From: a virus
Lineage: Duplodnaviria; Caudoviricetes
Strand: one strand, 5' to 3'
IMG/VR virus record: IMGVR_UViG_3300048821_000030
Span: 1-55,558 of that record
DNA: 55,558 nucleotides
How positions within the stretch are numbered: the stretch's first letter is position 1; each line of letters starts with the position of its first letter. Shown here in pieces: positions 1 to 55,558 of this stretch. The translations under genes and the position numbers were made by a program. The notes below the pieces were generated by a model, which worked only from the letters and a program-made list of their open reading frames with translations, made no database searches and was not told where the DNA came from.

Positions 1-211
1 AGGCCGGGAGAGTCATTCCGTAGTCTTGAAAAAGGGATACGGTTGGCACACAGGGAACTCCTGTGCTCGTCACCAAACAGACACGGACTTGAGCCCCAGG
101 AACCGGCTGGCCGTACTGAGAGATCACCACTCCTGAAATAGGAATGGCGACTTGCGACCATCCGAGAGGAGCTAGGGCAGCGCAAATGATTATCGAGGCG
201 AGGCGCTTCAT
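1..211 (-). CDS. Partial (runs off window) signal-peptide-bearing protein, probably N-terminus of a tail fibre/surface protein
   Basis: Manual translation MKRLASIIICAALAPLGWSQVAIPISGVVISQYGQPVPGAQVRVC...; Sec-type signal peptide followed by a G-x-P-V-P-G-A-x-V beta-sandwich motif; preceded by TACCAT-N6-ATG; not in ORF track. Confidence 0.6.
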   Translation of the reverse strand, partial: MKRLASIIICAALAPLGWSQVAIPISGVVISQYGQPVPGAQVRVCLVTSTGVPCVPTVSLFQDYGMTLPA

Positions 212-255
212 GCCTTCATGGTAGGCAAAACCGAGTTCCCTTTACAATGGGAAAA

Positions 256-642
256 TCAAGGCGCATCTATGAGGTACGGCATTTTGCTACTTCCTTTTTT
301 GGAATTGCACCAACCACATACCGCCGCTGAAACTGGCCTGCCTCCAATTTGTATGCGGTCGTCACGCTTGGACCCACCAGACCCCCTCCCGTTCTCGTGG
401 TCAAACTGGACCTCATCCTTCGGCCATCGGCCCTGACGCTGCTTGCATATGAACGTGATCTGCAAGGCGCACCTGCGGCCTTGGCGCTCCCACATCTCCA
501 GTTTGCGGCGCTGGTACTCGTCAGAACCGGCTTTGGTCTTCAGGTCAAGGATCTCCCGACCGTCGGGGAACACCTTCATGGCAGGCTTCGGCGGCTTCTT
601 GGGAGGGTGAAGGTAGTTCTGCATGTAGGTAGGATCGCTCAT
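256..642 (-). CDS. HNH-type (His-Me finger) nuclease
   Basis: RCAL...IC, FDH, and CGWCNSKKG motifs typical of zinc-binding HNH nucleases. Confidence 0.65.
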   Translation of the reverse strand: MSDPTYMQNYLHPPKKPPKPAMKVFPDGREILDLKTKAGSDEYQRRKLEMWERQGRRCALQITFICKQRQGRWPKDEVQFDHENGRGSGGSKRDDRIQIGGRPVSAAVCGWCNSKKGSSKMPYLIDAP

Positions 643-1403
643 GCTGCGGATTCCAAATTTTGGAGTGAAGCCGCAAGTTCGAGAATGGACTCTTCGTTCA
701 AGATAACCACCTGCGAGAGTATTTCGTCGGAAGACAACTCCGATTCGATCAGTTCCTTGATCTTCTTGCAGCGTTGGACTGCCGTGGTGATTACGGTAAT
801 CAAAGATGGCGTTCCGGTTTTCTCGGCCACGAGCAGTTCAAGCGTTCTGCTCTCATCCCCCTCACAGCCGAATTCCTTGGATATTTCCAATAGGCCGGCG
901 TCGACTACCTTCTTCCTCGACCGTGGCATCTTCACGCTAAATGAGACGATCTTCTCCCGACCGTTCGACGGCTTCTCTTTGCCGTTCATCTCTTCATCGA
1001 TTACAGCTTTGAACGTGTCGGTGGAATCGGTTGCCGCCCGCCGCATCCAGTATTCTGTAAGCCGCTTCGATTCGGGCAAGTCCATTAGGGCTTCGGCGTT
1101 GGTCAATTTTTGGGAGCAAAATAATTTCTCTTCGACGCCGGGGAATGCCTCCGCAATTCTCATTACGTTAAAGAATGTGCTCTGCTTCACCCCAGAGGCT
1201 TCCTGGGCCTCTTTCTTGCTGGCGTAGCCAAGAATTCCCCAAAGCCCCTCTCTCTCCAAAGCCGCCGCGTGATACCCGATCCTCAAAGAGTTCGTCGACA
1301 CCAGCGGTCCTGACTGCTGGATCGCTTTCCAATGGCTTAAAGCCTCTTTCTTTCGGCTTGCCGCCTCTGCTTCTAGTTCGGGCATTGCTAAAATGGTCGC
1401 CAT
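639..1403 (-). CDS. Hypothetical protein, possibly DNA-binding
   Basis: 254-aa ORF with GAGG SD, overlapping the HNH start; helical N-terminal region. Confidence 0.5.
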   Translation of the reverse strand: MATILAMPELEAEAASRKKEALSHWKAIQQSGPLVSTNSLRIGYHAAALEREGLWGILGYASKKEAQEASGVKQSTFFNVMRIAEAFPGVEEKLFCSQKLTNAEALMDLPESKRLTEYWMRRAATDSTDTFKAVIDEEMNGKEKPSNGREKIVSFSVKMPRSRKKVVDAGLLEISKEFGCEGDESRTLELLVAEKTGTPSLITVITTAVQRCKKIKELIESELSSDEILSQVVILNEESILELAASLQNLESAA

Positions 1404-1415
1404 GATTTTCCTCTC

Positions 1416-2792
1416 CTAAATGATTTGCCTCTGCGGGTAAGTGAATCTGAGATGGTCCCTGTCAAAGTAACAGGTGATCTTGCCGCGCTTGCCTTCCCTC
1501 TGCTTGGCAATTTTTATCTCCACATCCAAGAGGTCGCCTCGTTCTCGCTTCTCCGGGTCTTCAATGCTAATCATCAGCATGTTCTGTGCGGCGTGGGAGA
1601 TTACCGACCCTCCGAAGTTTGAGTCTGTAGTCCTGCCCTTTTTCTTCATGAAACCATCGGCCTTGCTGTACTGGCTCAAAACTACCAAATGGATAGTAGG
1701 CTCCTGCTTGGGGATGTCTCTGAGCATGTAGATCGTATTTGCGAATTGCTCTGTTCCGCGCAGCCCAGGCATCCCTTGAAGAAGTTGGACATAATCTATC
1801 ACGAAGAGGCGGATCTTAAACTTCCTCGCCATCATGCGGATTCTGGACCGGAGCTTATCAACCCGCAACGGGCTTGTGTCGTCAATTCGAATCGGAAGCC
1901 GAGCAAGTTCCTCGGATACCTTTTTCATCTCGGGGATGTGCGTGTGAAGATTCATTAGTCGCGGATCGCGGATGTGATCTGCCGTCAGAATATCGCTCAT
2001 GGCCGCATAGTACCGCTGGGCAACTTTCTCTTTGGACATTTCCATCGAGAACCATGCACAAGGGATACCCTCTCTTGCGTTCGCCAAAGTCATCTGCACC
2101 GCTGCGGCCGTTTTGCCTCCCGAATTCTCACCGCTGATAATTGTGAACTCCCCACTGAATGCGCCGTGCGTGAACTCGTCCAAACCGGCCAACCCCCAGG
2201 TCATCTCCAGTGCTGTGCGCTCATTTGAAATGACGCGGCTTTTGTTGATTCTCTCCTCTACTGCCGGGATGCAGGCACCGATCTCTACCGAGTGGCTTGT
2301 CCCTTCCGCTTCCTCATCTCCCAATTGGTCTTGGATTGCTGATCGAACCTGATCTGCGGTTTCTGACTGATCCTGAGCCCTCGCCAGTCCAGCATTGAAT
2401 ATCCCCATCAGCCTCCGCAGGCGTGCCTTATTTTGGACTATTCGAACATGCTCCTCGATGTGGATGTTTCTGTAAATGCCTTCACTGAGGCTGAGGATGT
2501 ATGCAAATCCGCCCACATTGTCGAGCCACTTTCGCTTGCGCAACTCCTCGGCAAGCGTCATGTCGTCTACATGGAGAACCCCTTCGACCATTCCAAAAAG
2601 GATCTCATTGATGCAGGTAAAGATTTTTCGATTAGAATCCAAATAAAAGTCTTCAGATTTTATGTCTAACGTGTCGTCAAAAAAGGCTTCATTGTCTGTA
2701 ATGATTTTGCCGAGAATAACCCTCTCGGCATCTGCATTCGATGGGAGGGGTGATTCAATCCCGTAATCTCTTGGTTCTGCTTTTTGGCTCAC
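1416..2792 (-). CDS. dnaB: Replicative DNA helicase, DnaB family
   Basis: N-terminal PSNADAERVILG, EDFY; Walker A GENSGGKT; FSMEM; IDYVQL; LSQ; IAKQREG. Confidence 0.95.
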   Translation of the reverse strand: MSQKAEPRDYGIESPLPSNADAERVILGKIITDNEAFFDDTLDIKSEDFYLDSNRKIFTCINEILFGMVEGVLHVDDMTLAEELRKRKWLDNVGGFAYILSLSEGIYRNIHIEEHVRIVQNKARLRRLMGIFNAGLARAQDQSETADQVRSAIQDQLGDEEAEGTSHSVEIGACIPAVEERINKSRVISNERTALEMTWGLAGLDEFTHGAFSGEFTIISGENSGGKTAAAVQMTLANAREGIPCAWFSMEMSKEKVAQRYYAAMSDILTADHIRDPRLMNLHTHIPEMKKVSEELARLPIRIDDTSPLRVDKLRSRIRMMARKFKIRLFVIDYVQLLQGMPGLRGTEQFANTIYMLRDIPKQEPTIHLVVLSQYSKADGFMKKKGRTTDSNFGGSVISHAAQNMLMISIEDPEKRERGDLLDVEIKIAKQREGKRGKITCYFDRDHLRFTYPQRQII

Positions 2793-3070
2793 GATAGATC
2801 GCTCAGTTCTATAATTTCAGCCGGCCAGGGGAACCGCTTTCCCTCTTTCAAATAGTTCTTCAATCCCCGCTCCAGTTCCTTTTCGTCAAGACCATCCAAC
2901 CCCTCAACAAAGATGCCTATCAACTCTTCGTCGACGACGCGGTTCCTGTCGATGGCTGCGTACTTGTAGAGATATTCCCCAATCAAAGCCGTTCGCTGCT
3001 GGCTAGGCGTTAGCGACTGCGGCTGCGACTGCTTCACGATTTCGGTCCCTGATGCTAGCCGCTTCCCCAT
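2789..3070 (-). CDS. Putative helicase loader (lambda P/G39P-like)
   Basis: Lies between initiator and DnaB; C-terminal KRFPWPAEI motif; SD GGAGG before ATG at 3070. Confidence 0.5.
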   Translation of the reverse strand: MGKRLASGTEIVKQSQPQSLTPSQQRTALIGEYLYKYAAIDRNRVVDEELIGIFVEGLDGLDEKELERGLKNYLKEGKRFPWPAEIIELSDLS

Positions 3071-3629
3071 GCTTTCCTCCTCCATTGACCATCGGCTTTC
3101 CGTACCTGTCCAGCGGAGCCGCCGAATACTCTGCCAGTTTGTCCACCCAAGCATACAACCCTTGAGCATGATTCACTTCGCTCTTGCCACGGTTGTTAAG
3201 AGCCTTCCGCCACATCTCCTGAGTCCAATCCTTGTGTATGCGGAGAAACCTGTTCACAGCCATTCCGTCCATCGCCATCATCGTGAACATGGTTCCCGGA
3301 TTGGCCCACTCGAAGTATTTCTTCAGGTCGTCGATAAAGGCTATACGGCGTTCCGTTGCCGAGTCCAAATTTTGGAGTATCACTCCATCCCCAGACTTCA
3401 CCACCCCGCAGCGCCACTTCGTACTCTTGGGAACCTTTGCAACTAACTCAGGAACCGCTACAGAGACCTCCTTGATCCCGTCCAGCATATTCCCCGTCTT
3501 GCAGCGCACAAGACCAGCCAAAGCCGCTGTGGTGGCTTCCGTGCCGTCTGCAATCTTCACGGCTATGTACGCCAAGACGCCATTAGACGACAGTTGCTCG
3601 ATGATCGATGTGTCGATTGTCAGTTCCAT
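3003..3629 (-). CDS. Putative replication initiator
   Basis: Position upstream of loader and DnaB; N-terminal wHTH-like segment; start re-called at MELTID. Confidence 0.45.
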   Translation of the reverse strand: MELTIDTSIIEQLSSNGVLAYIAVKIADGTEATTAALAGLVRCKTGNMLDGIKEVSVAVPELVAKVPKSTKWRCGVVKSGDGVILQNLDSATERRIAFIDDLKKYFEWANPGTMFTMMAMDGMAVNRFLRIHKDWTQEMWRKALNNRGKSEVNHAQGLYAWVDKLAEYSAAPLDRYGKPMVNGGGKHGEAASIRDRNREAVAAAVANA

Positions 3630-3782
3630 GAATTCCCTTTCTCCGGCCCAATCGGAGGGTGGGAGAGTGATTGGGGCCACTCTCCCACTAGGAGGGCGCA
3701 ACTCGCAGGTTCGCTCTGCGGTCACTTCCCAGGCACCAGCCCGAGCACCTACAGACTAGCACAAAACTGCCAACAGCCGCGA

Positions 3783-4106
3783 CTACTCTTCTTCCGACTC
3801 CCCTTCTTCTGAGCCGGCTTTCACCTTGACCTTGATGTTCTCCGACTCGTGAACGATGTCGATGCGGATGTTGTCGCGGTGATAGTGCTCACGCTTCTGC
3901 GCCTTCATCAACTGGAGAAGTTGTCCCTTGAGTTCCACTTCGCTGCGGCTGAGACTGCATCGCTGGTCGCGGACTTCGGCGTACTCCAATGCCTTGTCTT
4001 CGAGCACTGCGATCTTGGTGTCTTCCATCTCTGGAAGTTGCTGTTGCCTCGGGCCTTTCTTCACTTCCGGGGCTTTCTTTGCTGCGGCTTTCTTTTTCGT
4101 TGCCAT
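3783..4106 (-). CDS. Hypothetical phage protein
   Basis: 107-aa ORF with AAGGAG SD. Confidence 0.6.
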   Translation of the reverse strand: MATKKKAAAKKAPEVKKGPRQQQLPEMEDTKIAVLEDKALEYAEVRDQRCSLSRSEVELKGQLLQLMKAQKREHYHRDNIRIDIVHESENIKVKVKAGSEEGESEEE

Positions 4107-4117
4107 TCGTTTCTCCT

Positions 4118-4603
4118 TTAGAACAAGGTTCCGGCCATTTCCGGTTGTGCTGCGCCTACTTGGATTTCAACCCCACACGCCACTGTTACTTCCACTCGTT
4201 CCGGTGCGCCGTAATGCTTCCTTGCTGTGAGAGACACAACCTGGGAGTCGTCCTCGTACAAGACACCCGTGAAAGAATCTCCGCATCCACGGCAGAGCTT
4301 GTCCAAATCCGGCCGTACCACCATCTCAGTTCTCTTCTTCGACACAGACTGCGGCTTTAGGAAATAGAAGTCCAGTTCGATGCTCACCGGAACATGCTTC
4401 GCGGCCATCGGTCGTTGCATGTTTGCAGCCGCTATTGCCCGTATTGCCTCGCGGGTAACTTCACCACGAAAAGTTTTTAGGTCCTTGTTGTCGCTGGTGA
4501 TTATAGCCCTGTCTTGCTGTCCCCACTTACCCTTCACAATGAAGGCGCGACTTGAACCTTGGGGCTCCGGCTTCACGAACGCTGTGAATCTTACTTCGCT
4601 CAT
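4118..4603 (-). CDS. rusA: RusA-like Holliday junction resolvase
   Basis: PEPQGS, RPDLDKL..D, YEDDSQVV..KHYG motifs. Confidence 0.9.
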   Translation of the reverse strand: MSEVRFTAFVKPEPQGSSRAFIVKGKWGQQDRAIITSDNKDLKTFRGEVTREAIRAIAAANMQRPMAAKHVPVSIELDFYFLKPQSVSKKRTEMVVRPDLDKLCRGCGDSFTGVLYEDDSQVVSLTARKHYGAPERVEVTVACGVEIQVGAAQPEMAGTLF

Positions 4604-5157
4604 CCCTTCGCCATCCTTTTGATTCCGAAGTCGCGCAGTTTGATTTTTGCCATGCGTCCGTCTAGGTGATGAAACACGATACCCTCAATGTCCCTGCCCG
4701 TCATCCAATCCAGCAGTTCTTCAAACGTGCGCGGCGCATCATCGTAGACATCAGTTTGCCCATGCGAGACAAGTTCGTGCGCTTCGTAGTGCTCCGGGTT
4801 GCCCTGTACCTTCGGCCCAACCAATTCATAAGTCCCGTCCGGTGGAGTTCCGAGCTTTAGAGCTTCACGGAACCACTTGTCTTCGGGACCATCTCCGACA
4901 GGAACCCACCCTACAGATTTCTTCGTTTCTTCGTCATGGCCAGCAAGTTCAAAACCGACCGGAACGGAATCTCCTTCCCGCAGTTCCCGCCGCCTGTAGA
5001 GAAGACGATCACGGACCATCGCACAGGCTCCGTCAATCTTCCGAGTCGCCACGCCCTCTCCAGCAGCGACCCACTCACAACCCGCATGAATCTGATTCAG
5101 AACACGCGACCTGTCCCCATTCCAGTCTCGTTCAAACATCGTGGGTATCTTATTCAT
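4600..5157 (-). CDS. DUF5565-like nucleotidyltransferase (RNA ligase-like)
   Basis: KIPTMF start, motif I RKIDG, GTYELVGPKVQGNP, EGIVF, AKIK. Confidence 0.75.
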   Translation of the reverse strand: MNKIPTMFERDWNGDRSRVLNQIHAGCEWVAAGEGVATRKIDGACAMVRDRLLYRRRELREGDSVPVGFELAGHDEETKKSVGWVPVGDGPEDKWFREALKLGTPPDGTYELVGPKVQGNPEHYEAHELVSHGQTDVYDDAPRTFEELLDWMTGRDIEGIVFHHLDGRMAKIKLRDFGIKRMAKG

Positions 5158-5510
5158 TCCGCTCCAATCTCCACCAGCACCAGCGGGTTGTCCGTAGACT
5201 TCACCCTGACAGTCTTTCCATTCACTTCCAGCACCAACGGCCTGCGGTTTCCAGTGTCGTCAAAATGCCACCCAAACAACTCGTCCACCTTCAAATCAAA
5301 GTACCGTGCGATCTGAAAAGCCAACTCCAGCGAAGGTATAGCCCGGTGCTTCAAAACCGCTTCCGCATGGTTCTTCGATATTTCAAAAATCTCCGCAAAC
5401 TCCCTGATGCTCAAGCCGTGAATCCTGGCTAGTTGGTACAAGAGCGGCATTGCCAGTGTTCCGTACACGGCTCGTTGCCGCTCGATAGTGCGCTGGAGAT
5501 TAGTCGGCAT
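5154..5510 (-). CDS. XRE/Cro-type HTH transcriptional regulator
   Basis: GLSIREFAEIFEIS...PSLELAFQIARYFDLKVDELF. Confidence 0.85.
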   Translation of the reverse strand: MPTNLQRTIERQRAVYGTLAMPLLYQLARIHGLSIREFAEIFEISKNHAEAVLKHRAIPSLELAFQIARYFDLKVDELFGWHFDDTGNRRPLVLEVNGKTVRVKSTDNPLVLVEIGAE

Positions 5511-5724
5511 TTTTTCGTTGGTTGAATCTGCGGAACTTAAGTGCGCTTTCCAATGCGTCTCTGAGTTTGTCATCGGGAGCGGTTTCGATATTCTGTTTAA
5601 TCCATTCCGCAATGGTTACTGGAGCAGTGCGATCCTGTTCCACTAGAGTGAATGTTCCCTGTCCACGCGCTTTAGCTTTGGCATGAACCGCTGTGTCGCG
5701 GTCGTTCTCTGAGAGTTGATACAT
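5500..5724 (-). CDS. Hypothetical protein
   Basis: 74-aa ORF, SD present, in operon context. Confidence 0.55.
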   Translation of the reverse strand: MYQLSENDRDTAVHAKAKARGQGTFTLVEQDRTAPVTIAEWIKQNIETAPDDKLRDALESALKFRRFNQRKNAD

Positions 5725-5883
5725 TCAGTTTTCCTTTCGCAGTTGTAGAAGTTCGGTGCAGATTTCAAGGTCAAGCAATGCTCGATCCTGTACAGTTTGA
5801 GGCGCGTATTCACCGACCACGATGCGACTGGTAGCGTGTTCGAGTTCTTTCTTTCTGTTTTCGATTACTTTGATGTCCAGCAT
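5725..5883 (-). CDS. Small hypothetical protein (52 aa)
   Basis: Manual translation MLDIKVIENRKKELEHATS...; fills the gap between ACP and the next gene; GAGGGGG SD. Confidence 0.5.
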   Translation of the reverse strand: MLDIKVIENRKKELEHATSRIVVGEYAPQTVQDRALLDLEICTELLQLRKEN

Positions 5884-5891
5884 GGCCCCCT

Positions 5892-6134
5892 CTACTTCAC
5901 CTTCGCCATAACGTAGTCGAGTACATCCTTCACCGTCCCGGCACCGACGAGCTTCTCGACATCATCATCGGAAAGTACAATGTCCCACTCCTCTTCAACC
6001 TGCATCGTCAACTCGACTATATCCAGTGAGTCGGCCCCCAGGTCGTCCATCAGTTTTGCGCCGGGAGTCACTTCAGTTTCATCCACTCCCAACTGCACGG
6101 CAATGATTTGCTTCACTCTCTCTTCGGTGTTCAA
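5892..6134 (-). CDS. acpP: Acyl carrier protein
   Basis: EERVKQII..QLGVD..EVTP.A.LMDDLGADSLDIVEL, with the phosphopantetheine Ser intact; TTG start after GGGAGG. Confidence 0.93.
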   Translation of the reverse strand: MNTEERVKQIIAVQLGVDETEVTPGAKLMDDLGADSLDIVELTMQVEEEWDIVLSDDDVEKLVGAGTVKDVLDYVMAKVK

Positions 6135-6427
6135 TCTTCCCCCTCCCAATGATTCCAAATTTTGGAATGCGCGGGCTGTGGCAGTGTGACCTCACCGGCC
6201 AATTACGGAACTGTGTCCCAACCCGAACATCTCCACCCGGCCCCTTCTCCATCGGCTGCTGCCAAGTCTTTCGACTCCCCTCTCAGGTTCAAGGCGCTCG
6301 TCTTGGTCGGAACCTTACCGGATGGAAACTTAAAATGAGGGGTTATTTGTTCGAAGGATTTTACGCCCACGTACTACCAACCCCTCATGCCGCAGTGGGA
6401 TTCTCTCCCCTTTCGTACCTGCGGAAC

Positions 6428-7177
6428 CTAGCTCCTGAAGTGAGTGGATGCCTGCTTGTCCAACCTGCATCCAGGCAACGAGAATCCATCCTTCTCCAGA
6501 GCCGCTTTCTTGTCCAACCAGCCCTGATCGAGAGTGAAGCACTGCATCGGCGCCGTACCTGCGGCCACGGCCTTGAGCAGCGCCTTCACGTCCGTCACCA
6601 CGCACTTGTACGCGGTCTTGCCCACCTGCCCGACCATCCGTACAGGCGCTTCCTGCTGAATCACCACCGGAGCCGCCATGATTGGCTCTTCCAGAACTGC
6701 GTATGCGGCTTCTGAGTCTCCAGCCTCGTCAAGCTCCGCTGCCCTCTCCAGTTGCTCCTTACGGGCCGCTGCTTCGGCTTCCTCGCGGGCGATGCGCTCC
6801 AACTCCTGCTGCTTGCGCTGTACCTCTTGGTTGTACCCAGTGATGAGGCCCCCAAGCCGCCGCTTCTCCGCGTCCACCGGCCCCGCAAACTCCTTTTCGT
6901 GGAGTAGAAGCGGAGCCTTGAAAGCGTCTACCTGCTGCTTCAGCGGCTTGTAAAACAACTCGACTTCCCTCGTCGAAGCCTGAAGCACCCGACCGGCGTT
7001 GTTGGCCGATTCCAACTCTTCAGGCGACGTTACCTGCTTGATCTTGGAGGAATCCAAAACAAGCTGCTGAATATCTTTCTTGAGTGCAAGCCAACGGCGC
7101 TCATACTCGCTACCCGGCCCAAGCAATTCGACCGGAACCTTCAAAACCAACTGCCCTTCCAATACCGCTGTTCCCAT
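6428..7177 (-). CDS. Coiled-coil protein of recombination module
   Basis: 249 aa, long Glu/Ala/Arg-rich helix, C-terminal LPGC; adjacent to nuclease. Confidence 0.55.
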   Translation of the reverse strand: MGTAVLEGQLVLKVPVELLGPGSEYERRWLALKKDIQQLVLDSSKIKQVTSPEELESANNAGRVLQASTREVELFYKPLKQQVDAFKAPLLLHEKEFAGPVDAEKRRLGGLITGYNQEVQRKQQELERIAREEAEAAARKEQLERAAELDEAGDSEAAYAVLEEPIMAAPVVIQQEAPVRMVGQVGKTAYKCVVTDVKALLKAVAAGTAPMQCFTLDQGWLDKKAALEKDGFSLPGCRLDKQASTHFRS

Positions 7178-7215
7178 TTCAACCCTCCATTTCAGTTTTT
7201 CTGCCTACATGAAGT

Positions 7216-7863
7216 CTAACCCAGTTTCGCCAATCCCGCATTCAACTTGAGAATTGCCCCGGAAAGCAGAATTTGAAACTCCCTCTGCGCCGGTATCAGG
7301 TCTATGTAGTGCGGGTGTACGATGCCCTCTTTGTCGAACTGAAGCACTACCCCCATCCAGCCGCCGTTTTTCTTGTCCTGAGCCGCAGTGTAACCACCCA
7401 ACTGCCAGCGCCACGTCGGAGAGAACTTCACTCCACTCTTCAAGTCGATTACGGCTTGACGCTCTTTCCCCTGATGCACGATGGTCCCGCGAAGGTCGAC
7501 CGTCAACCCGTACTCCATGCCGTAGAGGGAATGAATCCGCATCTCCTCTGCGGCTTCATACTTGAACTGCATAGCCTTGAGCTTCTGCTCAATCCCGGTC
7601 ACGGCCGGGATGATCGCCATGTCGAGGCTGTCCCAATCCAGATCCCCTTCGACTAGAAGTTCGATGGCTTTGTGAACCGCGATTCCGTAGTTCCGCTTCC
7701 ACTCAAGAATGTCCGGCGGAACCCCGTCAAAATCATTGCAGCCGAGGATGCTGAATACCTGAGTCGTGGACGGCACAATCGTGCCGCGCTCACTTCTGTA
7801 CAGATGCTTCTTTTCATCGAAAAATCCGCCTGGAATTTCTTTTCCCCAATCCCCATTTGCCAC
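7216..7863 (-). CDS. PD-(D/E)XK exonuclease (RecB/Cas4-like fold)
   Basis: FDEKKHLY, VPSTTQV, GIAVH, VD...IDLKSG, WQLGGY. Confidence 0.8.
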   Translation of the reverse strand: MANGDWGKEIPGGFFDEKKHLYRSERGTIVPSTTQVFSILGCNDFDGVPPDILEWKRNYGIAVHKAIELLVEGDLDWDSLDMAIIPAVTGIEQKLKAMQFKYEAAEEMRIHSLYGMEYGLTVDLRGTIVHQGKERQAVIDLKSGVKFSPTWRWQLGGYTAAQDKKNGGWMGVVLQFDKEGIVHPHYIDLIPAQREFQILLSGAILKLNAGLAKLG

Positions 7864-7877
7864 GTCACCCTCCCTGC

Positions 7878-8126
7878 TTACAAGTTCCTCTTAATCCACC
7901 GCTTACCCTTCCAAACATTCGTTTGCCGTTCCACAAAGTCCGCAAGCTCCCTCAGACACGCCGGATCAAAGATCGTGTTCTTCTCCGGCCAGAACACGTA
8001 CTTGCGCCAAGCCGGATGGAAGGACGCAAAACCAAGTAGGCATGATCCCTTCACTGATAGAACTGCCCACTTCTCTGTCTTGCGGCCTTCCTCTTGCGGC
8101 TGGAGTACAAAGTCCATGTAGGCCAT
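7878..8126 (-). CDS. Hypothetical phage protein
   Basis: ATG overlaps upstream stop; WRKYVF..F D..CL.EL.DF motif. Confidence 0.55.
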   Translation of the reverse strand: MAYMDFVLQPQEEGRKTEKWAVLSVKGSCLLGFASFHPAWRKYVFWPEKNTIFDPACLRELADFVERQTNVWKGKRWIKRNL

Positions 8127-8383
8127 CAGGAAATCCGTGAAAACGGCTTCACGTTTTTCCACAAATTTCCGAAAGTTACGCCCACCGACCCGCCGATAGC
8201 GCCGCCTGCGATCTGAGCCGCTTCGTCGGACGTGCAGTCGTCGTACTCGTACAGCGACGGCCCCCGGCTACCTTTGGCAAGGAAGAGGATTCTCCCCTGG
8301 CTGGTTTCTGCGTTGAACAACACTTGGTCGATCTGTGAACTTGCTTGCGACGGTATTACCTCAAAACCGCTTTCGTCTGCCAT
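8126..8383 (-). CDS. KTSC-domain-like protein
   Basis: SSQI..V.F, L.F, YEY, SVG..F pattern; start re-called at MADESG. Confidence 0.6.
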   Translation of the reverse strand: MADESGFEVIPSQASSQIDQVLFNAETSQGRILFLAKGSRGPSLYEYDDCTSDEAAQIAGGAIGGSVGVTFGNLWKNVKPFSRIS

Positions 8384-8384
8384 G

Positions 8385-8765
8385 TTACTTTCCCTCCATT
8401 GGAATTCCGAGTTTAGTGCAAACTTCTTCCACCGTTCCGTCCACAAACCGCTTACCGGCAGCACATATAACGCACGTTGGCTCTTCATTTTGACAACCAA
8501 CCCCGATTACATCGTTAGCGTCGATTACAAGGCTCCCCGTACCTTTTCCTAAGTTGCACTTGAGCGTAACCCATCGCGGCGATCTCATCAGCGGGTTGGC
8601 AATCTTCGCTAGATGCTCGTTGGCTTCGGCAAGCTGAGCCGCTACCTCGGAGAGCAGAGAAAGAGCAAGGGAATTAAATCCAGCCTCGTGTTCGGCCACA
8701 GACGTTGAATTGAGTATCTGCTCTTGCAACTTCTCGTTGAGTGTTCTGATGTCTTTGGCTTTCAT
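8385..8765 (-). CDS. Hypothetical protein
   Basis: 126-aa ORF with AGGAG SD. Confidence 0.55.
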   Translation of the reverse strand: MKAKDIRTLNEKLQEQILNSTSVAEHEAGFNSLALSLLSEVAAQLAEANEHLAKIANPLMRSPRWVTLKCNLGKGTGSLVIDANDVIGVGCQNEEPTCVICAAGKRFVDGTVEEVCTKLGIPMEGK

Positions 8766-8815
8766 CGGTTACGCTCCTGCACTTGCAACGGCTTTTCCAT
8801 CCCCAATACCTCCAC

Positions 8816-9238
8816 TCCAAATTTTGGGGAACTATCCCTTTAACTCCCTGAACTGTTTTGGGCTCAACGCAACGATCCGTTGAGCACCGTTGATGGTTGC
8901 GATTACTCTTGCTGGAGACTCGCTGATGTCTATTACTTCCCCTTCTTCGATCCAGCCATGAAAACAAGGGTATTCAAGCGACGGCTCTACGGTAAGCAAA
9001 GCAAATTTATCGCCGGTACGTTTCCATTGTGGGTTTTGCCAAGGTGCGGCATCTTTGCTATCTACCGGATTCGAGAAATAGACAGCAAGACGGTGGGAGG
9101 GTCCACACTTCGGGCAATCAAGAATAAGCCCTTCGCCACTGTTCGGCCTCAGCAGCCCACACCACTTCGGATTTAGATCAAGCAAGTGAGTCATTTTTTG
9201 CTCCACGGGAGTTAAAGGGATAGTTCCCAAATTTTGGA
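8816..9238. repeat. 32-33-bp inverted repeat pair (8816-8848 and 9207-9238) bracketing one gene
   Basis: 22-bp perfect core GGGAACTATCCCTTTAACTCCC at 8827-8848, reverse complement at 9207-9228; each arm ends in a TCCAAA-palindrome variant. Confidence 0.9.
8832..9194 (-). CDS. DUF6527-like Cys/His protein
   Basis: CPKC..H, W.R.G, LTVEPSL, CFHGWI..G.V; start re-called at MTHLLD. Confidence 0.55.
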   Translation of the reverse strand: MTHLLDLNPKWCGLLRPNSGEGLILDCPKCGPSHRLAVYFSNPVDSKDAAPWQNPQWKRTGDKFALLTVEPSLEYPCFHGWIEEGEVIDISESPARVIATINGAQRIVALSPKQFRELKG

Positions 9239-9337
9239 ATCCCGCGTTCCCGGTTAGGCGTATACGCGGACCCACGCCATTAAGACGGCCTACACTGAAC
9301 CGTTCCGGTTTCCGACAGCGGCGAGACTGACGGAATC

Positions 9338-10759
9338 TCAATCAGGTAAGTAGTCAGCCCACGATTCCTCTCCAGTGCAGAGCTTTTCCATCCACTCGTA
9401 CTTCCCAACTTCAAGGTCGGAAAGATGCTGCTCTGCGCGGTCTGGATACATGGCCGCGAGTACCTTCTTGATGTTCTCTTCCGTGAAGCCGGTCGTCTTC
9501 TTGTTCTGGCTGGCAATGCTGTAGAGCCGCTGCGCCCGCCTCCTTCCGATTGTCCCCGGCTTCGTCGTCGTCGGCAAATTCGAGGCCGTTGTTACCTGCC
9601 CGTTCTTCTTCAAGTCCTCGATCACCGCTTGGCCCTCGGGTTGCTTCTCGCCAAACATTTCATCGGCCACAGCCGCTGCATCCGGCGCCAGCGTCTTCTC
9701 CTCAACCTTCGTGACCTCTCCCTCTTGAACTGGAGATAGTTCAATCAAAGCCGCACAGGACCAAAAATCACCCTTCTCGTTTTGTGCGCTCTTCAGTTTG
9801 TCAGTCCACTTGCGAACCGCACGGAACTTGATGAAGTTACCCGCTATCATGTCGCCGTCGATGTTCTTCTCATCCACGGCTATGATTAAGGGTTCTCCCT
9901 TGACTGTGATCCAAAGACTGCCGCTCTTGGCTTGCTTGGCGCTTTCGATGATGCCGGAGATTTCCTTCTCGTTAGTCGCGGCAGCGGTCCCACCAGTCGT
10001 TGAACCAGTCGTCGTCGCATTCCCCGAAACCGCCTGGGCCGAAGTCTTTGTGTCCGCCTCCTTCGCGGCCTTCTCGCTGGCACGGGTCGGCTGCTGGACC
10101 GGAGGCTTCGTTTCACGTCCACCACCGCCGCGATCAAAGTCCTCATGGCCGGTCAATTCCTCGGCTGGCGTCGGCTTGTACCCGGCGAGTACGACAAACC
10201 ATGAGAAAACACCCTTGAGAGCCTTCGCCTCCGCGCGTGTCTGCGCCATCGACCTAAGCTGAAAGAGAGGCTTGCTCTTAGTCCCCGCCGCTACCTTTTC
10301 CGCCTCGTAACCGCCCTTACCTTTACGCAGATTGGCGTTCCAAATCTTTTTTCCGTTGGCGTCGAGTTTGTCCTTCCACTCGTAAACCGTAACGTCTCCC
10401 CAATTTTCTTCTTCGTCTAAACACATCGACTCCGCGCGGCCAATCTCGTTCATCGTGTTCATGTCGATCACAACCGCAACGGCTTCGAATCCCCTCGTTG
10501 TGCCGCCGTTCCCATCAGGAAACTCAACATAGTGGGTTTCAATGCTTTTTGCTGTGCAGTTAAAGAAGCGACCCGCCGTACCCCAGTCCTCTCGCTCAAG
10601 GTATTGTTCATTGTTGAACACCACCTTGTTTTCTTTCATATCAAGGACGTTCTTCAACGCAACAGCGGCTTTCTTTGCCTGAGCTAATACCTCTTCCGGC
10701 TCACGCCACTGCGCAAGCGCCGATGATCCTTCGTAGTGCGTGATTGCCGTAGTGCTCAT
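9338..10759 (-). CDS. Putative single-strand annealing recombinase with long C-terminal extension
   Basis: SMAQTRA..KA and GY.PTPAEE motifs; located between exonucleases. Confidence 0.55.
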   Translation of the reverse strand: MSTTAITHYEGSSALAQWREPEEVLAQAKKAAVALKNVLDMKENKVVFNNEQYLEREDWGTAGRFFNCTAKSIETHYVEFPDGNGGTTRGFEAVAVVIDMNTMNEIGRAESMCLDEEENWGDVTVYEWKDKLDANGKKIWNANLRKGKGGYEAEKVAAGTKSKPLFQLRSMAQTRAEAKALKGVFSWFVVLAGYKPTPAEELTGHEDFDRGGGGRETKPPVQQPTRASEKAAKEADTKTSAQAVSGNATTTGSTTGGTAAATNEKEISGIIESAKQAKSGSLWITVKGEPLIIAVDEKNIDGDMIAGNFIKFRAVRKWTDKLKSAQNEKGDFWSCAALIELSPVQEGEVTKVEEKTLAPDAAAVADEMFGEKQPEGQAVIEDLKKNGQVTTASNLPTTTKPGTIGRRRAQRLYSIASQNKKTTGFTEENIKKVLAAMYPDRAEQHLSDLEVGKYEWMEKLCTGEESWADYLPD

Positions 10760-10770
10760 CTCACCCTCCA

Positions 10771-11478
10771 TTACTCCGGTGCTCCTGCCATGAATTCCGA
10801 TTTGAACTGGTAGCCATCTCTCTCTGCTTCCCAGTCTGATTGCTTTTGCCCCTTCCACCAGATTTTCTTATCGGGGTTCCAGCGGAAGTTGAAGTCTTTT
10901 GCTTTCTGATTGTCGTTGTACGTTACCAACGCCTGAACGTATATGACAGGCTCTTTAGACCGCGCAATGATGGCGTCGAGGTCGTAGTTGGAAGCAATCT
11001 TCAGCATCGTCAAAACATCAAATAAAGACCTGTGCTTCCACGGAGAAACGAATCCGTGCTCAGCCGCCAAGTGTGTAAGGTTCCGCGTCTTGACGCCCTC
11101 TGGGTACTTAATGTCTTCCATGCTACAAAGCCACGGAACCTGCCACTCTCCTTGGCCCGTCCTTACCCTTGCGGCTTCGATGAAGCCTCGATCAAACTTG
11201 GCATTGTGGGCCATCGTGTAATCGGCCAGCATACGAATCGTCCACAACCGCTCACACGCCTCTTCTTCCAGAATGCCGTACTTGAGAATCATCTCCGGTG
11301 TGATGCCGGTCAACTTCACTATTTCTTCGGGGATTTCAATTTCGTGGTCTACCAGTATTGAAATCATTTGAACTGGAATTTTCGTATCCCAATCCCATAA
11401 CACCGCCGCGATCTCGATGATCCTGTCCGGCTCAGGTTCAAGCCCTGTAGTCTCCGTGTCCAAACCCAATACGAGCAT
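10771..11478 (-). CDS. DnaQ-like DEDDh 3'-5' exonuclease
   Basis: LDTETTG, AHNAKFD, HRSLFD. Confidence 0.92.
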   Translation of the reverse strand: MLVLGLDTETTGLEPEPDRIIEIAAVLWDWDTKIPVQMISILVDHEIEIPEEIVKLTGITPEMILKYGILEEEACERLWTIRMLADYTMAHNAKFDRGFIEAARVRTGQGEWQVPWLCSMEDIKYPEGVKTRNLTHLAAEHGFVSPWKHRSLFDVLTMLKIASNYDLDAIIARSKEPVIYVQALVTYNDNQKAKDFNFRWNPDKKIWWKGQKQSDWEAERDGYQFKSEFMAGAPE

Positions 11479-11513
11479 TTACCCCTCCCTCGTCCACTCC
11501 AAAATTTGGAGTC

Positions 11514-11831
11514 CTAACCTTTTGGTTCCTTCAGAGATTCCCACTGACCGAGCGTAGACCGAAGTCTCTGAAGTTCATCCTTAGAACTCTCAACCTTTTT
11601 CTTCGCCCGCCTGACCGCTTCAGCCTTAGCCTCCACAAAGGACGAAAAGAAGTCGTCGCGGCTTTCTCTGCGCTCTCTTGTCCTGTGCGACCGATCAAAC
11701 CTTATTTCATCTTCCAAATAAGTGACGAAGTGATCTGTAACGGCCACAACCCTGACTGGTTCAATCTCCACAGAGTACCGCTTTATTCTCCACCACACCC
11801 CAATAGGTTCGCGCACCACTTTCGACTCCAT
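11514..11831 (-). CDS. Hypothetical phage protein
   Basis: 105-aa ORF coupled to upstream gene. Confidence 0.6.
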   Translation of the reverse strand: MESKVVREPIGVWWRIKRYSVEIEPVRVVAVTDHFVTYLEDEIRFDRSHRTRERRESRDDFFSSFVEAKAEAVRRAKKKVESSKDELQRLRSTLGQWESLKEPKG

Positions 11832-12220
11832 CAGCCCTCCCTCAACTTCCTGACCACTTCAATTTCCGCTTCCGTGAGAACCGCTTTGCCGTTCAAGTAA
11901 AAACGACCATGAAGCAATTCCTTCCGCAGTTTCTTCAGTTCCTCAACTTCAAAATCAGTCAATACGGCTTTCTCGTTCAACCGGACAAACTTGTTCGTTC
12001 CGTACAGGTCAACCAAAGCCACAATCCGAGCAAGCGAGGGAATCAATTTTTCTTGCTCCCAACGGGATACCGACGATTGGTTGCAGCCATTCAGCTTTTC
12101 AGCCACATTCAAGAGCGACAGTTTCGACGCGATCCTTGCAGATGTAAGAGCCTTGCCATTCACCGTAAGCAGTTTCGTTTCTTTGTACATAACGAAGATA
12201 GTGTTGCACGTTAATTCCAT
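11831..12220 (-). CDS. XRE HTH regulator with duplicated C-terminal motif
   Basis: LSLLNVAEKL.GCNQSSVSRWE...PS; start uncertain. Confidence 0.75.
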   Translation of the reverse strand: MELTCNTIFVMYKETKLLTVNGKALTSARIASKLSLLNVAEKLNGCNQSSVSRWEQEKLIPSLARIVALVDLYGTNKFVRLNEKAVLTDFEVEELKKLRKELLHGRFYLNGKAVLTEAEIEVVRKLREG

Positions 12221-12318
12221 ACCGTCAAATAGCACCATGCTGCGGCTTTGCCCATTCCAAATTTTGGAATCGCGTTTCTGGTTGCAAGTCGATGTAGGCA
12301 CAATAGATAATGATTTTC

Positions 12319-12573
12319 ATGAAGACTCAGAAGCCCAAAACCGTGAAGAAGCAGACCATCAAGAAGGCCGTCAAGAAGACCCCATCGAAGCCAAAGGTGA
12401 AGCTGTCGAAGGCCGACCCCTCGTACTACGCCAAAATCGGCGCGATCAGTGCGGCCAAAAGAAAGATCTCTAAAGAGTTCTTTTCTGCCATGGCGGTCAA
12501 AAGTCATGCGGCTGGTTCCCGCCCAGACAGATACAAAGGGGGACGCAAGCCTAAGCCCACAGAAGAGGCATAG
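12319..12573 (+). CDS. Small Lys-rich basic protein (KGG/stress-protein-like)
   Basis: YYAKIG, FFSAMA, KGGRK; TTGCAA-18-GATAAT promoter upstream. Confidence 0.6.
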   Translation: MKTQKPKTVKKQTIKKAVKKTPSKPKVKLSKADPSYYAKIGAISAAKRKISKEFFSAMAVKSHAAGSRPDRYKGGRKPKPTEEA

Positions 12574-13609
12574 TCGGGGAGCCTAGCCTCTCCGGTCGAT
12601 ACCCTGCGGCTTTCCACGCCTCCCACGGAACTCCATCCGGCCACTGCTTGCTAGGCTTGTCGTAGGCCCCGATTACCCACCGCTGAAACCCCACCAACTC
12701 CTGAGTCCTCACGAACGGCATCGGGTACGGCCTTGCGCCGAACTCCCGCAGCCGCTTTCTACGATGGTCCCAGGTTGCGAAGGCTTTGTCGTAGGGCCAG
12801 TATCCACACAGGATGTAGACCATGATGTGATCCGGCTTCACACCGTACTTGACGAGTCGTTCTAACCCAGCAATGAGTATGTCTTCATCTGGCAGGTTGT
12901 CCCAGGCTGTATAGATGCGCTTGACCGTCATTCCATCGTCGCGGTAATCAACTGAGGCAATCGCTTCCGCTGCTTCGTCGGTAAGGAATCGCGCATTGAT
13001 ACCCTGATTGAAACTGACCTTGAATCCGCCTTCCCGTATTTCTGCTATCCGCTGCCGCCACTCCGGTTGGCCGAAGAAATCATTATCGAGCAAGTGGAGG
13101 TGTCTCGGATACGGGTCGCCGCGCCACACCTGATAGACATTCTGAATCCCCTTCAATTCCGGTTCTTTGCTTGGGACCGCGCAGAACCCGCATTTCTTGC
13201 GGCATCCACGCTGCGTAAAGCCAAGAGACGCCTGATAGGTTGGGAACCATGAGTAATCTAGGCACTCTGCGGTTTCGCCGATGTCGATGCCTAACTTCTC
13301 TATCGTCGTCGGCTTTGAGGCGATTACCGGAGACAGTGGGACGAGTTCCCCTTTTCTGGCCGGGTCAATGCCTGTTCCGCCAAGATGCGCTTGCGGGTAC
13401 CTGCGCTTGAATCTTTCAGCCAGCGGAATCGTCTTCCGAAAGATAGCAGAACCGTACACTAGATCCGGTTCGCGGCCAAACATGGTCACTTCAAAGGCCG
13501 CTCCGAACCGATATTCAATCTCATCTCCGCGTAAACGATGATGCGTTGCGATCCTCATCAAAGCAAGGTTCGGCAACTTTCCGTCAAGTTGGCAGAGCAT
13601 TACGCGCAT
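12551..13609 (-). CDS. Radical SAM protein
   Basis: TQRGCRKKCGFC (CxxxCxxC), PNLALM, LLDNDFF, FNQG; start re-called at MRVMLC. Confidence 0.88.
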   Translation of the reverse strand: MRVMLCQLDGKLPNLALMRIATHHRLRGDEIEYRFGAAFEVTMFGREPDLVYGSAIFRKTIPLAERFKRRYPQAHLGGTGIDPARKGELVPLSPVIASKPTTIEKLGIDIGETAECLDYSWFPTYQASLGFTQRGCRKKCGFCAVPSKEPELKGIQNVYQVWRGDPYPRHLHLLDNDFFGQPEWRQRIAEIREGGFKVSFNQGINARFLTDEAAEAIASVDYRDDGMTVKRIYTAWDNLPDEDILIAGLERLVKYGVKPDHIMVYILCGYWPYDKAFATWDHRRKRLREFGARPYPMPFVRTQELVGFQRWVIGAYDKPSKQWPDGVPWEAWKAAGYRPERLGSPTMPLLWA

Positions 13610-13617
13610 ATTCTCCG

Positions 13618-13627
13618 AGTATATACT
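13618..13627. promoter_or_regulatory. Bidirectional -10 element AGTATATACT
   Basis: Palindrome supplies TATACT on both strands, 6 nt before ATG 13634 (+) and 8 nt before ATG 13609 (-). Confidence 0.6.
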
Positions 13628-13633
13628 GCGAAC

Positions 13634-14272
13634 ATGTCCGATATTCCTCAACGCTGGCTCAGTCTCACTGGCATAAGCGCCACTCTCAACTTGACCGGCA
13701 CTCAGATTAAGCTCCTCCACAAACAGCGATACCTCGTGCGGATCGGGAAGCGCCCCCAGGACTACCGATACCTCGACCCCACCCCCGAGTACGCCGAACG
13801 CCTACGGCTTGCGGCGGTCATGCTCTCAAAAAACTCCCAGGTCAACATCGACCTCCCCATGACCTTCCTGCTCACAGCTAGGGAGGTTGCGGAGATTATG
13901 GGCTGGAGTTTGCGCTATGCCAGAGACTTCCTCGAAGACACTAAAGCACCTTGCTGGAAGGCGAAAAACAGGGCTAAACTATTTTCCGTATCAACCGTGA
14001 GAGACCTTCTGTTCAAAAGACAGGGCAGGCACCTACACAAACAAAAGGCTCCGTTCCTGTTGCCCGAATTAGTAGCCTTTGCCAAGCGGTTTATCGACTC
14101 CGAGGCCGCTATCGTCCCAACCGACGAGCAATTCAAAGCCGATGCGGAACTCCAAAAAAAGATGGAATTAGTCATGCGACAGAGCAGCCCCGGCAGGGAG
14201 GTCATGCTGGCTGATCTTTTGGAGAAACTGGAGTTGGCGAAACAGGTAGTCCAAACTTTGGAATCTAAATGA
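13634..14272 (+). CDS. HTH DNA-binding protein (Xis/HTH_17-like)
   Basis: LLTAREVAEIMGWS; leaderless start MSDIPQ removes the overlap with the radical SAM gene. Confidence 0.6.
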   Translation: MSDIPQRWLSLTGISATLNLTGTQIKLLHKQRYLVRIGKRPQDYRYLDPTPEYAERLRLAAVMLSKNSQVNIDLPMTFLLTAREVAEIMGWSLRYARDFLEDTKAPCWKAKNRAKLFSVSTVRDLLFKRQGRHLHKQKAPFLLPELVAFAKRFIDSEAAIVPTDEQFKADAELQKKMELVMRQSSPGREVMLADLLEKLELAKQVVQTLESK

Positions 14273-14410
14273 TGCAGACAGGATTGGGTACCTGCCGACC
14301 GTTGGCCCGTTTATGAAGCGCCTCTAAATGCTTCCCGGTACGCCTAATTGTTCCGCGCGAACTCACGCCGCATCATGTAGGCAGTATACACCTAATTCCA
14401 AATTTTGGAA

Positions 14411-14605
14411 TCAGCGTGAGGCTTTGCGGGTCTTCGCCTTGCGCTTCCCGGCCTTCTTCACTGCGGCGTTGGCCCCACGAATCGCTCGCGCATCGTCCCC
14501 GGTTCGCTCAAGGATGGAATTTGCGACCTTACTCCACTGGCGCTTGCGCTTCGGAGACTTGGCGCGGTGTGTTTTGTTGTGCGCGTCTTTCGCTGTCCAT
14601 GGCAT
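14411..14605 (-). CDS. Small basic phage protein
   Basis: MPWT..DA..K...RQW..VAN..L...GDDARAIR.ANAAV. Confidence 0.65.
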   Translation of the reverse strand: MPWTAKDAHNKTHRAKSPKRKRQWSKVANSILERTGDDARAIRGANAAVKKAGKRKAKTRKASR

Positions 14606-14611
14606 TGCGGT

Positions 14612-15064
14612 TTATCTCCGTGATGCTTTTTCCCACTCGATCATGCCTTCGAGCCAAAGTTTGCGGCTTTCGGAATGCAACTTGGCAGCATTAGTGCAGA
14701 TTGCGCGTCCCTCTGCGCTTAGTTTGCCAGACTTGGAAAATAATTCACGAATGCTGCGGCTAATTTTAACCAACCCAGCCTCTATCTGAGTAACCCCAGA
14801 GACTACCTTGTTGCCTTCTGCGATGAATTTTCCGCCATCCTCTTGACGCTCTTCGGCTCGATAAGATTCTTCAAAGAGCCTATCCGCTTCGGCGCGGAGA
14901 CCATCAGACGTGTCACTAATCCTGTCCGACTCCTCTGATAACTTATCGGCTTCGTCGAAGAGTTTATCGGCTTCGTCGAAGAGTTTATCGGCTTCGTCGA
15001 AGAGACTGTTCCCTTCAACAAAAATCCCGATGCTGTCTTCAAATTTCTTCTGGGCAGCGTCCAT
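14612..15064 (-). CDS. Heptad-repeat coiled-coil protein
   Basis: (LFDEADK)x3 plus degenerate heptads; own TATACT -10 and AAGGAG SD. Confidence 0.65.
   Translation of the reverse strand: MDAAQKKFEDSIGIFVEGNSLFDEADKLFDEADKLFDEADKLSEESDRISDTSDGLRAEADRLFEESYRAEERQEDGGKFIAEGNKVVSGVTQIEAGLVKISRSIRELFSKSGKLSAEGRAICTNAAKLHSESRKLWLEGMIEWEKASRR
14943..15004. repeat. 21-bp tandem repeat x3
   Basis: TTATCGGCTTCGTCGAAGAGT repeated three times. Confidence 0.95.
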
Positions 15065-15096
15065 TTACTTTCTCCTTGTTAGCAGTATAGCGCCAA

Positions 15097-18000
15097 TCAT
15101 CTCGGTGGCGGTTTGATTCCCATTACACTCTCAAACGGCGGGAACTGCCTTAAAGCCGGGACTTGACCTTCAAGGTACTTCCCTACAGATTGCTTGATCT
15201 TCTCAGGTTTCTTCAACGGCATTCTTCGGCCGGACTCGATCTGGCCGATGCGGGCAAGCTCCTCAGCCGTCTTGAACAAATCATCGTAAAAGCTGCCCGC
15301 GATATGTTCAACCAAGTCTGGAACCATGTACTCGAATCCCTTTCCTGCTTTCTTCAGTTCTCCAGCCGCAAGGTCAAGGAACGGATTCGTTACAGATCTC
15401 ACCATATCCCATCCGTAAGCCAGCGTGTAGCCGTCGACGATGAACTTCAAAAGCTCTGCGGCTTCGGGATGCTCGAACGTCTGCTTCAGATTCTCGATGT
15501 ACGTGTCCCAGGAGTCCTTTTCATGCTTGTGGCCGGTGAGCCCTTCAAAGCCCTTGTGGATGACGTGCTTCGCTCCAGCGCCGGTTGCCGCTAGCATCTG
15601 GCCGAGGATGGGTGAGGCTACCAATGCGTAAGCCAGCGGCTTGTAATTGTGGTGAACCACAACCTCTTCGTAAAGTTGCTCTCTCAAGAGTGATGTTGCC
15701 TTCAGGGTGAAAGACTCAAGAGCATAGGTTAACCGCACGGCCCTGAATAGTCCAATTGCCGGCTTTGACGCTCCCTTGGCGATTTCGTGCCTTGCCAACT
15801 GTGGCATCTGAAGTGGGTCGTCCGAGAATGTAGTGAGGTTGGCAAACGCAGTTTGAGCCCGCCCAATATCCCCTGGTGAGAATCGTCCGCTCGCAACTGC
15901 ATCGTCAATCGATCCATTTCCAATCAGGAACGTATCGCTCAAGAGCCTGCGCGTGTTCTCTGCGTCCCTGCCTCCCCTCTTCAGTTCCTTGATAGCGTAC
16001 TGATCGAGATACACTCTTGCGGATTCGCCTGAGAGTGCTCTGACCATCTTGTATGACGCTTCAAACATTTCTTTACGAAGAATCTGTCTTACCGGAGCGG
16101 CTTGTCTTTCACCGAAGACAATATCCGCTGCGCTCAACTGCCGCGTCAAAACTCCAACGTATCCGGCGTTTTCCATTACTTCTCTTGGATGAATTGCCAG
16201 ATGCGCGAAAGCCTTTGCCAGCGGCAACACTTTACCATGCATTCCAATTGGAACCAACCCTAAGTGGAACGGGATCTTGAAAGCAGAATACGTCATTTTC
16301 GATGCGGCTTCATATGCGATGGCCGCGTTGTAAATCTTAGCCGTTATGTCATTCCAATTCTGCGGCTCAAGCGTACTGCGGAACATCGATTGCAAAGTCT
16401 CGATGCCGTTGATGTCGTTGATCTTCCTGATTTCAGTGTTGAGCTTCTGATTCTCAGGCCCAAAGTTCCTCGCCTGCGCTGTCGCCTCCGCTACTTGATC
16501 GAAGTATCCGACAAGAGTTGGATAGTCCCTCTTGATGTACGGGAAGTTTACTTCTCTTGCCCGGTGAATGTTGCTCAGGACCGGCGCCTTCGGAGTGTGC
16601 CGATTCAGATATTCGTATACCTGTTGATAGGTATACGGCTTTAACTCGGGGATGTTGGCGATGATCCGCTTTCTGATCTCCTCGTTCTTCTCCTTCATCA
16701 TTTCGCGGAGGTCTAACTTCTTTCCGGTTTTCGGATCAGTAACTTCCTGATCCCAGTTGATGCGATGCGGATAGTACTTCGGATCTTCACCGAAGTCCTT
16801 GCCATAACGGGCAACAATCTTCCCGGTGTGGTCTCTCACTCCGACTCCGGACTTAGACAAGTCTTCATGGGCCATCCGCATCATGTCTGAGAGATCTGCG
16901 GCTATGGCGTTGATTCGAGGATCGGCGCTCGTCTCCTTCTCCTGCCCTTCCAACACACGGGTTATCGTCCAAACGGCTTTCTTGTCGTCGGTCTTAATGC
17001 CGTTACGCTTGAACGTGTCCTCCATTAGATTCCAATACTGACTTCTGGCTACGTCGTAGTCGGCCCTGTAGTTGCGGTTCATCAACTTCAGGTTCTTTCC
17101 GACTTCCGGCTTTCCTGCTCTGCGGGCGATGTTCTCCATGCCCAATTCTTGACTCAGAATGAGCCCGTAGTAGGGGAAAGGTCTTCCGCTTCTCAGTTGA
17201 GAATCCATTGACTGACGTGCTGTGTTTGTTTTGTCCCGGTCCAGGGGTAAATCTGTTTCGGTTGTGGCCGTTGCCGCCGACAACCCGACTGCGGTTTTGA
17301 CTTCTGTAGATTCCAAATTTTGGAGTTCTGCCGGGACTGCCCTCCCAGACGCCACGGCGTTTCCAAGCCTGTCAATTTCATTCTTTGCCCTTGCATCCTC
17401 CGGCGAGTCTGGAGGCCGCAACTCAAACTTCGACTGGTAGAGACTGCTCCAGTCCCCTCCGGCGACAGCCTCCCCATACTTCATACCCTTGTGTTTCGCT
17501 TCTTCCGCCGATGGAAAACTGATCGCAGACCAATCCTGAATGCCTACATTCCTCTGCTTTGAACGTACTTGGAACTGGGTAGCATTGACCTTCATTTCGT
17601 TGCCTTCGGCATAGGCTAACTGGTCTTGACGCTCCCTCACTTTCTCTTCGTCGGTGTACGTCGACATCACGTTTGCAAGTGAGTCTTTCTCTCCCAACAC
17701 TGCGGCCCGGAGCGCCTTCATGCGGGGTCCAACCTTCGTCTGCATGAGGCGAATGTCCGGCTCTGAGTCGGTTGCCAAAAAGACTGCGTGGACATCGGAC
17801 TTGACGCCAAACCGCCACGGCCGGCCCATCGCCTGCTCTAACAGGACACCTGAGTACGGCGGTCCAAGGTAGATTGCGACTATCGGCTTGTCCCCTCCTT
17901 TGACATTAAGCTCTGGATAGTCGGCATCGTGCATGTCAACCCCGATACCGCCTCCCGCATAACTCGCATACAGCATTGGAACTTCTCCCTTGAGAAAGTC

Positions 18001-21000
18001 CGTGCGGGCTTTTTCTCTTGCAGCATCGGTGTTACCACGTCCGCTGTAGTCGCCCACTTGGGCACCGAACTCCGCATAAAGTTCGTTATAAATGCTGGGG
18101 TAAGCCGGAATGATTCTTGAGAGTTGCCCTCCCATTGCGTCGTCGAGTTGCTGGTAGGTGCTCGCTTCTTCACCTTCTGACCTCTCTCTGCGGAATAAAT
18201 CATCTGCGGTGTGCTCTGAAAAGAACAGGACTCTCCATCCCTGATCTCTTGCTTGCTTTGCTAGTTCAATTGCTTGTGGCAGTCTTTCGCGCTCAAGGAA
18301 ATTCTTCGTGTAGACCGCTTCAAACGCTGCGGCTTTCCGCGCCAATCCCTGCTTGCCCATCCTTGTGAATTGATCCCGAGCCCTGTCGAAACCTTCCCTG
18401 ATGCGGTCGAGGCCGCGCTTCATAGAATCCGTGACTGGCACTACCCCGAAATGAGCATTGTATCCGTCATACGAGATGGCCTGAGAAACAAACTGGCCTC
18501 TCTCAATCAACTGCTCTCTCAACTTTGCCTGCTTGCCGGGGTCGAGCCGCGCAACGATCTTGTCTCCCACCTTCTCGTGTGCGAAGTTCTCCTGAATCCA
18601 CTTGTCAAACTGTCCTTTCGGCCAGAGATTCAATTTGTCGAGATAGCCATATTCTTGTGGCGAATGGAATGGAGTTGCGCTCATGTAGACCGCTTTACCT
18701 GAGTTCGCAACTACGTCCCTGAGCATTTGCCCCTGCTGAGTTGTATCGTCGTACCACCTACGGGCTTCTCCGGCTTCGTCCGCCACTACAAGATCCCACT
18801 TCGAGTTTTTGTAGATGTCGTTGTCGAGTAGCCCCTTGTAGCTCGCTCCGTACACTCCCGGCTGACCCTCTGGAACATCTAGTTCCACATCGAAGCCGAA
18901 GGTGCTTGCCGCAACCCTCTTGCTCTTCCTAATCAACCCCTTGTTCTTTGAAACGATAAGCACACTGGCATCTGGTTTATTGCGGAGGAATTCTTTGATG
19001 ACAGCGTTGCCGAGGTAGGTCTTGCCAGTGCCAGGAGGCGTCACAACCGCTACACCATCCCCTTGATCTAACCCGCTCATCACGGTCTGCACAATCTGCT
19101 TCTGGCCTGGGTAGATCAACTGCGCTGCAACCTTTGGATCAAGCGAGTACGTCGGCGCCGGAGTCGACTCAGGCAAGCCCGCCTTCTTCAGCCCCTCAAC
19201 CCACGCCTTCTGATCGAACTTCTCGCCCGCAGTCGTTCCTACCGGCTCACCACGAACCCCCGCCAACGGCTCCAGGTTGACCGGCTTGACGTTCTCAAGG
19301 TTTACAGGCGCTCTTGGTACGCTGCCTCTTGCAGTTGCCCCTCCACGCTTGGCTCCTGCATATCCAGACACCCCCAGCTTGGGAGGTTGAGGAATTCCTC
19401 CAACTCGCGGAGGCTCTGAAAGTTTAGTAGGACCATCATTCGCTGCTCTTCCTCTGTCGGCTGTCTTGGCATTCTTTGCCTCCTGAATCACTTGCTTTGG
19501 AAGTTCCGGCTCCGTCTTCGGTGCCAGCGGCTCTACACCGTGATCGGCACGAATACGGTTCCGCATGTTGTCGATTTGCATTTGAAGCAGACGGCGCTCG
19601 AAGGTCTTGTAAGATGGGGTTTCCTTCAGACGCTTCTCAAGGTCTTCGAGTTGGAGGCCGGGGTGACGCTCCGGTAGTCCTTGAAACAGACTCCCCTTCG
19701 GCACTTTGCTAGTCGTGTTGATCTTTACGCCCCAGGTGCCATCCTTGCCCTCAATGATCTGCCCACCCTTGATCTTGTCGCTTCCTATGGCCGCTGACGC
19801 ATCTCCTTCGGATGAGAATGTAATGATCACACTCGGCTTCTTCGGGTCAACGCGGTCCCCAACCTCATCAACCACCTTGCCGTCGATTGAATCCCTCAGT
19901 CCCGTTCCTCCAAGCTCTCTCGCCAACTTGACCACGGGATGCGGCTGGTCTTCCGGTCTGACAATCTTTTTCTCTTGCGCTCTGGCCTTTTTAAGTTTTT
20001 CTCGCCAATCGTCCGCGACATTGAAGCCGGTAATTCCGAAATTGTCTGCCATCCACTGCCTGAAGTCGTCGCTGAGTTTGAACGGAGATAAAGGATCACT
20101 TTGCAGTTTACGGTAGACGGAGATAAACATTTCTTTGATGTCTTTGAGGACTTTCCGCAGTTCAAATCCCGGCTGAAAGTCCACCGCATTTTCGTCACGC
20201 AAGAATTTTTCGCTTCCATAAGCCAGTTTTTCCATCCTTTCGTTTTGACCTGTGTAGTCCCAGTCTCTTCCGTATTCCCTCTTGTAAGCAGCCTTGTTGA
20301 CCTTGATCGTGTCGATCTGCTTCCACTCTTCCTCGTCAATAAGGGGGGAGATTGCGTGAATGAACTCGTGAATAGCTGTCGTTTTGTCTGCGGCTTCGTT
20401 TAGCCGCATGATCCCTTCCGCAAAAACATATTCACCGCGATGGCGAGAATCATTGCCCTTTTCGATACCCTTGAAGCCAATCTCTTTCAGTACCCACGCT
20501 AAGGCATTTTTATGCTCCACTCCCTCCGGTTTGCGGCGTTCCCATCTCGCTTCCGCCAAAGCCTTAGAAGTGTCGTAGATAGTTTCAGCGTTCTCTTTGG
20601 TCGCCTCAAAGAAGTGCAGCATCTTCCTATAAGTTCCAGGGCTGATATGACCGTTCGCCGCTATCTCTGCGGCGATATCGCGCTTGAATATATCCTCTGG
20701 AGATGCAGTCTGAGGCGGCGGTCCCAAGGATTTCAGAATCGACTTCCGGATTGGCTGGACGCTCTCTTTATCGAAGAGGTACATCTCTGCGGAGTCTTTG
20801 TCTGCTGGGGATGGCTTTGCTTTGTTTTGCTCAAACTGGCGCAGATTAAACTCGTCGCCGCGTGCTCTGGCTTCCTCGATGGCGTTCTCCATCAGCCATT
20901 GGTCAACACGCTTAACGGTATTCTGGGCTTTCCGGTTGGAATCAGTATCGAGTTTGGGGAACGGTGTCGTCTTGCGCCCTGTGGCGGTAGAGACTACCTC

Positions 21001-24000
21001 TCCAGCACCCAGCATGTCTCCAATTTTCCCGGCACGGATTTCTTCCGGCTTCTTCTCTTCTACCCTCTCTTCATCGGGCACGTCACGGCCCTGCAAAGCC
21101 GCATCGTACTCGGCCTGAGAGAGCATCCAACCAGCATCGGTCTTCGCCTTGTCTGTCCCCTTGTTCCTGCGGAAAGCCGTATCCCTCAATTCCTTCGAGA
21201 AAACCCTGTTGAACTTGTCTACCGGCTTCTCCAAAGACTTCTCAGCAGAATCAAACATTCCCCCTTGAGTGTCTTCATCGGAAATCCAATTCTTCAGCCT
21301 GTCTCCGAACGCACGGGGATTAGCGGCCTGTGAGCTATGCAGCGCCCTCCACAGCGACTCAACTACTCTTCCAGGCTCCGGTGGAACCTCTTGCTCCATT
21401 CCCGTCAAATCAATTTGGCTTGGAGAATATACCGCATCCCACCTGTCACGGCTTACGGCTCTATCCGGGTCCACGTTGACGGTCAACTTAGCGGCTTGCA
21501 ATGCCTCCCTGATCGGTTCGGTGATGTCCAATTCGGGGAATACGTTCAGTCGCGTCACATAACCGATAGCATTTTCTAACGCTCTGCCAGCCGTCTCATT
21601 CTCGATCCCTGTAAGCAAGTCGGGGTCTTGAAGAGCATGACCAACTACAGCCTTACGGAATAGTCTTTCCCCCTGCTCCGTGAGAACATCGTTCCCCATC
21701 TTGTCTTTCATGAACCACAACGATTGCTGTGAAGTGGGGATGTCGAATCTCGCTGCGGCAATCTCCGCAAACTGAAGCGGATTATCTCTCATCGCCGCGT
21801 TCAATCCGCCTTCTGACTCTTCTACCAGTCGGCCAATTTTGTTTACCGCATCCTGATCCAAACTCCGACCGTACACCAATCCCTTCTGTGCATCGCTGAT
21901 GTTGTCGGCTTCCGATTCATTGAAGAGAAGTCCGTATTTTGTCGCCTCTTCTATCGTCTGAATTGGATCGTCCATCATTCTGACAACGATGTAGAACTGC
22001 CCGTCATCTGGATATTTACCAATGCCGTTCTCCTTGGCGAGTGCGGCCATCTTCGACTTTAATTCTTCAACGGCTGCTGCCCTCTCTACCGGATCTGCTA
22101 TCTCGTTGAGCACCTGAAGGTGCTTCAAGAGTCTCTGGAGACGACCGTTGCCGCTTACCGTGCGGCCCCCAGGTTCAACCAGCGGCGGTCCCGACATGGC
22201 ATCAATCGTTCTGTTGGCAAATTTCTCGAAGTTGTACCCTGAAGTCCTTCCATCCTCAGACACCGCATAACGCTGCGCGTCGAGGCGTCTCTGAAGGATG
22301 GTTCTTTCGTTTGGCTCTCTCGGCTGCAACTGCTTTGGGAAAAGATTATCGTCGGTACGAACAAGGTTATCCCCCTCCCAGTGATGAGAGAGGATTACGG
22401 CGCCAGCCGGGACAAGTTCGTAGTGAGCTTTTACCTGCCGTTGGTTCTGGTCGATGATTGTGTCTTTTCCACGGAGATGAATGGAGATCGGGGAACGACC
22501 GGGGAAGTCTCCCTTTGGCCCCGCCTTTGCCCTTGCTTCCGCGGACTGAGCTACGGCTTCCTTGGCTACCTTCTTTGCATCCTCTGCGGCTGTCGCTAAC
22601 TGTTCGGCTTTGGCCACTGCTCTTTCAGGAGTTTCGTCACGAGAAATCTCTGGGTTAGATGCCTCTTCTACGGCCTTGACTGCCTCTTTATGAGCCGCGG
22701 CTTTCCGGCTATCTGCCGCTGCCGCCTGAGTCTCCGCCTGTACTTGTGTCTTCGGCTCCGGGTCTTTTACCTTGCCTTCCATGCGGTCACGAACGCCGTC
22801 CACAAGGAACTTCCGATGGACAAGATACGGCTTTTCGAATGCGACCTTCTCTTTCTCCTCTGCGGTCCAGTCCCGGTCGTGAGTGATCTCCCCTTTTTCC
22901 AAAATTTGGAGTACACGAGGGCTCGGATTCAGCCGGTCAAATGGTATCGGGTTCGCCTGCCCAGACCGCAGATAGACCTTGCCGTTCTTCTCCTCGACAA
23001 TCCACGGCCTGTCGGGACGGAATGGATCTGAAATTCTGTCGCCAACTTCGAGCGAAGCCGCTTTGCCTTGCGGGGTTCCCGGTTGACTCTCTGAAAGTCC
23101 TATCCGCATCACTTCATCCGGCGTGGTCCCAAACTGCTTTGCCAGTTGGTTGATGATGTTGTTCGGATCGTTCGATGCCTTGTATGTGGCTCTCCTCTGC
23201 TCTCTTGCTTTGCTGGTTTCCTCTGGAACCGGAGGCCGCGCAAGAAACTCCTTGCGGCGCTCTGCCTTCTCGCCTTCGTCGGCACGTTCCTGGGTGATCG
23301 TCGATTCTTCAAGACCGGCGTTCTGTTGTGCAACCCGCATCTCCCGGTCAAACTCTTCCTGCCTGACTCCGATCTGCCTCTTGATGTCGCGGTTTCTGGA
23401 GAAATCCGCCCTGCGCTCCAATCTGGTCTTCGTTCCGTATCCAACCTTGCCCGAAGCCGCAAGCTGCATGGCTTGATTCGAGTACGTTCCCCGCTTCATC
23501 AACGGGACCGTCTCGCCATCCGATGAGTGCAGTATTCCCTTCGCGTCGAGTGTCCACTTCACACCCTTCTTCGATGTGATGTAGTCTCCCGGCTGGTAGA
23601 CGTGATGAAGATTCGATTCGATCTGCACCCTTGCGAGTTCTGGCAGGCTTTCGAGTGTCGCTTGGACTTCTTCTTCGCTGGCGCCGGATTCCCGCAGAGT
23701 TGCTTCAACTTCCGATGCGTAATCATTTGCGGACTTCTCGCTGAATGGTCCGTTGAGACGGCCTTCCCGAGCCGCCATGAATACATCTGGAAGAGTAGTC
23801 TTCTCCGCGATGCCAGCACGTTTCTGCGCTTCGCCTGTGTTAATCTCTCCGTCGATCAACTGCTGGCGAATCTCTCCCAAAGTCGCCGCTTCCTTGACTT
23901 CTTCGGCTGTCGCCTCCGGTTGCGCTGCCAAACCATCAGCCGCAAGTTTCAGAGAAGATAGTCTTGCAACCGTGTCGGACGTTTGAGGATCGGCATTGAA

Positions 24001-25680
24001 GTACAGAGATTCTGGCGTTTCAGTGAAGTTGCCGTTGCGGTCCAGCCATTCAACTCCGCGTGGAGTCTGACGATAAACCGAGTGTCTTTCCCCGTCAGTT
24101 CCAACACCAAATCTATTCGTCTCTCCCCAAAATTGAGCAGGGTAAGTGACGTGCCCTGAGCCGTCTACTTCAGATTCGACAGGACGCCAAGTTTCCGCTT
24201 CGGTGGGAACTTGACCGACCGCCTGACGACTGGCGAAAGTCTCCTCTCGCCCCTTAGAGATTTCCTCTGCGGTTTGCTGGATGGCTTCGCGTGACGCCGC
24301 TGCCTCTTTGCGCTCCTGCGCACGGGCTTCTTGTATTGCGGTGTCCCTTGCGCCTAAGAATTGGGCGCTTTCCTCTGTCTGCTTTTTGAGTTCTTCGGTA
24401 CGCTGGTCGACCTTGGCCTTGATCGTACCAATGACTTTCTGTACCTGCTCTTTTCTTGCGGTTTCCGCTCTCTGTTCGTGCAGAGCATTAACCGCTCTCT
24501 GAGCCGCCTCTGGATGCCAAGCCTGCTCCCACGCGAGCCCAGCATAGTGAGCCGCCTGCATCTGCCGTTTTTGCCGGATGCCGTCTGCGACTTCGGCATT
24601 CTTGGCGTCAACCGTAGCCATCATCGCTATGTACTCTGGCGAACTGGAAACGGTCTGATCGATAACTAGCCCCTGGGTTTCTGGAGATAGTTTGTCAAAC
24701 TTCTTCCCCATAGTAGCGAGGGACATCTTATTCAGATCCGATTGCACTCTCTCTGTCGCGTCGACGTGGCTGATACCAGCCTTTGCCATCAACAGACTTC
24801 CCAGTCCATTTACTGCCTGCTGCGTAGCTGTGTCCCAATCTCCACTGATGTAGCCCTTCACGGCATCGCGGATATTTATGTATGACCCTTCAACCATCTG
24901 GGAGATGAACTGAGCCTGAATCAACTTGCCCATCACTCGTGCGGCCGGAACTAGCCTCGGCAATCCAATGCGGGCCGCAGTCTGAGCAAGAGCACTCTCA
25001 CCAAAAGTCCCAACCATCAATCCGATCTGGACCGGAGAAGTCAACTCTTCGCCAAATTGAACTGTCCCCTTTGCTCCTCCCTTAGCAATAGACTTGATCT
25101 TATCTCCGGTAGGCGTTCCGTACATTAAGTTGGCGGCGTCTACAGTTGCAGGAACGTACTCATCAATAAACTTTTCCTGCTTTTCCTTGAGATTCTTCCA
25201 CTCCTCATCGGTTCTACCAAGCGGGTTCTGCGCCTTTTCCCAAATTGCGCTTGCCCCACGGCGAATATCATCAAACGAATTCGCCAGCGTCTTTCCGGTC
25301 TGCGTATTTCTGAACCAGATACCAGCCTTTTCAATTGGAGTTGGAGTCCACGGTTTCAACTCTGCCGGCGGTTGGGCAGGAGGTTTCTGTGCTGGCGTCT
25401 GATTGTAAAAACGTGCAGCATCTTCAGCACTAAATGGCTGGTTGACACGCGACATATCCGCAACCGGAGCGGCCTGCGCTGTTTGTTGGGTGGAGGTCTT
25501 CAGTCGGTCGATGTTGCGCTTGATTACATCGTCGCCAAGATTGGCGTACTGAGGGAAAGCAGACCGGAACTTATTCGGGTCCGACAAATTATTGTAGATT
25601 TTCTCATCGGTCCAATCCTTCAAGCCAGGATATTTCTGCTTGAGTTCTGGAACCGGGTTCCAAACTTGCTGTTCGGCCAT
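15097..25680 (-). CDS. Giant polyvalent internal virion/ejection protein (ParB-like, HExxH peptidase, Strawberry-notch-like SF2 helicase)
   Basis: 3527 aa; LQPR...GPPLV...SGNGRL; TAIHEFIH; PPGTGKT, DEAG, SATP, AGGGIGVDMH, EQAMGRPWR; last gene of the ejection cluster. Confidence 0.85.
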   Translation of the reverse strand: MAEQQVWNPVPELKQKYPGLKDWTDEKIYNNLSDPNKFRSAFPQYANLGDDVIKRNIDRLKTSTQQTAQAAPVADMSRVNQPFSAEDAARFYNQTPAQKPPAQPPAELKPWTPTPIEKAGIWFRNTQTGKTLANSFDDIRRGASAIWEKAQNPLGRTDEEWKNLKEKQEKFIDEYVPATVDAANLMYGTPTGDKIKSIAKGGAKGTVQFGEELTSPVQIGLMVGTFGESALAQTAARIGLPRLVPAARVMGKLIQAQFISQMVEGSYINIRDAVKGYISGDWDTATQQAVNGLGSLLMAKAGISHVDATERVQSDLNKMSLATMGKKFDKLSPETQGLVIDQTVSSSPEYIAMMATVDAKNAEVADGIRQKRQMQAAHYAGLAWEQAWHPEAAQRAVNALHEQRAETARKEQVQKVIGTIKAKVDQRTEELKKQTEESAQFLGARDTAIQEARAQERKEAAASREAIQQTAEEISKGREETFASRQAVGQVPTEAETWRPVESEVDGSGHVTYPAQFWGETNRFGVGTDGERHSVYRQTPRGVEWLDRNGNFTETPESLYFNADPQTSDTVARLSSLKLAADGLAAQPEATAEEVKEAATLGEIRQQLIDGEINTGEAQKRAGIAEKTTLPDVFMAAREGRLNGPFSEKSANDYASEVEATLRESGASEEEVQATLESLPELARVQIESNLHHVYQPGDYITSKKGVKWTLDAKGILHSSDGETVPLMKRGTYSNQAMQLAASGKVGYGTKTRLERRADFSRNRDIKRQIGVRQEEFDREMRVAQQNAGLEESTITQERADEGEKAERRKEFLARPPVPEETSKAREQRRATYKASNDPNNIINQLAKQFGTTPDEVMRIGLSESQPGTPQGKAASLEVGDRISDPFRPDRPWIVEEKNGKVYLRSGQANPIPFDRLNPSPRVLQILEKGEITHDRDWTAEEKEKVAFEKPYLVHRKFLVDGVRDRMEGKVKDPEPKTQVQAETQAAAADSRKAAAHKEAVKAVEEASNPEISRDETPERAVAKAEQLATAAEDAKKVAKEAVAQSAEARAKAGPKGDFPGRSPISIHLRGKDTIIDQNQRQVKAHYELVPAGAVILSHHWEGDNLVRTDDNLFPKQLQPREPNERTILQRRLDAQRYAVSEDGRTSGYNFEKFANRTIDAMSGPPLVEPGGRTVSGNGRLQRLLKHLQVLNEIADPVERAAAVEELKSKMAALAKENGIGKYPDDGQFYIVVRMMDDPIQTIEEATKYGLLFNESEADNISDAQKGLVYGRSLDQDAVNKIGRLVEESEGGLNAAMRDNPLQFAEIAAARFDIPTSQQSLWFMKDKMGNDVLTEQGERLFRKAVVGHALQDPDLLTGIENETAGRALENAIGYVTRLNVFPELDITEPIREALQAAKLTVNVDPDRAVSRDRWDAVYSPSQIDLTGMEQEVPPEPGRVVESLWRALHSSQAANPRAFGDRLKNWISDEDTQGGMFDSAEKSLEKPVDKFNRVFSKELRDTAFRRNKGTDKAKTDAGWMLSQAEYDAALQGRDVPDEERVEEKKPEEIRAGKIGDMLGAGEVVSTATGRKTTPFPKLDTDSNRKAQNTVKRVDQWLMENAIEEARARGDEFNLRQFEQNKAKPSPADKDSAEMYLFDKESVQPIRKSILKSLGPPPQTASPEDIFKRDIAAEIAANGHISPGTYRKMLHFFEATKENAETIYDTSKALAEARWERRKPEGVEHKNALAWVLKEIGFKGIEKGNDSRHRGEYVFAEGIMRLNEAADKTTAIHEFIHAISPLIDEEEWKQIDTIKVNKAAYKREYGRDWDYTGQNERMEKLAYGSEKFLRDENAVDFQPGFELRKVLKDIKEMFISVYRKLQSDPLSPFKLSDDFRQWMADNFGITGFNVADDWREKLKKARAQEKKIVRPEDQPHPVVKLARELGGTGLRDSIDGKVVDEVGDRVDPKKPSVIITFSSEGDASAAIGSDKIKGGQIIEGKDGTWGVKINTTSKVPKGSLFQGLPERHPGLQLEDLEKRLKETPSYKTFERRLLQMQIDNMRNRIRADHGVEPLAPKTEPELPKQVIQEAKNAKTADRGRAANDGPTKLSEPPRVGGIPQPPKLGVSGYAGAKRGGATARGSVPRAPVNLENVKPVNLEPLAGVRGEPVGTTAGEKFDQKAWVEGLKKAGLPESTPAPTYSLDPKVAAQLIYPGQKQIVQTVMSGLDQGDGVAVVTPPGTGKTYLGNAVIKEFLRNKPDASVLIVSKNKGLIRKSKRVAASTFGFDVELDVPEGQPGVYGASYKGLLDNDIYKNSKWDLVVADEAGEARRWYDDTTQQGQMLRDVVANSGKAVYMSATPFHSPQEYGYLDKLNLWPKGQFDKWIQENFAHEKVGDKIVARLDPGKQAKLREQLIERGQFVSQAISYDGYNAHFGVVPVTDSMKRGLDRIREGFDRARDQFTRMGKQGLARKAAAFEAVYTKNFLERERLPQAIELAKQARDQGWRVLFFSEHTADDLFRRERSEGEEASTYQQLDDAMGGQLSRIIPAYPSIYNELYAEFGAQVGDYSGRGNTDAAREKARTDFLKGEVPMLYASYAGGGIGVDMHDADYPELNVKGGDKPIVAIYLGPPYSGVLLEQAMGRPWRFGVKSDVHAVFLATDSEPDIRLMQTKVGPRMKALRAAVLGEKDSLANVMSTYTDEEKVRERQDQLAYAEGNEMKVNATQFQVRSKQRNVGIQDWSAISFPSAEEAKHKGMKYGEAVAGGDWSSLYQSKFELRPPDSPEDARAKNEIDRLGNAVASGRAVPAELQNLESTEVKTAVGLSAATATTETDLPLDRDKTNTARQSMDSQLRSGRPFPYYGLILSQELGMENIARRAGKPEVGKNLKLMNRNYRADYDVARSQYWNLMEDTFKRNGIKTDDKKAVWTITRVLEGQEKETSADPRINAIAADLSDMMRMAHEDLSKSGVGVRDHTGKIVARYGKDFGEDPKYYPHRINWDQEVTDPKTGKKLDLREMMKEKNEEIRKRIIANIPELKPYTYQQVYEYLNRHTPKAPVLSNIHRAREVNFPYIKRDYPTLVGYFDQVAEATAQARNFGPENQKLNTEIRKINDINGIETLQSMFRSTLEPQNWNDITAKIYNAAIAYEAASKMTYSAFKIPFHLGLVPIGMHGKVLPLAKAFAHLAIHPREVMENAGYVGVLTRQLSAADIVFGERQAAPVRQILRKEMFEASYKMVRALSGESARVYLDQYAIKELKRGGRDAENTRRLLSDTFLIGNGSIDDAVASGRFSPGDIGRAQTAFANLTTFSDDPLQMPQLARHEIAKGASKPAIGLFRAVRLTYALESFTLKATSLLREQLYEEVVVHHNYKPLAYALVASPILGQMLAATGAGAKHVIHKGFEGLTGHKHEKDSWDTYIENLKQTFEHPEAAELLKFIVDGYTLAYGWDMVRSVTNPFLDLAAGELKKAGKGFEYMVPDLVEHIAGSFYDDLFKTAEELARIGQIESGRRMPLKKPEKIKQSVGKYLEGQVPALRQFPPFESVMGIKPPPR

Positions 25681-25683
25681 CGC

Positions 25684-27252
25684 TCATTGCCATCCTGGAG
25701 GCAAGTTTCCGCCTGCCTGTGCTCCTGGTGTTCCCCCAATTGACTTTACGGCAGCGTCGTACTCCGCTGCAACGCGACCTTTTGCCTTTTCTCGATCAAT
25801 CACAGCTTGCGCGTAGTCCCGATCCTTGACCGCTTGAGCGGTTGCGAGAATCGACTGGTCGCCAGATTGAGCGGCCTTCGCCTGAGCCGCAGCAAATGCC
25901 TTATCCGCAGCCTCGATGGTCTTCGTGTAGGCCGTCTCTGCCTTCTGGTAGCCTTCCTGCTGAGCCTTTACCGCTTGACGTGTCACAGAGGCTGTCAGAG
26001 CCGTCTGCTTGCCTCCCGGTGGAGGGGTGATTCCGGTCTTTGCGGCCTGCGATGCAGTCTTGCCAGCCTGCGGTGGACGGCTTATTCCCTGCGTTCCCTG
26101 CCCGCTAGGAGACGCCGTTGCCTTTGGAGGCTTACTTATCCCTCCCGGCTTCGCTGTGCGCGTTGTGGTGGTGCTTCTGTCTCCCTGCGGGTTGCTTGTA
26201 GACGTGCTCGTGGTCGCCGTTGACACAATTCCGGCCGCTTTCGCATATTGCTTTGCGGATGCCAGTTGCTCGGCAGTAGCTTTGTCTCTGGTCACCCCGA
26301 TGCTTTGGAGGTATTTGTCTTCCAATTCAGCATCGGAACCTGCCTTCGGACCTGTGTTGTCAACCGGCTGTGCGTCTGGGTAAAACTGGTTCGCCTCTTC
26401 TGGATACAGGTACGCTTTCTTCCCGCTGGGAAGTTGGTACAGTTTCGCCGCTCCCGTATACTTCATTGGAGCAAGGGCCGCTCTTGCGTTCTGCCATGTC
26501 TCGTAGTTCTTCTTCGCATCGGGAGGCAGAGACGCTATCTCATCCGGCGACAGATGGGAAAACGTAGAAAACCCTGCTTGAACGGTCTTCTCGTTCTGTA
26601 ACTTCCGAGATTGTTCCTCGTTCGCAAGCCGACCGGATTCCAAACTTTGGACTTGTTGTTGGCCCTGTGGTGACAACCCCGGTGGTTTGGGTTGCATGGT
26701 TACTAGGGCGATTTTCGGAATAACATGGGGGTTTGCCGCAAAGAAGTCCCCGATGTTATTGAACCCGGCGCTTACAGGGTTCTTCTTTTTCTTGTCGTCC
26801 GGTGACTTTACAGGGTCCGTATCCCCTGCGGCTTTCTTTCCCTTTTGAGTCTTCTCGGGAATGACAAACTGAGCCTTAGCCTGCTTACCCGCTTGAAAGG
26901 CGGTTGTGTACGCCTGATAAGCTGCCTGAGCCGCTGGATCGTCTTGCTTGCCGCCTGCCTTTGTGAGAGCGTCCTGATACTGACCGTAGGCCGCTTCGCT
27001 TGCGGCATCCGCTGCGTTGATCGTCGCCTGGGCTTGCGCGTTCTTCCGCTGCTCCTTCATCTGATGCCCTGCCATGAACCCCTTGAGCAGAGAATCCCCG
27101 ATAGCAAGCGCACCTGTTCCCTTCCGCCCGAACTCGCCCTGCAACGGCGCTGCCGGTCGGCTCTGTTGCTCTATCGCCTGGGGCGGCAATTGGATTAACG
27201 GAACAGTTGAGGTATACGGAGTAATCGAGAGAGGGTCATTCTGCACGCTCAT
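25684..27252 (-). CDS. Putative DNA ejection protein
   Basis: Ala/Gln/Gly-rich, 522 aa; between small ejection protein and giant protein. Confidence 0.6.
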   Translation of the reverse strand: MSVQNDPLSITPYTSTVPLIQLPPQAIEQQSRPAAPLQGEFGRKGTGALAIGDSLLKGFMAGHQMKEQRKNAQAQATINAADAASEAAYGQYQDALTKAGGKQDDPAAQAAYQAYTTAFQAGKQAKAQFVIPEKTQKGKKAAGDTDPVKSPDDKKKKNPVSAGFNNIGDFFAANPHVIPKIALVTMQPKPPGLSPQGQQQVQSLESGRLANEEQSRKLQNEKTVQAGFSTFSHLSPDEIASLPPDAKKNYETWQNARAALAPMKYTGAAKLYQLPSGKKAYLYPEEANQFYPDAQPVDNTGPKAGSDAELEDKYLQSIGVTRDKATAEQLASAKQYAKAAGIVSTATTSTSTSNPQGDRSTTTTRTAKPGGISKPPKATASPSGQGTQGISRPPQAGKTASQAAKTGITPPPGGKQTALTASVTRQAVKAQQEGYQKAETAYTKTIEAADKAFAAAQAKAAQSGDQSILATAQAVKDRDYAQAVIDREKAKGRVAAEYDAAVKSIGGTPGAQAGGNLPPGWQ

Positions 27253-27815
27253 TAGAGTGCCCCCGCCACTGAAGCACCGGCTCCGGCCAAAGACGCCCCA
27301 AAACCAAGCATAGTTGATTTTTGCTCGTTGTTTAGTTGCTGGAGGTTGCCGTATTGATTGGCGGCGGCATTAAGCCCCTGAAGGCCCGAAGAGGTAGCTT
27401 GGTTACCTTGGCTCACGTTCTGACCTCCCAAACCAGCAAGCGAACCAAATGCGTTCGTATAAGAGCCCGTTGTCAGATTTGAAATCTGTGCTCCCTTAGA
27501 CAAATCCGCTTCGGATAGCGCAAGGTCTCTCGCTCCACCCCTCGGAGCGTTCTGCATGATGTTTTTGAGTTGCTCGTTCGACTGTCCGGTAATCTGCTGG
27601 ATGGCCGGCGCGTTTGCCCTTGCCAGCGCGTTAGGATCGCCGCTTGCCAGCTTGCCGTAGTAAGACGTTGCTTGCTGGAGTCCGGGCAGGGCGAGGTTAA
27701 AGAGAGTAGAACCCTCTTGGGCGCTTTGGGCTCCCGTAGCCGTCAATTGTTGGGCAAGCCCCGTCTGAGCCGCTTCTAAGGCCGGACTCGACTCGGCACC
27801 AGATGGTTTGGAAAT
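27252..27815 (-). CDS. Putative small DNA ejection (pilot) protein
   Basis: Gly/Ala/Gln/Asn-rich with hydrophobic Gly-rich C-terminus; start uncertain (ATT 27815 or TTG 27746). Confidence 0.6.
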   Translation of the reverse strand: MSKPSGAESSPALEAAQTGLAQQLTATGAQSAQEGSTLFNLALPGLQQATSYYGKLASGDPNALARANAPAIQQITGQSNEQLKNIMQNAPRGGARDLALSEADLSKGAQISNLTTGSYTNAFGSLAGLGGQNVSQGNQATSSGLQGLNAAANQYGNLQQLNNEQKSTMLGFGASLAGAGASVAGAL

Positions 27816-27851
27816 CGGAGTATACCTCTCTCAAAGAGAGGGTAACGCCAA

Positions 27852-28460
27852 CTATACCGGCTCTGCCACACATTTCTTTGATTCAAGCCACTTAGAGAAT
27901 TGCGGGAGGAAATCTTTTGCCTCGATCATGACCGCCCGAGCGGGAACCAACTTCCCCTGGTAGAAGTGAAAATTGGGAACTGTGGCCGTGGTTTGGAAGC
28001 CGAGTTTGAGGGCATATCTGATCGCGGCTTGGTTTGATTCGATCATCACTCCATGAAGAACGGTGATCTTCAAACCCTTCATCCAGTAGTAAATTCCGAG
28101 CATTCCAAGGTCTCTCAGGTAGCGGGTGTGCCGGAAGAAGCAAAAACCGCACATCGCCGCTCTTGCGCCGTCAATTCCTTTTGCCGCTTCAACCCAAGCG
28201 TACCCAACTGGAATCACGTTCTCTGTTTTCTCTCCCACGTTTTCAACTTCGCAGAGAATCTGCAAAACCTTTTTGGACTCATCGAACATTCGGATGAAGT
28301 GGTCATGGTCGGGATTGTCGCCACACAGAACTTTTTCAAGCAACCCTGCTTCTTTTGTCTTGTAGTAGAGCGTTGAGAGCATCCCATCCCTATACACAAC
28401 AGTACCAGGAGTGAAAGGAACCACTGCGGCTTTGTCGGTCATGAACTCCCAATTATTCAT
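27852..28460 (-). CDS. GNAT-fold protein
   Basis: VGYAW, N.AAIRYALKLGF; sits directly before ejection genes. Confidence 0.65.
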   Translation of the reverse strand: MNNWEFMTDKAAVVPFTPGTVVYRDGMLSTLYYKTKEAGLLEKVLCGDNPDHDHFIRMFDESKKVLQILCEVENVGEKTENVIPVGYAWVEAAKGIDGARAAMCGFCFFRHTRYLRDLGMLGIYYWMKGLKITVLHGVMIESNQAAIRYALKLGFQTTATVPNFHFYQGKLVPARAVMIEAKDFLPQFSKWLESKKCVAEPV

Positions 28461-28529
28461 CTGCTCACCCTTCACTCCAAATTTTGAAATTACAGTTCCT
28501 TCCACAACAGTTCTCGTCGAGTGCCAATG

Positions 28530-28811
28530 CTATGCTGCCCTCGGTCTACATTTATCTTGGTGTTTTTCAACGTAATCGGAACGTACCAAACAGCCGCAAA
28601 GAGTACACAGAAAATAAATCGTTCTCTGATCTTCTCTCGCCGGATTCACGGCTAGGAATTGATCCTGGCTGATCTTTTCCTCGCTCCCGGCGATGTCTGC
28701 GCTTGACCGCAAAAAATCCGCAAACATGGAACCGATACTGCGTTTATTAAGTCGCAGTGATTCCCATAGGGGAATGTCCCTAGGTTTCACGTAAATGGTT
28801 TTGTTCCCCAC
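28530..28811 (-). CDS. Small protein with RHH-like N-terminus and CxxC..HxxxC zinc finger
   Basis: KTIYVK..D..LWE; CTLC...HQDKC. Confidence 0.5.
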   Translation of the reverse strand: MGNKTIYVKPRDIPLWESLRLNKRSIGSMFADFLRSSADIAGSEEKISQDQFLAVNPAREDQRTIYFLCTLCGCLVRSDYVEKHQDKCRPRAA

Positions 28812-28835
28812 GGCTCACTCCAAATTTTGGAATCC

Positions 28836-29375
28836 CTACAACTCCCCGATAGTGTAGACAACCGTTGCCACTGCGCTGTTCGCATAGTTCGTCGCCACTG
28901 CGATTGCCTTGATTGTCGTCGTGACTGAAACTGTAATGGCCGCACTATACAGAGTCGAACCCGTCGTCGGTGTCGTCCCATCCGTGGTGTAGTAGATTGC
29001 GGCTCCGGGCGTTGCACAGACAATCTCGGCTACCACGCTTCCATAAGTCCCCGAAGGTGGAGAGAACACAGGCGCACCTGTGGTATTCACGGAAGTCCCA
29101 CTAATCGTCTGTCCCACCAGCGTCCCCAAAGCCGCTGTCAAAGTAGTATTCGCCCCATTGAAGGCTGTGTGCTGATTCACAATCCAAGCCGTTACCTGGG
29201 AGATTTCGCTACTGAACTGGTTCGCATACTGATTCGTATCCAAGCCGTAGCTCTGTGAAGGTCCATTCCAGGTGCTCGTCCCATTCGTCGTCACCGAATG
29301 CACTGTGATGCTGACATAGCCGGTATTTGAATCTACCGCTACTTTGTCGACTACAATTGATGTCGTGTCCGCCAT
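28836..29375 (-). CDS. Virion protein with chitobiase/beta-hexosaminidase C-terminal (Fn3-associated) domain
   Basis: APVFSPPSGTY...TPGAAIYYTTDGTTPT..STLY...TTTIKAIA. Confidence 0.8.
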   Translation of the reverse strand: MADTTSIVVDKVAVDSNTGYVSITVHSVTTNGTSTWNGPSQSYGLDTNQYANQFSSEISQVTAWIVNQHTAFNGANTTLTAALGTLVGQTISGTSVNTTGAPVFSPPSGTYGSVVAEIVCATPGAAIYYTTDGTTPTTGSTLYSAAITVSVTTTIKAIAVATNYANSAVATVVYTIGEL

Positions 29376-29384
29376 GTCTACCTC

Positions 29385-30317
29385 CTAGAAAAAACTTCCG
29401 GCCGTGGGAGATCCGATTATAGGCGACCCACCGCCGCCGCTCTGAGCAACCACCCCGCCAGAAGATGTGAGCGACACAACCGCTACGATCTGGGAACCAT
29501 CAGCACACACGCGCAAGCGATTGTAAGCTGTGTCCCCAGATAACGGACCAACCAAAGCAACAAACTGGCTCCTCTTCTTGGCCATGTAGTAATAGGTGTT
29601 GCCCAACTCCACGTTTCCGCCAGAGCCGCTTACGGTCCCCAAGAAATCCTGATACGTGAACTCGTTTGGAGGCGTGTATGTTGTCACTTCCCACGGCCCA
29701 TTAAACCCTGCTGGACTTACTCCTATGATCGTCACAACCTGTCCCCGGCTTACGCTTATCGGATTCACGGTCTGGACCGTCACCAAATTCGATACACAAC
29801 CAATCGTGCTGATAGCGTAAACCGTAGGAAGACTGAGCGTGTCTGTCCTCGATAGAAGCAATATGGTGCTCCCATCTGCAAAAGTAAAAGGACTTGCTGG
29901 AATGATTACCTTCACCCCTCCAGATACGTTGCTCAACAGTGGGTAGATATTGTTGGCATTGGGGGGAGTGCTCATCAAATCATTTAAGAAACTGCTCTGG
30001 GCTTCGCGCTGACTGCCTGAATTTATGATTCGGTATCCAAGCATCGGCTGTGAACCGCTTGGAGAAATTTGCGGTTTCAAGGCCGCTGCGGAGTATGCTG
30101 CCTCTGCCGCTTCGCTCGTCAACACGTCGCTACCTGCGGTCGGTGGCGCCACATTCGTAATTTTGTTCCCAGAAAGATTAAGATGATTGCTTAACTCGAC
30201 TTCCCCTGAATGACCCCCGAGAATGTTCACGGCATCCTGCAAGTTGCTCATCTGAATTTGTTCAGGAAGAGACAACGAGGAGAACGTGATCTTTCCGAGT
30301 TTGGGAGGCTTCGGCAT
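29385..30317 (-). CDS. Putative tail fibre/needle protein
   Basis: LNLSGNKITNVAPP...D motif; Ser/Thr/Gly-rich beta content. Confidence 0.55.
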   Translation of the reverse strand: MPKPPKLGKITFSSLSLPEQIQMSNLQDAVNILGGHSGEVELSNHLNLSGNKITNVAPPTAGSDVLTSEAAEAAYSAAALKPQISPSGSQPMLGYRIINSGSQREAQSSFLNDLMSTPPNANNIYPLLSNVSGGVKVIIPASPFTFADGSTILLLSRTDTLSLPTVYAISTIGCVSNLVTVQTVNPISVSRGQVVTIIGVSPAGFNGPWEVTTYTPPNEFTYQDFLGTVSGSGGNVELGNTYYYMAKKRSQFVALVGPLSGDTAYNRLRVCADGSQIVAVVSLTSSGGVVAQSGGGGSPIIGSPTAGSFF

Positions 30318-30353
30318 GGATTGATGATACCTTATGTTCGCAGTTTATGGTAA

Positions 30354-30386
30354 ACAACAAAGCCCCAACCCAAAAAGGCTGAGGCT
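30354..30386 (-). terminator. Rho-independent terminator
   Basis: AGCCTCAGCC-loop-GGTTGGGGCT followed by TTGTTGTTT on the minus strand. Confidence 0.65.
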
Positions 30387-30415
30387 CTGTCTACCTACCG
30401 GGGATGCCCGATCCA

Positions 30416-30940
30416 TTAGGGCGTCGGCGTCGTAAACTGGACCGCGACCGATTGCGTGAGTTGCGACGGAGGCGGCGCCACGGCGTTTGTCGTGATCGTG
30501 AACGACTGCGACCACTGCGAAACCACGCCATCAGTATCGGTGACGGCGCAGGATGCCGTGCCGGTGACAGCGCCCGCTGAGGCCGCTACGCCAGTAACAG
30601 TTGCCGTGACACCATCGGAATTCAGGACCACCGTTGCCGATGGATCACTGAAGCTATAGGCGACGTTTGACAGCGTGCCGCCCGAAGGGGTGACGCCATC
30701 GGCCAGAAGCGGCTGAATGGACGCCTGCGAGGTTTGACCTACGTTGAGTACCAGAGCGTTGTTCATGGAGTCTCCTGTGAAGCGAACCGCTATTGAGTTG
30801 GTTGCGAGTTTGGGTTTTAGTTCATGGCGAATCTCTCTGAGAAGCCGCTTAATACGATCTTTGCATCTCAGCGTTTCCCATTGAAAGTCCAGAGCTTCAC
30901 GTAGTTGTTCTAGTGGATCGTAGCGCGGATTAGTAGCCAA
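30416..30940 (-). CDS. Ig-like domain protein (possible second start at 30766)
   Basis: L.VGQT, YSFSDPSATV, VTGVA pattern; SD before both TTG 30940 and ATG 30766. Confidence 0.6.
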   Translation of the reverse strand: MATNPRYDPLEQLREALDFQWETLRCKDRIKRLLREIRHELKPKLATNSIAVRFTGDSMNNALVLNVGQTSQASIQPLLADGVTPSGGTLSNVAYSFSDPSATVVLNSDGVTATVTGVAASAGAVTGTASCAVTDTDGVVSQWSQSFTITTNAVAPPPSQLTQSVAVQFTTPTP

Positions 30941-31140
30941 GTGATCCCTCCACCAATCTCATGCACATTGTACCACCAAATTTTGAATCTGTGTCGTGCG
31001 GTTTTGGACAGCGGTTTCACCCGCTGATTTTCCAGCCAGCCGCAAAGGTAGGAGTTTTGGTCAACAAGAGGAGACTACTAGGCGGGAGTGTGCTTCGAGG
31101 AGATTTGAGAGGGACTGGCTAATTGCGTACATCGTAACAC

Positions 31141-31174
31141 AAAATAAAACCGCCGACTGCATCATCATCGGCGG
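31141..31174 (-). terminator. Rho-independent terminator of the tRNA unit
   Basis: CCGCCGA/TCGGCGG stem followed by TTTTATTTT. Confidence 0.75.
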
Positions 31175-31340
31175 GCACTTCAATTGCGGGCCTCGAATTC
31201 AGATATGAGCCGTCGCACGTCTTAACCTTTTCCCTGACGGATGCTCGCCAGTCCCCACGGGAGGCTCCTTCCAACGTGCTTGAGGAGCGGAATCCTGATC
31301 GGCTTTCTCTTCGAGTACAACGCCCTCTCTGGTGGAATCT

Positions 31341-31417
31341 TGGTTGCGAAGGTGGGATTTGAACCCACGACCTATGCGTTATGAGCGCATCGAGCTACCG
31401 GGCTGCTCTACCTCGCA
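31341..31417 (-). tRNA. tRNA-Met(CAT), initiator-like scaffold
   Basis: 77-nt cloverleaf TGCGAGG...CT CAT AA...GGTTCAAATCC...CTTCGCA ACCA. Confidence 0.95.
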
Positions 31418-31422
31418 AAATC

Positions 31423-31451
31423 ATTATGCAACAGGTCCGTCATGTTGGCAA
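31423..31451 (-). promoter_or_regulatory. sigma70-type promoter of tRNA
   Basis: TTGCCA-17-CATAAT ending 5 nt before the tRNA 5' end. Confidence 0.75.
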
Positions 31452-31456
31452 GTACC

Positions 31457-32560
31457 TCATAGGTCAATGTCCACCTTGAACGTGTCGGTAGCTTTAGGTC
31501 GGCACATCTTCCAGATGATCGGCGCGTAGTTCTTTCCGTCCAGCATGGCAAACAGCACCGGAGTCAGCGGCGGCTTTGCAACGGCATAGAGAGCGAACTG
31601 CTTGCGCTGCTCGGCGGTCGTGATTATCTTCTCTCCTTCGTACTCAAGCATCGCAACCAAAGCCGCATCCTCGATCACCTTATATGCACTCAGGAGAACT
31701 CTCTCCACATTGTTGATCCATGCCACGAAATCGGCTGGAACGTCCGTTGTTACCGTAGTCAAGTCGAGGCCGTCTCTCAGCATCTCCCAAATCGTTACCG
31801 GATTGGTTCCGGTCAAAAGCCGATGCAAACGGCAATACGTATCCATCTTCACCTTGACGCGCAACGGCCATGTACCGAGGCGATGCCACGCCACAACATA
31901 GCCCTCTTCGTTCTCGACATCCTCCACAACGCATTCATCCAGCGGCTTGTCGAACTCATCCACGACCCGTAGATTGTTCTCACCTGTCCAATGCCGCAAA
32001 AACTTCATCGGCATCTCTTCGCCAGTCTCGATATGGACACTTGCGAGGACTACAAGACCAGACCAGTCGTACTTCACAACAATCTGATTTTCAGGAAAAA
32101 CAATCTCCACAAGAGGCGTGAATCCGGGAGGCCAAATAAATGCGGGGCGACTATTGAGCCAGTTGGTTGCCCACACCGCTTGATCGCTCGTAAATGATCC
32201 GCGTGTCGCAACGGCCCACTTGCCATCGTAGCGATAGAGAATCCCAAGGCTCCCATCGAACTTCCGCGTAATGCTCGGCACGGTTGCGGGGAAGTTTTCT
32301 GGCATTGTTTCTGGATGCCGGGAGTCTGAGTAATTCCAAAATTTGGAAAATGGCCGCGCAACAATTTCGCTGGTCTGCGAATCGAAGATTAGCCCTCGGC
32401 ACTTGTCGGTGACTTCATTCCACAACTCAGGGCTGAATTGGGCCTTCTGTGTGTAGTTGAGAATGCGGAGCGGCAATGAGGGATGAACCTGTTCTTTCAC
32501 CATCCCATCGGCAATCTGTTGCATCAACTTTTCGCGGTCAACGTAATCGAACAACTGCAT
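31457..32560 (-). CDS. RNA ligase, T4 Rnl1 family
   Basis: CRGLI, RPFSKF.N, RKFDGS, ATRGSF.S, EGYVV, RVKVK...Y..LH. Confidence 0.92.
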   Translation of the reverse strand: MQLFDYVDREKLMQQIADGMVKEQVHPSLPLRILNYTQKAQFSPELWNEVTDKCRGLIFDSQTSEIVARPFSKFWNYSDSRHPETMPENFPATVPSITRKFDGSLGILYRYDGKWAVATRGSFTSDQAVWATNWLNSRPAFIWPPGFTPLVEIVFPENQIVVKYDWSGLVVLASVHIETGEEMPMKFLRHWTGENNLRVVDEFDKPLDECVVEDVENEEGYVVAWHRLGTWPLRVKVKMDTYCRLHRLLTGTNPVTIWEMLRDGLDLTTVTTDVPADFVAWINNVERVLLSAYKVIEDAALVAMLEYEGEKIITTAEQRKQFALYAVAKPPLTPVLFAMLDGKNYAPIIWKMCRPKATDTFKVDIDL

Positions 32561-33444
32561 CAGAACTCCTCCAAATCACGGCCCCGAACCCACTCGACGT
32601 TCAGCCCTTCAGATTCCCACATGCGACAAACAGAAGGACGATCATCAAGAACCAGAGCAATCTTCTCTTTCGGCATGTATTTCAGAAAGTCGGCTTTCAC
32701 CTGAGTATCAGGCCGCTTGTCTCCACCGGACCTCATGAAGATATGGTCAATGCGGAGCGGAAAACCTTCCCATGTGGCACGTAAGAACCACAGAGAAGTC
32801 TTCAACCAGTAAGTATCGGGACGCCCAGACACGACACAGATAGTGTGACCCTTGCTCAGTTCGTGCGCTTTGCGGAATACAGCCTCAACCGGGGCATCTT
32901 TGTCGCACTCCTCGAAATAGGAAGTCCAATCTTTCTTCTCTCCCGTAACGAGATGCTGCCGATGGTCACCGTTAGCCAAAGTTCCGTCAATGTCTACCAG
33001 AGCAATCGGCCTTTCGCCCCACTCAATCATACCGTTCTGAAGAGCGAGCCTTTCGATTACAGGTCGTCCGACGCCCGGATTGCGCTTGCCGTCGCGGTCA
33101 ATGCAGACGCCTATATCTACATCCATATCGTGCGGGACAAACGCCTGTCCGTGATCCTTCGCAAAATCAGACCACATCTGACGGTGCTTTACCCCAAGGT
33201 TTGTGTCGTCAATTATGGGGTTCATGCCGTGCTTGAATAGCACTTCAGCAATGGCCTTCTCGCAGTCAATCGTGACCTGTTCGCGCTTGCCGGTCCACAC
33301 CGATTCAAACAACATGGCTCGCAAATCATCCCGGTTGATGCGACCATCGTTACCGCTTGCCTTCACTGCCATACGGGCAAACGTAGACTTCCCGCTTGCG
33401 GGAAGCCCTTTGAGCATTGTCAGTTTCAAGTCTTTCCCCTCCAC
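32560..33444 (-). CDS. pseT: Polynucleotide 5'-kinase/3'-phosphatase (T4 PseT-like)
   Basis: GLPASGKST, NRDDLR, DDTN, DIDGTL, SGR, DDR; start uncertain. Confidence 0.92.
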   Translation of the reverse strand: MEGKDLKLTMLKGLPASGKSTFARMAVKASGNDGRINRDDLRAMLFESVWTGKREQVTIDCEKAIAEVLFKHGMNPIIDDTNLGVKHRQMWSDFAKDHGQAFVPHDMDVDIGVCIDRDGKRNPGVGRPVIERLALQNGMIEWGERPIALVDIDGTLANGDHRQHLVTGEKKDWTSYFEECDKDAPVEAVFRKAHELSKGHTICVVSGRPDTYWLKTSLWFLRATWEGFPLRIDHIFMRSGGDKRPDTQVKADFLKYMPKEKIALVLDDRPSVCRMWESEGLNVEWVRGRDLEEF

Positions 33445-33539
33445 ACCGAGAATATCACCGATGTAGGCAGAATAGGGAATGAGCACTTCGGAACAGCCTC
33501 AAATGATTATCCGGCATCCTATTGGAGTGAGGTACTCCT

Positions 33540-33710
33540 ATGCTCAATATCATCTTGGTGATTCTGATGTTCCTCTGCGGCTTTGGCGGATATGCTATCC
33601 CAGCAACGCAGCCAGCCGGTTTCCGGTATGGTGTCGGACTTCTCGGCGCTGTGTTGTTTATCCTGTTCTGCCTCATCAACCTGGGGATAATTCATCCCGG
33701 TACGCTTTAG
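33540..33710 (+). CDS. 56-aa two-TM membrane protein
   Basis: Manual translation MLNIILVILMFLCGFGGYAIPATQPAGFRYGVGLLGAVLFILFCLINLGIIHPGTL; SD GGAGTGAGG; below ORF-track cut-off. Confidence 0.65.
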   Translation: MLNIILVILMFLCGFGGYAIPATQPAGFRYGVGLLGAVLFILFCLINLGIIHPGTL

Positions 33711-36700
33711 TTTTCCACGATCAAGACTTTCTCATAGCCGCGACCTTGGCAGAGAAATTTGGTCCAAAGACAAGTATCTTGCCACCACATGAAGTCGCCT
33801 GTTGAGGTTGCCACGAGCCTTATGGTGCGGAATTGAATCCCAGGTAGACGCTGCCTGAGCGGGTTCCTGATGCCACCAGCCGTGGGCATAGTGAAGGTGA
33901 ATGCTGCGGTTGGATTGCTGTCGTAATACACGCTTACAGTGATCGGGGCCGTGGCACTGTATTGGGCAAAAAAGTCTCGGCATATCTTGGAATCTGCCCC
34001 GCCGCAGTTCATATCGTAAGAATCTAGTGTTTTGCGCGTCCTCGGCAGCACAAGGGCTTCCACGGCTGCCTGGAACAGGTAACTCCATGCGCTTACGTTC
34101 CCCGCAATCAAGAGCGAAATCTTGTACGCTTGCTGCCCGAGTCCGGCATTCACTGGCAGGTTGATCTTGCCTCTCTGTGTGTTGTTGATCGTCCCGAGCG
34201 GAACCGTGATCTCCCCATCGTTGAAGAGCACCGATACGTTGAGGGTTTGCCCTCCGGTGTTGCAGTCGATCTGCACCGCATTGTACTGCTTCTGGTTGGC
34301 AGGACTGCCTTGGAAACTGTACGCGGTCTGCAAATTGATTGCGATTGGGTTTGCGACGAGTACCCCCCCAGACGCTCCCTGATCGGTGGGCAGGTTTTGC
34401 CTGTCGATGTGGACGAGTCCGTTTGAGTCACCATAGAGCAACTGATTGGTGTCGGCTTCCAAGTAGATGCTCTGCGCGTCCGCATCGTCATTCCGCCAGC
34501 GATTCGCGTATTGCGTATGCATGATCAGTCTGTGGCGGTTTCCGTCCGTGCCGATGTACGAAAAGAAGAGCATCGAATTCCAGTAAGCTGCGACCGTCTG
34601 ATTCAATAGACTCAGGTTCGCTTCTACGATAGGGGAAGAGCCAACGGACTGTAGGAGAAACTCAATCGCCAAACTCAAATACTCTGAGTCTCCCCCCGCA
34701 AAGTCCCTGATACCGTCCACGGCCATGTAGTAGATGGCCTTCTCCGTGACGATATAACCGAACGGAGCGATGCACCCAAACTTACACTTTGTCGGATAAG
34801 GCGGCTGAGTTGCCGGAGAGTCTGGAGGAATCATCCACCATCCGCTCTTGACGCAGCTCACGAACACGTTCCCGGCATACGGCACCACCGCCGTAATGTA
34901 GTCATCCGGCGTCGAGACAATGACGTTGTTCGCCTCTCCCACGTACTGCGGCGCGTTTCCCGTTGAGAAGTAGAGCGTCGACGGGTTGTTTGGATCTCCC
35001 CAATACCAAGCCTTGTTGAAGGCAATCACCATCCCGTAAACCGGCTGGCCTACCTTGATGCTCGCCTGGACTTGCTCTCCGATTGCATGAGTGTTCTGCA
35101 CAAAAGCTGTAAAACCCACAATCTCTCTATTGCCGAAGCCGCCAAAAATCACAGACAGAACCGTTACGGTTTCGAAGTTGTTAGAAATGGCCGTTGGGCT
35201 CCCCAGTGTTACCTGCTGGCGAACGACTATTGGGATTGGAATAACGAAAACAGAAAGCGGCGTCCCCAGAGTCACAGTCGCAACTTGATTGGTGGTGTTG
35301 ATTGCCATTCCAACCGTATTGTTTACCGGGACAGGAAGCAGACTCGGCACCGGAACGTCATTCGTAAACGAGACAAAATCCGCTCCGGCAAGCTGGTAGT
35401 CCGGCGTGGTGTCGGTGTACTGTACTATCCCGCCGGCCGATATGGTGACCGGGATTTCATCCAGTCTCCTGAAGTTGTCTCCGAGCGTTCCCCCTCGTCT
35501 GTAGATTCTCAAATAGCCGATCTGACCGTCCTGTAATTGCCCTGCGGGTCCGTAGGTAGTCACGTTCATGTTTAACAACACCGGCTGGCGCCGTGGGTAG
35601 ACCCAGTTCGTCTGGTTTGGAGGATTCTGGTTCGTCATGATCGGTGACGGGTTTGATTCCGTTCCGTCGACCGGATTCAAGAACGTCCAAACGTAGTCGT
35701 AACCCACCCCACCAAGCGTGTCCGGGCCTGCCCCTCCGACGAGAAGCAGAGAAGCCATTTCAATGAGAACCGGAGCGGCGTTGTCGTTGGTGACAATTGT
35801 GATCTGATAGCCGGTGATGTTTGACCAGTTATCAGTGAGAGAGTTGAAGTCCGCATTTCCAGACCCTGCGAAGTCCGACAATTGAAGTAGAAACGCCGTC
35901 CATCCGCCTCCTGTATTCAATTGAGCGATTCCACCTGACCCTGGGTTATAAAGCCCTAGAGAATCGTCAAGCAGTGCGTCTGTAGCGGCTGTCGTAGCGT
36001 CCGTGGAGTTTGATGAAGCTGTCGTCAGAAGATTCTGTAACGGGCCTTGAGCGATGACTTTGTAGAACGTTGATCCATCTCCCAGGGTAAAAGACAACTG
36101 GATCGATTGAACTTGGGTTGGATCGCTCACGTAGAGTTGAAAACTGATGTAATCGGCCTGTTGAAGAGTCGTCGGCCAAGCCGACACAGGAGTTCCAGTA
36201 AAAGCAAGAGCAACCGTACCCGTTGTGGAAGCCGCTACGGTTCCAGACCACCCATATTGCTCTACCAGTGCCCCCGTCAAATGGGTCTTCGTGAAATTAG
36301 CAATGAACCCCGTTGTGGTTAATCCGACAACAAGTACAGTTTCCTGACTCGCTCCGGTATCAACTATCAGAGAAGCGTACAACGTTACCGGAGCTATACT
36401 TCCATTGGAAAATGGAACCGCTTGAAGCCCAGGAACCGTGATTGCCGCTGTGGTGTTTCCCGTGATCCCAACATTGTAGTTTCCAGTAAAAGCACCCATT
36501 CCAGAAGTTGTATAAGAGGATGATATTGATGGGTCGAGAACGATGGAATCTGGCTCTTGTACGGATGCTTGCACGGGGAACTGCGGGGGAAAAATACCGT
36601 TTTGTTGCGGCGCTGAAAAGGTTCCGTTGTCCTTGAACATGCCAAGGCTGTCGCTGATGAAGGCATAATTGCTTGAAGTCCAGTCGGTGTTGGTGTAAGA

Positions 36701-37063
36701 CGCGAACGAGCACGGCTTCCCACTCAGAGACGATGAAATCTTTGTGTATGCGCCCGGTGCGGTCCCGCTCCGTCTCCAGAGGTTCCCCGCCGAATCAACA
36801 GCGTACCTATACGCCGCCCCAAAAAGCCCCCCGAGCTTAAAAAGGCTGACAATCTTCCCCGATAATGGGTAGACAGGACTTCCCACGGTCCCGCCGCTAT
36901 TGTTTACAAGGCTACCTAATCTTTGTGCCCATGCTCCTTCGGCCAACTCTTCGCAATTATCGGCGTTAAGCATAGAGTTGGGCGGGAGCAAATCATCGAC
37001 CGCTCTCGCTGCTATGCCAACAGAATTGAAAATCAGAGGAAATTCCCGGTACTGGCTGTCCAT
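33707..37063 (-). CDS. Putative tail nozzle/tube protein (T7 gp12 or P22 gp10 analogue) with insertions
   Basis: 1118 aa, beta-rich; LYFS, GCIAP, YM..DGI propeller-type motifs; position after adaptors. Confidence 0.65.
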   Translation of the reverse strand: MDSQYREFPLIFNSVGIAARAVDDLLPPNSMLNADNCEELAEGAWAQRLGSLVNNSGGTVGSPVYPLSGKIVSLFKLGGLFGAAYRYAVDSAGNLWRRSGTAPGAYTKISSSLSGKPCSFASYTNTDWTSSNYAFISDSLGMFKDNGTFSAPQQNGIFPPQFPVQASVQEPDSIVLDPSISSSYTTSGMGAFTGNYNVGITGNTTAAITVPGLQAVPFSNGSIAPVTLYASLIVDTGASQETVLVVGLTTTGFIANFTKTHLTGALVEQYGWSGTVAASTTGTVALAFTGTPVSAWPTTLQQADYISFQLYVSDPTQVQSIQLSFTLGDGSTFYKVIAQGPLQNLLTTASSNSTDATTAATDALLDDSLGLYNPGSGGIAQLNTGGGWTAFLLQLSDFAGSGNADFNSLTDNWSNITGYQITIVTNDNAAPVLIEMASLLLVGGAGPDTLGGVGYDYVWTFLNPVDGTESNPSPIMTNQNPPNQTNWVYPRRQPVLLNMNVTTYGPAGQLQDGQIGYLRIYRRGGTLGDNFRRLDEIPVTISAGGIVQYTDTTPDYQLAGADFVSFTNDVPVPSLLPVPVNNTVGMAINTTNQVATVTLGTPLSVFVIPIPIVVRQQVTLGSPTAISNNFETVTVLSVIFGGFGNREIVGFTAFVQNTHAIGEQVQASIKVGQPVYGMVIAFNKAWYWGDPNNPSTLYFSTGNAPQYVGEANNVIVSTPDDYITAVVPYAGNVFVSCVKSGWWMIPPDSPATQPPYPTKCKFGCIAPFGYIVTEKAIYYMAVDGIRDFAGGDSEYLSLAIEFLLQSVGSSPIVEANLSLLNQTVAAYWNSMLFFSYIGTDGNRHRLIMHTQYANRWRNDDADAQSIYLEADTNQLLYGDSNGLVHIDRQNLPTDQGASGGVLVANPIAINLQTAYSFQGSPANQKQYNAVQIDCNTGGQTLNVSVLFNDGEITVPLGTINNTQRGKINLPVNAGLGQQAYKISLLIAGNVSAWSYLFQAAVEALVLPRTRKTLDSYDMNCGGADSKICRDFFAQYSATAPITVSVYYDSNPTAAFTFTMPTAGGIRNPLRQRLPGIQFRTIRLVATSTGDFMWWQDTCLWTKFLCQGRGYEKVLIVEN

Positions 37064-37151
37064 ATCGAAAGAGTACCGCTAAGAGGTTTGGTTTTCTAGG
37101 GGAATATATAGGCACTCTTCCAAACAGACTTAACCACCAACTCGTCGTCGC

Positions 37152-37331
37152 TCACGCCTCCTGCCTAACCAGCGGCCTTCTGCTGGCCTCCTGCATCCGT
37201 CTGACAATCTCGTTCAAGCACTGCTCCTCACGCCGCTTCGCGTAGCCGTTCTGCGGGTCTTGAGTGAAAGACTCCATTGCGTCTGTCCACTCTTCGTAAA
37301 GACGATTATTGCTCAAGCTCTGAAGGTTCAC
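37152..37331 (-). CDS. Small hypothetical protein (59 aa)
   Basis: Manual translation MNLQSLSNNRLYEEW...; GTG start after AAGGT. Confidence 0.45.
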   Translation of the reverse strand: MNLQSLSNNRLYEEWTDAMESFTQDPQNGYAKRREEQCLNEIVRRMQEASRRPLVRQEA

Positions 37332-37355
37332 TGACTACCTTTCCAAATTTTGGAA

Positions 37356-37802
37356 TTACTTGCGGTCGATTCCGAACAACTCGGGAGCGAACATCGCATC
37401 GTAAGATGGACCGCCGTGGTCCGTAAGGCCCCACTTGGCCTCAATAATTTCTCCATCTCTAGGGCCTCTCCTGATTCTCTCAAGTTCCTCTTCCGGCCCC
37501 AAGCGGATTATCGAGGATAGCCACGAAGCATTCAGAATAAAGAGAATGATTCCGGGTTGCTTTCCGGCGAAGTCGAGCCACGTTCGCGGCAGTTCTGGGA
37601 TTTTCCAATTGTCCGGGTTGGAAAGAACATACTGCTGCCAGGGAAAGACGCGGCTTGTGTTTCCGCCATATCCCAGTGTTCCTAAACGGAACACGTCTGA
37701 TAGGTCTTGGTGAATGCGGATGCAAAGCTCACGCCCTATACGACCCAAACCTGTAGGGGAAGTAACTGCATCGGAAATGACGAGAAACGGTATCTGTGAC
37801 AT
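37356..37802 (-). CDS. Glycosyltransferase (GT-B) N-terminal-like fragment
   Basis: FLVISD....PTGLGRI.REL; only 148 aa, no C-terminal nucleotide-sugar domain. Confidence 0.5.
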   Translation of the reverse strand: MSQIPFLVISDAVTSPTGLGRIGRELCIRIHQDLSDVFRLGTLGYGGNTSRVFPWQQYVLSNPDNWKIPELPRTWLDFAGKQPGIILFILNASWLSSIIRLGPEEELERIRRGPRDGEIIEAKWGLTDHGGPSYDAMFAPELFGIDRK

Positions 37803-37824
37803 TCTTACTCCAAAATTTGGAATC

Positions 37825-38307
37825 CTACAACTGTTTCAGGCTGATCTTGCCGCCGTTCTTGTTGATGAGTCCAGCCTTCCACAACTGACTTACAACTCCA
37901 GCCACGCTCCCCTGAGCGCACTTTGCATGAAGCCGCAACTGTGTTTGAGATAGTTCTCCGTGGAGCATAAGAGCGTCGATGAATCGAGCAGGAATACCCG
38001 GCATTTTCCTCTTCCAATCTTCCCACACTGCGGCTTTGCGAGGATCAAGTCCCGAGGCAGATGCCATCTCTCCCTGCACACCTGTAGCCTCAATCTCTCC
38101 AAAGATCATTTGCAAGCCACTGTAGACAGGCGTGAGAGCTTCACGTAAACGAGAAACCCCACGCTCCATCGTTGCGGTTTTCTGCCGCTCCTTGCGTAGA
38201 TCGTCCTGCGCGTCCTCAAGTTGATTCCGTAGATCATCAATCTCTTGCTGAAGTTGATGGACTCTCTTAAGCGGGTCCGGTAGCGAACTAAGAATGGACA
38301 GACTCAC
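37825..38307 (-). CDS. Coiled-coil plus C-terminal wHTH protein
   Basis: GELSQTQL......GSV...VSQL.KAGLI.K; GGAGG SD before GTG 38307. Confidence 0.6.
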   Translation of the reverse strand: MSLSILSSLPDPLKRVHQLQQEIDDLRNQLEDAQDDLRKERQKTATMERGVSRLREALTPVYSGLQMIFGEIEATGVQGEMASASGLDPRKAAVWEDWKRKMPGIPARFIDALMLHGELSQTQLRLHAKCAQGSVAGVVSQLWKAGLINKNGGKISLKQL

Positions 38308-38902
38308 TGGAACCTCCTGTAAGTTTTGCTCTGAATGCGCCAAGGGTTTGCGTGAGGATTGCAGGTGCCCCAACTCGTTCAAGGCCGCGAATATAAGAGA
38401 ATGCCAGCCGCAGAGCGCAAAGATTCAACCGCGCCTCCGTGTACTGGTCAATCGCCATCACATACTCGTGTCGATGATCGTGCGTTCCAAGAATCCATGC
38501 CTTCGCCTGTTGACGCCACTCGGACAGCTTCTTAAACAATGCAGGATCGCCGCCACCTGGGGAGTCGGGGTGGGCCTTCCTTGCGCGGTCGCGGAATGCC
38601 TCGTCAATCTCAGCCAGCGTCGGCGCAGGGCTTTCGAGTCCCAACCCCTGCTGCCAAGAGAAGTCCTCCTTCTTCATTGACCACCATACCGACACGCCAG
38701 GGTCGAGACGATCACCCTCAGAGCGGCAGACGAGGATTGACGTTGCTTCCATCTTGTCAAGTTCGCTGGCAAGCATATCTCGGTATTGACCCCACGACTT
38801 CTTCCATGAGTGTTGCGGTTTGCGCTCCTTGATGCGCGTTCGTTCGCATCCATCCGGCCACTTCAACTTACATTCCTCAATCAGATCGACTTTCTTAGGC
38901 AT
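38288..38902 (-). CDS. J-domain (DnaJ-like) protein
   Basis: EIDEAFRDRARKAHPD..GG....FKKL. Confidence 0.75.
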   Translation of the reverse strand: MPKKVDLIEECKLKWPDGCERTRIKERKPQHSWKKSWGQYRDMLASELDKMEATSILVCRSEGDRLDPGVSVWWSMKKEDFSWQQGLGLESPAPTLAEIDEAFRDRARKAHPDSPGGGDPALFKKLSEWRQQAKAWILGTHDHRHEYVMAIDQYTEARLNLCALRLAFSYIRGLERVGAPAILTQTLGAFRAKLTGGSSESVHS

Positions 38903-39065
38903 CCTCTTCCCCCTCTACAAACCGCTCCCCGCAGTCCTCGCAAACGTACTGTCCCTCACCAACAATGGTCAGATCGTCGCTGCCACATTCAGGGCACACG
39001 GGAATATCTTCTGGCCCCTCGTCAAGATCATCGTCGAACTCGTCATACTCAAACGCGCCTCTCAC
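38895..39065 (-). CDS. Small acidic zinc-ribbon protein
   Basis: CPECGS...CEDCG; GTG overlaps upstream TGA. Confidence 0.55.
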   Translation of the reverse strand: MRGAFEYDEFDDDLDEGPEDIPVCPECGSDDLTIVGEGQYVCEDCGERFVEGEEDA

Positions 39066-39181
39066 TTGACCACCGGAACTCTCTTGCAACGCACACAGGC
39101 CAGATGAAGCCGGTACGGATTGTGCCGGTCCCTCACTGGCCTTGGCTTGCAGCCGAATAGTTTGCAAATCAATCGCTTCAT
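39062..39181 (-). CDS. 39-aa leaderless Cys-rich protein (DUF1660-like N-terminus)
   Basis: MKRLICKLFGCKP...CVRC; TATTCT-N6-ATG. Confidence 0.6.
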   Translation of the reverse strand: MKRLICKLFGCKPRPVRDRHNPYRLHLACVRCKRVPVVK

Positions 39182-39197
39182 GTAGGCAGAATACACC

Positions 39198-39956
39198 TTA
39201 AACCGTTTCTGTGGGGAACTCGTGAATCAGCAAGTGAGCGGGGATCAAAGCAGCACCTTCCGCTGACGTTCTTGCGCCCATCTGCTTCATCCAAAACTTA
39301 CTGCCGTTGGCTTTGCACTCTCTCTGCACATCCTCGGCCCACTTCTGTTCCATCGGTCTGCGTCCGGCTCCGCTCTCTGCTCCGCATATCACCCAATCCG
39401 GCACAATCGCCCACTGACCCATCCCGTTTATTTGCAGCGGCCCAAGAGCTGGTTCATAGCTGATGAATGTTGTCAGGTCGCGTCCGAGAGCAGCCCGGTA
39501 CAGATACGGCCAGCGAAGATCATAGTTTTTCTGATCCTCTGTCGACGTTCCGAGCCACACGTTGCCGTGCTTGAATTCTTGCGGCAGGTACTTAGCATAC
39601 CGTTGTGGTCGCTTTGTGAGGAGTTGCCAGATGAGGTTCGGCGTGTTGTCGATCAACCCCCAAAGTCGCTCACGCTGACCGGCCGGTGCCTCGTCATCCA
39701 TCACATCTGCCATCGAAGCGCAGAACACCCTCCACGGATTCCCTGACTTCTTGGCAAGCCGATCCCATTTCAACGGCTCTTTCCAGTAAGCGTCACTCAT
39801 CACCTTACGAGGAACTCCCTTACCCCAATGCGGATCTCCAAACCGTTTGTCGAGTGTCTCCGCGTAGCAGTTGTCACACCCTGGAGAAATTTTTGTACAT
39901 CCATGCCACGAATTAAAAGTTGAGTGGCACCAAGAAATACCTGTTTCCTGTCCCAT
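39198..39956 (-). CDS. DUF5131 / phage Gp37Gp68 family protein
   Basis: TGISWC.STFN.W.GCTKISPGCDNCYA, VFCASMAD, LLTKRP, SYEP.LG, DWVICGAESG, KQMG. Confidence 0.9.
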   Translation of the reverse strand: MGQETGISWCHSTFNSWHGCTKISPGCDNCYAETLDKRFGDPHWGKGVPRKVMSDAYWKEPLKWDRLAKKSGNPWRVFCASMADVMDDEAPAGQRERLWGLIDNTPNLIWQLLTKRPQRYAKYLPQEFKHGNVWLGTSTEDQKNYDLRWPYLYRAALGRDLTTFISYEPALGPLQINGMGQWAIVPDWVICGAESGAGRRPMEQKWAEDVQRECKANGSKFWMKQMGARTSAEGAALIPAHLLIHEFPTETV

Positions 39957-39980
39957 AAACCCTCCATATTAGGAACTGTA

Positions 39981-40250
39981 TCATGTTGGCAGATTCGTGT
40001 TGTCAGGCCAGATTACCCTCCCGCAAGGCATCGTAAACTCCCTCGGGTCGGAAACCGACTTCTCAACCGTAACCAGAGCCCAGGCCGGACAGGTCTCACA
40101 CTCGATCTTGTACGAGCCTCGGTCTGGAGCCTCTGGCAGCTTCACCGTACACTCGGTTCCTGAGCACGTACTCTTCGGTCGTTCGCGGCCTAGCCAACTC
40201 TTCCGGTCTGGGGAGGTAGCGCCGATGAAGTAGAGTTTGTGGTCATTCAT
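39981..40250 (-). CDS. Hypothetical Cys-containing protein
   Basis: MNDHKLYF..., ATGA overlap with upstream gene. Confidence 0.5.
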   Translation of the reverse strand: MNDHKLYFIGATSPDRKSWLGRERPKSTCSGTECTVKLPEAPDRGSYKIECETCPAWALVTVEKSVSDPREFTMPCGRVIWPDNTNLPT

Positions 40251-40633
40251 TGGGACCGTTCTCCCGCGTATACAAACTCGTGCGATAGAGCCACAATGTC
40301 GTCCTCTTCTCCATCTAAGGAAACTCTCATGCGAGCTACGTCTCGCGTAATGATGTTTACCAACTGCGGATGATGTGGGCACTCCGCGCCTTCGGTCCTG
40401 CCGAAAATCTCGCACAAGGCTGGCCGCACCGGATACACCGCGCATGTCCAATTCCGCGTGTCCACAAAAGCGCAAGTCAACTTCCCTCTCTTTTGCGCCT
40501 TTAGCACCGCGTACTCTTCAGCCGGTACGCTCGCCAGATGTTTTTCAATTGCCGCGAGACGATGCGCCGACAAAGGGACTATGCCGCAACAGTCGGCATG
40601 GCAAGTCGAGCATGGCAATTTATCACTCATCAT
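40247..40633 (-). CDS. YkgJ-family cysteine-cluster protein
   Basis: CSTCHADCC, CAF, CAVYPVRPALC, CPH. Confidence 0.85.
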   Translation of the reverse strand: MMSDKLPCSTCHADCCGIVPLSAHRLAAIEKHLASVPAEEYAVLKAQKRGKLTCAFVDTRNWTCAVYPVRPALCEIFGRTEGAECPHHPQLVNIITRDVARMRVSLDGEEDDIVALSHEFVYAGERSQ

Positions 40634-40833
40634 TGGTTCTCCAAATTTTGGAGTCGGCTTGCCGCGTCCTTCCAAGCCTCTTCATCGGTCCAGTGGATGC
40701 CGCTTAGGAACACGTAGCCAACCAATGCAGGCGGGTCCGACTGCTCCCGTGGACGGCGTATCTCGACACGCGACCTGCGCCAATATAAATACGCTGTCGG
40801 GTATTTACTAAAGACCTTTTCCTGATATGTCAT
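40630..40833 (-). CDS. Hypothetical protein
   Basis: 67 aa, GAGG SD, EEAWKDAA motif. Confidence 0.55.
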   Translation of the reverse strand: MTYQEKVFSKYPTAYLYWRRSRVEIRRPREQSDPPALVGYVFLSGIHWTDEEAWKDAASRLQNLENQ

Positions 40834-40919
40834 GGTTCCTCGCGTATTCCACTACTCTTGCTTTTACGGTCGCTGCGCTAGGCTTACAAGGCTCGCTACT
40901 GCGTAGCGGCCTTGTGGGG

Positions 40920-41033
40920 AATGTTTCTGCTTCTGTCATTTGCCTCTGCCTCTGTAATGTGCATCTGCTTTCTGCCTCTGCTTTCTGCTATGTGTGATGT
41001 TACGGTAACGTAACGCTACGTAACGCCGTTACG
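40920..41033. repeat. Short TCTGC and GTAAC/GTTAC repeat cluster (iteron-like)
   Basis: Multiple TCTGC(C/T) units followed by GTTACG/GTAACG/TAACG units. Confidence 0.6.
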
Positions 41034-41459
41034 ATATTGCTTCCTTCGCTCTCGAAGTTTTCTTTGTCGGTCAGCGGCAGTATGGTCTTTGTCCCTATAT
41101 TTCATGAAGTTAAGGATTAAAAAGCCGCCGTCAGTACGAATCATTCGCCTGCCATCGAACTCCGTTGATCGGCTTTCAATCTCAGGTTCCCCCAACCTTC
41201 GAAGAGCATCTAAGCCAGCATCTTTGTCGACGCCGGCCCGGTTAATGATTCCAAGGCTTGCGGCTGGTACGAAGCCGTACCAACCTGGGGGAGCCTCGAA
41301 GTCGGTGAATTCCAACTGACCAACCTCAATTTGTCGAGTGGGATCTTTGAACTCTCTTGGTTCTGCCATTAGAAGAGCTGTGATGAAGATTTCTCTGAGG
41401 TCGCGTTCAATCCAGAGCGTAGAATCGAGGATTTTGGTGTCGAGTTTTACGAATGCCAT
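41016..41459 (-). CDS. Replication-initiator N-terminal domain, apparently truncated
   Basis: FVKLD..ILDSTLW, FIT.LLMA, GGFLILNF.KYR, RQRK.RER; full leaderless promoter TTGCGT-17-TACTTT-N6-ATG. Confidence 0.6.
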   Translation of the reverse strand: MAFVKLDTKILDSTLWIERDLREIFITALLMAEPREFKDPTRQIEVGQLEFTDFEAPPGWYGFVPAASLGIINRAGVDKDAGLDALRRLGEPEIESRSTEFDGRRMIRTDGGFLILNFMKYRDKDHTAADRQRKLRERRKQYRNGVT

Positions 41460-41536
41460 TCGCACAAAGTAACACCTGTCACTCCGTTACGCAAGACATT
41501 TTTGCAGCATTTGTGGAAGTCTGGTATGATTCTTTT

Positions 41537-41630
41537 GTGATAGGGGCGTACCGCGCCCACACCTTTTGGTTGCCTCCATTTGCTGTTTCACTTACCTCCA
41601 GCCCCGGCCTCAAAGCCGGGGTTCCTTTTT
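41537..41630 (+). ncRNA. Candidate ~95-nt sRNA
   Basis: TTGCAG-17-TATGAT promoter (41502-41530, extended TG) and terminator CCCCGGC/GCCGGGG-TTCCTTTTT (41602-41630). Confidence 0.5.
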
Positions 41631-41672
41631 GCCTGTTTCCCACTTTTACACAATCCGGTGTATCCTGCCTAC

Positions 41673-41882
41673 ATGGACACGATTTCCACATGCGATCTGT
41701 GCAAATACTGGCAGTGGCGGCTGAGAGATGTAAGCCGATCTAAAGAAAAAGCTATCGAAGCCAACACTCAGCGCCAGTTGAACGGATGCTCAACCGAATC
41801 AATCGGCGGCTTCCATGATGATTTCCTCTCAGTGAGACACGCTCTTGTGCGGCATAGACTCTCCGCGCATGGTACGGCATAA
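41673..41882 (+). CDS. Leaderless hypothetical protein (CxxC, HxxxxH)
   Basis: TATCCT-GCCTAC-ATG; MDTISTCDLCKYW... Confidence 0.5.
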   Translation: MDTISTCDLCKYWQWRLRDVSRSKEKAIEANTQRQLNGCSTESIGGFHDDFLSVRHALVRHRLSAHGTA

Positions 41883-42007
41883 TGATTGTCGAAGTCTGGA
41901 GCCTCAAGAGAGGTATCATCGACCCACCAGAGCCGCTGGAACCTGAGCACAGCGCATGGGTTGAAGACCTCTGGTGGAGGCAAAACAACCCCGAAGAGTC
42001 TGAGTGA
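41882..42007 (+). CDS. 41-aa acidic peptide
   Basis: TAATG coupling with upstream ORF; MIVEVWSLKRGIIDPPEP... Confidence 0.4.
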   Translation: MIVEVWSLKRGIIDPPEPLEPEHSAWVEDLWWRQNNPEESE

Positions 42008-42041
42008 ATAAGCTATTGGGGAACGCTGCGGAGAGAACTTC

Positions 42042-42935
42042 CTATTGCATCTGGGGATCGTTAATTATGTCACTCAGCATCTTGCAGACCTTTACCCCGA
42101 ACTGGTAGCGGCTTGCAAAGTATTTCGCTAAACCTGGGTTCCTGGCTTCACCGTCCTTGGAGAACGCGAAACTGAGGGTTCTGTAGAGGATGTACTGAGT
42201 TAGGCAGTCCGGCACGATGAAGCCGTCTCCCCACCCCATAGTCTGCGCCTGCCGCTGCGCGTAGACACACTCCAAGCTAAGATTGTTCCCCATCCTCGGC
42301 CAGATGCCGACGTTCTGGATGCCGATTTTATCCCTAAACCAAACCCTCGGCTGGCTCAACGCCTGCTGGCTCCATCCGTAGAACATCGAATCGAGATTGC
42401 TTTGTGAAGTCTCCCTCAGCGGATACGACTCGTAAGCCACCCTCACCGGAAACAGCGAATCGGCCGACAGAGCCGTATTCTGAGTCGTTGGGGCCACAAC
42501 CAAATCCGCGATGTTGTACGCCAGCGGAACGTCCGTGTAGAAATCCGAAGTGGCGCTGCTGATGTATGCGATCATCTCCGACTGAGTAAAGAGCGGATCT
42601 GTCGGATACCGCACCGGGAACGTGCTTCCGTTTATCCATTCTCCTGCCGCGTGAGCATTCGCAAAGTTCGCAGTGAAGCTCACACCCACGTTGACAGCCG
42701 TAACCGTAACAACTTCGAGGTTCCCCCCAGTCACTCCGCACACCAACTGAGCGCCGACGTAGAAGCAGACCGTGGGAACCCACACTGCCGGATTGCTGAT
42801 GGGAATCGTTTGAGAACCGGCTGTGATCGCGGCAGGAAATTGCTCGTTGACGACAGGCTGGATCAGCGCGTAGCTCGCGTCCTGGAGCCTATCGATCACG
42901 CGAAGATAACCTGCTCCAACTGTCGGGGATGACAT
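42042..42935 (-). CDS. Putative head-tail adaptor/virion protein
   Basis: FTQSEMIAYIS, P..W, IWP, AFSKDGE pattern; position in structural module. Confidence 0.6.
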   Translation of the reverse strand: MSSPTVGAGYLRVIDRLQDASYALIQPVVNEQFPAAITAGSQTIPISNPAVWVPTVCFYVGAQLVCGVTGGNLEVVTVTAVNVGVSFTANFANAHAAGEWINGSTFPVRYPTDPLFTQSEMIAYISSATSDFYTDVPLAYNIADLVVAPTTQNTALSADSLFPVRVAYESYPLRETSQSNLDSMFYGWSQQALSQPRVWFRDKIGIQNVGIWPRMGNNLSLECVYAQRQAQTMGWGDGFIVPDCLTQYILYRTLSFAFSKDGEARNPGLAKYFASRYQFGVKVCKMLSDIINDPQMQ

Positions 42936-43237
42936 CAGTCCTCCCAGTCCGACAAATCAACGGTTTGATTTACGAGAGCGTGCGTGCAGTCTCCGAGAAA
43001 TTGAATCTTGCCGTCTTTTACGAAAGAGTGACACCGAACATCTTTCCCGTCGCTATCAGTTGCTGAAAAGTTAATGCTCGGCATAACTGTTGGGAGATCT
43101 TCATTGCCGTTCCAGTCCCATACGGGCTCAGGGAGAAGCGCCTGACCGTTGATTTTCACGCGAATGCGGTGGTGGTATCCACACCCAGGGCAACTGAATC
43201 CAGCATAGCCCTTATCTGACACGCTCAACTTCGCCAT
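42935..43237 (-). CDS. DUF6527-family protein
   Basis: CPGCG..H, WDWNG...PT..PSI, CHSFV.DG.IQFLGDCTH.L..QTVDL. Confidence 0.75.
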   Translation of the reverse strand: MAKLSVSDKGYAGFSCPGCGYHHRIRVKINGQALLPEPVWDWNGNEDLPTVMPSINFSATDSDGKDVRCHSFVKDGKIQFLGDCTHALVNQTVDLSDWED

Positions 43238-43252
43238 GGAATCATTTTCAAC

Positions 43253-43603
43253 CTAGCGGCTTGTGGAGTCTACTGGAATCGGCCAGAGACCGCGTTCTGT
43301 GAGAATTTCCACGTACTCGGCATAGTTCTTCGGATGGAGACAGGCTTCCATATAGAAGGCGCTGCGCACCAACCTGTAAGCCGCCAAGTATCCGATGTAG
43401 TCCTTCTCGTCTAAAAGCCGGTTGAAGGGGCGAATGGCATCGTAGAACTCTCGCTCACGCTTTTCCTCTGCCCTGCCAGTCTCTTCCAGATTTGCCAAAG
43501 CATTCTGCAACATCTCAAGAGTTATAACGCAGCAACCAGCCCCCGAATAATAAGGCAGTGATGTTGAAGACCGCGTGATGCCGCCGTAGGTTTCGTTGCT
43601 CAT
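43253..43603 (-). CDS. Leaderless hypothetical protein
   Basis: TATGAT-GTAGGC-ATG; 116 aa. Confidence 0.55.
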   Translation of the reverse strand: MSNETYGGITRSSTSLPYYSGAGCCVITLEMLQNALANLEETGRAEEKREREFYDAIRPFNRLLDEKDYIGYLAAYRLVRSAFYMEACLHPKNYAEYVEILTERGLWPIPVDSTSR

Positions 43604-43667
43604 GCCTACATCATATCGCTATTCTATTGTTTTGGGGTTCACCTGGCTGCGGCCGCCGTAGGCCGAA

Positions 43668-44363
43668 CTATGCGACCCGAGCAAATGCTCCGTGAAACTC
43701 ACTAGCAGCCTTGCAGTAAGCAGCATAGGCCAATTCAGGGGTCGGGAATAGTCCAAGATACACTTTCTTTCCGTTGACGCTAATTTGTGCAGTCCACTTC
43801 CCCGTAGCTTTATGCCACGAGACGCCTTTATAACCACTTTTGTTTGTAACCGGCTTCTTTGTATTCTGCATATTTTGGGCGGAAGATGCAGGTCGGACAT
43901 TATCCCTTCGGTTGTCGAGAGTATTGCGATTCTTGTGATCTGGCTTAATAATTCCAGCAACTTCTCTGTGCATGTAAATATGGGCTTTATGGTTGCCGTC
44001 CGCGTGACGAACCGCATAGTAGCAATTTCCCTTTTTGTCCTGTTTCGCAAACCATTTTGACCTCATCAGCCAGATGTAATCAACCTCATCAACTATGGTC
44101 CAGAGTCCGCGAGTGAGAGGGATGAGGCGGCAATACACTCCGTCTATCTTGAAGGGAAGGGCATCTACAATTATCGGCCTGATTTTGCTTTGATGACCTA
44201 GCACGTAGCGGCACGGATAGCCCTGTTTGACGCCGAATTTACGGCTTGTCATTGTGCAGATTTTCGTCTGCTCGCCACACTCGCAATGGCAGTTGCCGTA
44301 ACCAACTTTGCAATTAGTTCCGCAAAATATGCATGTTGGTACAATTGCTTCGAGGGGTGTCAT
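43668..44363 (-). CDS. HNH-AP2 homing endonuclease
   Basis: CHCECG, MHR, DHKNRNTLDNRRDN.R, N..SGYKGV.W....KW.AQI......YLG.F.TPE.A..AY. Confidence 0.9.
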   Translation of the reverse strand: MTPLEAIVPTCIFCGTNCKVGYGNCHCECGEQTKICTMTSRKFGVKQGYPCRYVLGHQSKIRPIIVDALPFKIDGVYCRLIPLTRGLWTIVDEVDYIWLMRSKWFAKQDKKGNCYYAVRHADGNHKAHIYMHREVAGIIKPDHKNRNTLDNRRDNVRPASSAQNMQNTKKPVTNKSGYKGVSWHKATGKWTAQISVNGKKVYLGLFPTPELAYAAYCKAASEFHGAFARVA

Positions 44364-44423
44364 AGTCGCTCCAATCCAGCGATGAGGCTTGCCGGGAGGT
44401 CGCACTCCCTGACACCCTTTATT

Positions 44424-45155
44424 CTACTCCACGGTCTTAGAATTTACTGCCGATCTTGCCCCATACGCAGACGAGAAAACCAGCGAGTCTAAGCGGTTTT
44501 GGAAGAGGCTGAGGGCCTTAACTTCGGCGAGATATTCCTCGAAAACCACAGACGCCTCTTCTGCTTCTTGACCGCCTTCTTTAGCTCTGAGTTGTGCCGC
44601 CGCGTACTTGGACAGCAAATCGGAGAACTCACTTTGCAATGGAATGGTCTCATTGCCTGTTAGCGGCCTTGGGGTGTTGATCGGGCAAGCGATGAAGTCA
44701 ATGACCACGTTAGCCTCCGCGACCAATTGCGGATAGATGAAGAACCCCGAAACACCCAACGGCCCCCAACCGATGATCTGTGTCCCCGGTGTCATCTGGC
44801 CCCAGCCGGGGTTCATCTGATCCAAGCCACTCAGAGAGGTCTTCCTAATGGGATATGGCGCTTTCATCCTCAACGGCGCCACAATGCCCACAGGGACCGT
44901 AGGGCTCGCGTAGAGGCCCCCTCCTGACGCCTGAAGGCTGAACCACGTCGTATTCGCTGCCAAGGTCACCTGGACGCTCACAAGCTGCACTACGCCGGTT
45001 ATGAGAGACGCTTCGAAGATCCCGTCAACCATCGCCGGATAGACCTCGCCGGTCAGCGACCAGAAAATTGGTCCAGATGGAGTAGCCGAAGGCAGGGCCT
45101 CCTCAACTCTGGACAGCACATCCGGCAACAAATCCGAGAGTACCAGTAGCGCCAC
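44424..45155 (-). CDS. Putative adaptor/virion protein
   Basis: FIYP, LL.KYAA...RAKEGG.E; resembles 42042..42935. Confidence 0.55.
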   Translation of the reverse strand: MALLVLSDLLPDVLSRVEEALPSATPSGPIFWSLTGEVYPAMVDGIFEASLITGVVQLVSVQVTLAANTTWFSLQASGGGLYASPTVPVGIVAPLRMKAPYPIRKTSLSGLDQMNPGWGQMTPGTQIIGWGPLGVSGFFIYPQLVAEANVVIDFIACPINTPRPLTGNETIPLQSEFSDLLSKYAAAQLRAKEGGQEAEEASVVFEEYLAEVKALSLFQNRLDSLVFSSAYGARSAVNSKTVE

Positions 45156-45166
45156 GGTTCCCTTTC

Positions 45167-45195
45167 AAAAGCAAAGCCGCCCAATGAGAGCGGCC
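45167..45195 (-). terminator. Rho-independent terminator
   Basis: GCCGCTC/GGGCGGC stem followed by TTTGCTTTT. Confidence 0.6.
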
Positions 45196-45220
45196 TTGAC
45201 TTGGATTCCAAAATTTGGAA

Positions 45221-45748
45221 TCAGATGATGATTGCCGCCGCACCCATCTTGTCATTTAGCGTCCCGGCAACCCACATATCACTTGTCCTGATGGCGTTCC
45301 ATTGTTCGACACCGAAATTGTCAGACCCACTAACTAAAATCTCTTGAAAAGCACTGCCTCCACCTACATTCGTAACAGTGCTGTCAGAGCCTTCCCAGAT
45401 GCTCCCTGAATTATTCGTGATGTTGTTCATCCTGAGAACAGCGCAAGCAATACTCAGAACGATCTGCGTCCCACTCGGCCAGTTCGATACCGGAGCATCG
45501 CCTTCAGATATGCAAGAGAGAACGTTGGTGCTGGTATTGACTGCATTGACCATCAAGCAGTTCGTCGGACTCGATCCACCAAAACCGAGAACGATGCGGT
45601 CGCCTATTTGGTACTGGGAGGCTTTCGCAACCGGCACGAAGTAGAATCCGTTCGGCTGCTTCAAGTTCTTGAAAGCCGCAGTCAGCTTGTCTCCGAAGAG
45701 AGGCTGTGCGGCTCCGGTGATAGTTTGTAGTCCCCAACTTCTGATCAT
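45221..45748 (-). CDS. Putative virion protein
   Basis: 175 aa, beta-rich, inside structural module. Confidence 0.5.
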   Translation of the reverse strand: MIRSWGLQTITGAAQPLFGDKLTAAFKNLKQPNGFYFVPVAKASQYQIGDRIVLGFGGSSPTNCLMVNAVNTSTNVLSCISEGDAPVSNWPSGTQIVLSIACAVLRMNNITNNSGSIWEGSDSTVTNVGGGSAFQEILVSGSDNFGVEQWNAIRTSDMWVAGTLNDKMGAAAIII

Positions 45749-45942
45749 GGCCGGTCCTTTTCATCCCACATTGCGTTCCCTGCCTTCGGAGAGAAGAACG
45801 AGCACTCTCCTCCACGTGGGTCTGGAATCAAATCGAACTCCGTTGACCTGGGGATGGCAGTTGATGGACTGATCTCCGATTCCGGCTGCACAAACCGCCT
45901 CTGCACCGTTGCCTGCATGTCTGTCGATTGATTCTTCTTCAT
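45745..45942 (-). CDS. Small hypothetical protein
   Basis: GGAGG SD, ATGA overlaps on both sides. Confidence 0.5.
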   Translation of the reverse strand: MKKNQSTDMQATVQRRFVQPESEISPSTAIPRSTEFDLIPDPRGGECSFFSPKAGNAMWDEKDRP

Positions 45943-46352
45943 CTGCGTACCTCCCCTACCGTTACACCGTGAGGCAAAACCTGTCCTGGCGGCGTTTGCC
46001 AATTCTCTCGCGGCATCCTCGGCTGGTCCCAGTTCGACCTGTTCTCATTCAAGACTACACTCGAACATCCGTGATCTTTCTCAAGCCGCTGAAGATGCTG
46101 CATACTCTCGACGTGAACCGGCTTCCCTGTGATCGTTGTCGTCACGAAATCAAATGCGCTCTTGGCTACGTTCGGCAATACTTGGCCACGGCCGTAGAAG
46201 CAGTCCGTACAGAGGAAGGCTTGTCTTTCAGCGGAATACACGAACCCGCCGCCGCTATATACGGTATGCTTCAAGCATCCTTCGTTAGCACAGTAGTTCT
46301 TCTTGTATGCCAAATTCAGTTCCTCGAAAATCATTATGCGCTGTAGGACCAA
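45939..46352 (-). CDS. Zinc-ribbon-containing hypothetical protein
   Basis: CANEGC...CTDC. Confidence 0.5.
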   Translation of the reverse strand: MVLQRIMIFEELNLAYKKNYCANEGCLKHTVYSGGGFVYSAERQAFLCTDCFYGRGQVLPNVAKSAFDFVTTTITGKPVHVESMQHLQRLEKDHGCSSVVLNENRSNWDQPRMPRENWQTPPGQVLPHGVTVGEVRR

Positions 46353-46372
46353 GCGGCTTCAATTGAAAACCG

Positions 46373-47356
46373 TTAGCGGTGCATCTGACCCCAAAGCGAG
46401 TTGTCGCCGCCTACATTCACTTCGTCGTTGTAATCCCACTGCACAGCTTGCTGTTCCAGACCCTCGTCGGCGTTCTCCATCTCAAGAAGGTCTTTCTCGA
46501 ATTGCTTCTCCTTGTTGGCCGCAACCGTAATCGCCGTCATTGGGTCGTAGTAAGTGTTCTGCTTGGGTCGATACTGAAGAGCATCCGCAATCGCCCCGGT
46601 CACCACAAGGTCTGACCTGATCCACGCCTGCGGTGAGTCGCTATCGAGAATCATGTTCGGCGGTTGTGTGTAAGCCTCAAATGGGAAGGTCTGAGCCGCA
46701 TACGGAGAAGGCCACACTTCGACCTGAAACTGTCCGTCTGGGGTCGGAGGCCGCGTAGCCATCGTTGTAGCCCAACCCATAGACGCTCGCCATTGGTCAC
46801 GAGCTTCAAGTACCTGGACAGGGACACCAATCTCTAAGGGCCAACCGAACAAGGCGTTTGACGCCCATTTCAGCCTCTTAACATTTGCCCCGAAACTTAT
46901 GTAAACCTCTAAAATGTAATACGCGCCACTGAAGCTCGGTCCTGGGTATGGAGTGTCTAGCGTCAACTGCTGCAACCCTGGATTGACGAAGACGATGGTT
47001 TGGTAAGGCTGTGTGAACGTCTGCCGGAACTGAAGCCCAACAAGAGCAGGAGTCCATGCGGTCCCGATCCCCTGAACGATGTTGCTGTTGTAGGTGACCG
47101 TGCAGGTTCCCGTGGTCTGGATGTTGGGGACATTCGCTACGCCGCGTACCTTGGTCGCATACCACGATCTGCGGTCGATGATCTGCCGCATCCGGTTATT
47201 CACCATGCGGCCAGCTACTTCGGAGTCTACGTTCGAATTCCAGTTCGTGACTTCACGAAGCATGGTGCCAAAATTTGACTGCACCGAAAACGCTTGGCTG
47301 TACGGGCTACTTCCGACTTGGAAGGGAAATAACGGCGATGTCAGGACTACAGGCAT
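46373..47356 (-). CDS. Putative head-tail adaptor protein
   Basis: FGTM..EV, N...R.I..R..W, EVWP.P, LVVTGA.ADA; follows capsid genes. Confidence 0.6.
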   Translation of the reverse strand: MPVVLTSPLFPFQVGSSPYSQAFSVQSNFGTMLREVTNWNSNVDSEVAGRMVNNRMRQIIDRRSWYATKVRGVANVPNIQTTGTCTVTYNSNIVQGIGTAWTPALVGLQFRQTFTQPYQTIVFVNPGLQQLTLDTPYPGPSFSGAYYILEVYISFGANVKRLKWASNALFGWPLEIGVPVQVLEARDQWRASMGWATTMATRPPTPDGQFQVEVWPSPYAAQTFPFEAYTQPPNMILDSDSPQAWIRSDLVVTGAIADALQYRPKQNTYYDPMTAITVAANKEKQFEKDLLEMENADEGLEQQAVQWDYNDEVNVGGDNSLWGQMHR

Positions 47357-47364
47357 CTAGGCTC

Positions 47365-47592
47365 CTAGCGCCCGCTGGAGCGAGCCTTCTTCTTGCGCCA
47401 TGTTTGATCTGCGACCTTGCCGCGAGGAAGGGTCTTACCGGGCGCTCCACTGTCATACCGCTTATTGTTGGCCCTTACCGTCTCGTTGTAGTTTGTATTG
47501 CGAGGACCGTCTTTCTCAATCTGATGGAGTTCTGTACCAAACGGCTTCAAGGCTCTCATCTTCGGACTCGCGCTGATTGTTTGGGTCGCCAT
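47365..47592 (-). CDS. Small basic protein
   Basis: 75 aa, Lys/Arg-rich C-terminus. Confidence 0.55.
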   Translation of the reverse strand: MATQTISASPKMRALKPFGTELHQIEKDGPRNTNYNETVRANNKRYDSGAPGKTLPRGKVADQTWRKKKARSSGR

Positions 47593-47594
47593 GA

Positions 47595-47702
47595 CTACGA
47601 CCGTCCCTTCTTCATCCCACGCATCATCTTTCCGGTTGGCTTCTTCTCGCCCCGCATGATCTTCGAACCGCGTGAACCCTTATTCTCGCTGCAACGCTTC
47701 AT
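47595..47702 (-). CDS. 35-aa basic peptide
   Basis: MKRCSENKGSRGSKIMRGEKKPTGKMMRGMKKGRS; GAGGAG SD. Confidence 0.55.
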   Translation of the reverse strand: MKRCSENKGSRGSKIMRGEKKPTGKMMRGMKKGRS

Positions 47703-47704
47703 GG

Positions 47705-47887
47705 TTAGCTCCTCGCTTTCATTCTCTTCTTCGAACGGACCTTCCCGCCCTTCCGCAAACTGGCAAGGTTGGTGATCGGGCTAAGCACTCTTAGCCATGT
47801 CGGGACTCAACCACCACTCTTTTTTCCCTGCTTGCCTTGTGGTGATTTCATCCTATCGTTGTCGCTCCAATTGCCGCTGTCTGCCAT
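47705..47887 (-). pseudogene. Basic KGG peptide gene with in-frame TGA at 47807-47809
   Basis: MADSGNW...KKSGG*VPTWLRVLSPITNLASLRKGGKVRSKKRMKARS; GAGG SD. Confidence 0.5.
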
Positions 47888-47889
47888 GA

Positions 47890-48039
47890 CTACCTCGATT
47901 CCTTGCCGCGCTTCTTGTTTGTCAAAGTCATTCCCGACCGCTTCATCAACCGCTCTACAGGCTTACGCTTGTTCGCCGGTATAACCCTTTCATTCTCATG
48001 GGCGACAATCAACACCGGCTTGTTCTTTCTCGTCGCCAT
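47890..48039 (-). CDS. 49-aa basic peptide
   Basis: MATRKNKPVLIVAHENERVIPANKRK...; TAATG coupling. Confidence 0.55.
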   Translation of the reverse strand: MATRKNKPVLIVAHENERVIPANKRKPVERLMKRSGMTLTNKKRGKESR

Positions 48040-48263
48040 TACTTCCTCGGCTTTACTCTTGACTTCCGTGCCTTGACACGCCCACCCTTTTTGAAACTTA
48101 CGGGCGTGATCCTGTCACTGGCAGACCTATCCATGAGGCTACTTCCTTCTGAACTCAGAGTCCGTCCAGCCGCCTTCAAACCTTCTTTCCACTTTCGATC
48201 TTGTTTTGAAGCAGGGCTTGTACTTGCATTGCCTGGATTTACTCCATCGCCGCCATCAGGCAT
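48039..48263 (-). CDS. Small basic protein with FKKGGRVK motif
   Basis: 74 aa, GAGGAG SD. Confidence 0.6.
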   Translation of the reverse strand: MPDGGDGVNPGNASTSPASKQDRKWKEGLKAAGRTLSSEGSSLMDRSASDRITPVSFKKGGRVKARKSRVKPRK

Positions 48264-48277
48264 ATCGTGCTCCTCTC

Positions 48278-48313
48278 AAAACGAAAGGGGCAGGGCCTAA
48301 ACCCCGCCCCTTC
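48278..48313 (-). terminator. Rho-independent terminator after capsid/decoration genes
   Basis: GAAGGGGCGGGG/CCCTGCCCCTTT stem followed by CGTTTT. Confidence 0.7.
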
Positions 48314-48335
48314 GGTTAATCGCCCATAGAGGGCC

Positions 48336-48692
48336 TTACAGACCGGCAACTAGCAGATCAAACGAGTAACTGGCAAGGTTGGTCCCAGGACCGATTTCTC
48401 CCAATGGAGCGTTGGCGCCAGAATCCTGAAAAATCTGCAACTTCTGAGTCGCGGTATTCCACTGGGGGAAGTAAGCCGAACTTGGCTCAGGTCCGACAGT
48501 TCCTCCAACCGGAACGACAAACAACACCTTGGTCAAACCAACGTCGCCTCCGGTAAGAGGATTCCCACCGATTCCCTCGATGAGATACCCGCCCGAAGCA
48601 TAGTCGGAGATCCCAGGTTGCAGGGTGACAAGCTCCCCCCTCAGATTTCCAAGAGAGAGATCGCCGTCCGGGTTCTTCGTGATTGTTGCCAT
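48336..48692 (-). CDS. Putative capsid-associated protein
   Basis: DYASGGY, KLQIF, EI..GTNL pattern. Confidence 0.6.
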   Translation of the reverse strand: MATITKNPDGDLSLGNLRGELVTLQPGISDYASGGYLIEGIGGNPLTGGDVGLTKVLFVVPVGGTVGPEPSSAYFPQWNTATQKLQIFQDSGANAPLGEIGPGTNLASYSFDLLVAGL

Positions 48693-48704
48693 GAACGGCC
48701 TCCC

Positions 48705-49361
48705 TTAGATGATGTCGCAGCCAACGAGCACGTCGACCAAGCCGGCTGTGAGAGCCGACAAAACCGATGCCTGTCTGCCGAACGGTTGATAGGTTGCCGA
48801 GCTTCCGGCCGCGATTGAGTTCATGCTGAGAGTTCCTGCAACCGGAACTAGCCATGAGCCAATTCCAGCGGCAGACGAACCAGAGCAATACGCCTGCGAC
48901 AAGAAGCCGGCGACTTGGATCATGATGTAGGAACCGACAAGTTGCGCCGCCGTCAAAGACGTGAGCGAAGTCGTGTTCAACATCATGAATCCGGCCGGGA
49001 AATTCAACCCGAGGGTCGTCCCTCCCAATGCCTCAGTCGTGATTCCGGTGACTGTCGTGTAGGTTTCGTCCGTCCAGTAGACCGGAGCCGGAGCCGCAGC
49101 GGTCGTCAGGTTCCCCGTGGTGATTGCCGAAGTCGACAAATACTGGACGAGCATGAAGATTGCCGGAGAACCGCTTGGATTCGCCTGCAAACTCGTAGCG
49201 CCAGTGGTTGTACTGGTTACGCCGAAATACCTCTGACCGAGCACTTGGTTCTCGCCCAATCCCTTCCACGGAGCAAATGCGGTCGTGGGGTTGTAGAGAT
49301 AGGTACGAGTTAAGCCTGTGTCGATCTGAAGAAGTTGATTGCTTACACCGAAAATTGCCAT
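48705..49361 (-). CDS. Putative capsid decoration/cement protein
   Basis: Immediately after MCP; Thr/Ala/Gly-rich; IQVAG. Confidence 0.55.
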   Translation of the reverse strand: MAIFGVSNQLLQIDTGLTRTYLYNPTTAFAPWKGLGENQVLGQRYFGVTSTTTGATSLQANPSGSPAIFMLVQYLSTSAITTGNLTTAAAPAPVYWTDETYTTVTGITTEALGGTTLGLNFPAGFMMLNTTSLTSLTAAQLVGSYIMIQVAGFLSQAYCSGSSAAGIGSWLVPVAGTLSMNSIAAGSSATYQPFGRQASVLSALTAGLVDVLVGCDII

Positions 49362-49376
49362 GTCATTCTCCTTTTC

Positions 49377-50357
49377 TCACAGGCCGCTAAAGTTCAGATT
49401 AAACATGAGCCTTGGCGCATCGAACACCAAGTCGCCGTCATAGAAATACTGGCCGGCCACGTCGTCAGTGTTCTGCGCTTCCTTCCACCCCGAGAACCCG
49501 AAAGCGTACTTCGGAATCGTCGACACGTAGAAGAAGATGTAGTTGGTGTTGAAGCCGTACATCTGGTAGGCACCGCCCAGCGTACTCAGGTACTGGTCGA
49601 CAACCACCTGGCCTCCATTCCAGAAGAACGAGCGGAATCCAACGTGAACGTCGGAGGTCTCGTCATTGAACCGCTGTTGCGGCTGGAGCTTGTTCCACAT
49701 AGCATCCCACACCGGCTGTGTGGTCGTAATCATGTCGACCTTCTCCTGGCCGAACCATGACGCACCGTAAGCCGTCTGCACAGCGCCCAGCGAGAATGCC
49801 GATGGAGCCAAGTAGTAAGCGTTGATGCCAGTGTTAGCCGCCGATGCGATGTCGGTTCTGGTGACACCGCCATACGTCGGATAGTTGGCCGGGATATTGA
49901 TGGCCGCTGCCGCGCCGTCCAGATCGGTCGTAGAGTTCAACGAAGTCGAACCGTCTAGGCCGCCGTCTCCGTACAGGTTAATCGCAAGCAACTGCGCCAT
50001 CGTACCGGAAGCGTTAATCATCTTCGAGCCGATGAAACTCAAAGCGCCTTCGGGACCACGGTTCAAAACCTGATCGGACCCATACAATGTGACGTTTACA
50101 TAATATTGCTTCACATTGAAATAGAGCGCCGTGTCGGTCTGCACTGCGGATATGTCGAAGGCTTGGCCGCGCTGGTAGGAGCCGCCCTTGAGGGGCGCGT
50201 ACATGATGTTGTGGCGGATCGTTAGACCGCCCTCGAACTGGAAGCGTCTTTTGTTCTTGAGCCGAGTCAGGACCGGCGAGTTCTTGAACACGGAGTCCAC
50301 GATTCTCGGTACGATCTTGTCAACGGTTTTGCTCGTGAGGTCATTATAAGTGAGCAC
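49377..50357 (-). CDS. Major capsid protein
   Basis: 326 aa after portal and scaffold; IVD.VF...P.L..L, GG..I, LYGDG, YGG..R, VVDQY patterns. Confidence 0.85.
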   Translation of the reverse strand: MLTYNDLTSKTVDKIVPRIVDSVFKNSPVLTRLKNKRRFQFEGGLTIRHNIMYAPLKGGSYQRGQAFDISAVQTDTALYFNVKQYYVNVTLYGSDQVLNRGPEGALSFIGSKMINASGTMAQLLAINLYGDGGLDGSTSLNSTTDLDGAAAAINIPANYPTYGGVTRTDIASAANTGINAYYLAPSAFSLGAVQTAYGASWFGQEKVDMITTTQPVWDAMWNKLQPQQRFNDETSDVHVGFRSFFWNGGQVVVDQYLSTLGGAYQMYGFNTNYIFFYVSTIPKYAFGFSGWKEAQNTDDVAGQYFYDGDLVFDAPRLMFNLNFSGL

Positions 50358-50539
50358 GTTAAAGCCTCGATTCCGCCCATTCGGGCCTGAGATGCTGACA
50401 ACTCGGCTTTCGCCGCTTCATCGTTCAACAGGCTCTGCTAACGCTTCCTGTTGACTCATCCCTGCCAATCCCGAGTGGGTTCTGCACGAGGCTTCCCGCT
50501 TACAGATTGCAGTTGCGGTTTTGAAAGAACCGCAAAACT

Positions 50540-51466
50540 CTAAACCTTGCCGGCCTGGATCAATTCCTTTGCTCCCTCGACAACTCCTGCTTGTACGAGA
50601 TCGCGTACATCAACCGGACCCTTGTCGCTGCCTGCGCTGTCATCCAACGCCTTTTGCAAAAGTCCCTTGGCATCACCGCCAAACTGTTGCGGAATGAAAC
50701 GCTCCCCGCCGCCCGCCGGCATTCCACGATCCGCAAGCCGCTTGTTGACTTCAGCTTCGATGTCGGCCTCACGCTGCTTCTTGGCCTTCACTGGCTCCAT
50801 CAGTTTGTCTTCGAGAGCGTAAGGGTCAAACTTGTTCTCCTTACTCATCATCTCGAAAAACTCTTTCTGCTTGTCCGGCGTCCACTTCTCCCCGGATTCC
50901 TTCTCGTATCGTAGCGCCACAACTCCATTGGCTGCGGCAAATCCAGCTACAAACGGGATGGTCTCCGAGTTGAACTTCGCTTCACGGGCCGTGAATCCAT
51001 CCTCTACGGCCTTCTTCGTCTCGGCTGCGTAGAGTGCGGTTGCTTCTTCCCGCGTCAAACCGCCAGCTTGCTTGGCGATCTCCTGAACTTTCTTCGTAAC
51101 CAGTTCGTCCAACTGCTTCGGGTCCATGTCTCCTCCAAGAGCTTTTGCCGCTTCAATCTGCCGTTCGAGTTCTGCCTTCTGGTCAGTCCAAAGGACTTTC
51201 CCTTCAGAATCGAGAACGCCTGCCTCTTCCAGAGCATGAAGTCTGTCGTAGGCTTCCTGCGACCAAGGCTCCATCTTTGCCTTGTACGCCACGGCTTCCT
51301 CGTACACAGTCTCTTTCGACTTCAACTCGTTCTGCTTGCGGCTGTAGTCGTCTTGGCGAAGCCACCCGCCTTTTAGTTCGGGTTCCTTTGCAAAAAGGTT
51401 GTCAATGAGCGTCTTCTCTTGGGCACTGAGCGCAGAGTAAATCCCTTCAAAGGTCTTGACTGCCAT
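50540..51466 (-). CDS. Putative capsid scaffolding protein
   Basis: Acidic and helical; LRQDDYSRK motif; directly upstream of MCP. Confidence 0.7.
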   Translation of the reverse strand: MAVKTFEGIYSALSAQEKTLIDNLFAKEPELKGGWLRQDDYSRKQNELKSKETVYEEAVAYKAKMEPWSQEAYDRLHALEEAGVLDSEGKVLWTDQKAELERQIEAAKALGGDMDPKQLDELVTKKVQEIAKQAGGLTREEATALYAAETKKAVEDGFTAREAKFNSETIPFVAGFAAANGVVALRYEKESGEKWTPDKQKEFFEMMSKENKFDPYALEDKLMEPVKAKKQREADIEAEVNKRLADRGMPAGGGERFIPQQFGGDAKGLLQKALDDSAGSDKGPVDVRDLVQAGVVEGAKELIQAGKV

Positions 51467-51532
51467 CTCCCTTGTCCTTCCTCGCTTCCCTCATCGGGCT
51501 CCGTCGAGGCTACGGGCTGCGGGTGTTAATGA

Positions 51533-51886
51533 TTATCCGGGCATCTGCCCCGGCATCGGAGGTAACTGAGGTTGCGGTGGGGGTGCGCCTGCTCCAGCCG
51601 CCGGAGGAGGACCTGCCATTCCCCCTGGCTGAGATTGAGGCCCCTTTTGCTGCGCCATTGCCGCTCCGGTCTTCAAGATGGCGATGGCTCTTGTTGCATA
51701 GGTGCGGAACGTGTCGTCGTTCACACCCATTGCAATTTTCTCGATTGTCGAAACAGCCAAATCGATTTGGTTCTTGCCCACTTGCTCTTGAGCTTGCCCA
51801 ATTGCTGAACCGAACCCGCTGCCGCCTGGAGGCCCCATTTGGGCCTGGGCTTGTGGTGACATCGGCGGTCTGTCGATTGGAGGCAT
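51533..51886 (-). CDS. Pro/Gln/Gly-rich protein
   Basis: 117 aa, coupled to upstream ORF. Confidence 0.6.
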   Translation of the reverse strand: MPPIDRPPMSPQAQAQMGPPGGSGFGSAIGQAQEQVGKNQIDLAVSTIEKIAMGVNDDTFRTYATRAIAILKTGAAMAQQKGPQSQPGGMAGPPPAAGAGAPPPQPQLPPMPGQMPG

Positions 51887-52086
51887 CAGAATTCCGAGTT
51901 CCCAACCTGCGTTTTGCCGGTCTTCACGTTGACACTCGTGCCACGCGGTTCAACCGTGGTCATATCGCCTTCGTCAATGAAGGTTCCAACGGCTGCGAAC
52001 TCGCCCTTCTTCATCTTCGGCGCCGAAGTCGCATCATAGTGACCGCCTACTGCAATGGGTGCGGCCATGCCCTTTCCATCTTTCAT
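51886..52086 (-). CDS. Small hypothetical protein
   Basis: 66 aa, GAGG SD. Confidence 0.55.
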   Translation of the reverse strand: MKDGKGMAAPIAVGGHYDATSAPKMKKGEFAAVGTFIDEGDMTTVEPRGTSVNVKTGKTQVGNSEF

Positions 52087-52175
52087 GTGATTCCTCGTCG
52101 GATGGTTTGCTTGAGTTAAGGGGAGAGCTTTTGGCCCTCCCCCACTTGCTGCCGGTCAAAACCGGCTAGCTCCGA

Positions 52176-52229
52176 TTAGCGCCGTACGTGCTTGACACGG
52201 GCCTTCTTGCCACGCTTGGTCTCGAACAT
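52176..52229 (-). CDS. 17-aa basic micropeptide MFETKRGKKARVKHVRR
   Basis: Strong AAAGGAG SD 6 nt before ATG. Confidence 0.5.
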   Translation of the reverse strand: MFETKRGKKARVKHVRR

Positions 52230-52424
52230 GGGATGCTCCTTTCCGGGTAGTTCGCCCTGGGTTTTATTTCGCCGGTGTTCTGGTTGCGGCCTCTCACCGC
52301 TGTACTGCTGGCGATCCCCGGAATGGATACCGGAGGTCTAATGCAGCAAGTAGTTAACTTGCCTCATTGAGCAAATGATTAAACAATTGTCCGAATGATT
52401 TCAAGCGAAATCGTAAAGAGAAAA

Positions 52425-54287
52425 TTATTTATGGTGTGCCGCTCCCGGCTTTATGCCAGCAGCAGCCGCCGCAAGCGCCATCTGCTTTGCCTCTTCCGCA
52501 AGCTCTTCATCGTTCTCTTTCTGGTCTATATTCCAATCTGGAACAGCGATGGCAAAAAACTTCTTGCGGCTCAAATCTCGATTCTTTCTCAGTCCGGCCG
52601 CAATCGAAATACGGTCCTGGCGCTGGAATCCGAACAACGATCCCTGCTCGCATTCAAAGCCGAACTTACGGACGTGCGATTCAGAGTTCACACCTTCAGG
52701 TATCAAACTTCCCGGCCTATCGTCGATGTCCTCTTTCGTTAGTCCATCCATACCGAGAGTTTCAACGCGCCTTGCAGCGTCATAGAACTGTAGTGCTGTT
52801 CCGGTCCACAATTCTCCAACTTCATTCACGCCCGTCTCAACGTTTGCGGCTTTGAACCTGATTGGTGTTGTCTTCGAGAACTGAATCTTTTCGAGTGTGT
52901 CTCCACCTGGAACCTGCTTCTTCCCGAGAGCTTGATTAACAGCATCGGTCCCTGAGTTCTCCTTGATCGTCCTTCTGAGCATCTCAAGCACTGGCAGTGG
53001 GTAGTTTCCAATATTTGGAGGAGCCTGCCACGTCGGACCTGTAATGGCATTCGAGTTGAAAGAGATTTTCAGGTTTGGCTTGTTGGCGTCTATAGCCTTC
53101 AATGCGTCTGGGTGAATAGCCGATTTTGGAGCCATCAAAGCCGGTGCTAGTGCTCTCTTCACAGCCAACAACAATCCCGACATAATCTGGTTCATGATGT
53201 CGTTTGTGTCCATCCACGGCTTCAATACACTCAAAGCGTACTGCTGCCACGGGACCGAGTGAAGACCCATCAAAACGAATGGCCTCTTGCGGTGGTAGTA
53301 GGGGTTGGGCTCATCGTATAGGGTCACTTTGTTCGAACGAATCACAAGCCTCCCACGAGGATAGAGCTTCTCTTCTGGTTTAACCCAGTATCCCCACGGT
53401 GCGCTGTTTGGGCTCTTTCCATCCCCAGGCCCCATCCATAATGTGTTGCGGCTTTCATTGATCGAATCGTCGTTCATCCAGAACTCGACTACTTCTGCCT
53501 CTGGATACTTGCTTCTCGCGCTCGACGCCTCAGACCCTCCCATAATACGTTTCCAGCCGGAATTCAACTGCTCAAACAATTGCGGCATGACCGTTGGAGG
53601 AACCTGTGGCTCAACACCGTAGGTGCTGTAATCTTCCTGCGGACGAACGTGCTTGCCCATATTCGGATAGGCTCTCTTGATCCAGTCGAGCGTCTCCCGG
53701 CGCCGGTAGATCACCATCTCGTCTTCTTGAAGATCATGAGGTCTTGTAGGCCCAAGCCGCATCAGGGCCTTGGGGTTCAAATGCTTCATGGAGATGTCGG
53801 CGTCACACGCATCCCCGCTCGTCCCTCTGGCAAACCGATTCCAGTAGAGGAGGACCGGCGAAGTCGTGAACATTCCGAACATTGTCCAGAACGCAAGCGT
53901 TTGATTGAATTTGTCCCTGCGAGCCCAACCCTTGACCATCGCATTCAGAATCTTTGCGGTCTTCGAATAATCACCAGCAAACCCAACTTCCGAGATATGG
54001 AAGATCGGCCTTACATCGGTGAGCAGTCCTATCGTCTCCCAAAAATTCGAGAGAACCTCGTTCGACACCGGCTTTGGCCTGTAATTGGGGAGTTTCTCGC
54101 GCCATTGGATTCCGGCCAGATAATCGATAGCCTCATCCATTGCCTTCAGTTCTGGAGTGGTCTTTTGGCGCGCAATTCCCTCGCTGAAACAGCCGTCAAG
54201 GAAATCGGCCATCTTGGAATAATATTCCAACAGATAGCGGTCTTCTACTTCAGGAGTCTTAGGAATGGGAGCTTGAAAGTCTGCCAT
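52425..54287 (-). CDS. Portal protein (P22-like)
   Basis: 620 aa; YL.G.QW, L.D.RP, LYD..NPY....PF, Q/M-rich helices; upstream of scaffold and MCP. Confidence 0.8.
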   Translation of the reverse strand: MADFQAPIPKTPEVEDRYLLEYYSKMADFLDGCFSEGIARQKTTPELKAMDEAIDYLAGIQWREKLPNYRPKPVSNEVLSNFWETIGLLTDVRPIFHISEVGFAGDYSKTAKILNAMVKGWARRDKFNQTLAFWTMFGMFTTSPVLLYWNRFARGTSGDACDADISMKHLNPKALMRLGPTRPHDLQEDEMVIYRRRETLDWIKRAYPNMGKHVRPQEDYSTYGVEPQVPPTVMPQLFEQLNSGWKRIMGGSEASSARSKYPEAEVVEFWMNDDSINESRNTLWMGPGDGKSPNSAPWGYWVKPEEKLYPRGRLVIRSNKVTLYDEPNPYYHRKRPFVLMGLHSVPWQQYALSVLKPWMDTNDIMNQIMSGLLLAVKRALAPALMAPKSAIHPDALKAIDANKPNLKISFNSNAITGPTWQAPPNIGNYPLPVLEMLRRTIKENSGTDAVNQALGKKQVPGGDTLEKIQFSKTTPIRFKAANVETGVNEVGELWTGTALQFYDAARRVETLGMDGLTKEDIDDRPGSLIPEGVNSESHVRKFGFECEQGSLFGFQRQDRISIAAGLRKNRDLSRKKFFAIAVPDWNIDQKENDEELAEEAKQMALAAAAAGIKPGAAHHK

Positions 54288-54331
54288 GTCGTTTTAATCG
54301 TATCTCTCAACAGTTCAGTTTGCTACGAAAA

Positions 54332-54937
54332 TCAGAGCCAGTTGTTCTCAACCACATGCTTGATTACGCGCTCTGCCCACAACTTTGCGGTCTCCCCCTG
54401 GTCGCGGGCCTTCTCGACTACGGCACCGTAAAGACTTCCCAAGTTGATTAGTACGGCCCCCGGATTGCGCCCCTCGTAAATCGCAACGTCCTTCTTCGCT
54501 TCATCTGCAATCAACTTGGCGGTTTCAAGTTCCATCGAGAGGTTGTAGACCAACCCAAACAACTCAGATGCGCTTTCAGGCCGCTTTCCCAATAGTTCCT
54601 TCATCCGTTGGAGATCCGCTTCGGGAACGATCACTACCTCCCCCTCAGCCAGCATTTGAATCAATCCAGAGACCGTTGCGTTTCCCCTGTCTCCAAACTT
54701 AGCTTCAAACTTTGTCTTCGCGGTCGGCGGTACAACCACTTCCATCTTGACGTGGTTCGGCTGGACCATCACTGGCGGCTTAGACTCTTCGTACTTCACT
54801 TGCGGGTTCAATCCAAGGAACGCTGCGGTGTCGTTCCATGAATGGCTACTGTTGGCCGAGCACACTAGCTTGCGATGTTCGGCGTTGACCTGTGCTCCGC
54901 ATTGCGGGCAGGCATAACGGGTTTTTACGATTGGCAC
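54332..54937 (-). CDS. Zinc-ribbon hypothetical protein
   Basis: CPQCG...C....H; GAGGAGG SD before GTG 54937. Confidence 0.55.
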   Translation of the reverse strand: MPIVKTRYACPQCGAQVNAEHRKLVCSANSSHSWNDTAAFLGLNPQVKYEESKPPVMVQPNHVKMEVVVPPTAKTKFEAKFGDRGNATVSGLIQMLAEGEVVIVPEADLQRMKELLGKRPESASELFGLVYNLSMELETAKLIADEAKKDVAIYEGRNPGAVLINLGSLYGAVVEKARDQGETAKLWAERVIKHVVENNWL

Positions 54938-54968
54938 TTTCTTTCCCTCCTCATTCCAAATTTTAGAA

Positions 54969-55403
54969 TTAGTGTTTCGTCGTTTTGTGATAAGGGCAGC
55001 GGCAATGAAATCCCAATCGACAACTGCAATCTGGTTCGGCGTAGAGATCGAGGATTCTCTCCTGTTCCGCAACCTTGCCTTTCACTTTGTCAGACCAATC
55101 TTTATCCACACATCTTTCAAGATCGGATACCGTGATGTTCCGGTAGTAGTAGTTTCCATCCCGCATACGGATTCCACCCTTGACGCAGATGCACCACTGA
55201 GCGGAGCAGCCTAAATCGTTAGGGTTCTCCCTAAAGCCAGTAAATTCCTTCCAAGTCACTTCGCCGGGGCCATTGCCTTGGAAGTAGTTCTTCCAATCGG
55301 TTTGCTTGCAGGTTCTCCAAAATCCACGTAGCCGGTAGAGCATTAAACCGAACCAGCCAACCTCAACTTCTTCGCCGTCATGATAAATCACAGATGCTTC
55401 CAT
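54969..55403 (-). CDS. Hypothetical Cys-rich protein
   Basis: 144 aa, GAGGAGG SD. Confidence 0.55.
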   Translation of the reverse strand: MEASVIYHDGEEVEVGWFGLMLYRLRGFWRTCKQTDWKNYFQGNGPGEVTWKEFTGFRENPNDLGCSAQWCICVKGGIRMRDGNYYYRNITVSDLERCVDKDWSDKVKGKVAEQERILDLYAEPDCSCRLGFHCRCPYHKTTKH

Positions 55404-55412
55404 ATTTCCTCC

Positions 55413-55558
55413 TCACTGGTATTTCCAAGCCTCCGCATCGCTCATCACTTCTTCGCTGGCGTGACGCGAATCGTAATCCGCTGCGGTTTGTGAGTCGATA
55501 AACTCGGCCGGAACTCCTTCGTCAAACATCTGCTGCTGTGTGCCAGGGCGATCATGAA
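55413..55558 (-). CDS. C-terminus of upstream gene (possibly terminase large subunit)
   Basis: Open frame HDRPGTQQQMFDEG...AWKYQ*; identity inferred from position only. Confidence 0.35.
   Translation of the reverse strand, partial: HDRPGTQQQMFDEGVPAEFIDSQTAADYDSRHASEEVMSDAEAWKYQ

Follow-up and report, generated by a model that had tools for sequence, protein, structure and literature searches.

A dispersed 13-bp palindrome at gene junctions of a peat phage: a putative double-stranded DNA element for a phage-encoded dimer

The window (the whole 55,558-nucleotide stretch of DNA analysed here) represents about 57% of a phage genome of roughly 90-97 kb. The source phage is uncultivated and comes from peat. 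The genes of the window include an endonuclease VII-like gene, two genes for XRE-family HTH proteins, a gene for a 3527-aa protein, an RNA-ligase-like gene and a portal gene, and a short palindrome recurs among and within them (Table 1).

Number, sequence and placement of the sites

Sixteen exact TCCAAANTTTGGA sites were found in the window, 14 with A or T at the centre and two with C, and all of them lie where the initial annotation had placed them. Dinucleotide shuffles of the window contained a mean of 0.01 exact sites and a maximum of 1. With up to two mismatches allowed, the window held 23 sites, whereas shuffles averaged 3.05 and never exceeded 7. One-mismatch copies were scarce, with five credible ones in the window; the near matches listed earlier at 8816, 9226, 28476, 53007 and 54955 each proved to differ at one position, and the perfect 19-mer at 45204-45222 was confirmed. 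The sites are dispersed as the label "genome-wide" had implied, although over a window that is only part of the genome. The match at 30975 had also been counted in the network and is probably not a member, as it carries two mismatches and is instead a conserved extended -10 promoter, the G001 orthologue of which differs at several motif positions. Another match with two mismatches, at 19126, is at chance level. The conservation of the variant at 53007 may simply be that of the portal protein.

The core of the site is 13 bp long and extends to 17 bp with its flanks (A-Y-TCCAAA-W-TTTGGA-R-T). All 12 core bases other than the centre were invariant across 93 sites in 11 records, which argues for readout of sequence rather than of shape. 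The centre base was A in 35, T in 18, G in 8 and C in 5 of 66 non-redundant sites, on a strand that is itself A-rich, with no clear orientation. The pairs at -7/+7 were T/A in 32 sites, T/G in 14, C/A in 10 and C/G in 4 (Fisher OR 0.91, p = 1.0), and those at positions ±9 were G/G in 16 and C/C in 10, versus G/C in 2 and C/G in 2. The half-sites therefore vary independently, and the flanks are without base-pair covariation.

The earlier description of the placement of the sites also holds. Gene junctions hold ten of the exact sites, and the other six (3364, 14250, 17312, 22898, 26639 and 32335) fall within long ORFs. Typically, a site begins 1-7 nt past a stop codon and ends 6-20 nt ahead of the next start. 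An SD and start codon followed within 45 nt downstream of 39 of the 66 non-redundant sites (random mean 14.8, maximum 25), the stop codon of a long ORF preceded 38 sites within 45 nt (random 18.0, maximum 29), and both were present around 27 sites (random 4.3, maximum 10). In 15 of the 38 cases the stop lies 1 nt before the site, and in 14 of the 39 the start lies 6-8 nt past it, so that the GGAG of the site is itself the SD; this had been proposed for 28819, 37809 and 40640, where the GGAG end is indeed 6-8 nt ahead of the start codon. G at +7 was observed in 17 of 43 intergenic sites versus 1 of 23 in-gene sites. Seven sites are situated just 5' of a terminator-like hairpin and three just 3' of one.

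About 17-23 of the 66 sites, or roughly a quarter to a third, fall in coding sequence. Some of these are kept at the identical alignment column within variable stretches of protein, and the conserved ones span two reading frames, giving LQNLE and PKFG/PKIG. No conserved bases were seen at positions -22 to -9 of the sites, and promoter-like sites occurred at shuffle level. The spacing of the sites was more even than random in G000 (CV 0.56, P 0.015) and G002 (CV 0.55-0.67, P 0.002-0.054), and regular spacing was not found in G001. The head genes form a stretch of 10-14 kb without exact sites in G000, G001 and G002.

Table 1. Palindromic sites, an associated inverted repeat and candidate binders in the window
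Feature	Position	Strand	Context	Other records
Exact site	652..664	.	Junction; 9 nt before ATG (642) of endonuclease VII-like gene 256-642; within final codons of 639-1403	Orthologous junction: G001 13502, G002 80942
Exact site	3364..3376	.	Inside ORF 3003-3725	Orthologous in-gene sites: G002 77939 (exact), G001 16819 (1 mismatch)
Candidate binder, 118-aa XRE-family HTH protein	5154..5507	-	Pfam HTH_3	
Exact site	6154..6166	.	Intergenic; 19 nt before start 6134, then separate GGGAGGGGG SD	
One-mismatch site	8816..8828	.	Outer end, left arm of inverted repeat; 3 nt past stop of 8832-9194	Relatives: single site, gene 8832-9194 missing
Inverted repeat around 8832-9194	8824-8848 and 9207-9231 (arms)		Arms 96% complementary	
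One-mismatch site	9226..9238	.	Outer end, right arm of inverted repeat; 31 nt before start 9194	Site at junction after 9338-10858 gene: G001 23749, G002 71142
Exact site	11498..11510	.	Intergenic; 3 nt past stop of 11514-11831, 19 nt before ATG 11478	
Candidate binder, second XRE-family HTH protein	11831..12301	-	Pfam HTH_31 and HTH_3	
Exact site	12256..12268	.	Between XRE gene 11831-12301 (-) and divergent gene 12310-12573 (+)	Exact site not found at this place in G001 or G002
Candidate binder	13538..14272	+	Sole conserved gene on opposite strand	
Exact site, C centre	14250..14262	.	Final codons of + strand gene 13538-14272	G211 homologue C-terminus LQILES, G211 site 63261 within that ORF; counterpart not found in G001, G002
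Exact site	14397..14409	.	Intergenic; 1 nt past TGA of 14411-14605	
Exact site	17312..17324	.	Inside 3527-aa gene (LQNLE); stretch poorly conserved	Alignment column common to G002 64976
Exact site	22898..22910	.	Inside 3527-aa gene (LQILE)	Alignment column common to G002 58586
Exact site, C centre	26639..26651	.	Inside gene 25684-27252	G002 54452 within homologous gene, identical centre base (gene-level match)
One-mismatch site	28476..28488	.	Junction; TAA-T-site, ATG 15 nt downstream; with 28819 site flanks gene 28530-28811	G001 and G002 without this gene
Exact site	28819..28831	.	Junction; GGAG = SD; 4 nt past stop of 28836-29375, GTG (28811) 7 nt downstream	Bridged by RNA-library contig (X16 record 10)
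Exact site	32335..32347	.	Inside RNA-ligase-like gene 31457-32560	Gene missing from G001, G002
Exact site	37342..37354	.	Junction; 1 nt past TAA of 37356-37802, 10 nt before GTG 37331	Bridged by RNA-library contig (X18 record 29)
Exact site	37809..37821	.	Junction; GGAG = SD; 3 nt past TAG of 37825-38382, ATG (37802) 6 nt downstream	Junction kept in G002 (35121), G001 (58090), G003 (3586); bridged by RNA-library contig (X15 record 6)
Exact site	40640..40652	.	GGAG before ATGATG	Same site: G003 6354
Exact site	45207..45219	.	Core of perfect 19-bp palindrome; order stop-site-terminator; 1 nt past TGA of 45221-45748, terminator-like hairpin begins ~10 nt downstream	Junction site also in G001 (66012), G002 (30610), G003 (11976), G004 (41126)
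One-mismatch copy, membership uncertain	53007..53019	.	Inside portal gene	Variant TCCAAANATTGGA in matching context: G003 19776, G001 75796
One-mismatch site	54955..54967	.	Junction; 1 nt past TAA of 54969-55403, 17 nt before GTG 54937	Exact in G001 (78378), G003 (21724), G004 (28760); identical variant in G002 (20799)

Conservation among relatives and clade-specific variants

Relatives were collected by capsid homology and not by the motif. Conservation in related phages was borne out: at a capsid identity of at least 66%, 26 of 36 loci carried the motif (67 sites in 482 kb), and at 53-60% identity 1 of 29 loci did (1 site in 410 kb). A reversed-pattern control had no matches in any of the 10 related records searched, each of which contained 2-20 sites of the motif. 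Relatives of 79-97 kb hold 17-20 exact sites. Of 201 Acidobacteriota genomes, 27 had a match, with about 33 sites in total, which is the chance level; the matches that were retrieved were unrelated low-GC loci.

The 11 main-clade records contained the form with one central base only (N0 = N2 = N3 = 0). Sister clades use exclusive palindrome variants of their own: G221 has only the form without a centre base, TCCAAATTTGGA, in 12 copies, while G222 and G223 have GTCCA-N4-TGGAC and G225 has TCCCA-N2-TGGGA. Such strict, clade-exclusive spacing would be expected if a rigid dimer encoded by the phage co-evolved with the sites.

RNA, recombination and DNA-structure explanations

The combination of a stop codon with an SD and start around 27 of the 66 sites, and the very regular stop-site-SD geometry, could point to a role in RNA or translation. 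The transcribed palindrome would then be an element between cistrons, acting as a short hairpin or as protein-bound RNA that gates the SD (as the initial annotation had suggested), couples translation, or stabilises or processes polycistronic mRNA. The excess of G at +7 in intergenic over in-gene sites fits this role, as do the seven sites placed just 5' of a terminator-like hairpin versus three just 3', and the change from one central base to none would merely alter the size of a loop. The sites also resemble the start-associated sequences of Cluster K mycobacteriophages (PMC3203893). However, neither covariation nor wobble tolerance on the transcribed strand, the marks of a structured RNA, was observed: positions ±7 do not covary, the sense RNA has a C.A mismatch there in 10 of the 66 sites, and, of the one-mismatch variants, 5 were compatible with wobble pairing in sense and 3 in antisense. 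The 19-mers had a mean MFE of only -4.5 kcal/mol, with no difference between sense and antisense, and an Rfam search matched no family except a tRNA. In addition, the in-gene sites, which no start codon follows, are conserved in two frames, the sites before terminators have no downstream cistron, and the spacing variant is exclusive to each genome, where a hairpin ought to allow several spacings side by side. Four sites are bridged by contigs from RNA libraries. This counts against obligatory cleavage only, and DNA carry-over may be the source of these contigs. Given the missing covariation, the weak stems and the sites in coding sequence and before terminators, hairpin gating of the SD is disfavoured and an RNA-level role is on the whole unlikely.

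Junction repeats could also be crossover points that shuffle cassettes between co-infecting relatives, or mobile mini-elements that spread by themselves. Three genes (8832-9194, 28530-28811 and 37356-37802) have a site on either side at places where relatives lack the gene and carry a single site, and the first of these lies within a 25-32 bp inverted repeat with the sites as its outer ends. Sites were present in 36 of 171 breakpoint junctions versus 9 of 117 conserved-adjacent junctions (OR 1.4-7.6, p 0.049-0.72), in counts summed across four non-independent genome pairs with crude gene calls; loosely packed regions may favour both breakpoints and sites. To this extent the earlier proposal of a recombination site had indirect support, but no cognate recombinase was found: neither tyrosine integrase (PF00589) nor serine recombinase (PF00239), the two families searched for, had a match in 5 records, one of them a complete genome. 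Many sites are moreover kept at the same orthologous junction in genomes with proteins that are 45-75% identical, and crossover would leave the conserved in-gene sites unexplained. We consider recombination very improbable, and nearly the same applies to a structure-forming signal (a cruciform or single-stranded hairpin) for replication priming, packaging or genome entry that is recognised by shape more than by sequence. The A-tract centre AAA-W-TTT between arms richer in G+C, the dispersal of the sites with more even spacing than random in G000 and G002, and the ability of a palindrome to work on either strand would suit such a signal. Against it are the invariance of the 12 core bases across all 93 sites, the short stems, the irregular spacing in G001 and the failure to find an enzyme candidate.

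Candidate binders and comparable systems

Our data indicate that the sites are probably a network of double-stranded DNA cis-elements for a phage-encoded symmetric dimer. The independent half-sites, the strict clade-specific spacing and the conservation of in-gene sites at the DNA level favour this class of explanation, and the operator network for a dimeric regulator proposed earlier is thus the best-supported class, although no specific binder among those suggested stands out. Each 13-bp core would be bound by the dimer, and the phage would need about one site per 3-5 kb. The sites would be placed where they cost least, in the shortest space that separates a stop codon from the ribosome-binding site after it, with the last A of the stop and the GGAG of the SD doubling as bases of the site; where no gap is available, as in the 10.5-kb gene, the site would be placed within coding sequence. 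We infer that the bound protein most likely controls the passage or initiation of transcription along a single long co-directional gene array, acting either as an orientation-independent roadblock or by ParB/KorB-type clamp loading at the sites followed by sliding.

Three conserved proteins encoded in the window are candidates for the binder. The protein of 5154..5507 has a profile match to CylR2 (E 3e-5), is 82-85% identical in G001 and G002, and retains the recognition helix ISK(N/T)HA in G211 and G208. The second XRE-family protein (11831..12301) has homologues in G001, G002, G211 and G208 with GCNxSxxSRWE conserved. The product of 13538..14272 had no Pfam match; its identity is 64-65% in G001/G002 and 39-45% in G211/G208, and by our own reading of the sequence it appears to contain HTH-like segments. 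None of the three is singled out, because all keep their recognition helices. A parS-like loading site, as also proposed, is plausible, but the giant protein suggested as its binder gave a weak ddrB-ParB match below the cut-off. Relatives instead encode a separate protein of 275-286 aa with a ParB/KorB fold, outside the window, the gene for which was seen only in G001/G004, G002 and G005. The protein itself scores under the Pfam cut-offs, while its family (n = 71) gave matches to HTH_ParB in 56, ParB_N in 38 and KorB in 24 members. The AF2 model (pLDDT 92.2) predicts a ParB/Srx-fold N-domain followed by a ParB-type HTH, as in that family, and the top Foldseek folds were ParB (7bnr, E 1.7e-8) and KorB (8qa9, a KorB-KorA-DNA complex, 5e-8), with Noc and Spo0J also found (best-fold E range 2e-8 to 9e-7).

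A site is located directly upstream of the ParB-like gene in G002 and G005, and the three ParB-like proteins of motif-bearing phages share the helix motif K-A-x-R-x-x-K without change. In the G213 protein the helix motif is changed, with overall divergence equal, and the palindrome is a different 6-N1-6. The CTP-binding box II of ParB is GERRxRA; in the ParB-like proteins it aligns as G(Q/Y/E)CR(V/L)(E/T)A, with only the second arginine kept. The ParA partner of a ParABS partition system was not found, as ParA-type ATPase (PF01656) had 0 matches in 5 records including the complete G002, with 14 of 14 control genomes positive. In the complete G225, a related-looking palindrome network is present, yet neither the ParB-like protein nor an XRE homologue was detected, and of 5 unrelated viral contigs that lack this protein, 2 have palindrome networks of equal strength. 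The co-occurrence of the gene and the palindrome is therefore not specific. The ParB/KorB-fold protein of the relatives is a tentative choice as the binder, as is one of the three HTH proteins in the window, and it is highly improbable that the binder is some other protein. The OB operators of RK2, which belong with parS and the Noc-binding site to the sites of the ParB family, are about half as numerous as the phage sites.

Unexplained networks of this type have been described in other phages as well. By analogy, the closest described system is the 17-bp palindromic repeat of Cluster O mycobacteriophages (TGTTCGGNNNCCGAACA), of which there are 34 copies in Corndog and for which a dimeric DNA-binding protein was predicted by its authors (PMC4351075). 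Like the present sites, these are dyad-symmetric repeats with invariant arms and an A/T-rich variable centre, dispersed in tens of copies across a siphophage genome, unoriented to transcription and without a fixed promoter association, many of them intergenic and about a third in coding sequence, in phages with no integrase (PMC4351075). In sequence, host and phage lineage the two systems are unrelated, and the core is 7-3-7 there versus 6-1-6 here; linkage to stops and starts is tight here and denied for the Cluster O repeats, few of which are at indel boundaries, compared with the modest excess of sites at breakpoints here (PMC4351075). The clade-specific spacing variants also contrast with Cluster O.

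The RK2 KorB operators likewise consist of a short palindrome that recurs at scattered places in a mobile genome, with a 6-1-6 core in the oligonucleotide printed there, and KorB/ParB-family proteins combine a ParB/Srx N-domain with an HTH and, as CTP-dependent sliding clamps, exert their effect at a distance (PMC11790492). The candidate of the relatives has the predicted KorB/ParB fold and a site adjoining its gene. Unlike KorB/ParB, its GERR box is GxCR and a ParA-type partner was not found; unlike RK2, the present element is not a plasmid but a phage that has terminal repeats, and most sites are between cistrons and not near promoters. The stoperators of Cluster A mycobacteriophages, which are bound by the phage repressor and stop elongation, are similar in that many 13-bp copies, nearly identical to one another, occupy the short intergenic gaps of early and late operons (PMC9283540, PMC4351075). 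Stoperators are asymmetric, have a fixed orientation to transcription and belong to temperate phages, where a monomer binds them (PMC9283540, PMC4351075). The sites here are perfect palindromes with an unoriented centre. The window phage has XRE-type proteins and one antisense-oriented gene, and the integrase/resolvase search gave 0 matches. The SAS/ESAS of Cluster K mycobacteriophages are 13-bp repeats that include the SD a few bases before start codons, sometimes contain the upstream stop, are absent from the host and are conserved across subclusters (PMC3203893). SAS are nevertheless described there as asymmetric, in one orientation, confined to non-structural genes and almost always start-linked, at 3-7 bp (PMC3203893). 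The sites here are palindromic, with a start within 45 nt in 39 of 66 cases and at 6-8 nt in 14 of 66, and a quarter to a third are in coding sequence or before terminators.

One conceivable, though doubtful, picture is of a phage that lacks both integrase and ParA and makes a ParB/KorB-type clamp, which is loaded at about 20-25 parS-like sites and coats or gates the whole 90-kb chromosome. Sister clades would have re-tuned the clamp and its sites in concert, for instance through loss of the central base pair from every site. If true, a ParB-family switch would control the entire genome of a virus, and the clades would provide a natural series for the co-evolution of half-site spacing and protein.

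A palindrome network that defines a phage clade

The 55,558-bp window contains 16 copies of the palindrome TCCAAANTTTGGA, compared with a mean of 0.01 in dinucleotide-preserving shuffles, and the site coordinates and counts of the initial annotation (14 exact copies and 2 with a C centre) were right. When up to two mismatches were allowed, 23 window sites were found versus 3.05 expected. The dyad symmetry reaches beyond the core (A-Y...R-T), and one site, at 45204-45222, is a perfect 19-mer. The near match at 30975, previously counted as a site, is probably not a member: it coincides in part with an extended -10 promoter that is conserved, TGGTACAAT, and whose G001 orthologue, TGGTATAGT, differs at several motif positions. 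The match at 19126, which carries two mismatches and is at chance level, is probably not a member either.

The window is the entire IMG/VR record of the virus, yet only part of its genome. It is 57% complete by CheckV, is collinear with 13-78 kb of the 88.6-kb related record G001 and with 21-81 kb of the 97.2-kb related record G002, which has direct terminal repeats, and represents a fragment of a 90-97 kb phage. Nearly all window genes are carried on the minus strand. Exact sites in the window are spaced more evenly than random (CV 0.56, P 0.015). In G002 the exact sites are borderline (CV 0.67, P 0.054) and the regularity is clearer with one-mismatch sites (CV 0.55, P 0.002), while no regularity was found in G001 (CV 0.89). 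In all three genomes, a stretch of 10-14 kb over the head genes is free of exact sites.

A scan of IMG/VR with a 17-mer returned many loci, which proved to be relatives; 10 related records held 2-20 copies each, and a reversed-pattern control gave 0. Because this first set had been ascertained by the motif itself, the test was repeated with relatives found by capsid homology. Among 36 loci whose capsids are 66% or more identical, 26 contained one or more exact sites (67 sites in 482 kb), and most of the site-less loci were short; at 53-60% identity, a site was present in only 1 of 29 loci (1 site in 410 kb). Conservation of the motif in related phages was thus borne out on a set chosen without reference to the motif, and the boundary indicates that the motif defines a clade. 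Sister-clade records have palindromes of their own, each variant being exclusive to its genome (see table). Many of the sites at junctions are found again at the orthologous position in other genomes, even though the flanking proteins are only 45-75% identical.

Features of the palindrome network, its gene-linked sites and its candidate binders
Feature	Record or position	Description	Count or conservation
TCCAAA-N-TTTGGA only	11 main-clade records	capsid identity at least 66% where measured; N0 = N2 = N3 = 0	2-20 copies per record
CG-TCCAAA-TTTGGA-CG	G221	capsid identity 60%; without centre base	12 copies; no N1 copy
GTCCA-N4-TGGAC	G222, G223	capsid identity 59%	9-14 copies
TCCCA-N2-TGGGA	G225 (complete)	capsid identity 56%	11 copies
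SD and long-ORF start	up to 45 nt downstream of site	random mean 14.8, max 25	39/66 sites
Long-ORF stop	up to 45 nt upstream of site	random mean 18.0, max 29	38/66 sites
Stop upstream and SD/start downstream		random mean 4.3, max 10	27/66 sites
Site in 10.5-kb gene	window (G000) 17312 = G002 64976	peptide LQNLE	same alignment column
Site in 10.5-kb gene	G001 34796 = G002 60636	peptide PKIG/PKFG	same alignment column
118-aa XRE protein, CylR2-like	5154-5507		conserved through clade, recognition helix kept
Second XRE protein	11831-12301		conserved through clade, recognition helix kept
Candidate HTH protein	13538-14272	only conserved antisense gene	conserved through clade, recognition helix kept

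No isolated phage is close: a megablast search with 20 kb gave no match among them, and the capsid protein is just 25-28% identical to those of Mx8, Mx9 and BUCT555. DNA of the phage is present in numerous runs of peat metagenomes, and peat RNA libraries of four studies contain near-identical contigs; these are assembled contigs, which give no transcript ends, strand or levels, and whose uncovered parts carry no weight. The sole hint of a host, a weak one, comes from two short contigs in Acidobacteriota MAGs, which encode capsid homologues and lack the motif. In this phylum, the one candidate for the host, the motif is no more frequent than expected by chance, with matches in 27 of 201 genomes and about 33 sites in total (a tally that includes one site in the unpublished genome G056). 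The fetched matches were unrelated low-GC DNA, as was G152, which has 4 sites.

Several further features of the window were recorded. The gene at 30416-30940 (region 30416-30987, minus strand) lies downstream of the extended -10 promoter, and the bin 30335-31001 had a contig depth of 170-640x in four peat RNA libraries versus about 1-40 in most other bins, depth being a poor measure of expression. A tRNA-Met gene lies at 31341-31417 (minus strand), and in G001 a tRNA-like sequence was noted, by reading of the sequence alone, upstream of the 30416-30940 orthologue. An inverted repeat of 25-32 bp (arms 8816-8848 and 9207-9238) surrounds the gene 8832-9194, which is absent from G001 and G002; the outer end of both arms is a one-mismatch motif copy with the inner half CCCAAA. 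The ORFs 2789-3169 and 3003-3725 (minus strand) overlap by 167 nt, as do their G001 homologues, which could reflect a frameshift or genuine overlapping genes. At 14943-15005, a 21-bp unit repeated three times in tandem encodes a repeated LFDEADK peptide in the gene 14612-15064. A second over-represented word, CTGCGGCTTT, has 10 window copies (0.25 expected), and 9 of these are on the plus strand. Its core, AAGCCGCAG, is biased to the sense strand (12:1 for the window, 10:3 for G001, 14:4 for G002); the unrelated phages G213 and G214 have almost no copies. The 12 sense copies in the window (e.g. 4082, 4349, 12240, 28424, 33575 and 38028) are often near gene starts, and the bias may have a codon-level cause.

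Site placement between stop codons and Shine-Dalgarno sequences

Placement was analyzed using 66 non-redundant sites from six records, all turned to read along transcription. Their consensus has the order stop codon, (G)A-Y, TCCAAA-W-TTTGGA, R-T, G-rich SD and ATG. In 15 of the 38 sites that follow a stop, the stop codon ends 1 nt before the core, so that the A at -8 doubles as the last base of the stop, and in 14 of the 39 that precede a start, the start lies 6-8 nt past the core, so that the GGAG of the site serves as the SD. G was found at +7 in 17 of 43 intergenic sites versus 1 of 23 in-gene sites. Such tight geometry would be an economy, in which the site occupies the smallest possible gap and has bases in common with both translation signals. 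A second class, in which the order is stop, site and intrinsic-terminator-like hairpin, comprised 7 of 93 sites at about three independent junctions. Scans of the window for sigma-70 promoters and terminators gave no more matches than shuffled sequence, and the matches were not linked to the sites.

Roughly one site in four to one in three is located within a gene. Within the 10.5-kb gene, sites occupy common alignment columns inside poorly conserved stretches and are read in two frames, which argues for selection on the nucleotides and not on the peptide.

Candidate binders and mode of action

Among the three HTH candidates of the window, none stands out, as all are conserved with their recognition helices. 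A scan for the XRE gene with one protein sequence as query returned 0 loci, and an alignment-based scan returned G001 and G002 only. Another candidate is a ParB-like protein of 275-286 aa that is encoded outside the window region by the related records G001/G004, G002 and G005. A library profile search gave 1,460 relatives, and the 71 of these that were aligned matched HTH_ParB (56/71), ParB_N (38/71) and KorB (24/71). The predicted structure (pLDDT 92.2) matches ParB, the KorB-KorA-DNA complex, Noc and Spo0J, and in G002 and G005 the gene is immediately preceded by a site. A K-A-x-R-x-x-K helix motif is invariant in the three ParB-like proteins (47-49% identical overall) of motif-bearing phages, and reads R-A-x-K-x-x-Q in the equally diverged homologue of G213 (complete; L162-L164), which has a dispersed palindrome of its own, also of 6-N1-6 form, TGACAG-S-CTGTCA (7 sites within one mismatch, two in the terminal repeat). 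The ParB-like gene is all that G213 and G214 have in common with the window lineage. G214 (complete; L165-L169) likewise has a dispersed 6-N1-6 palindrome, AATAAT-N-ATTATT, with 13 sites within one mismatch.

Several results count against the ParB-like protein. The box II motif of ParB proteins is GERR. In the ParB-like protein it is GxCR, and no ParA partner was found in five related records. The complete sister-clade genome G225 has a palindrome network, yet none of the four candidate binders is detectable in it, and of five unrelated viral contigs that have no ParB-like protein, two contain equally strong palindromes; the argument from co-variation of helix and palindrome is weakened by both. 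The related contig G211 does not span the expected gene region and is uninformative either way. Because of these results, a ParB/KorB-type protein and one of the HTH proteins are rated about equal, each as a tentative candidate for the binder. The initial annotation had also proposed a ParB-like domain in the giant 3527-aa protein (15097-25680, minus strand), which gave weak helicase matches only (ResIII, DEAD), with ddrB-ParB below the cut-off, and had no PDB sequence match. This protein looks like a polyvalent, possibly injected protein; a role as an N4-like virion RNA polymerase reading hairpin promoters was rejected, as nothing supports it.

The genome-exclusive spacing would be better fitted by duplex-DNA sites for a rigid symmetric dimer than by a hairpin, because a hairpin should tolerate mixed loop sizes; the centre base of the sites also has no clear orientation. 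The very regular stop-site-SD geometry keeps an RNA-level reading in consideration. However, pairing covariation at -7/+7 was absent (T/A 32, T/G 14, C/A 10, C/G 4; Fisher OR 0.91, p = 1.0), like-with-like combinations prevail at ±9, the 19-mers have a mean folding energy of only -4.5 kcal/mol, equal on both strands, and one-mismatch variants are unbiased for sense wobble (5 sense versus 3 antisense compatible). The hairpin over the SD that had been suggested earlier is therefore disfavored and appears unlikely. RNA-library contigs bridge four sites, indicating that cleavage is not obligatory, although these are assembled contigs in which DNA carry-over is possible. For sites acting as DNA, the most likely function is global transcription control: bound sites would act along the single long gene array, either as roadblocks or through clamps that load at the sites and then slide. 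Among the options of the initial annotation, an operator/roadblock network is the best supported as a class. Prophage silencing in the manner of stoperators is without support, since no tyrosine or serine recombinase (integrase, resolvase) was found in five related records that include a complete genome. The same absence leaves a dedicated cassette recombination system, also proposed earlier, without support. Sites do flank three variable cassettes and occur at 36 of 171 synteny-breakpoint junctions versus 9 of 117 other junctions, in non-independent genome pairs with crude gene calls, but this modest excess, like the flanking, is likely a side effect of identical short junction sequences.

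Relation to known systems

Palindromes scattered over phage genomes have been reported before, Cluster O being one example, and to our knowledge have never been explained. Of the described cases, the most similar is a 17-bp palindrome in mycobacteriophages of Cluster O, which has 34 copies with invariant arms, an A/T-rich centre and no orientation, with about a third in coding sequence, no integrase, a predicted dimeric binder and no explained function (PMC4351075). Stoperators are asymmetric and oriented, unlike the sites of the window phage, and the start-associated sequences of Cluster K also differ, being asymmetric and linked to starts in nearly all cases (PMC3203893). A resemblance in the architecture of the sites, and possibly also in binder fold, exists to the network of KorB operators on plasmid RK2 (PMC11790492). 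Among the literature matches listed for the motif strings, the contexts were primer or eukaryotic, and none concerned phage or bacterial regulation.

Two unrelated low-GC viral contigs among the controls have high-copy palindromes of their own: G218 (contig of L066) has GTTTAA-N4-TTAAAC 28 times, overlapping TTAACG-CGTTAA, and G219 (contig of L053) has GTGCTC-N3-GAGCAC in 22 copies within one mismatch. As such networks were found in 2 of 5 contigs of this small control, the phenomenon may be common and overlooked.

In summary, the network is real, conserved and clade-defining, and is of a known but unexplained kind; its new features are the placement that shares stop and SD bases, the exclusive spacing variants of sister clades, and a candidate binder with a ParB fold. 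Several properties of this lineage are useful for study: the motif has a clean boundary at the clade level, sister clades have the same half-site with another spacing, each exclusive, giant-gene sites are kept in two frames, and there are four candidate binders, one of them of ParB/KorB fold. With these, the role of such networks can be tested directly in binding assays of a simple kind. Should the ParB-type reading be true, CTP-switch clamps would extend from plasmid and chromosome biology to the control of a whole virus genome.
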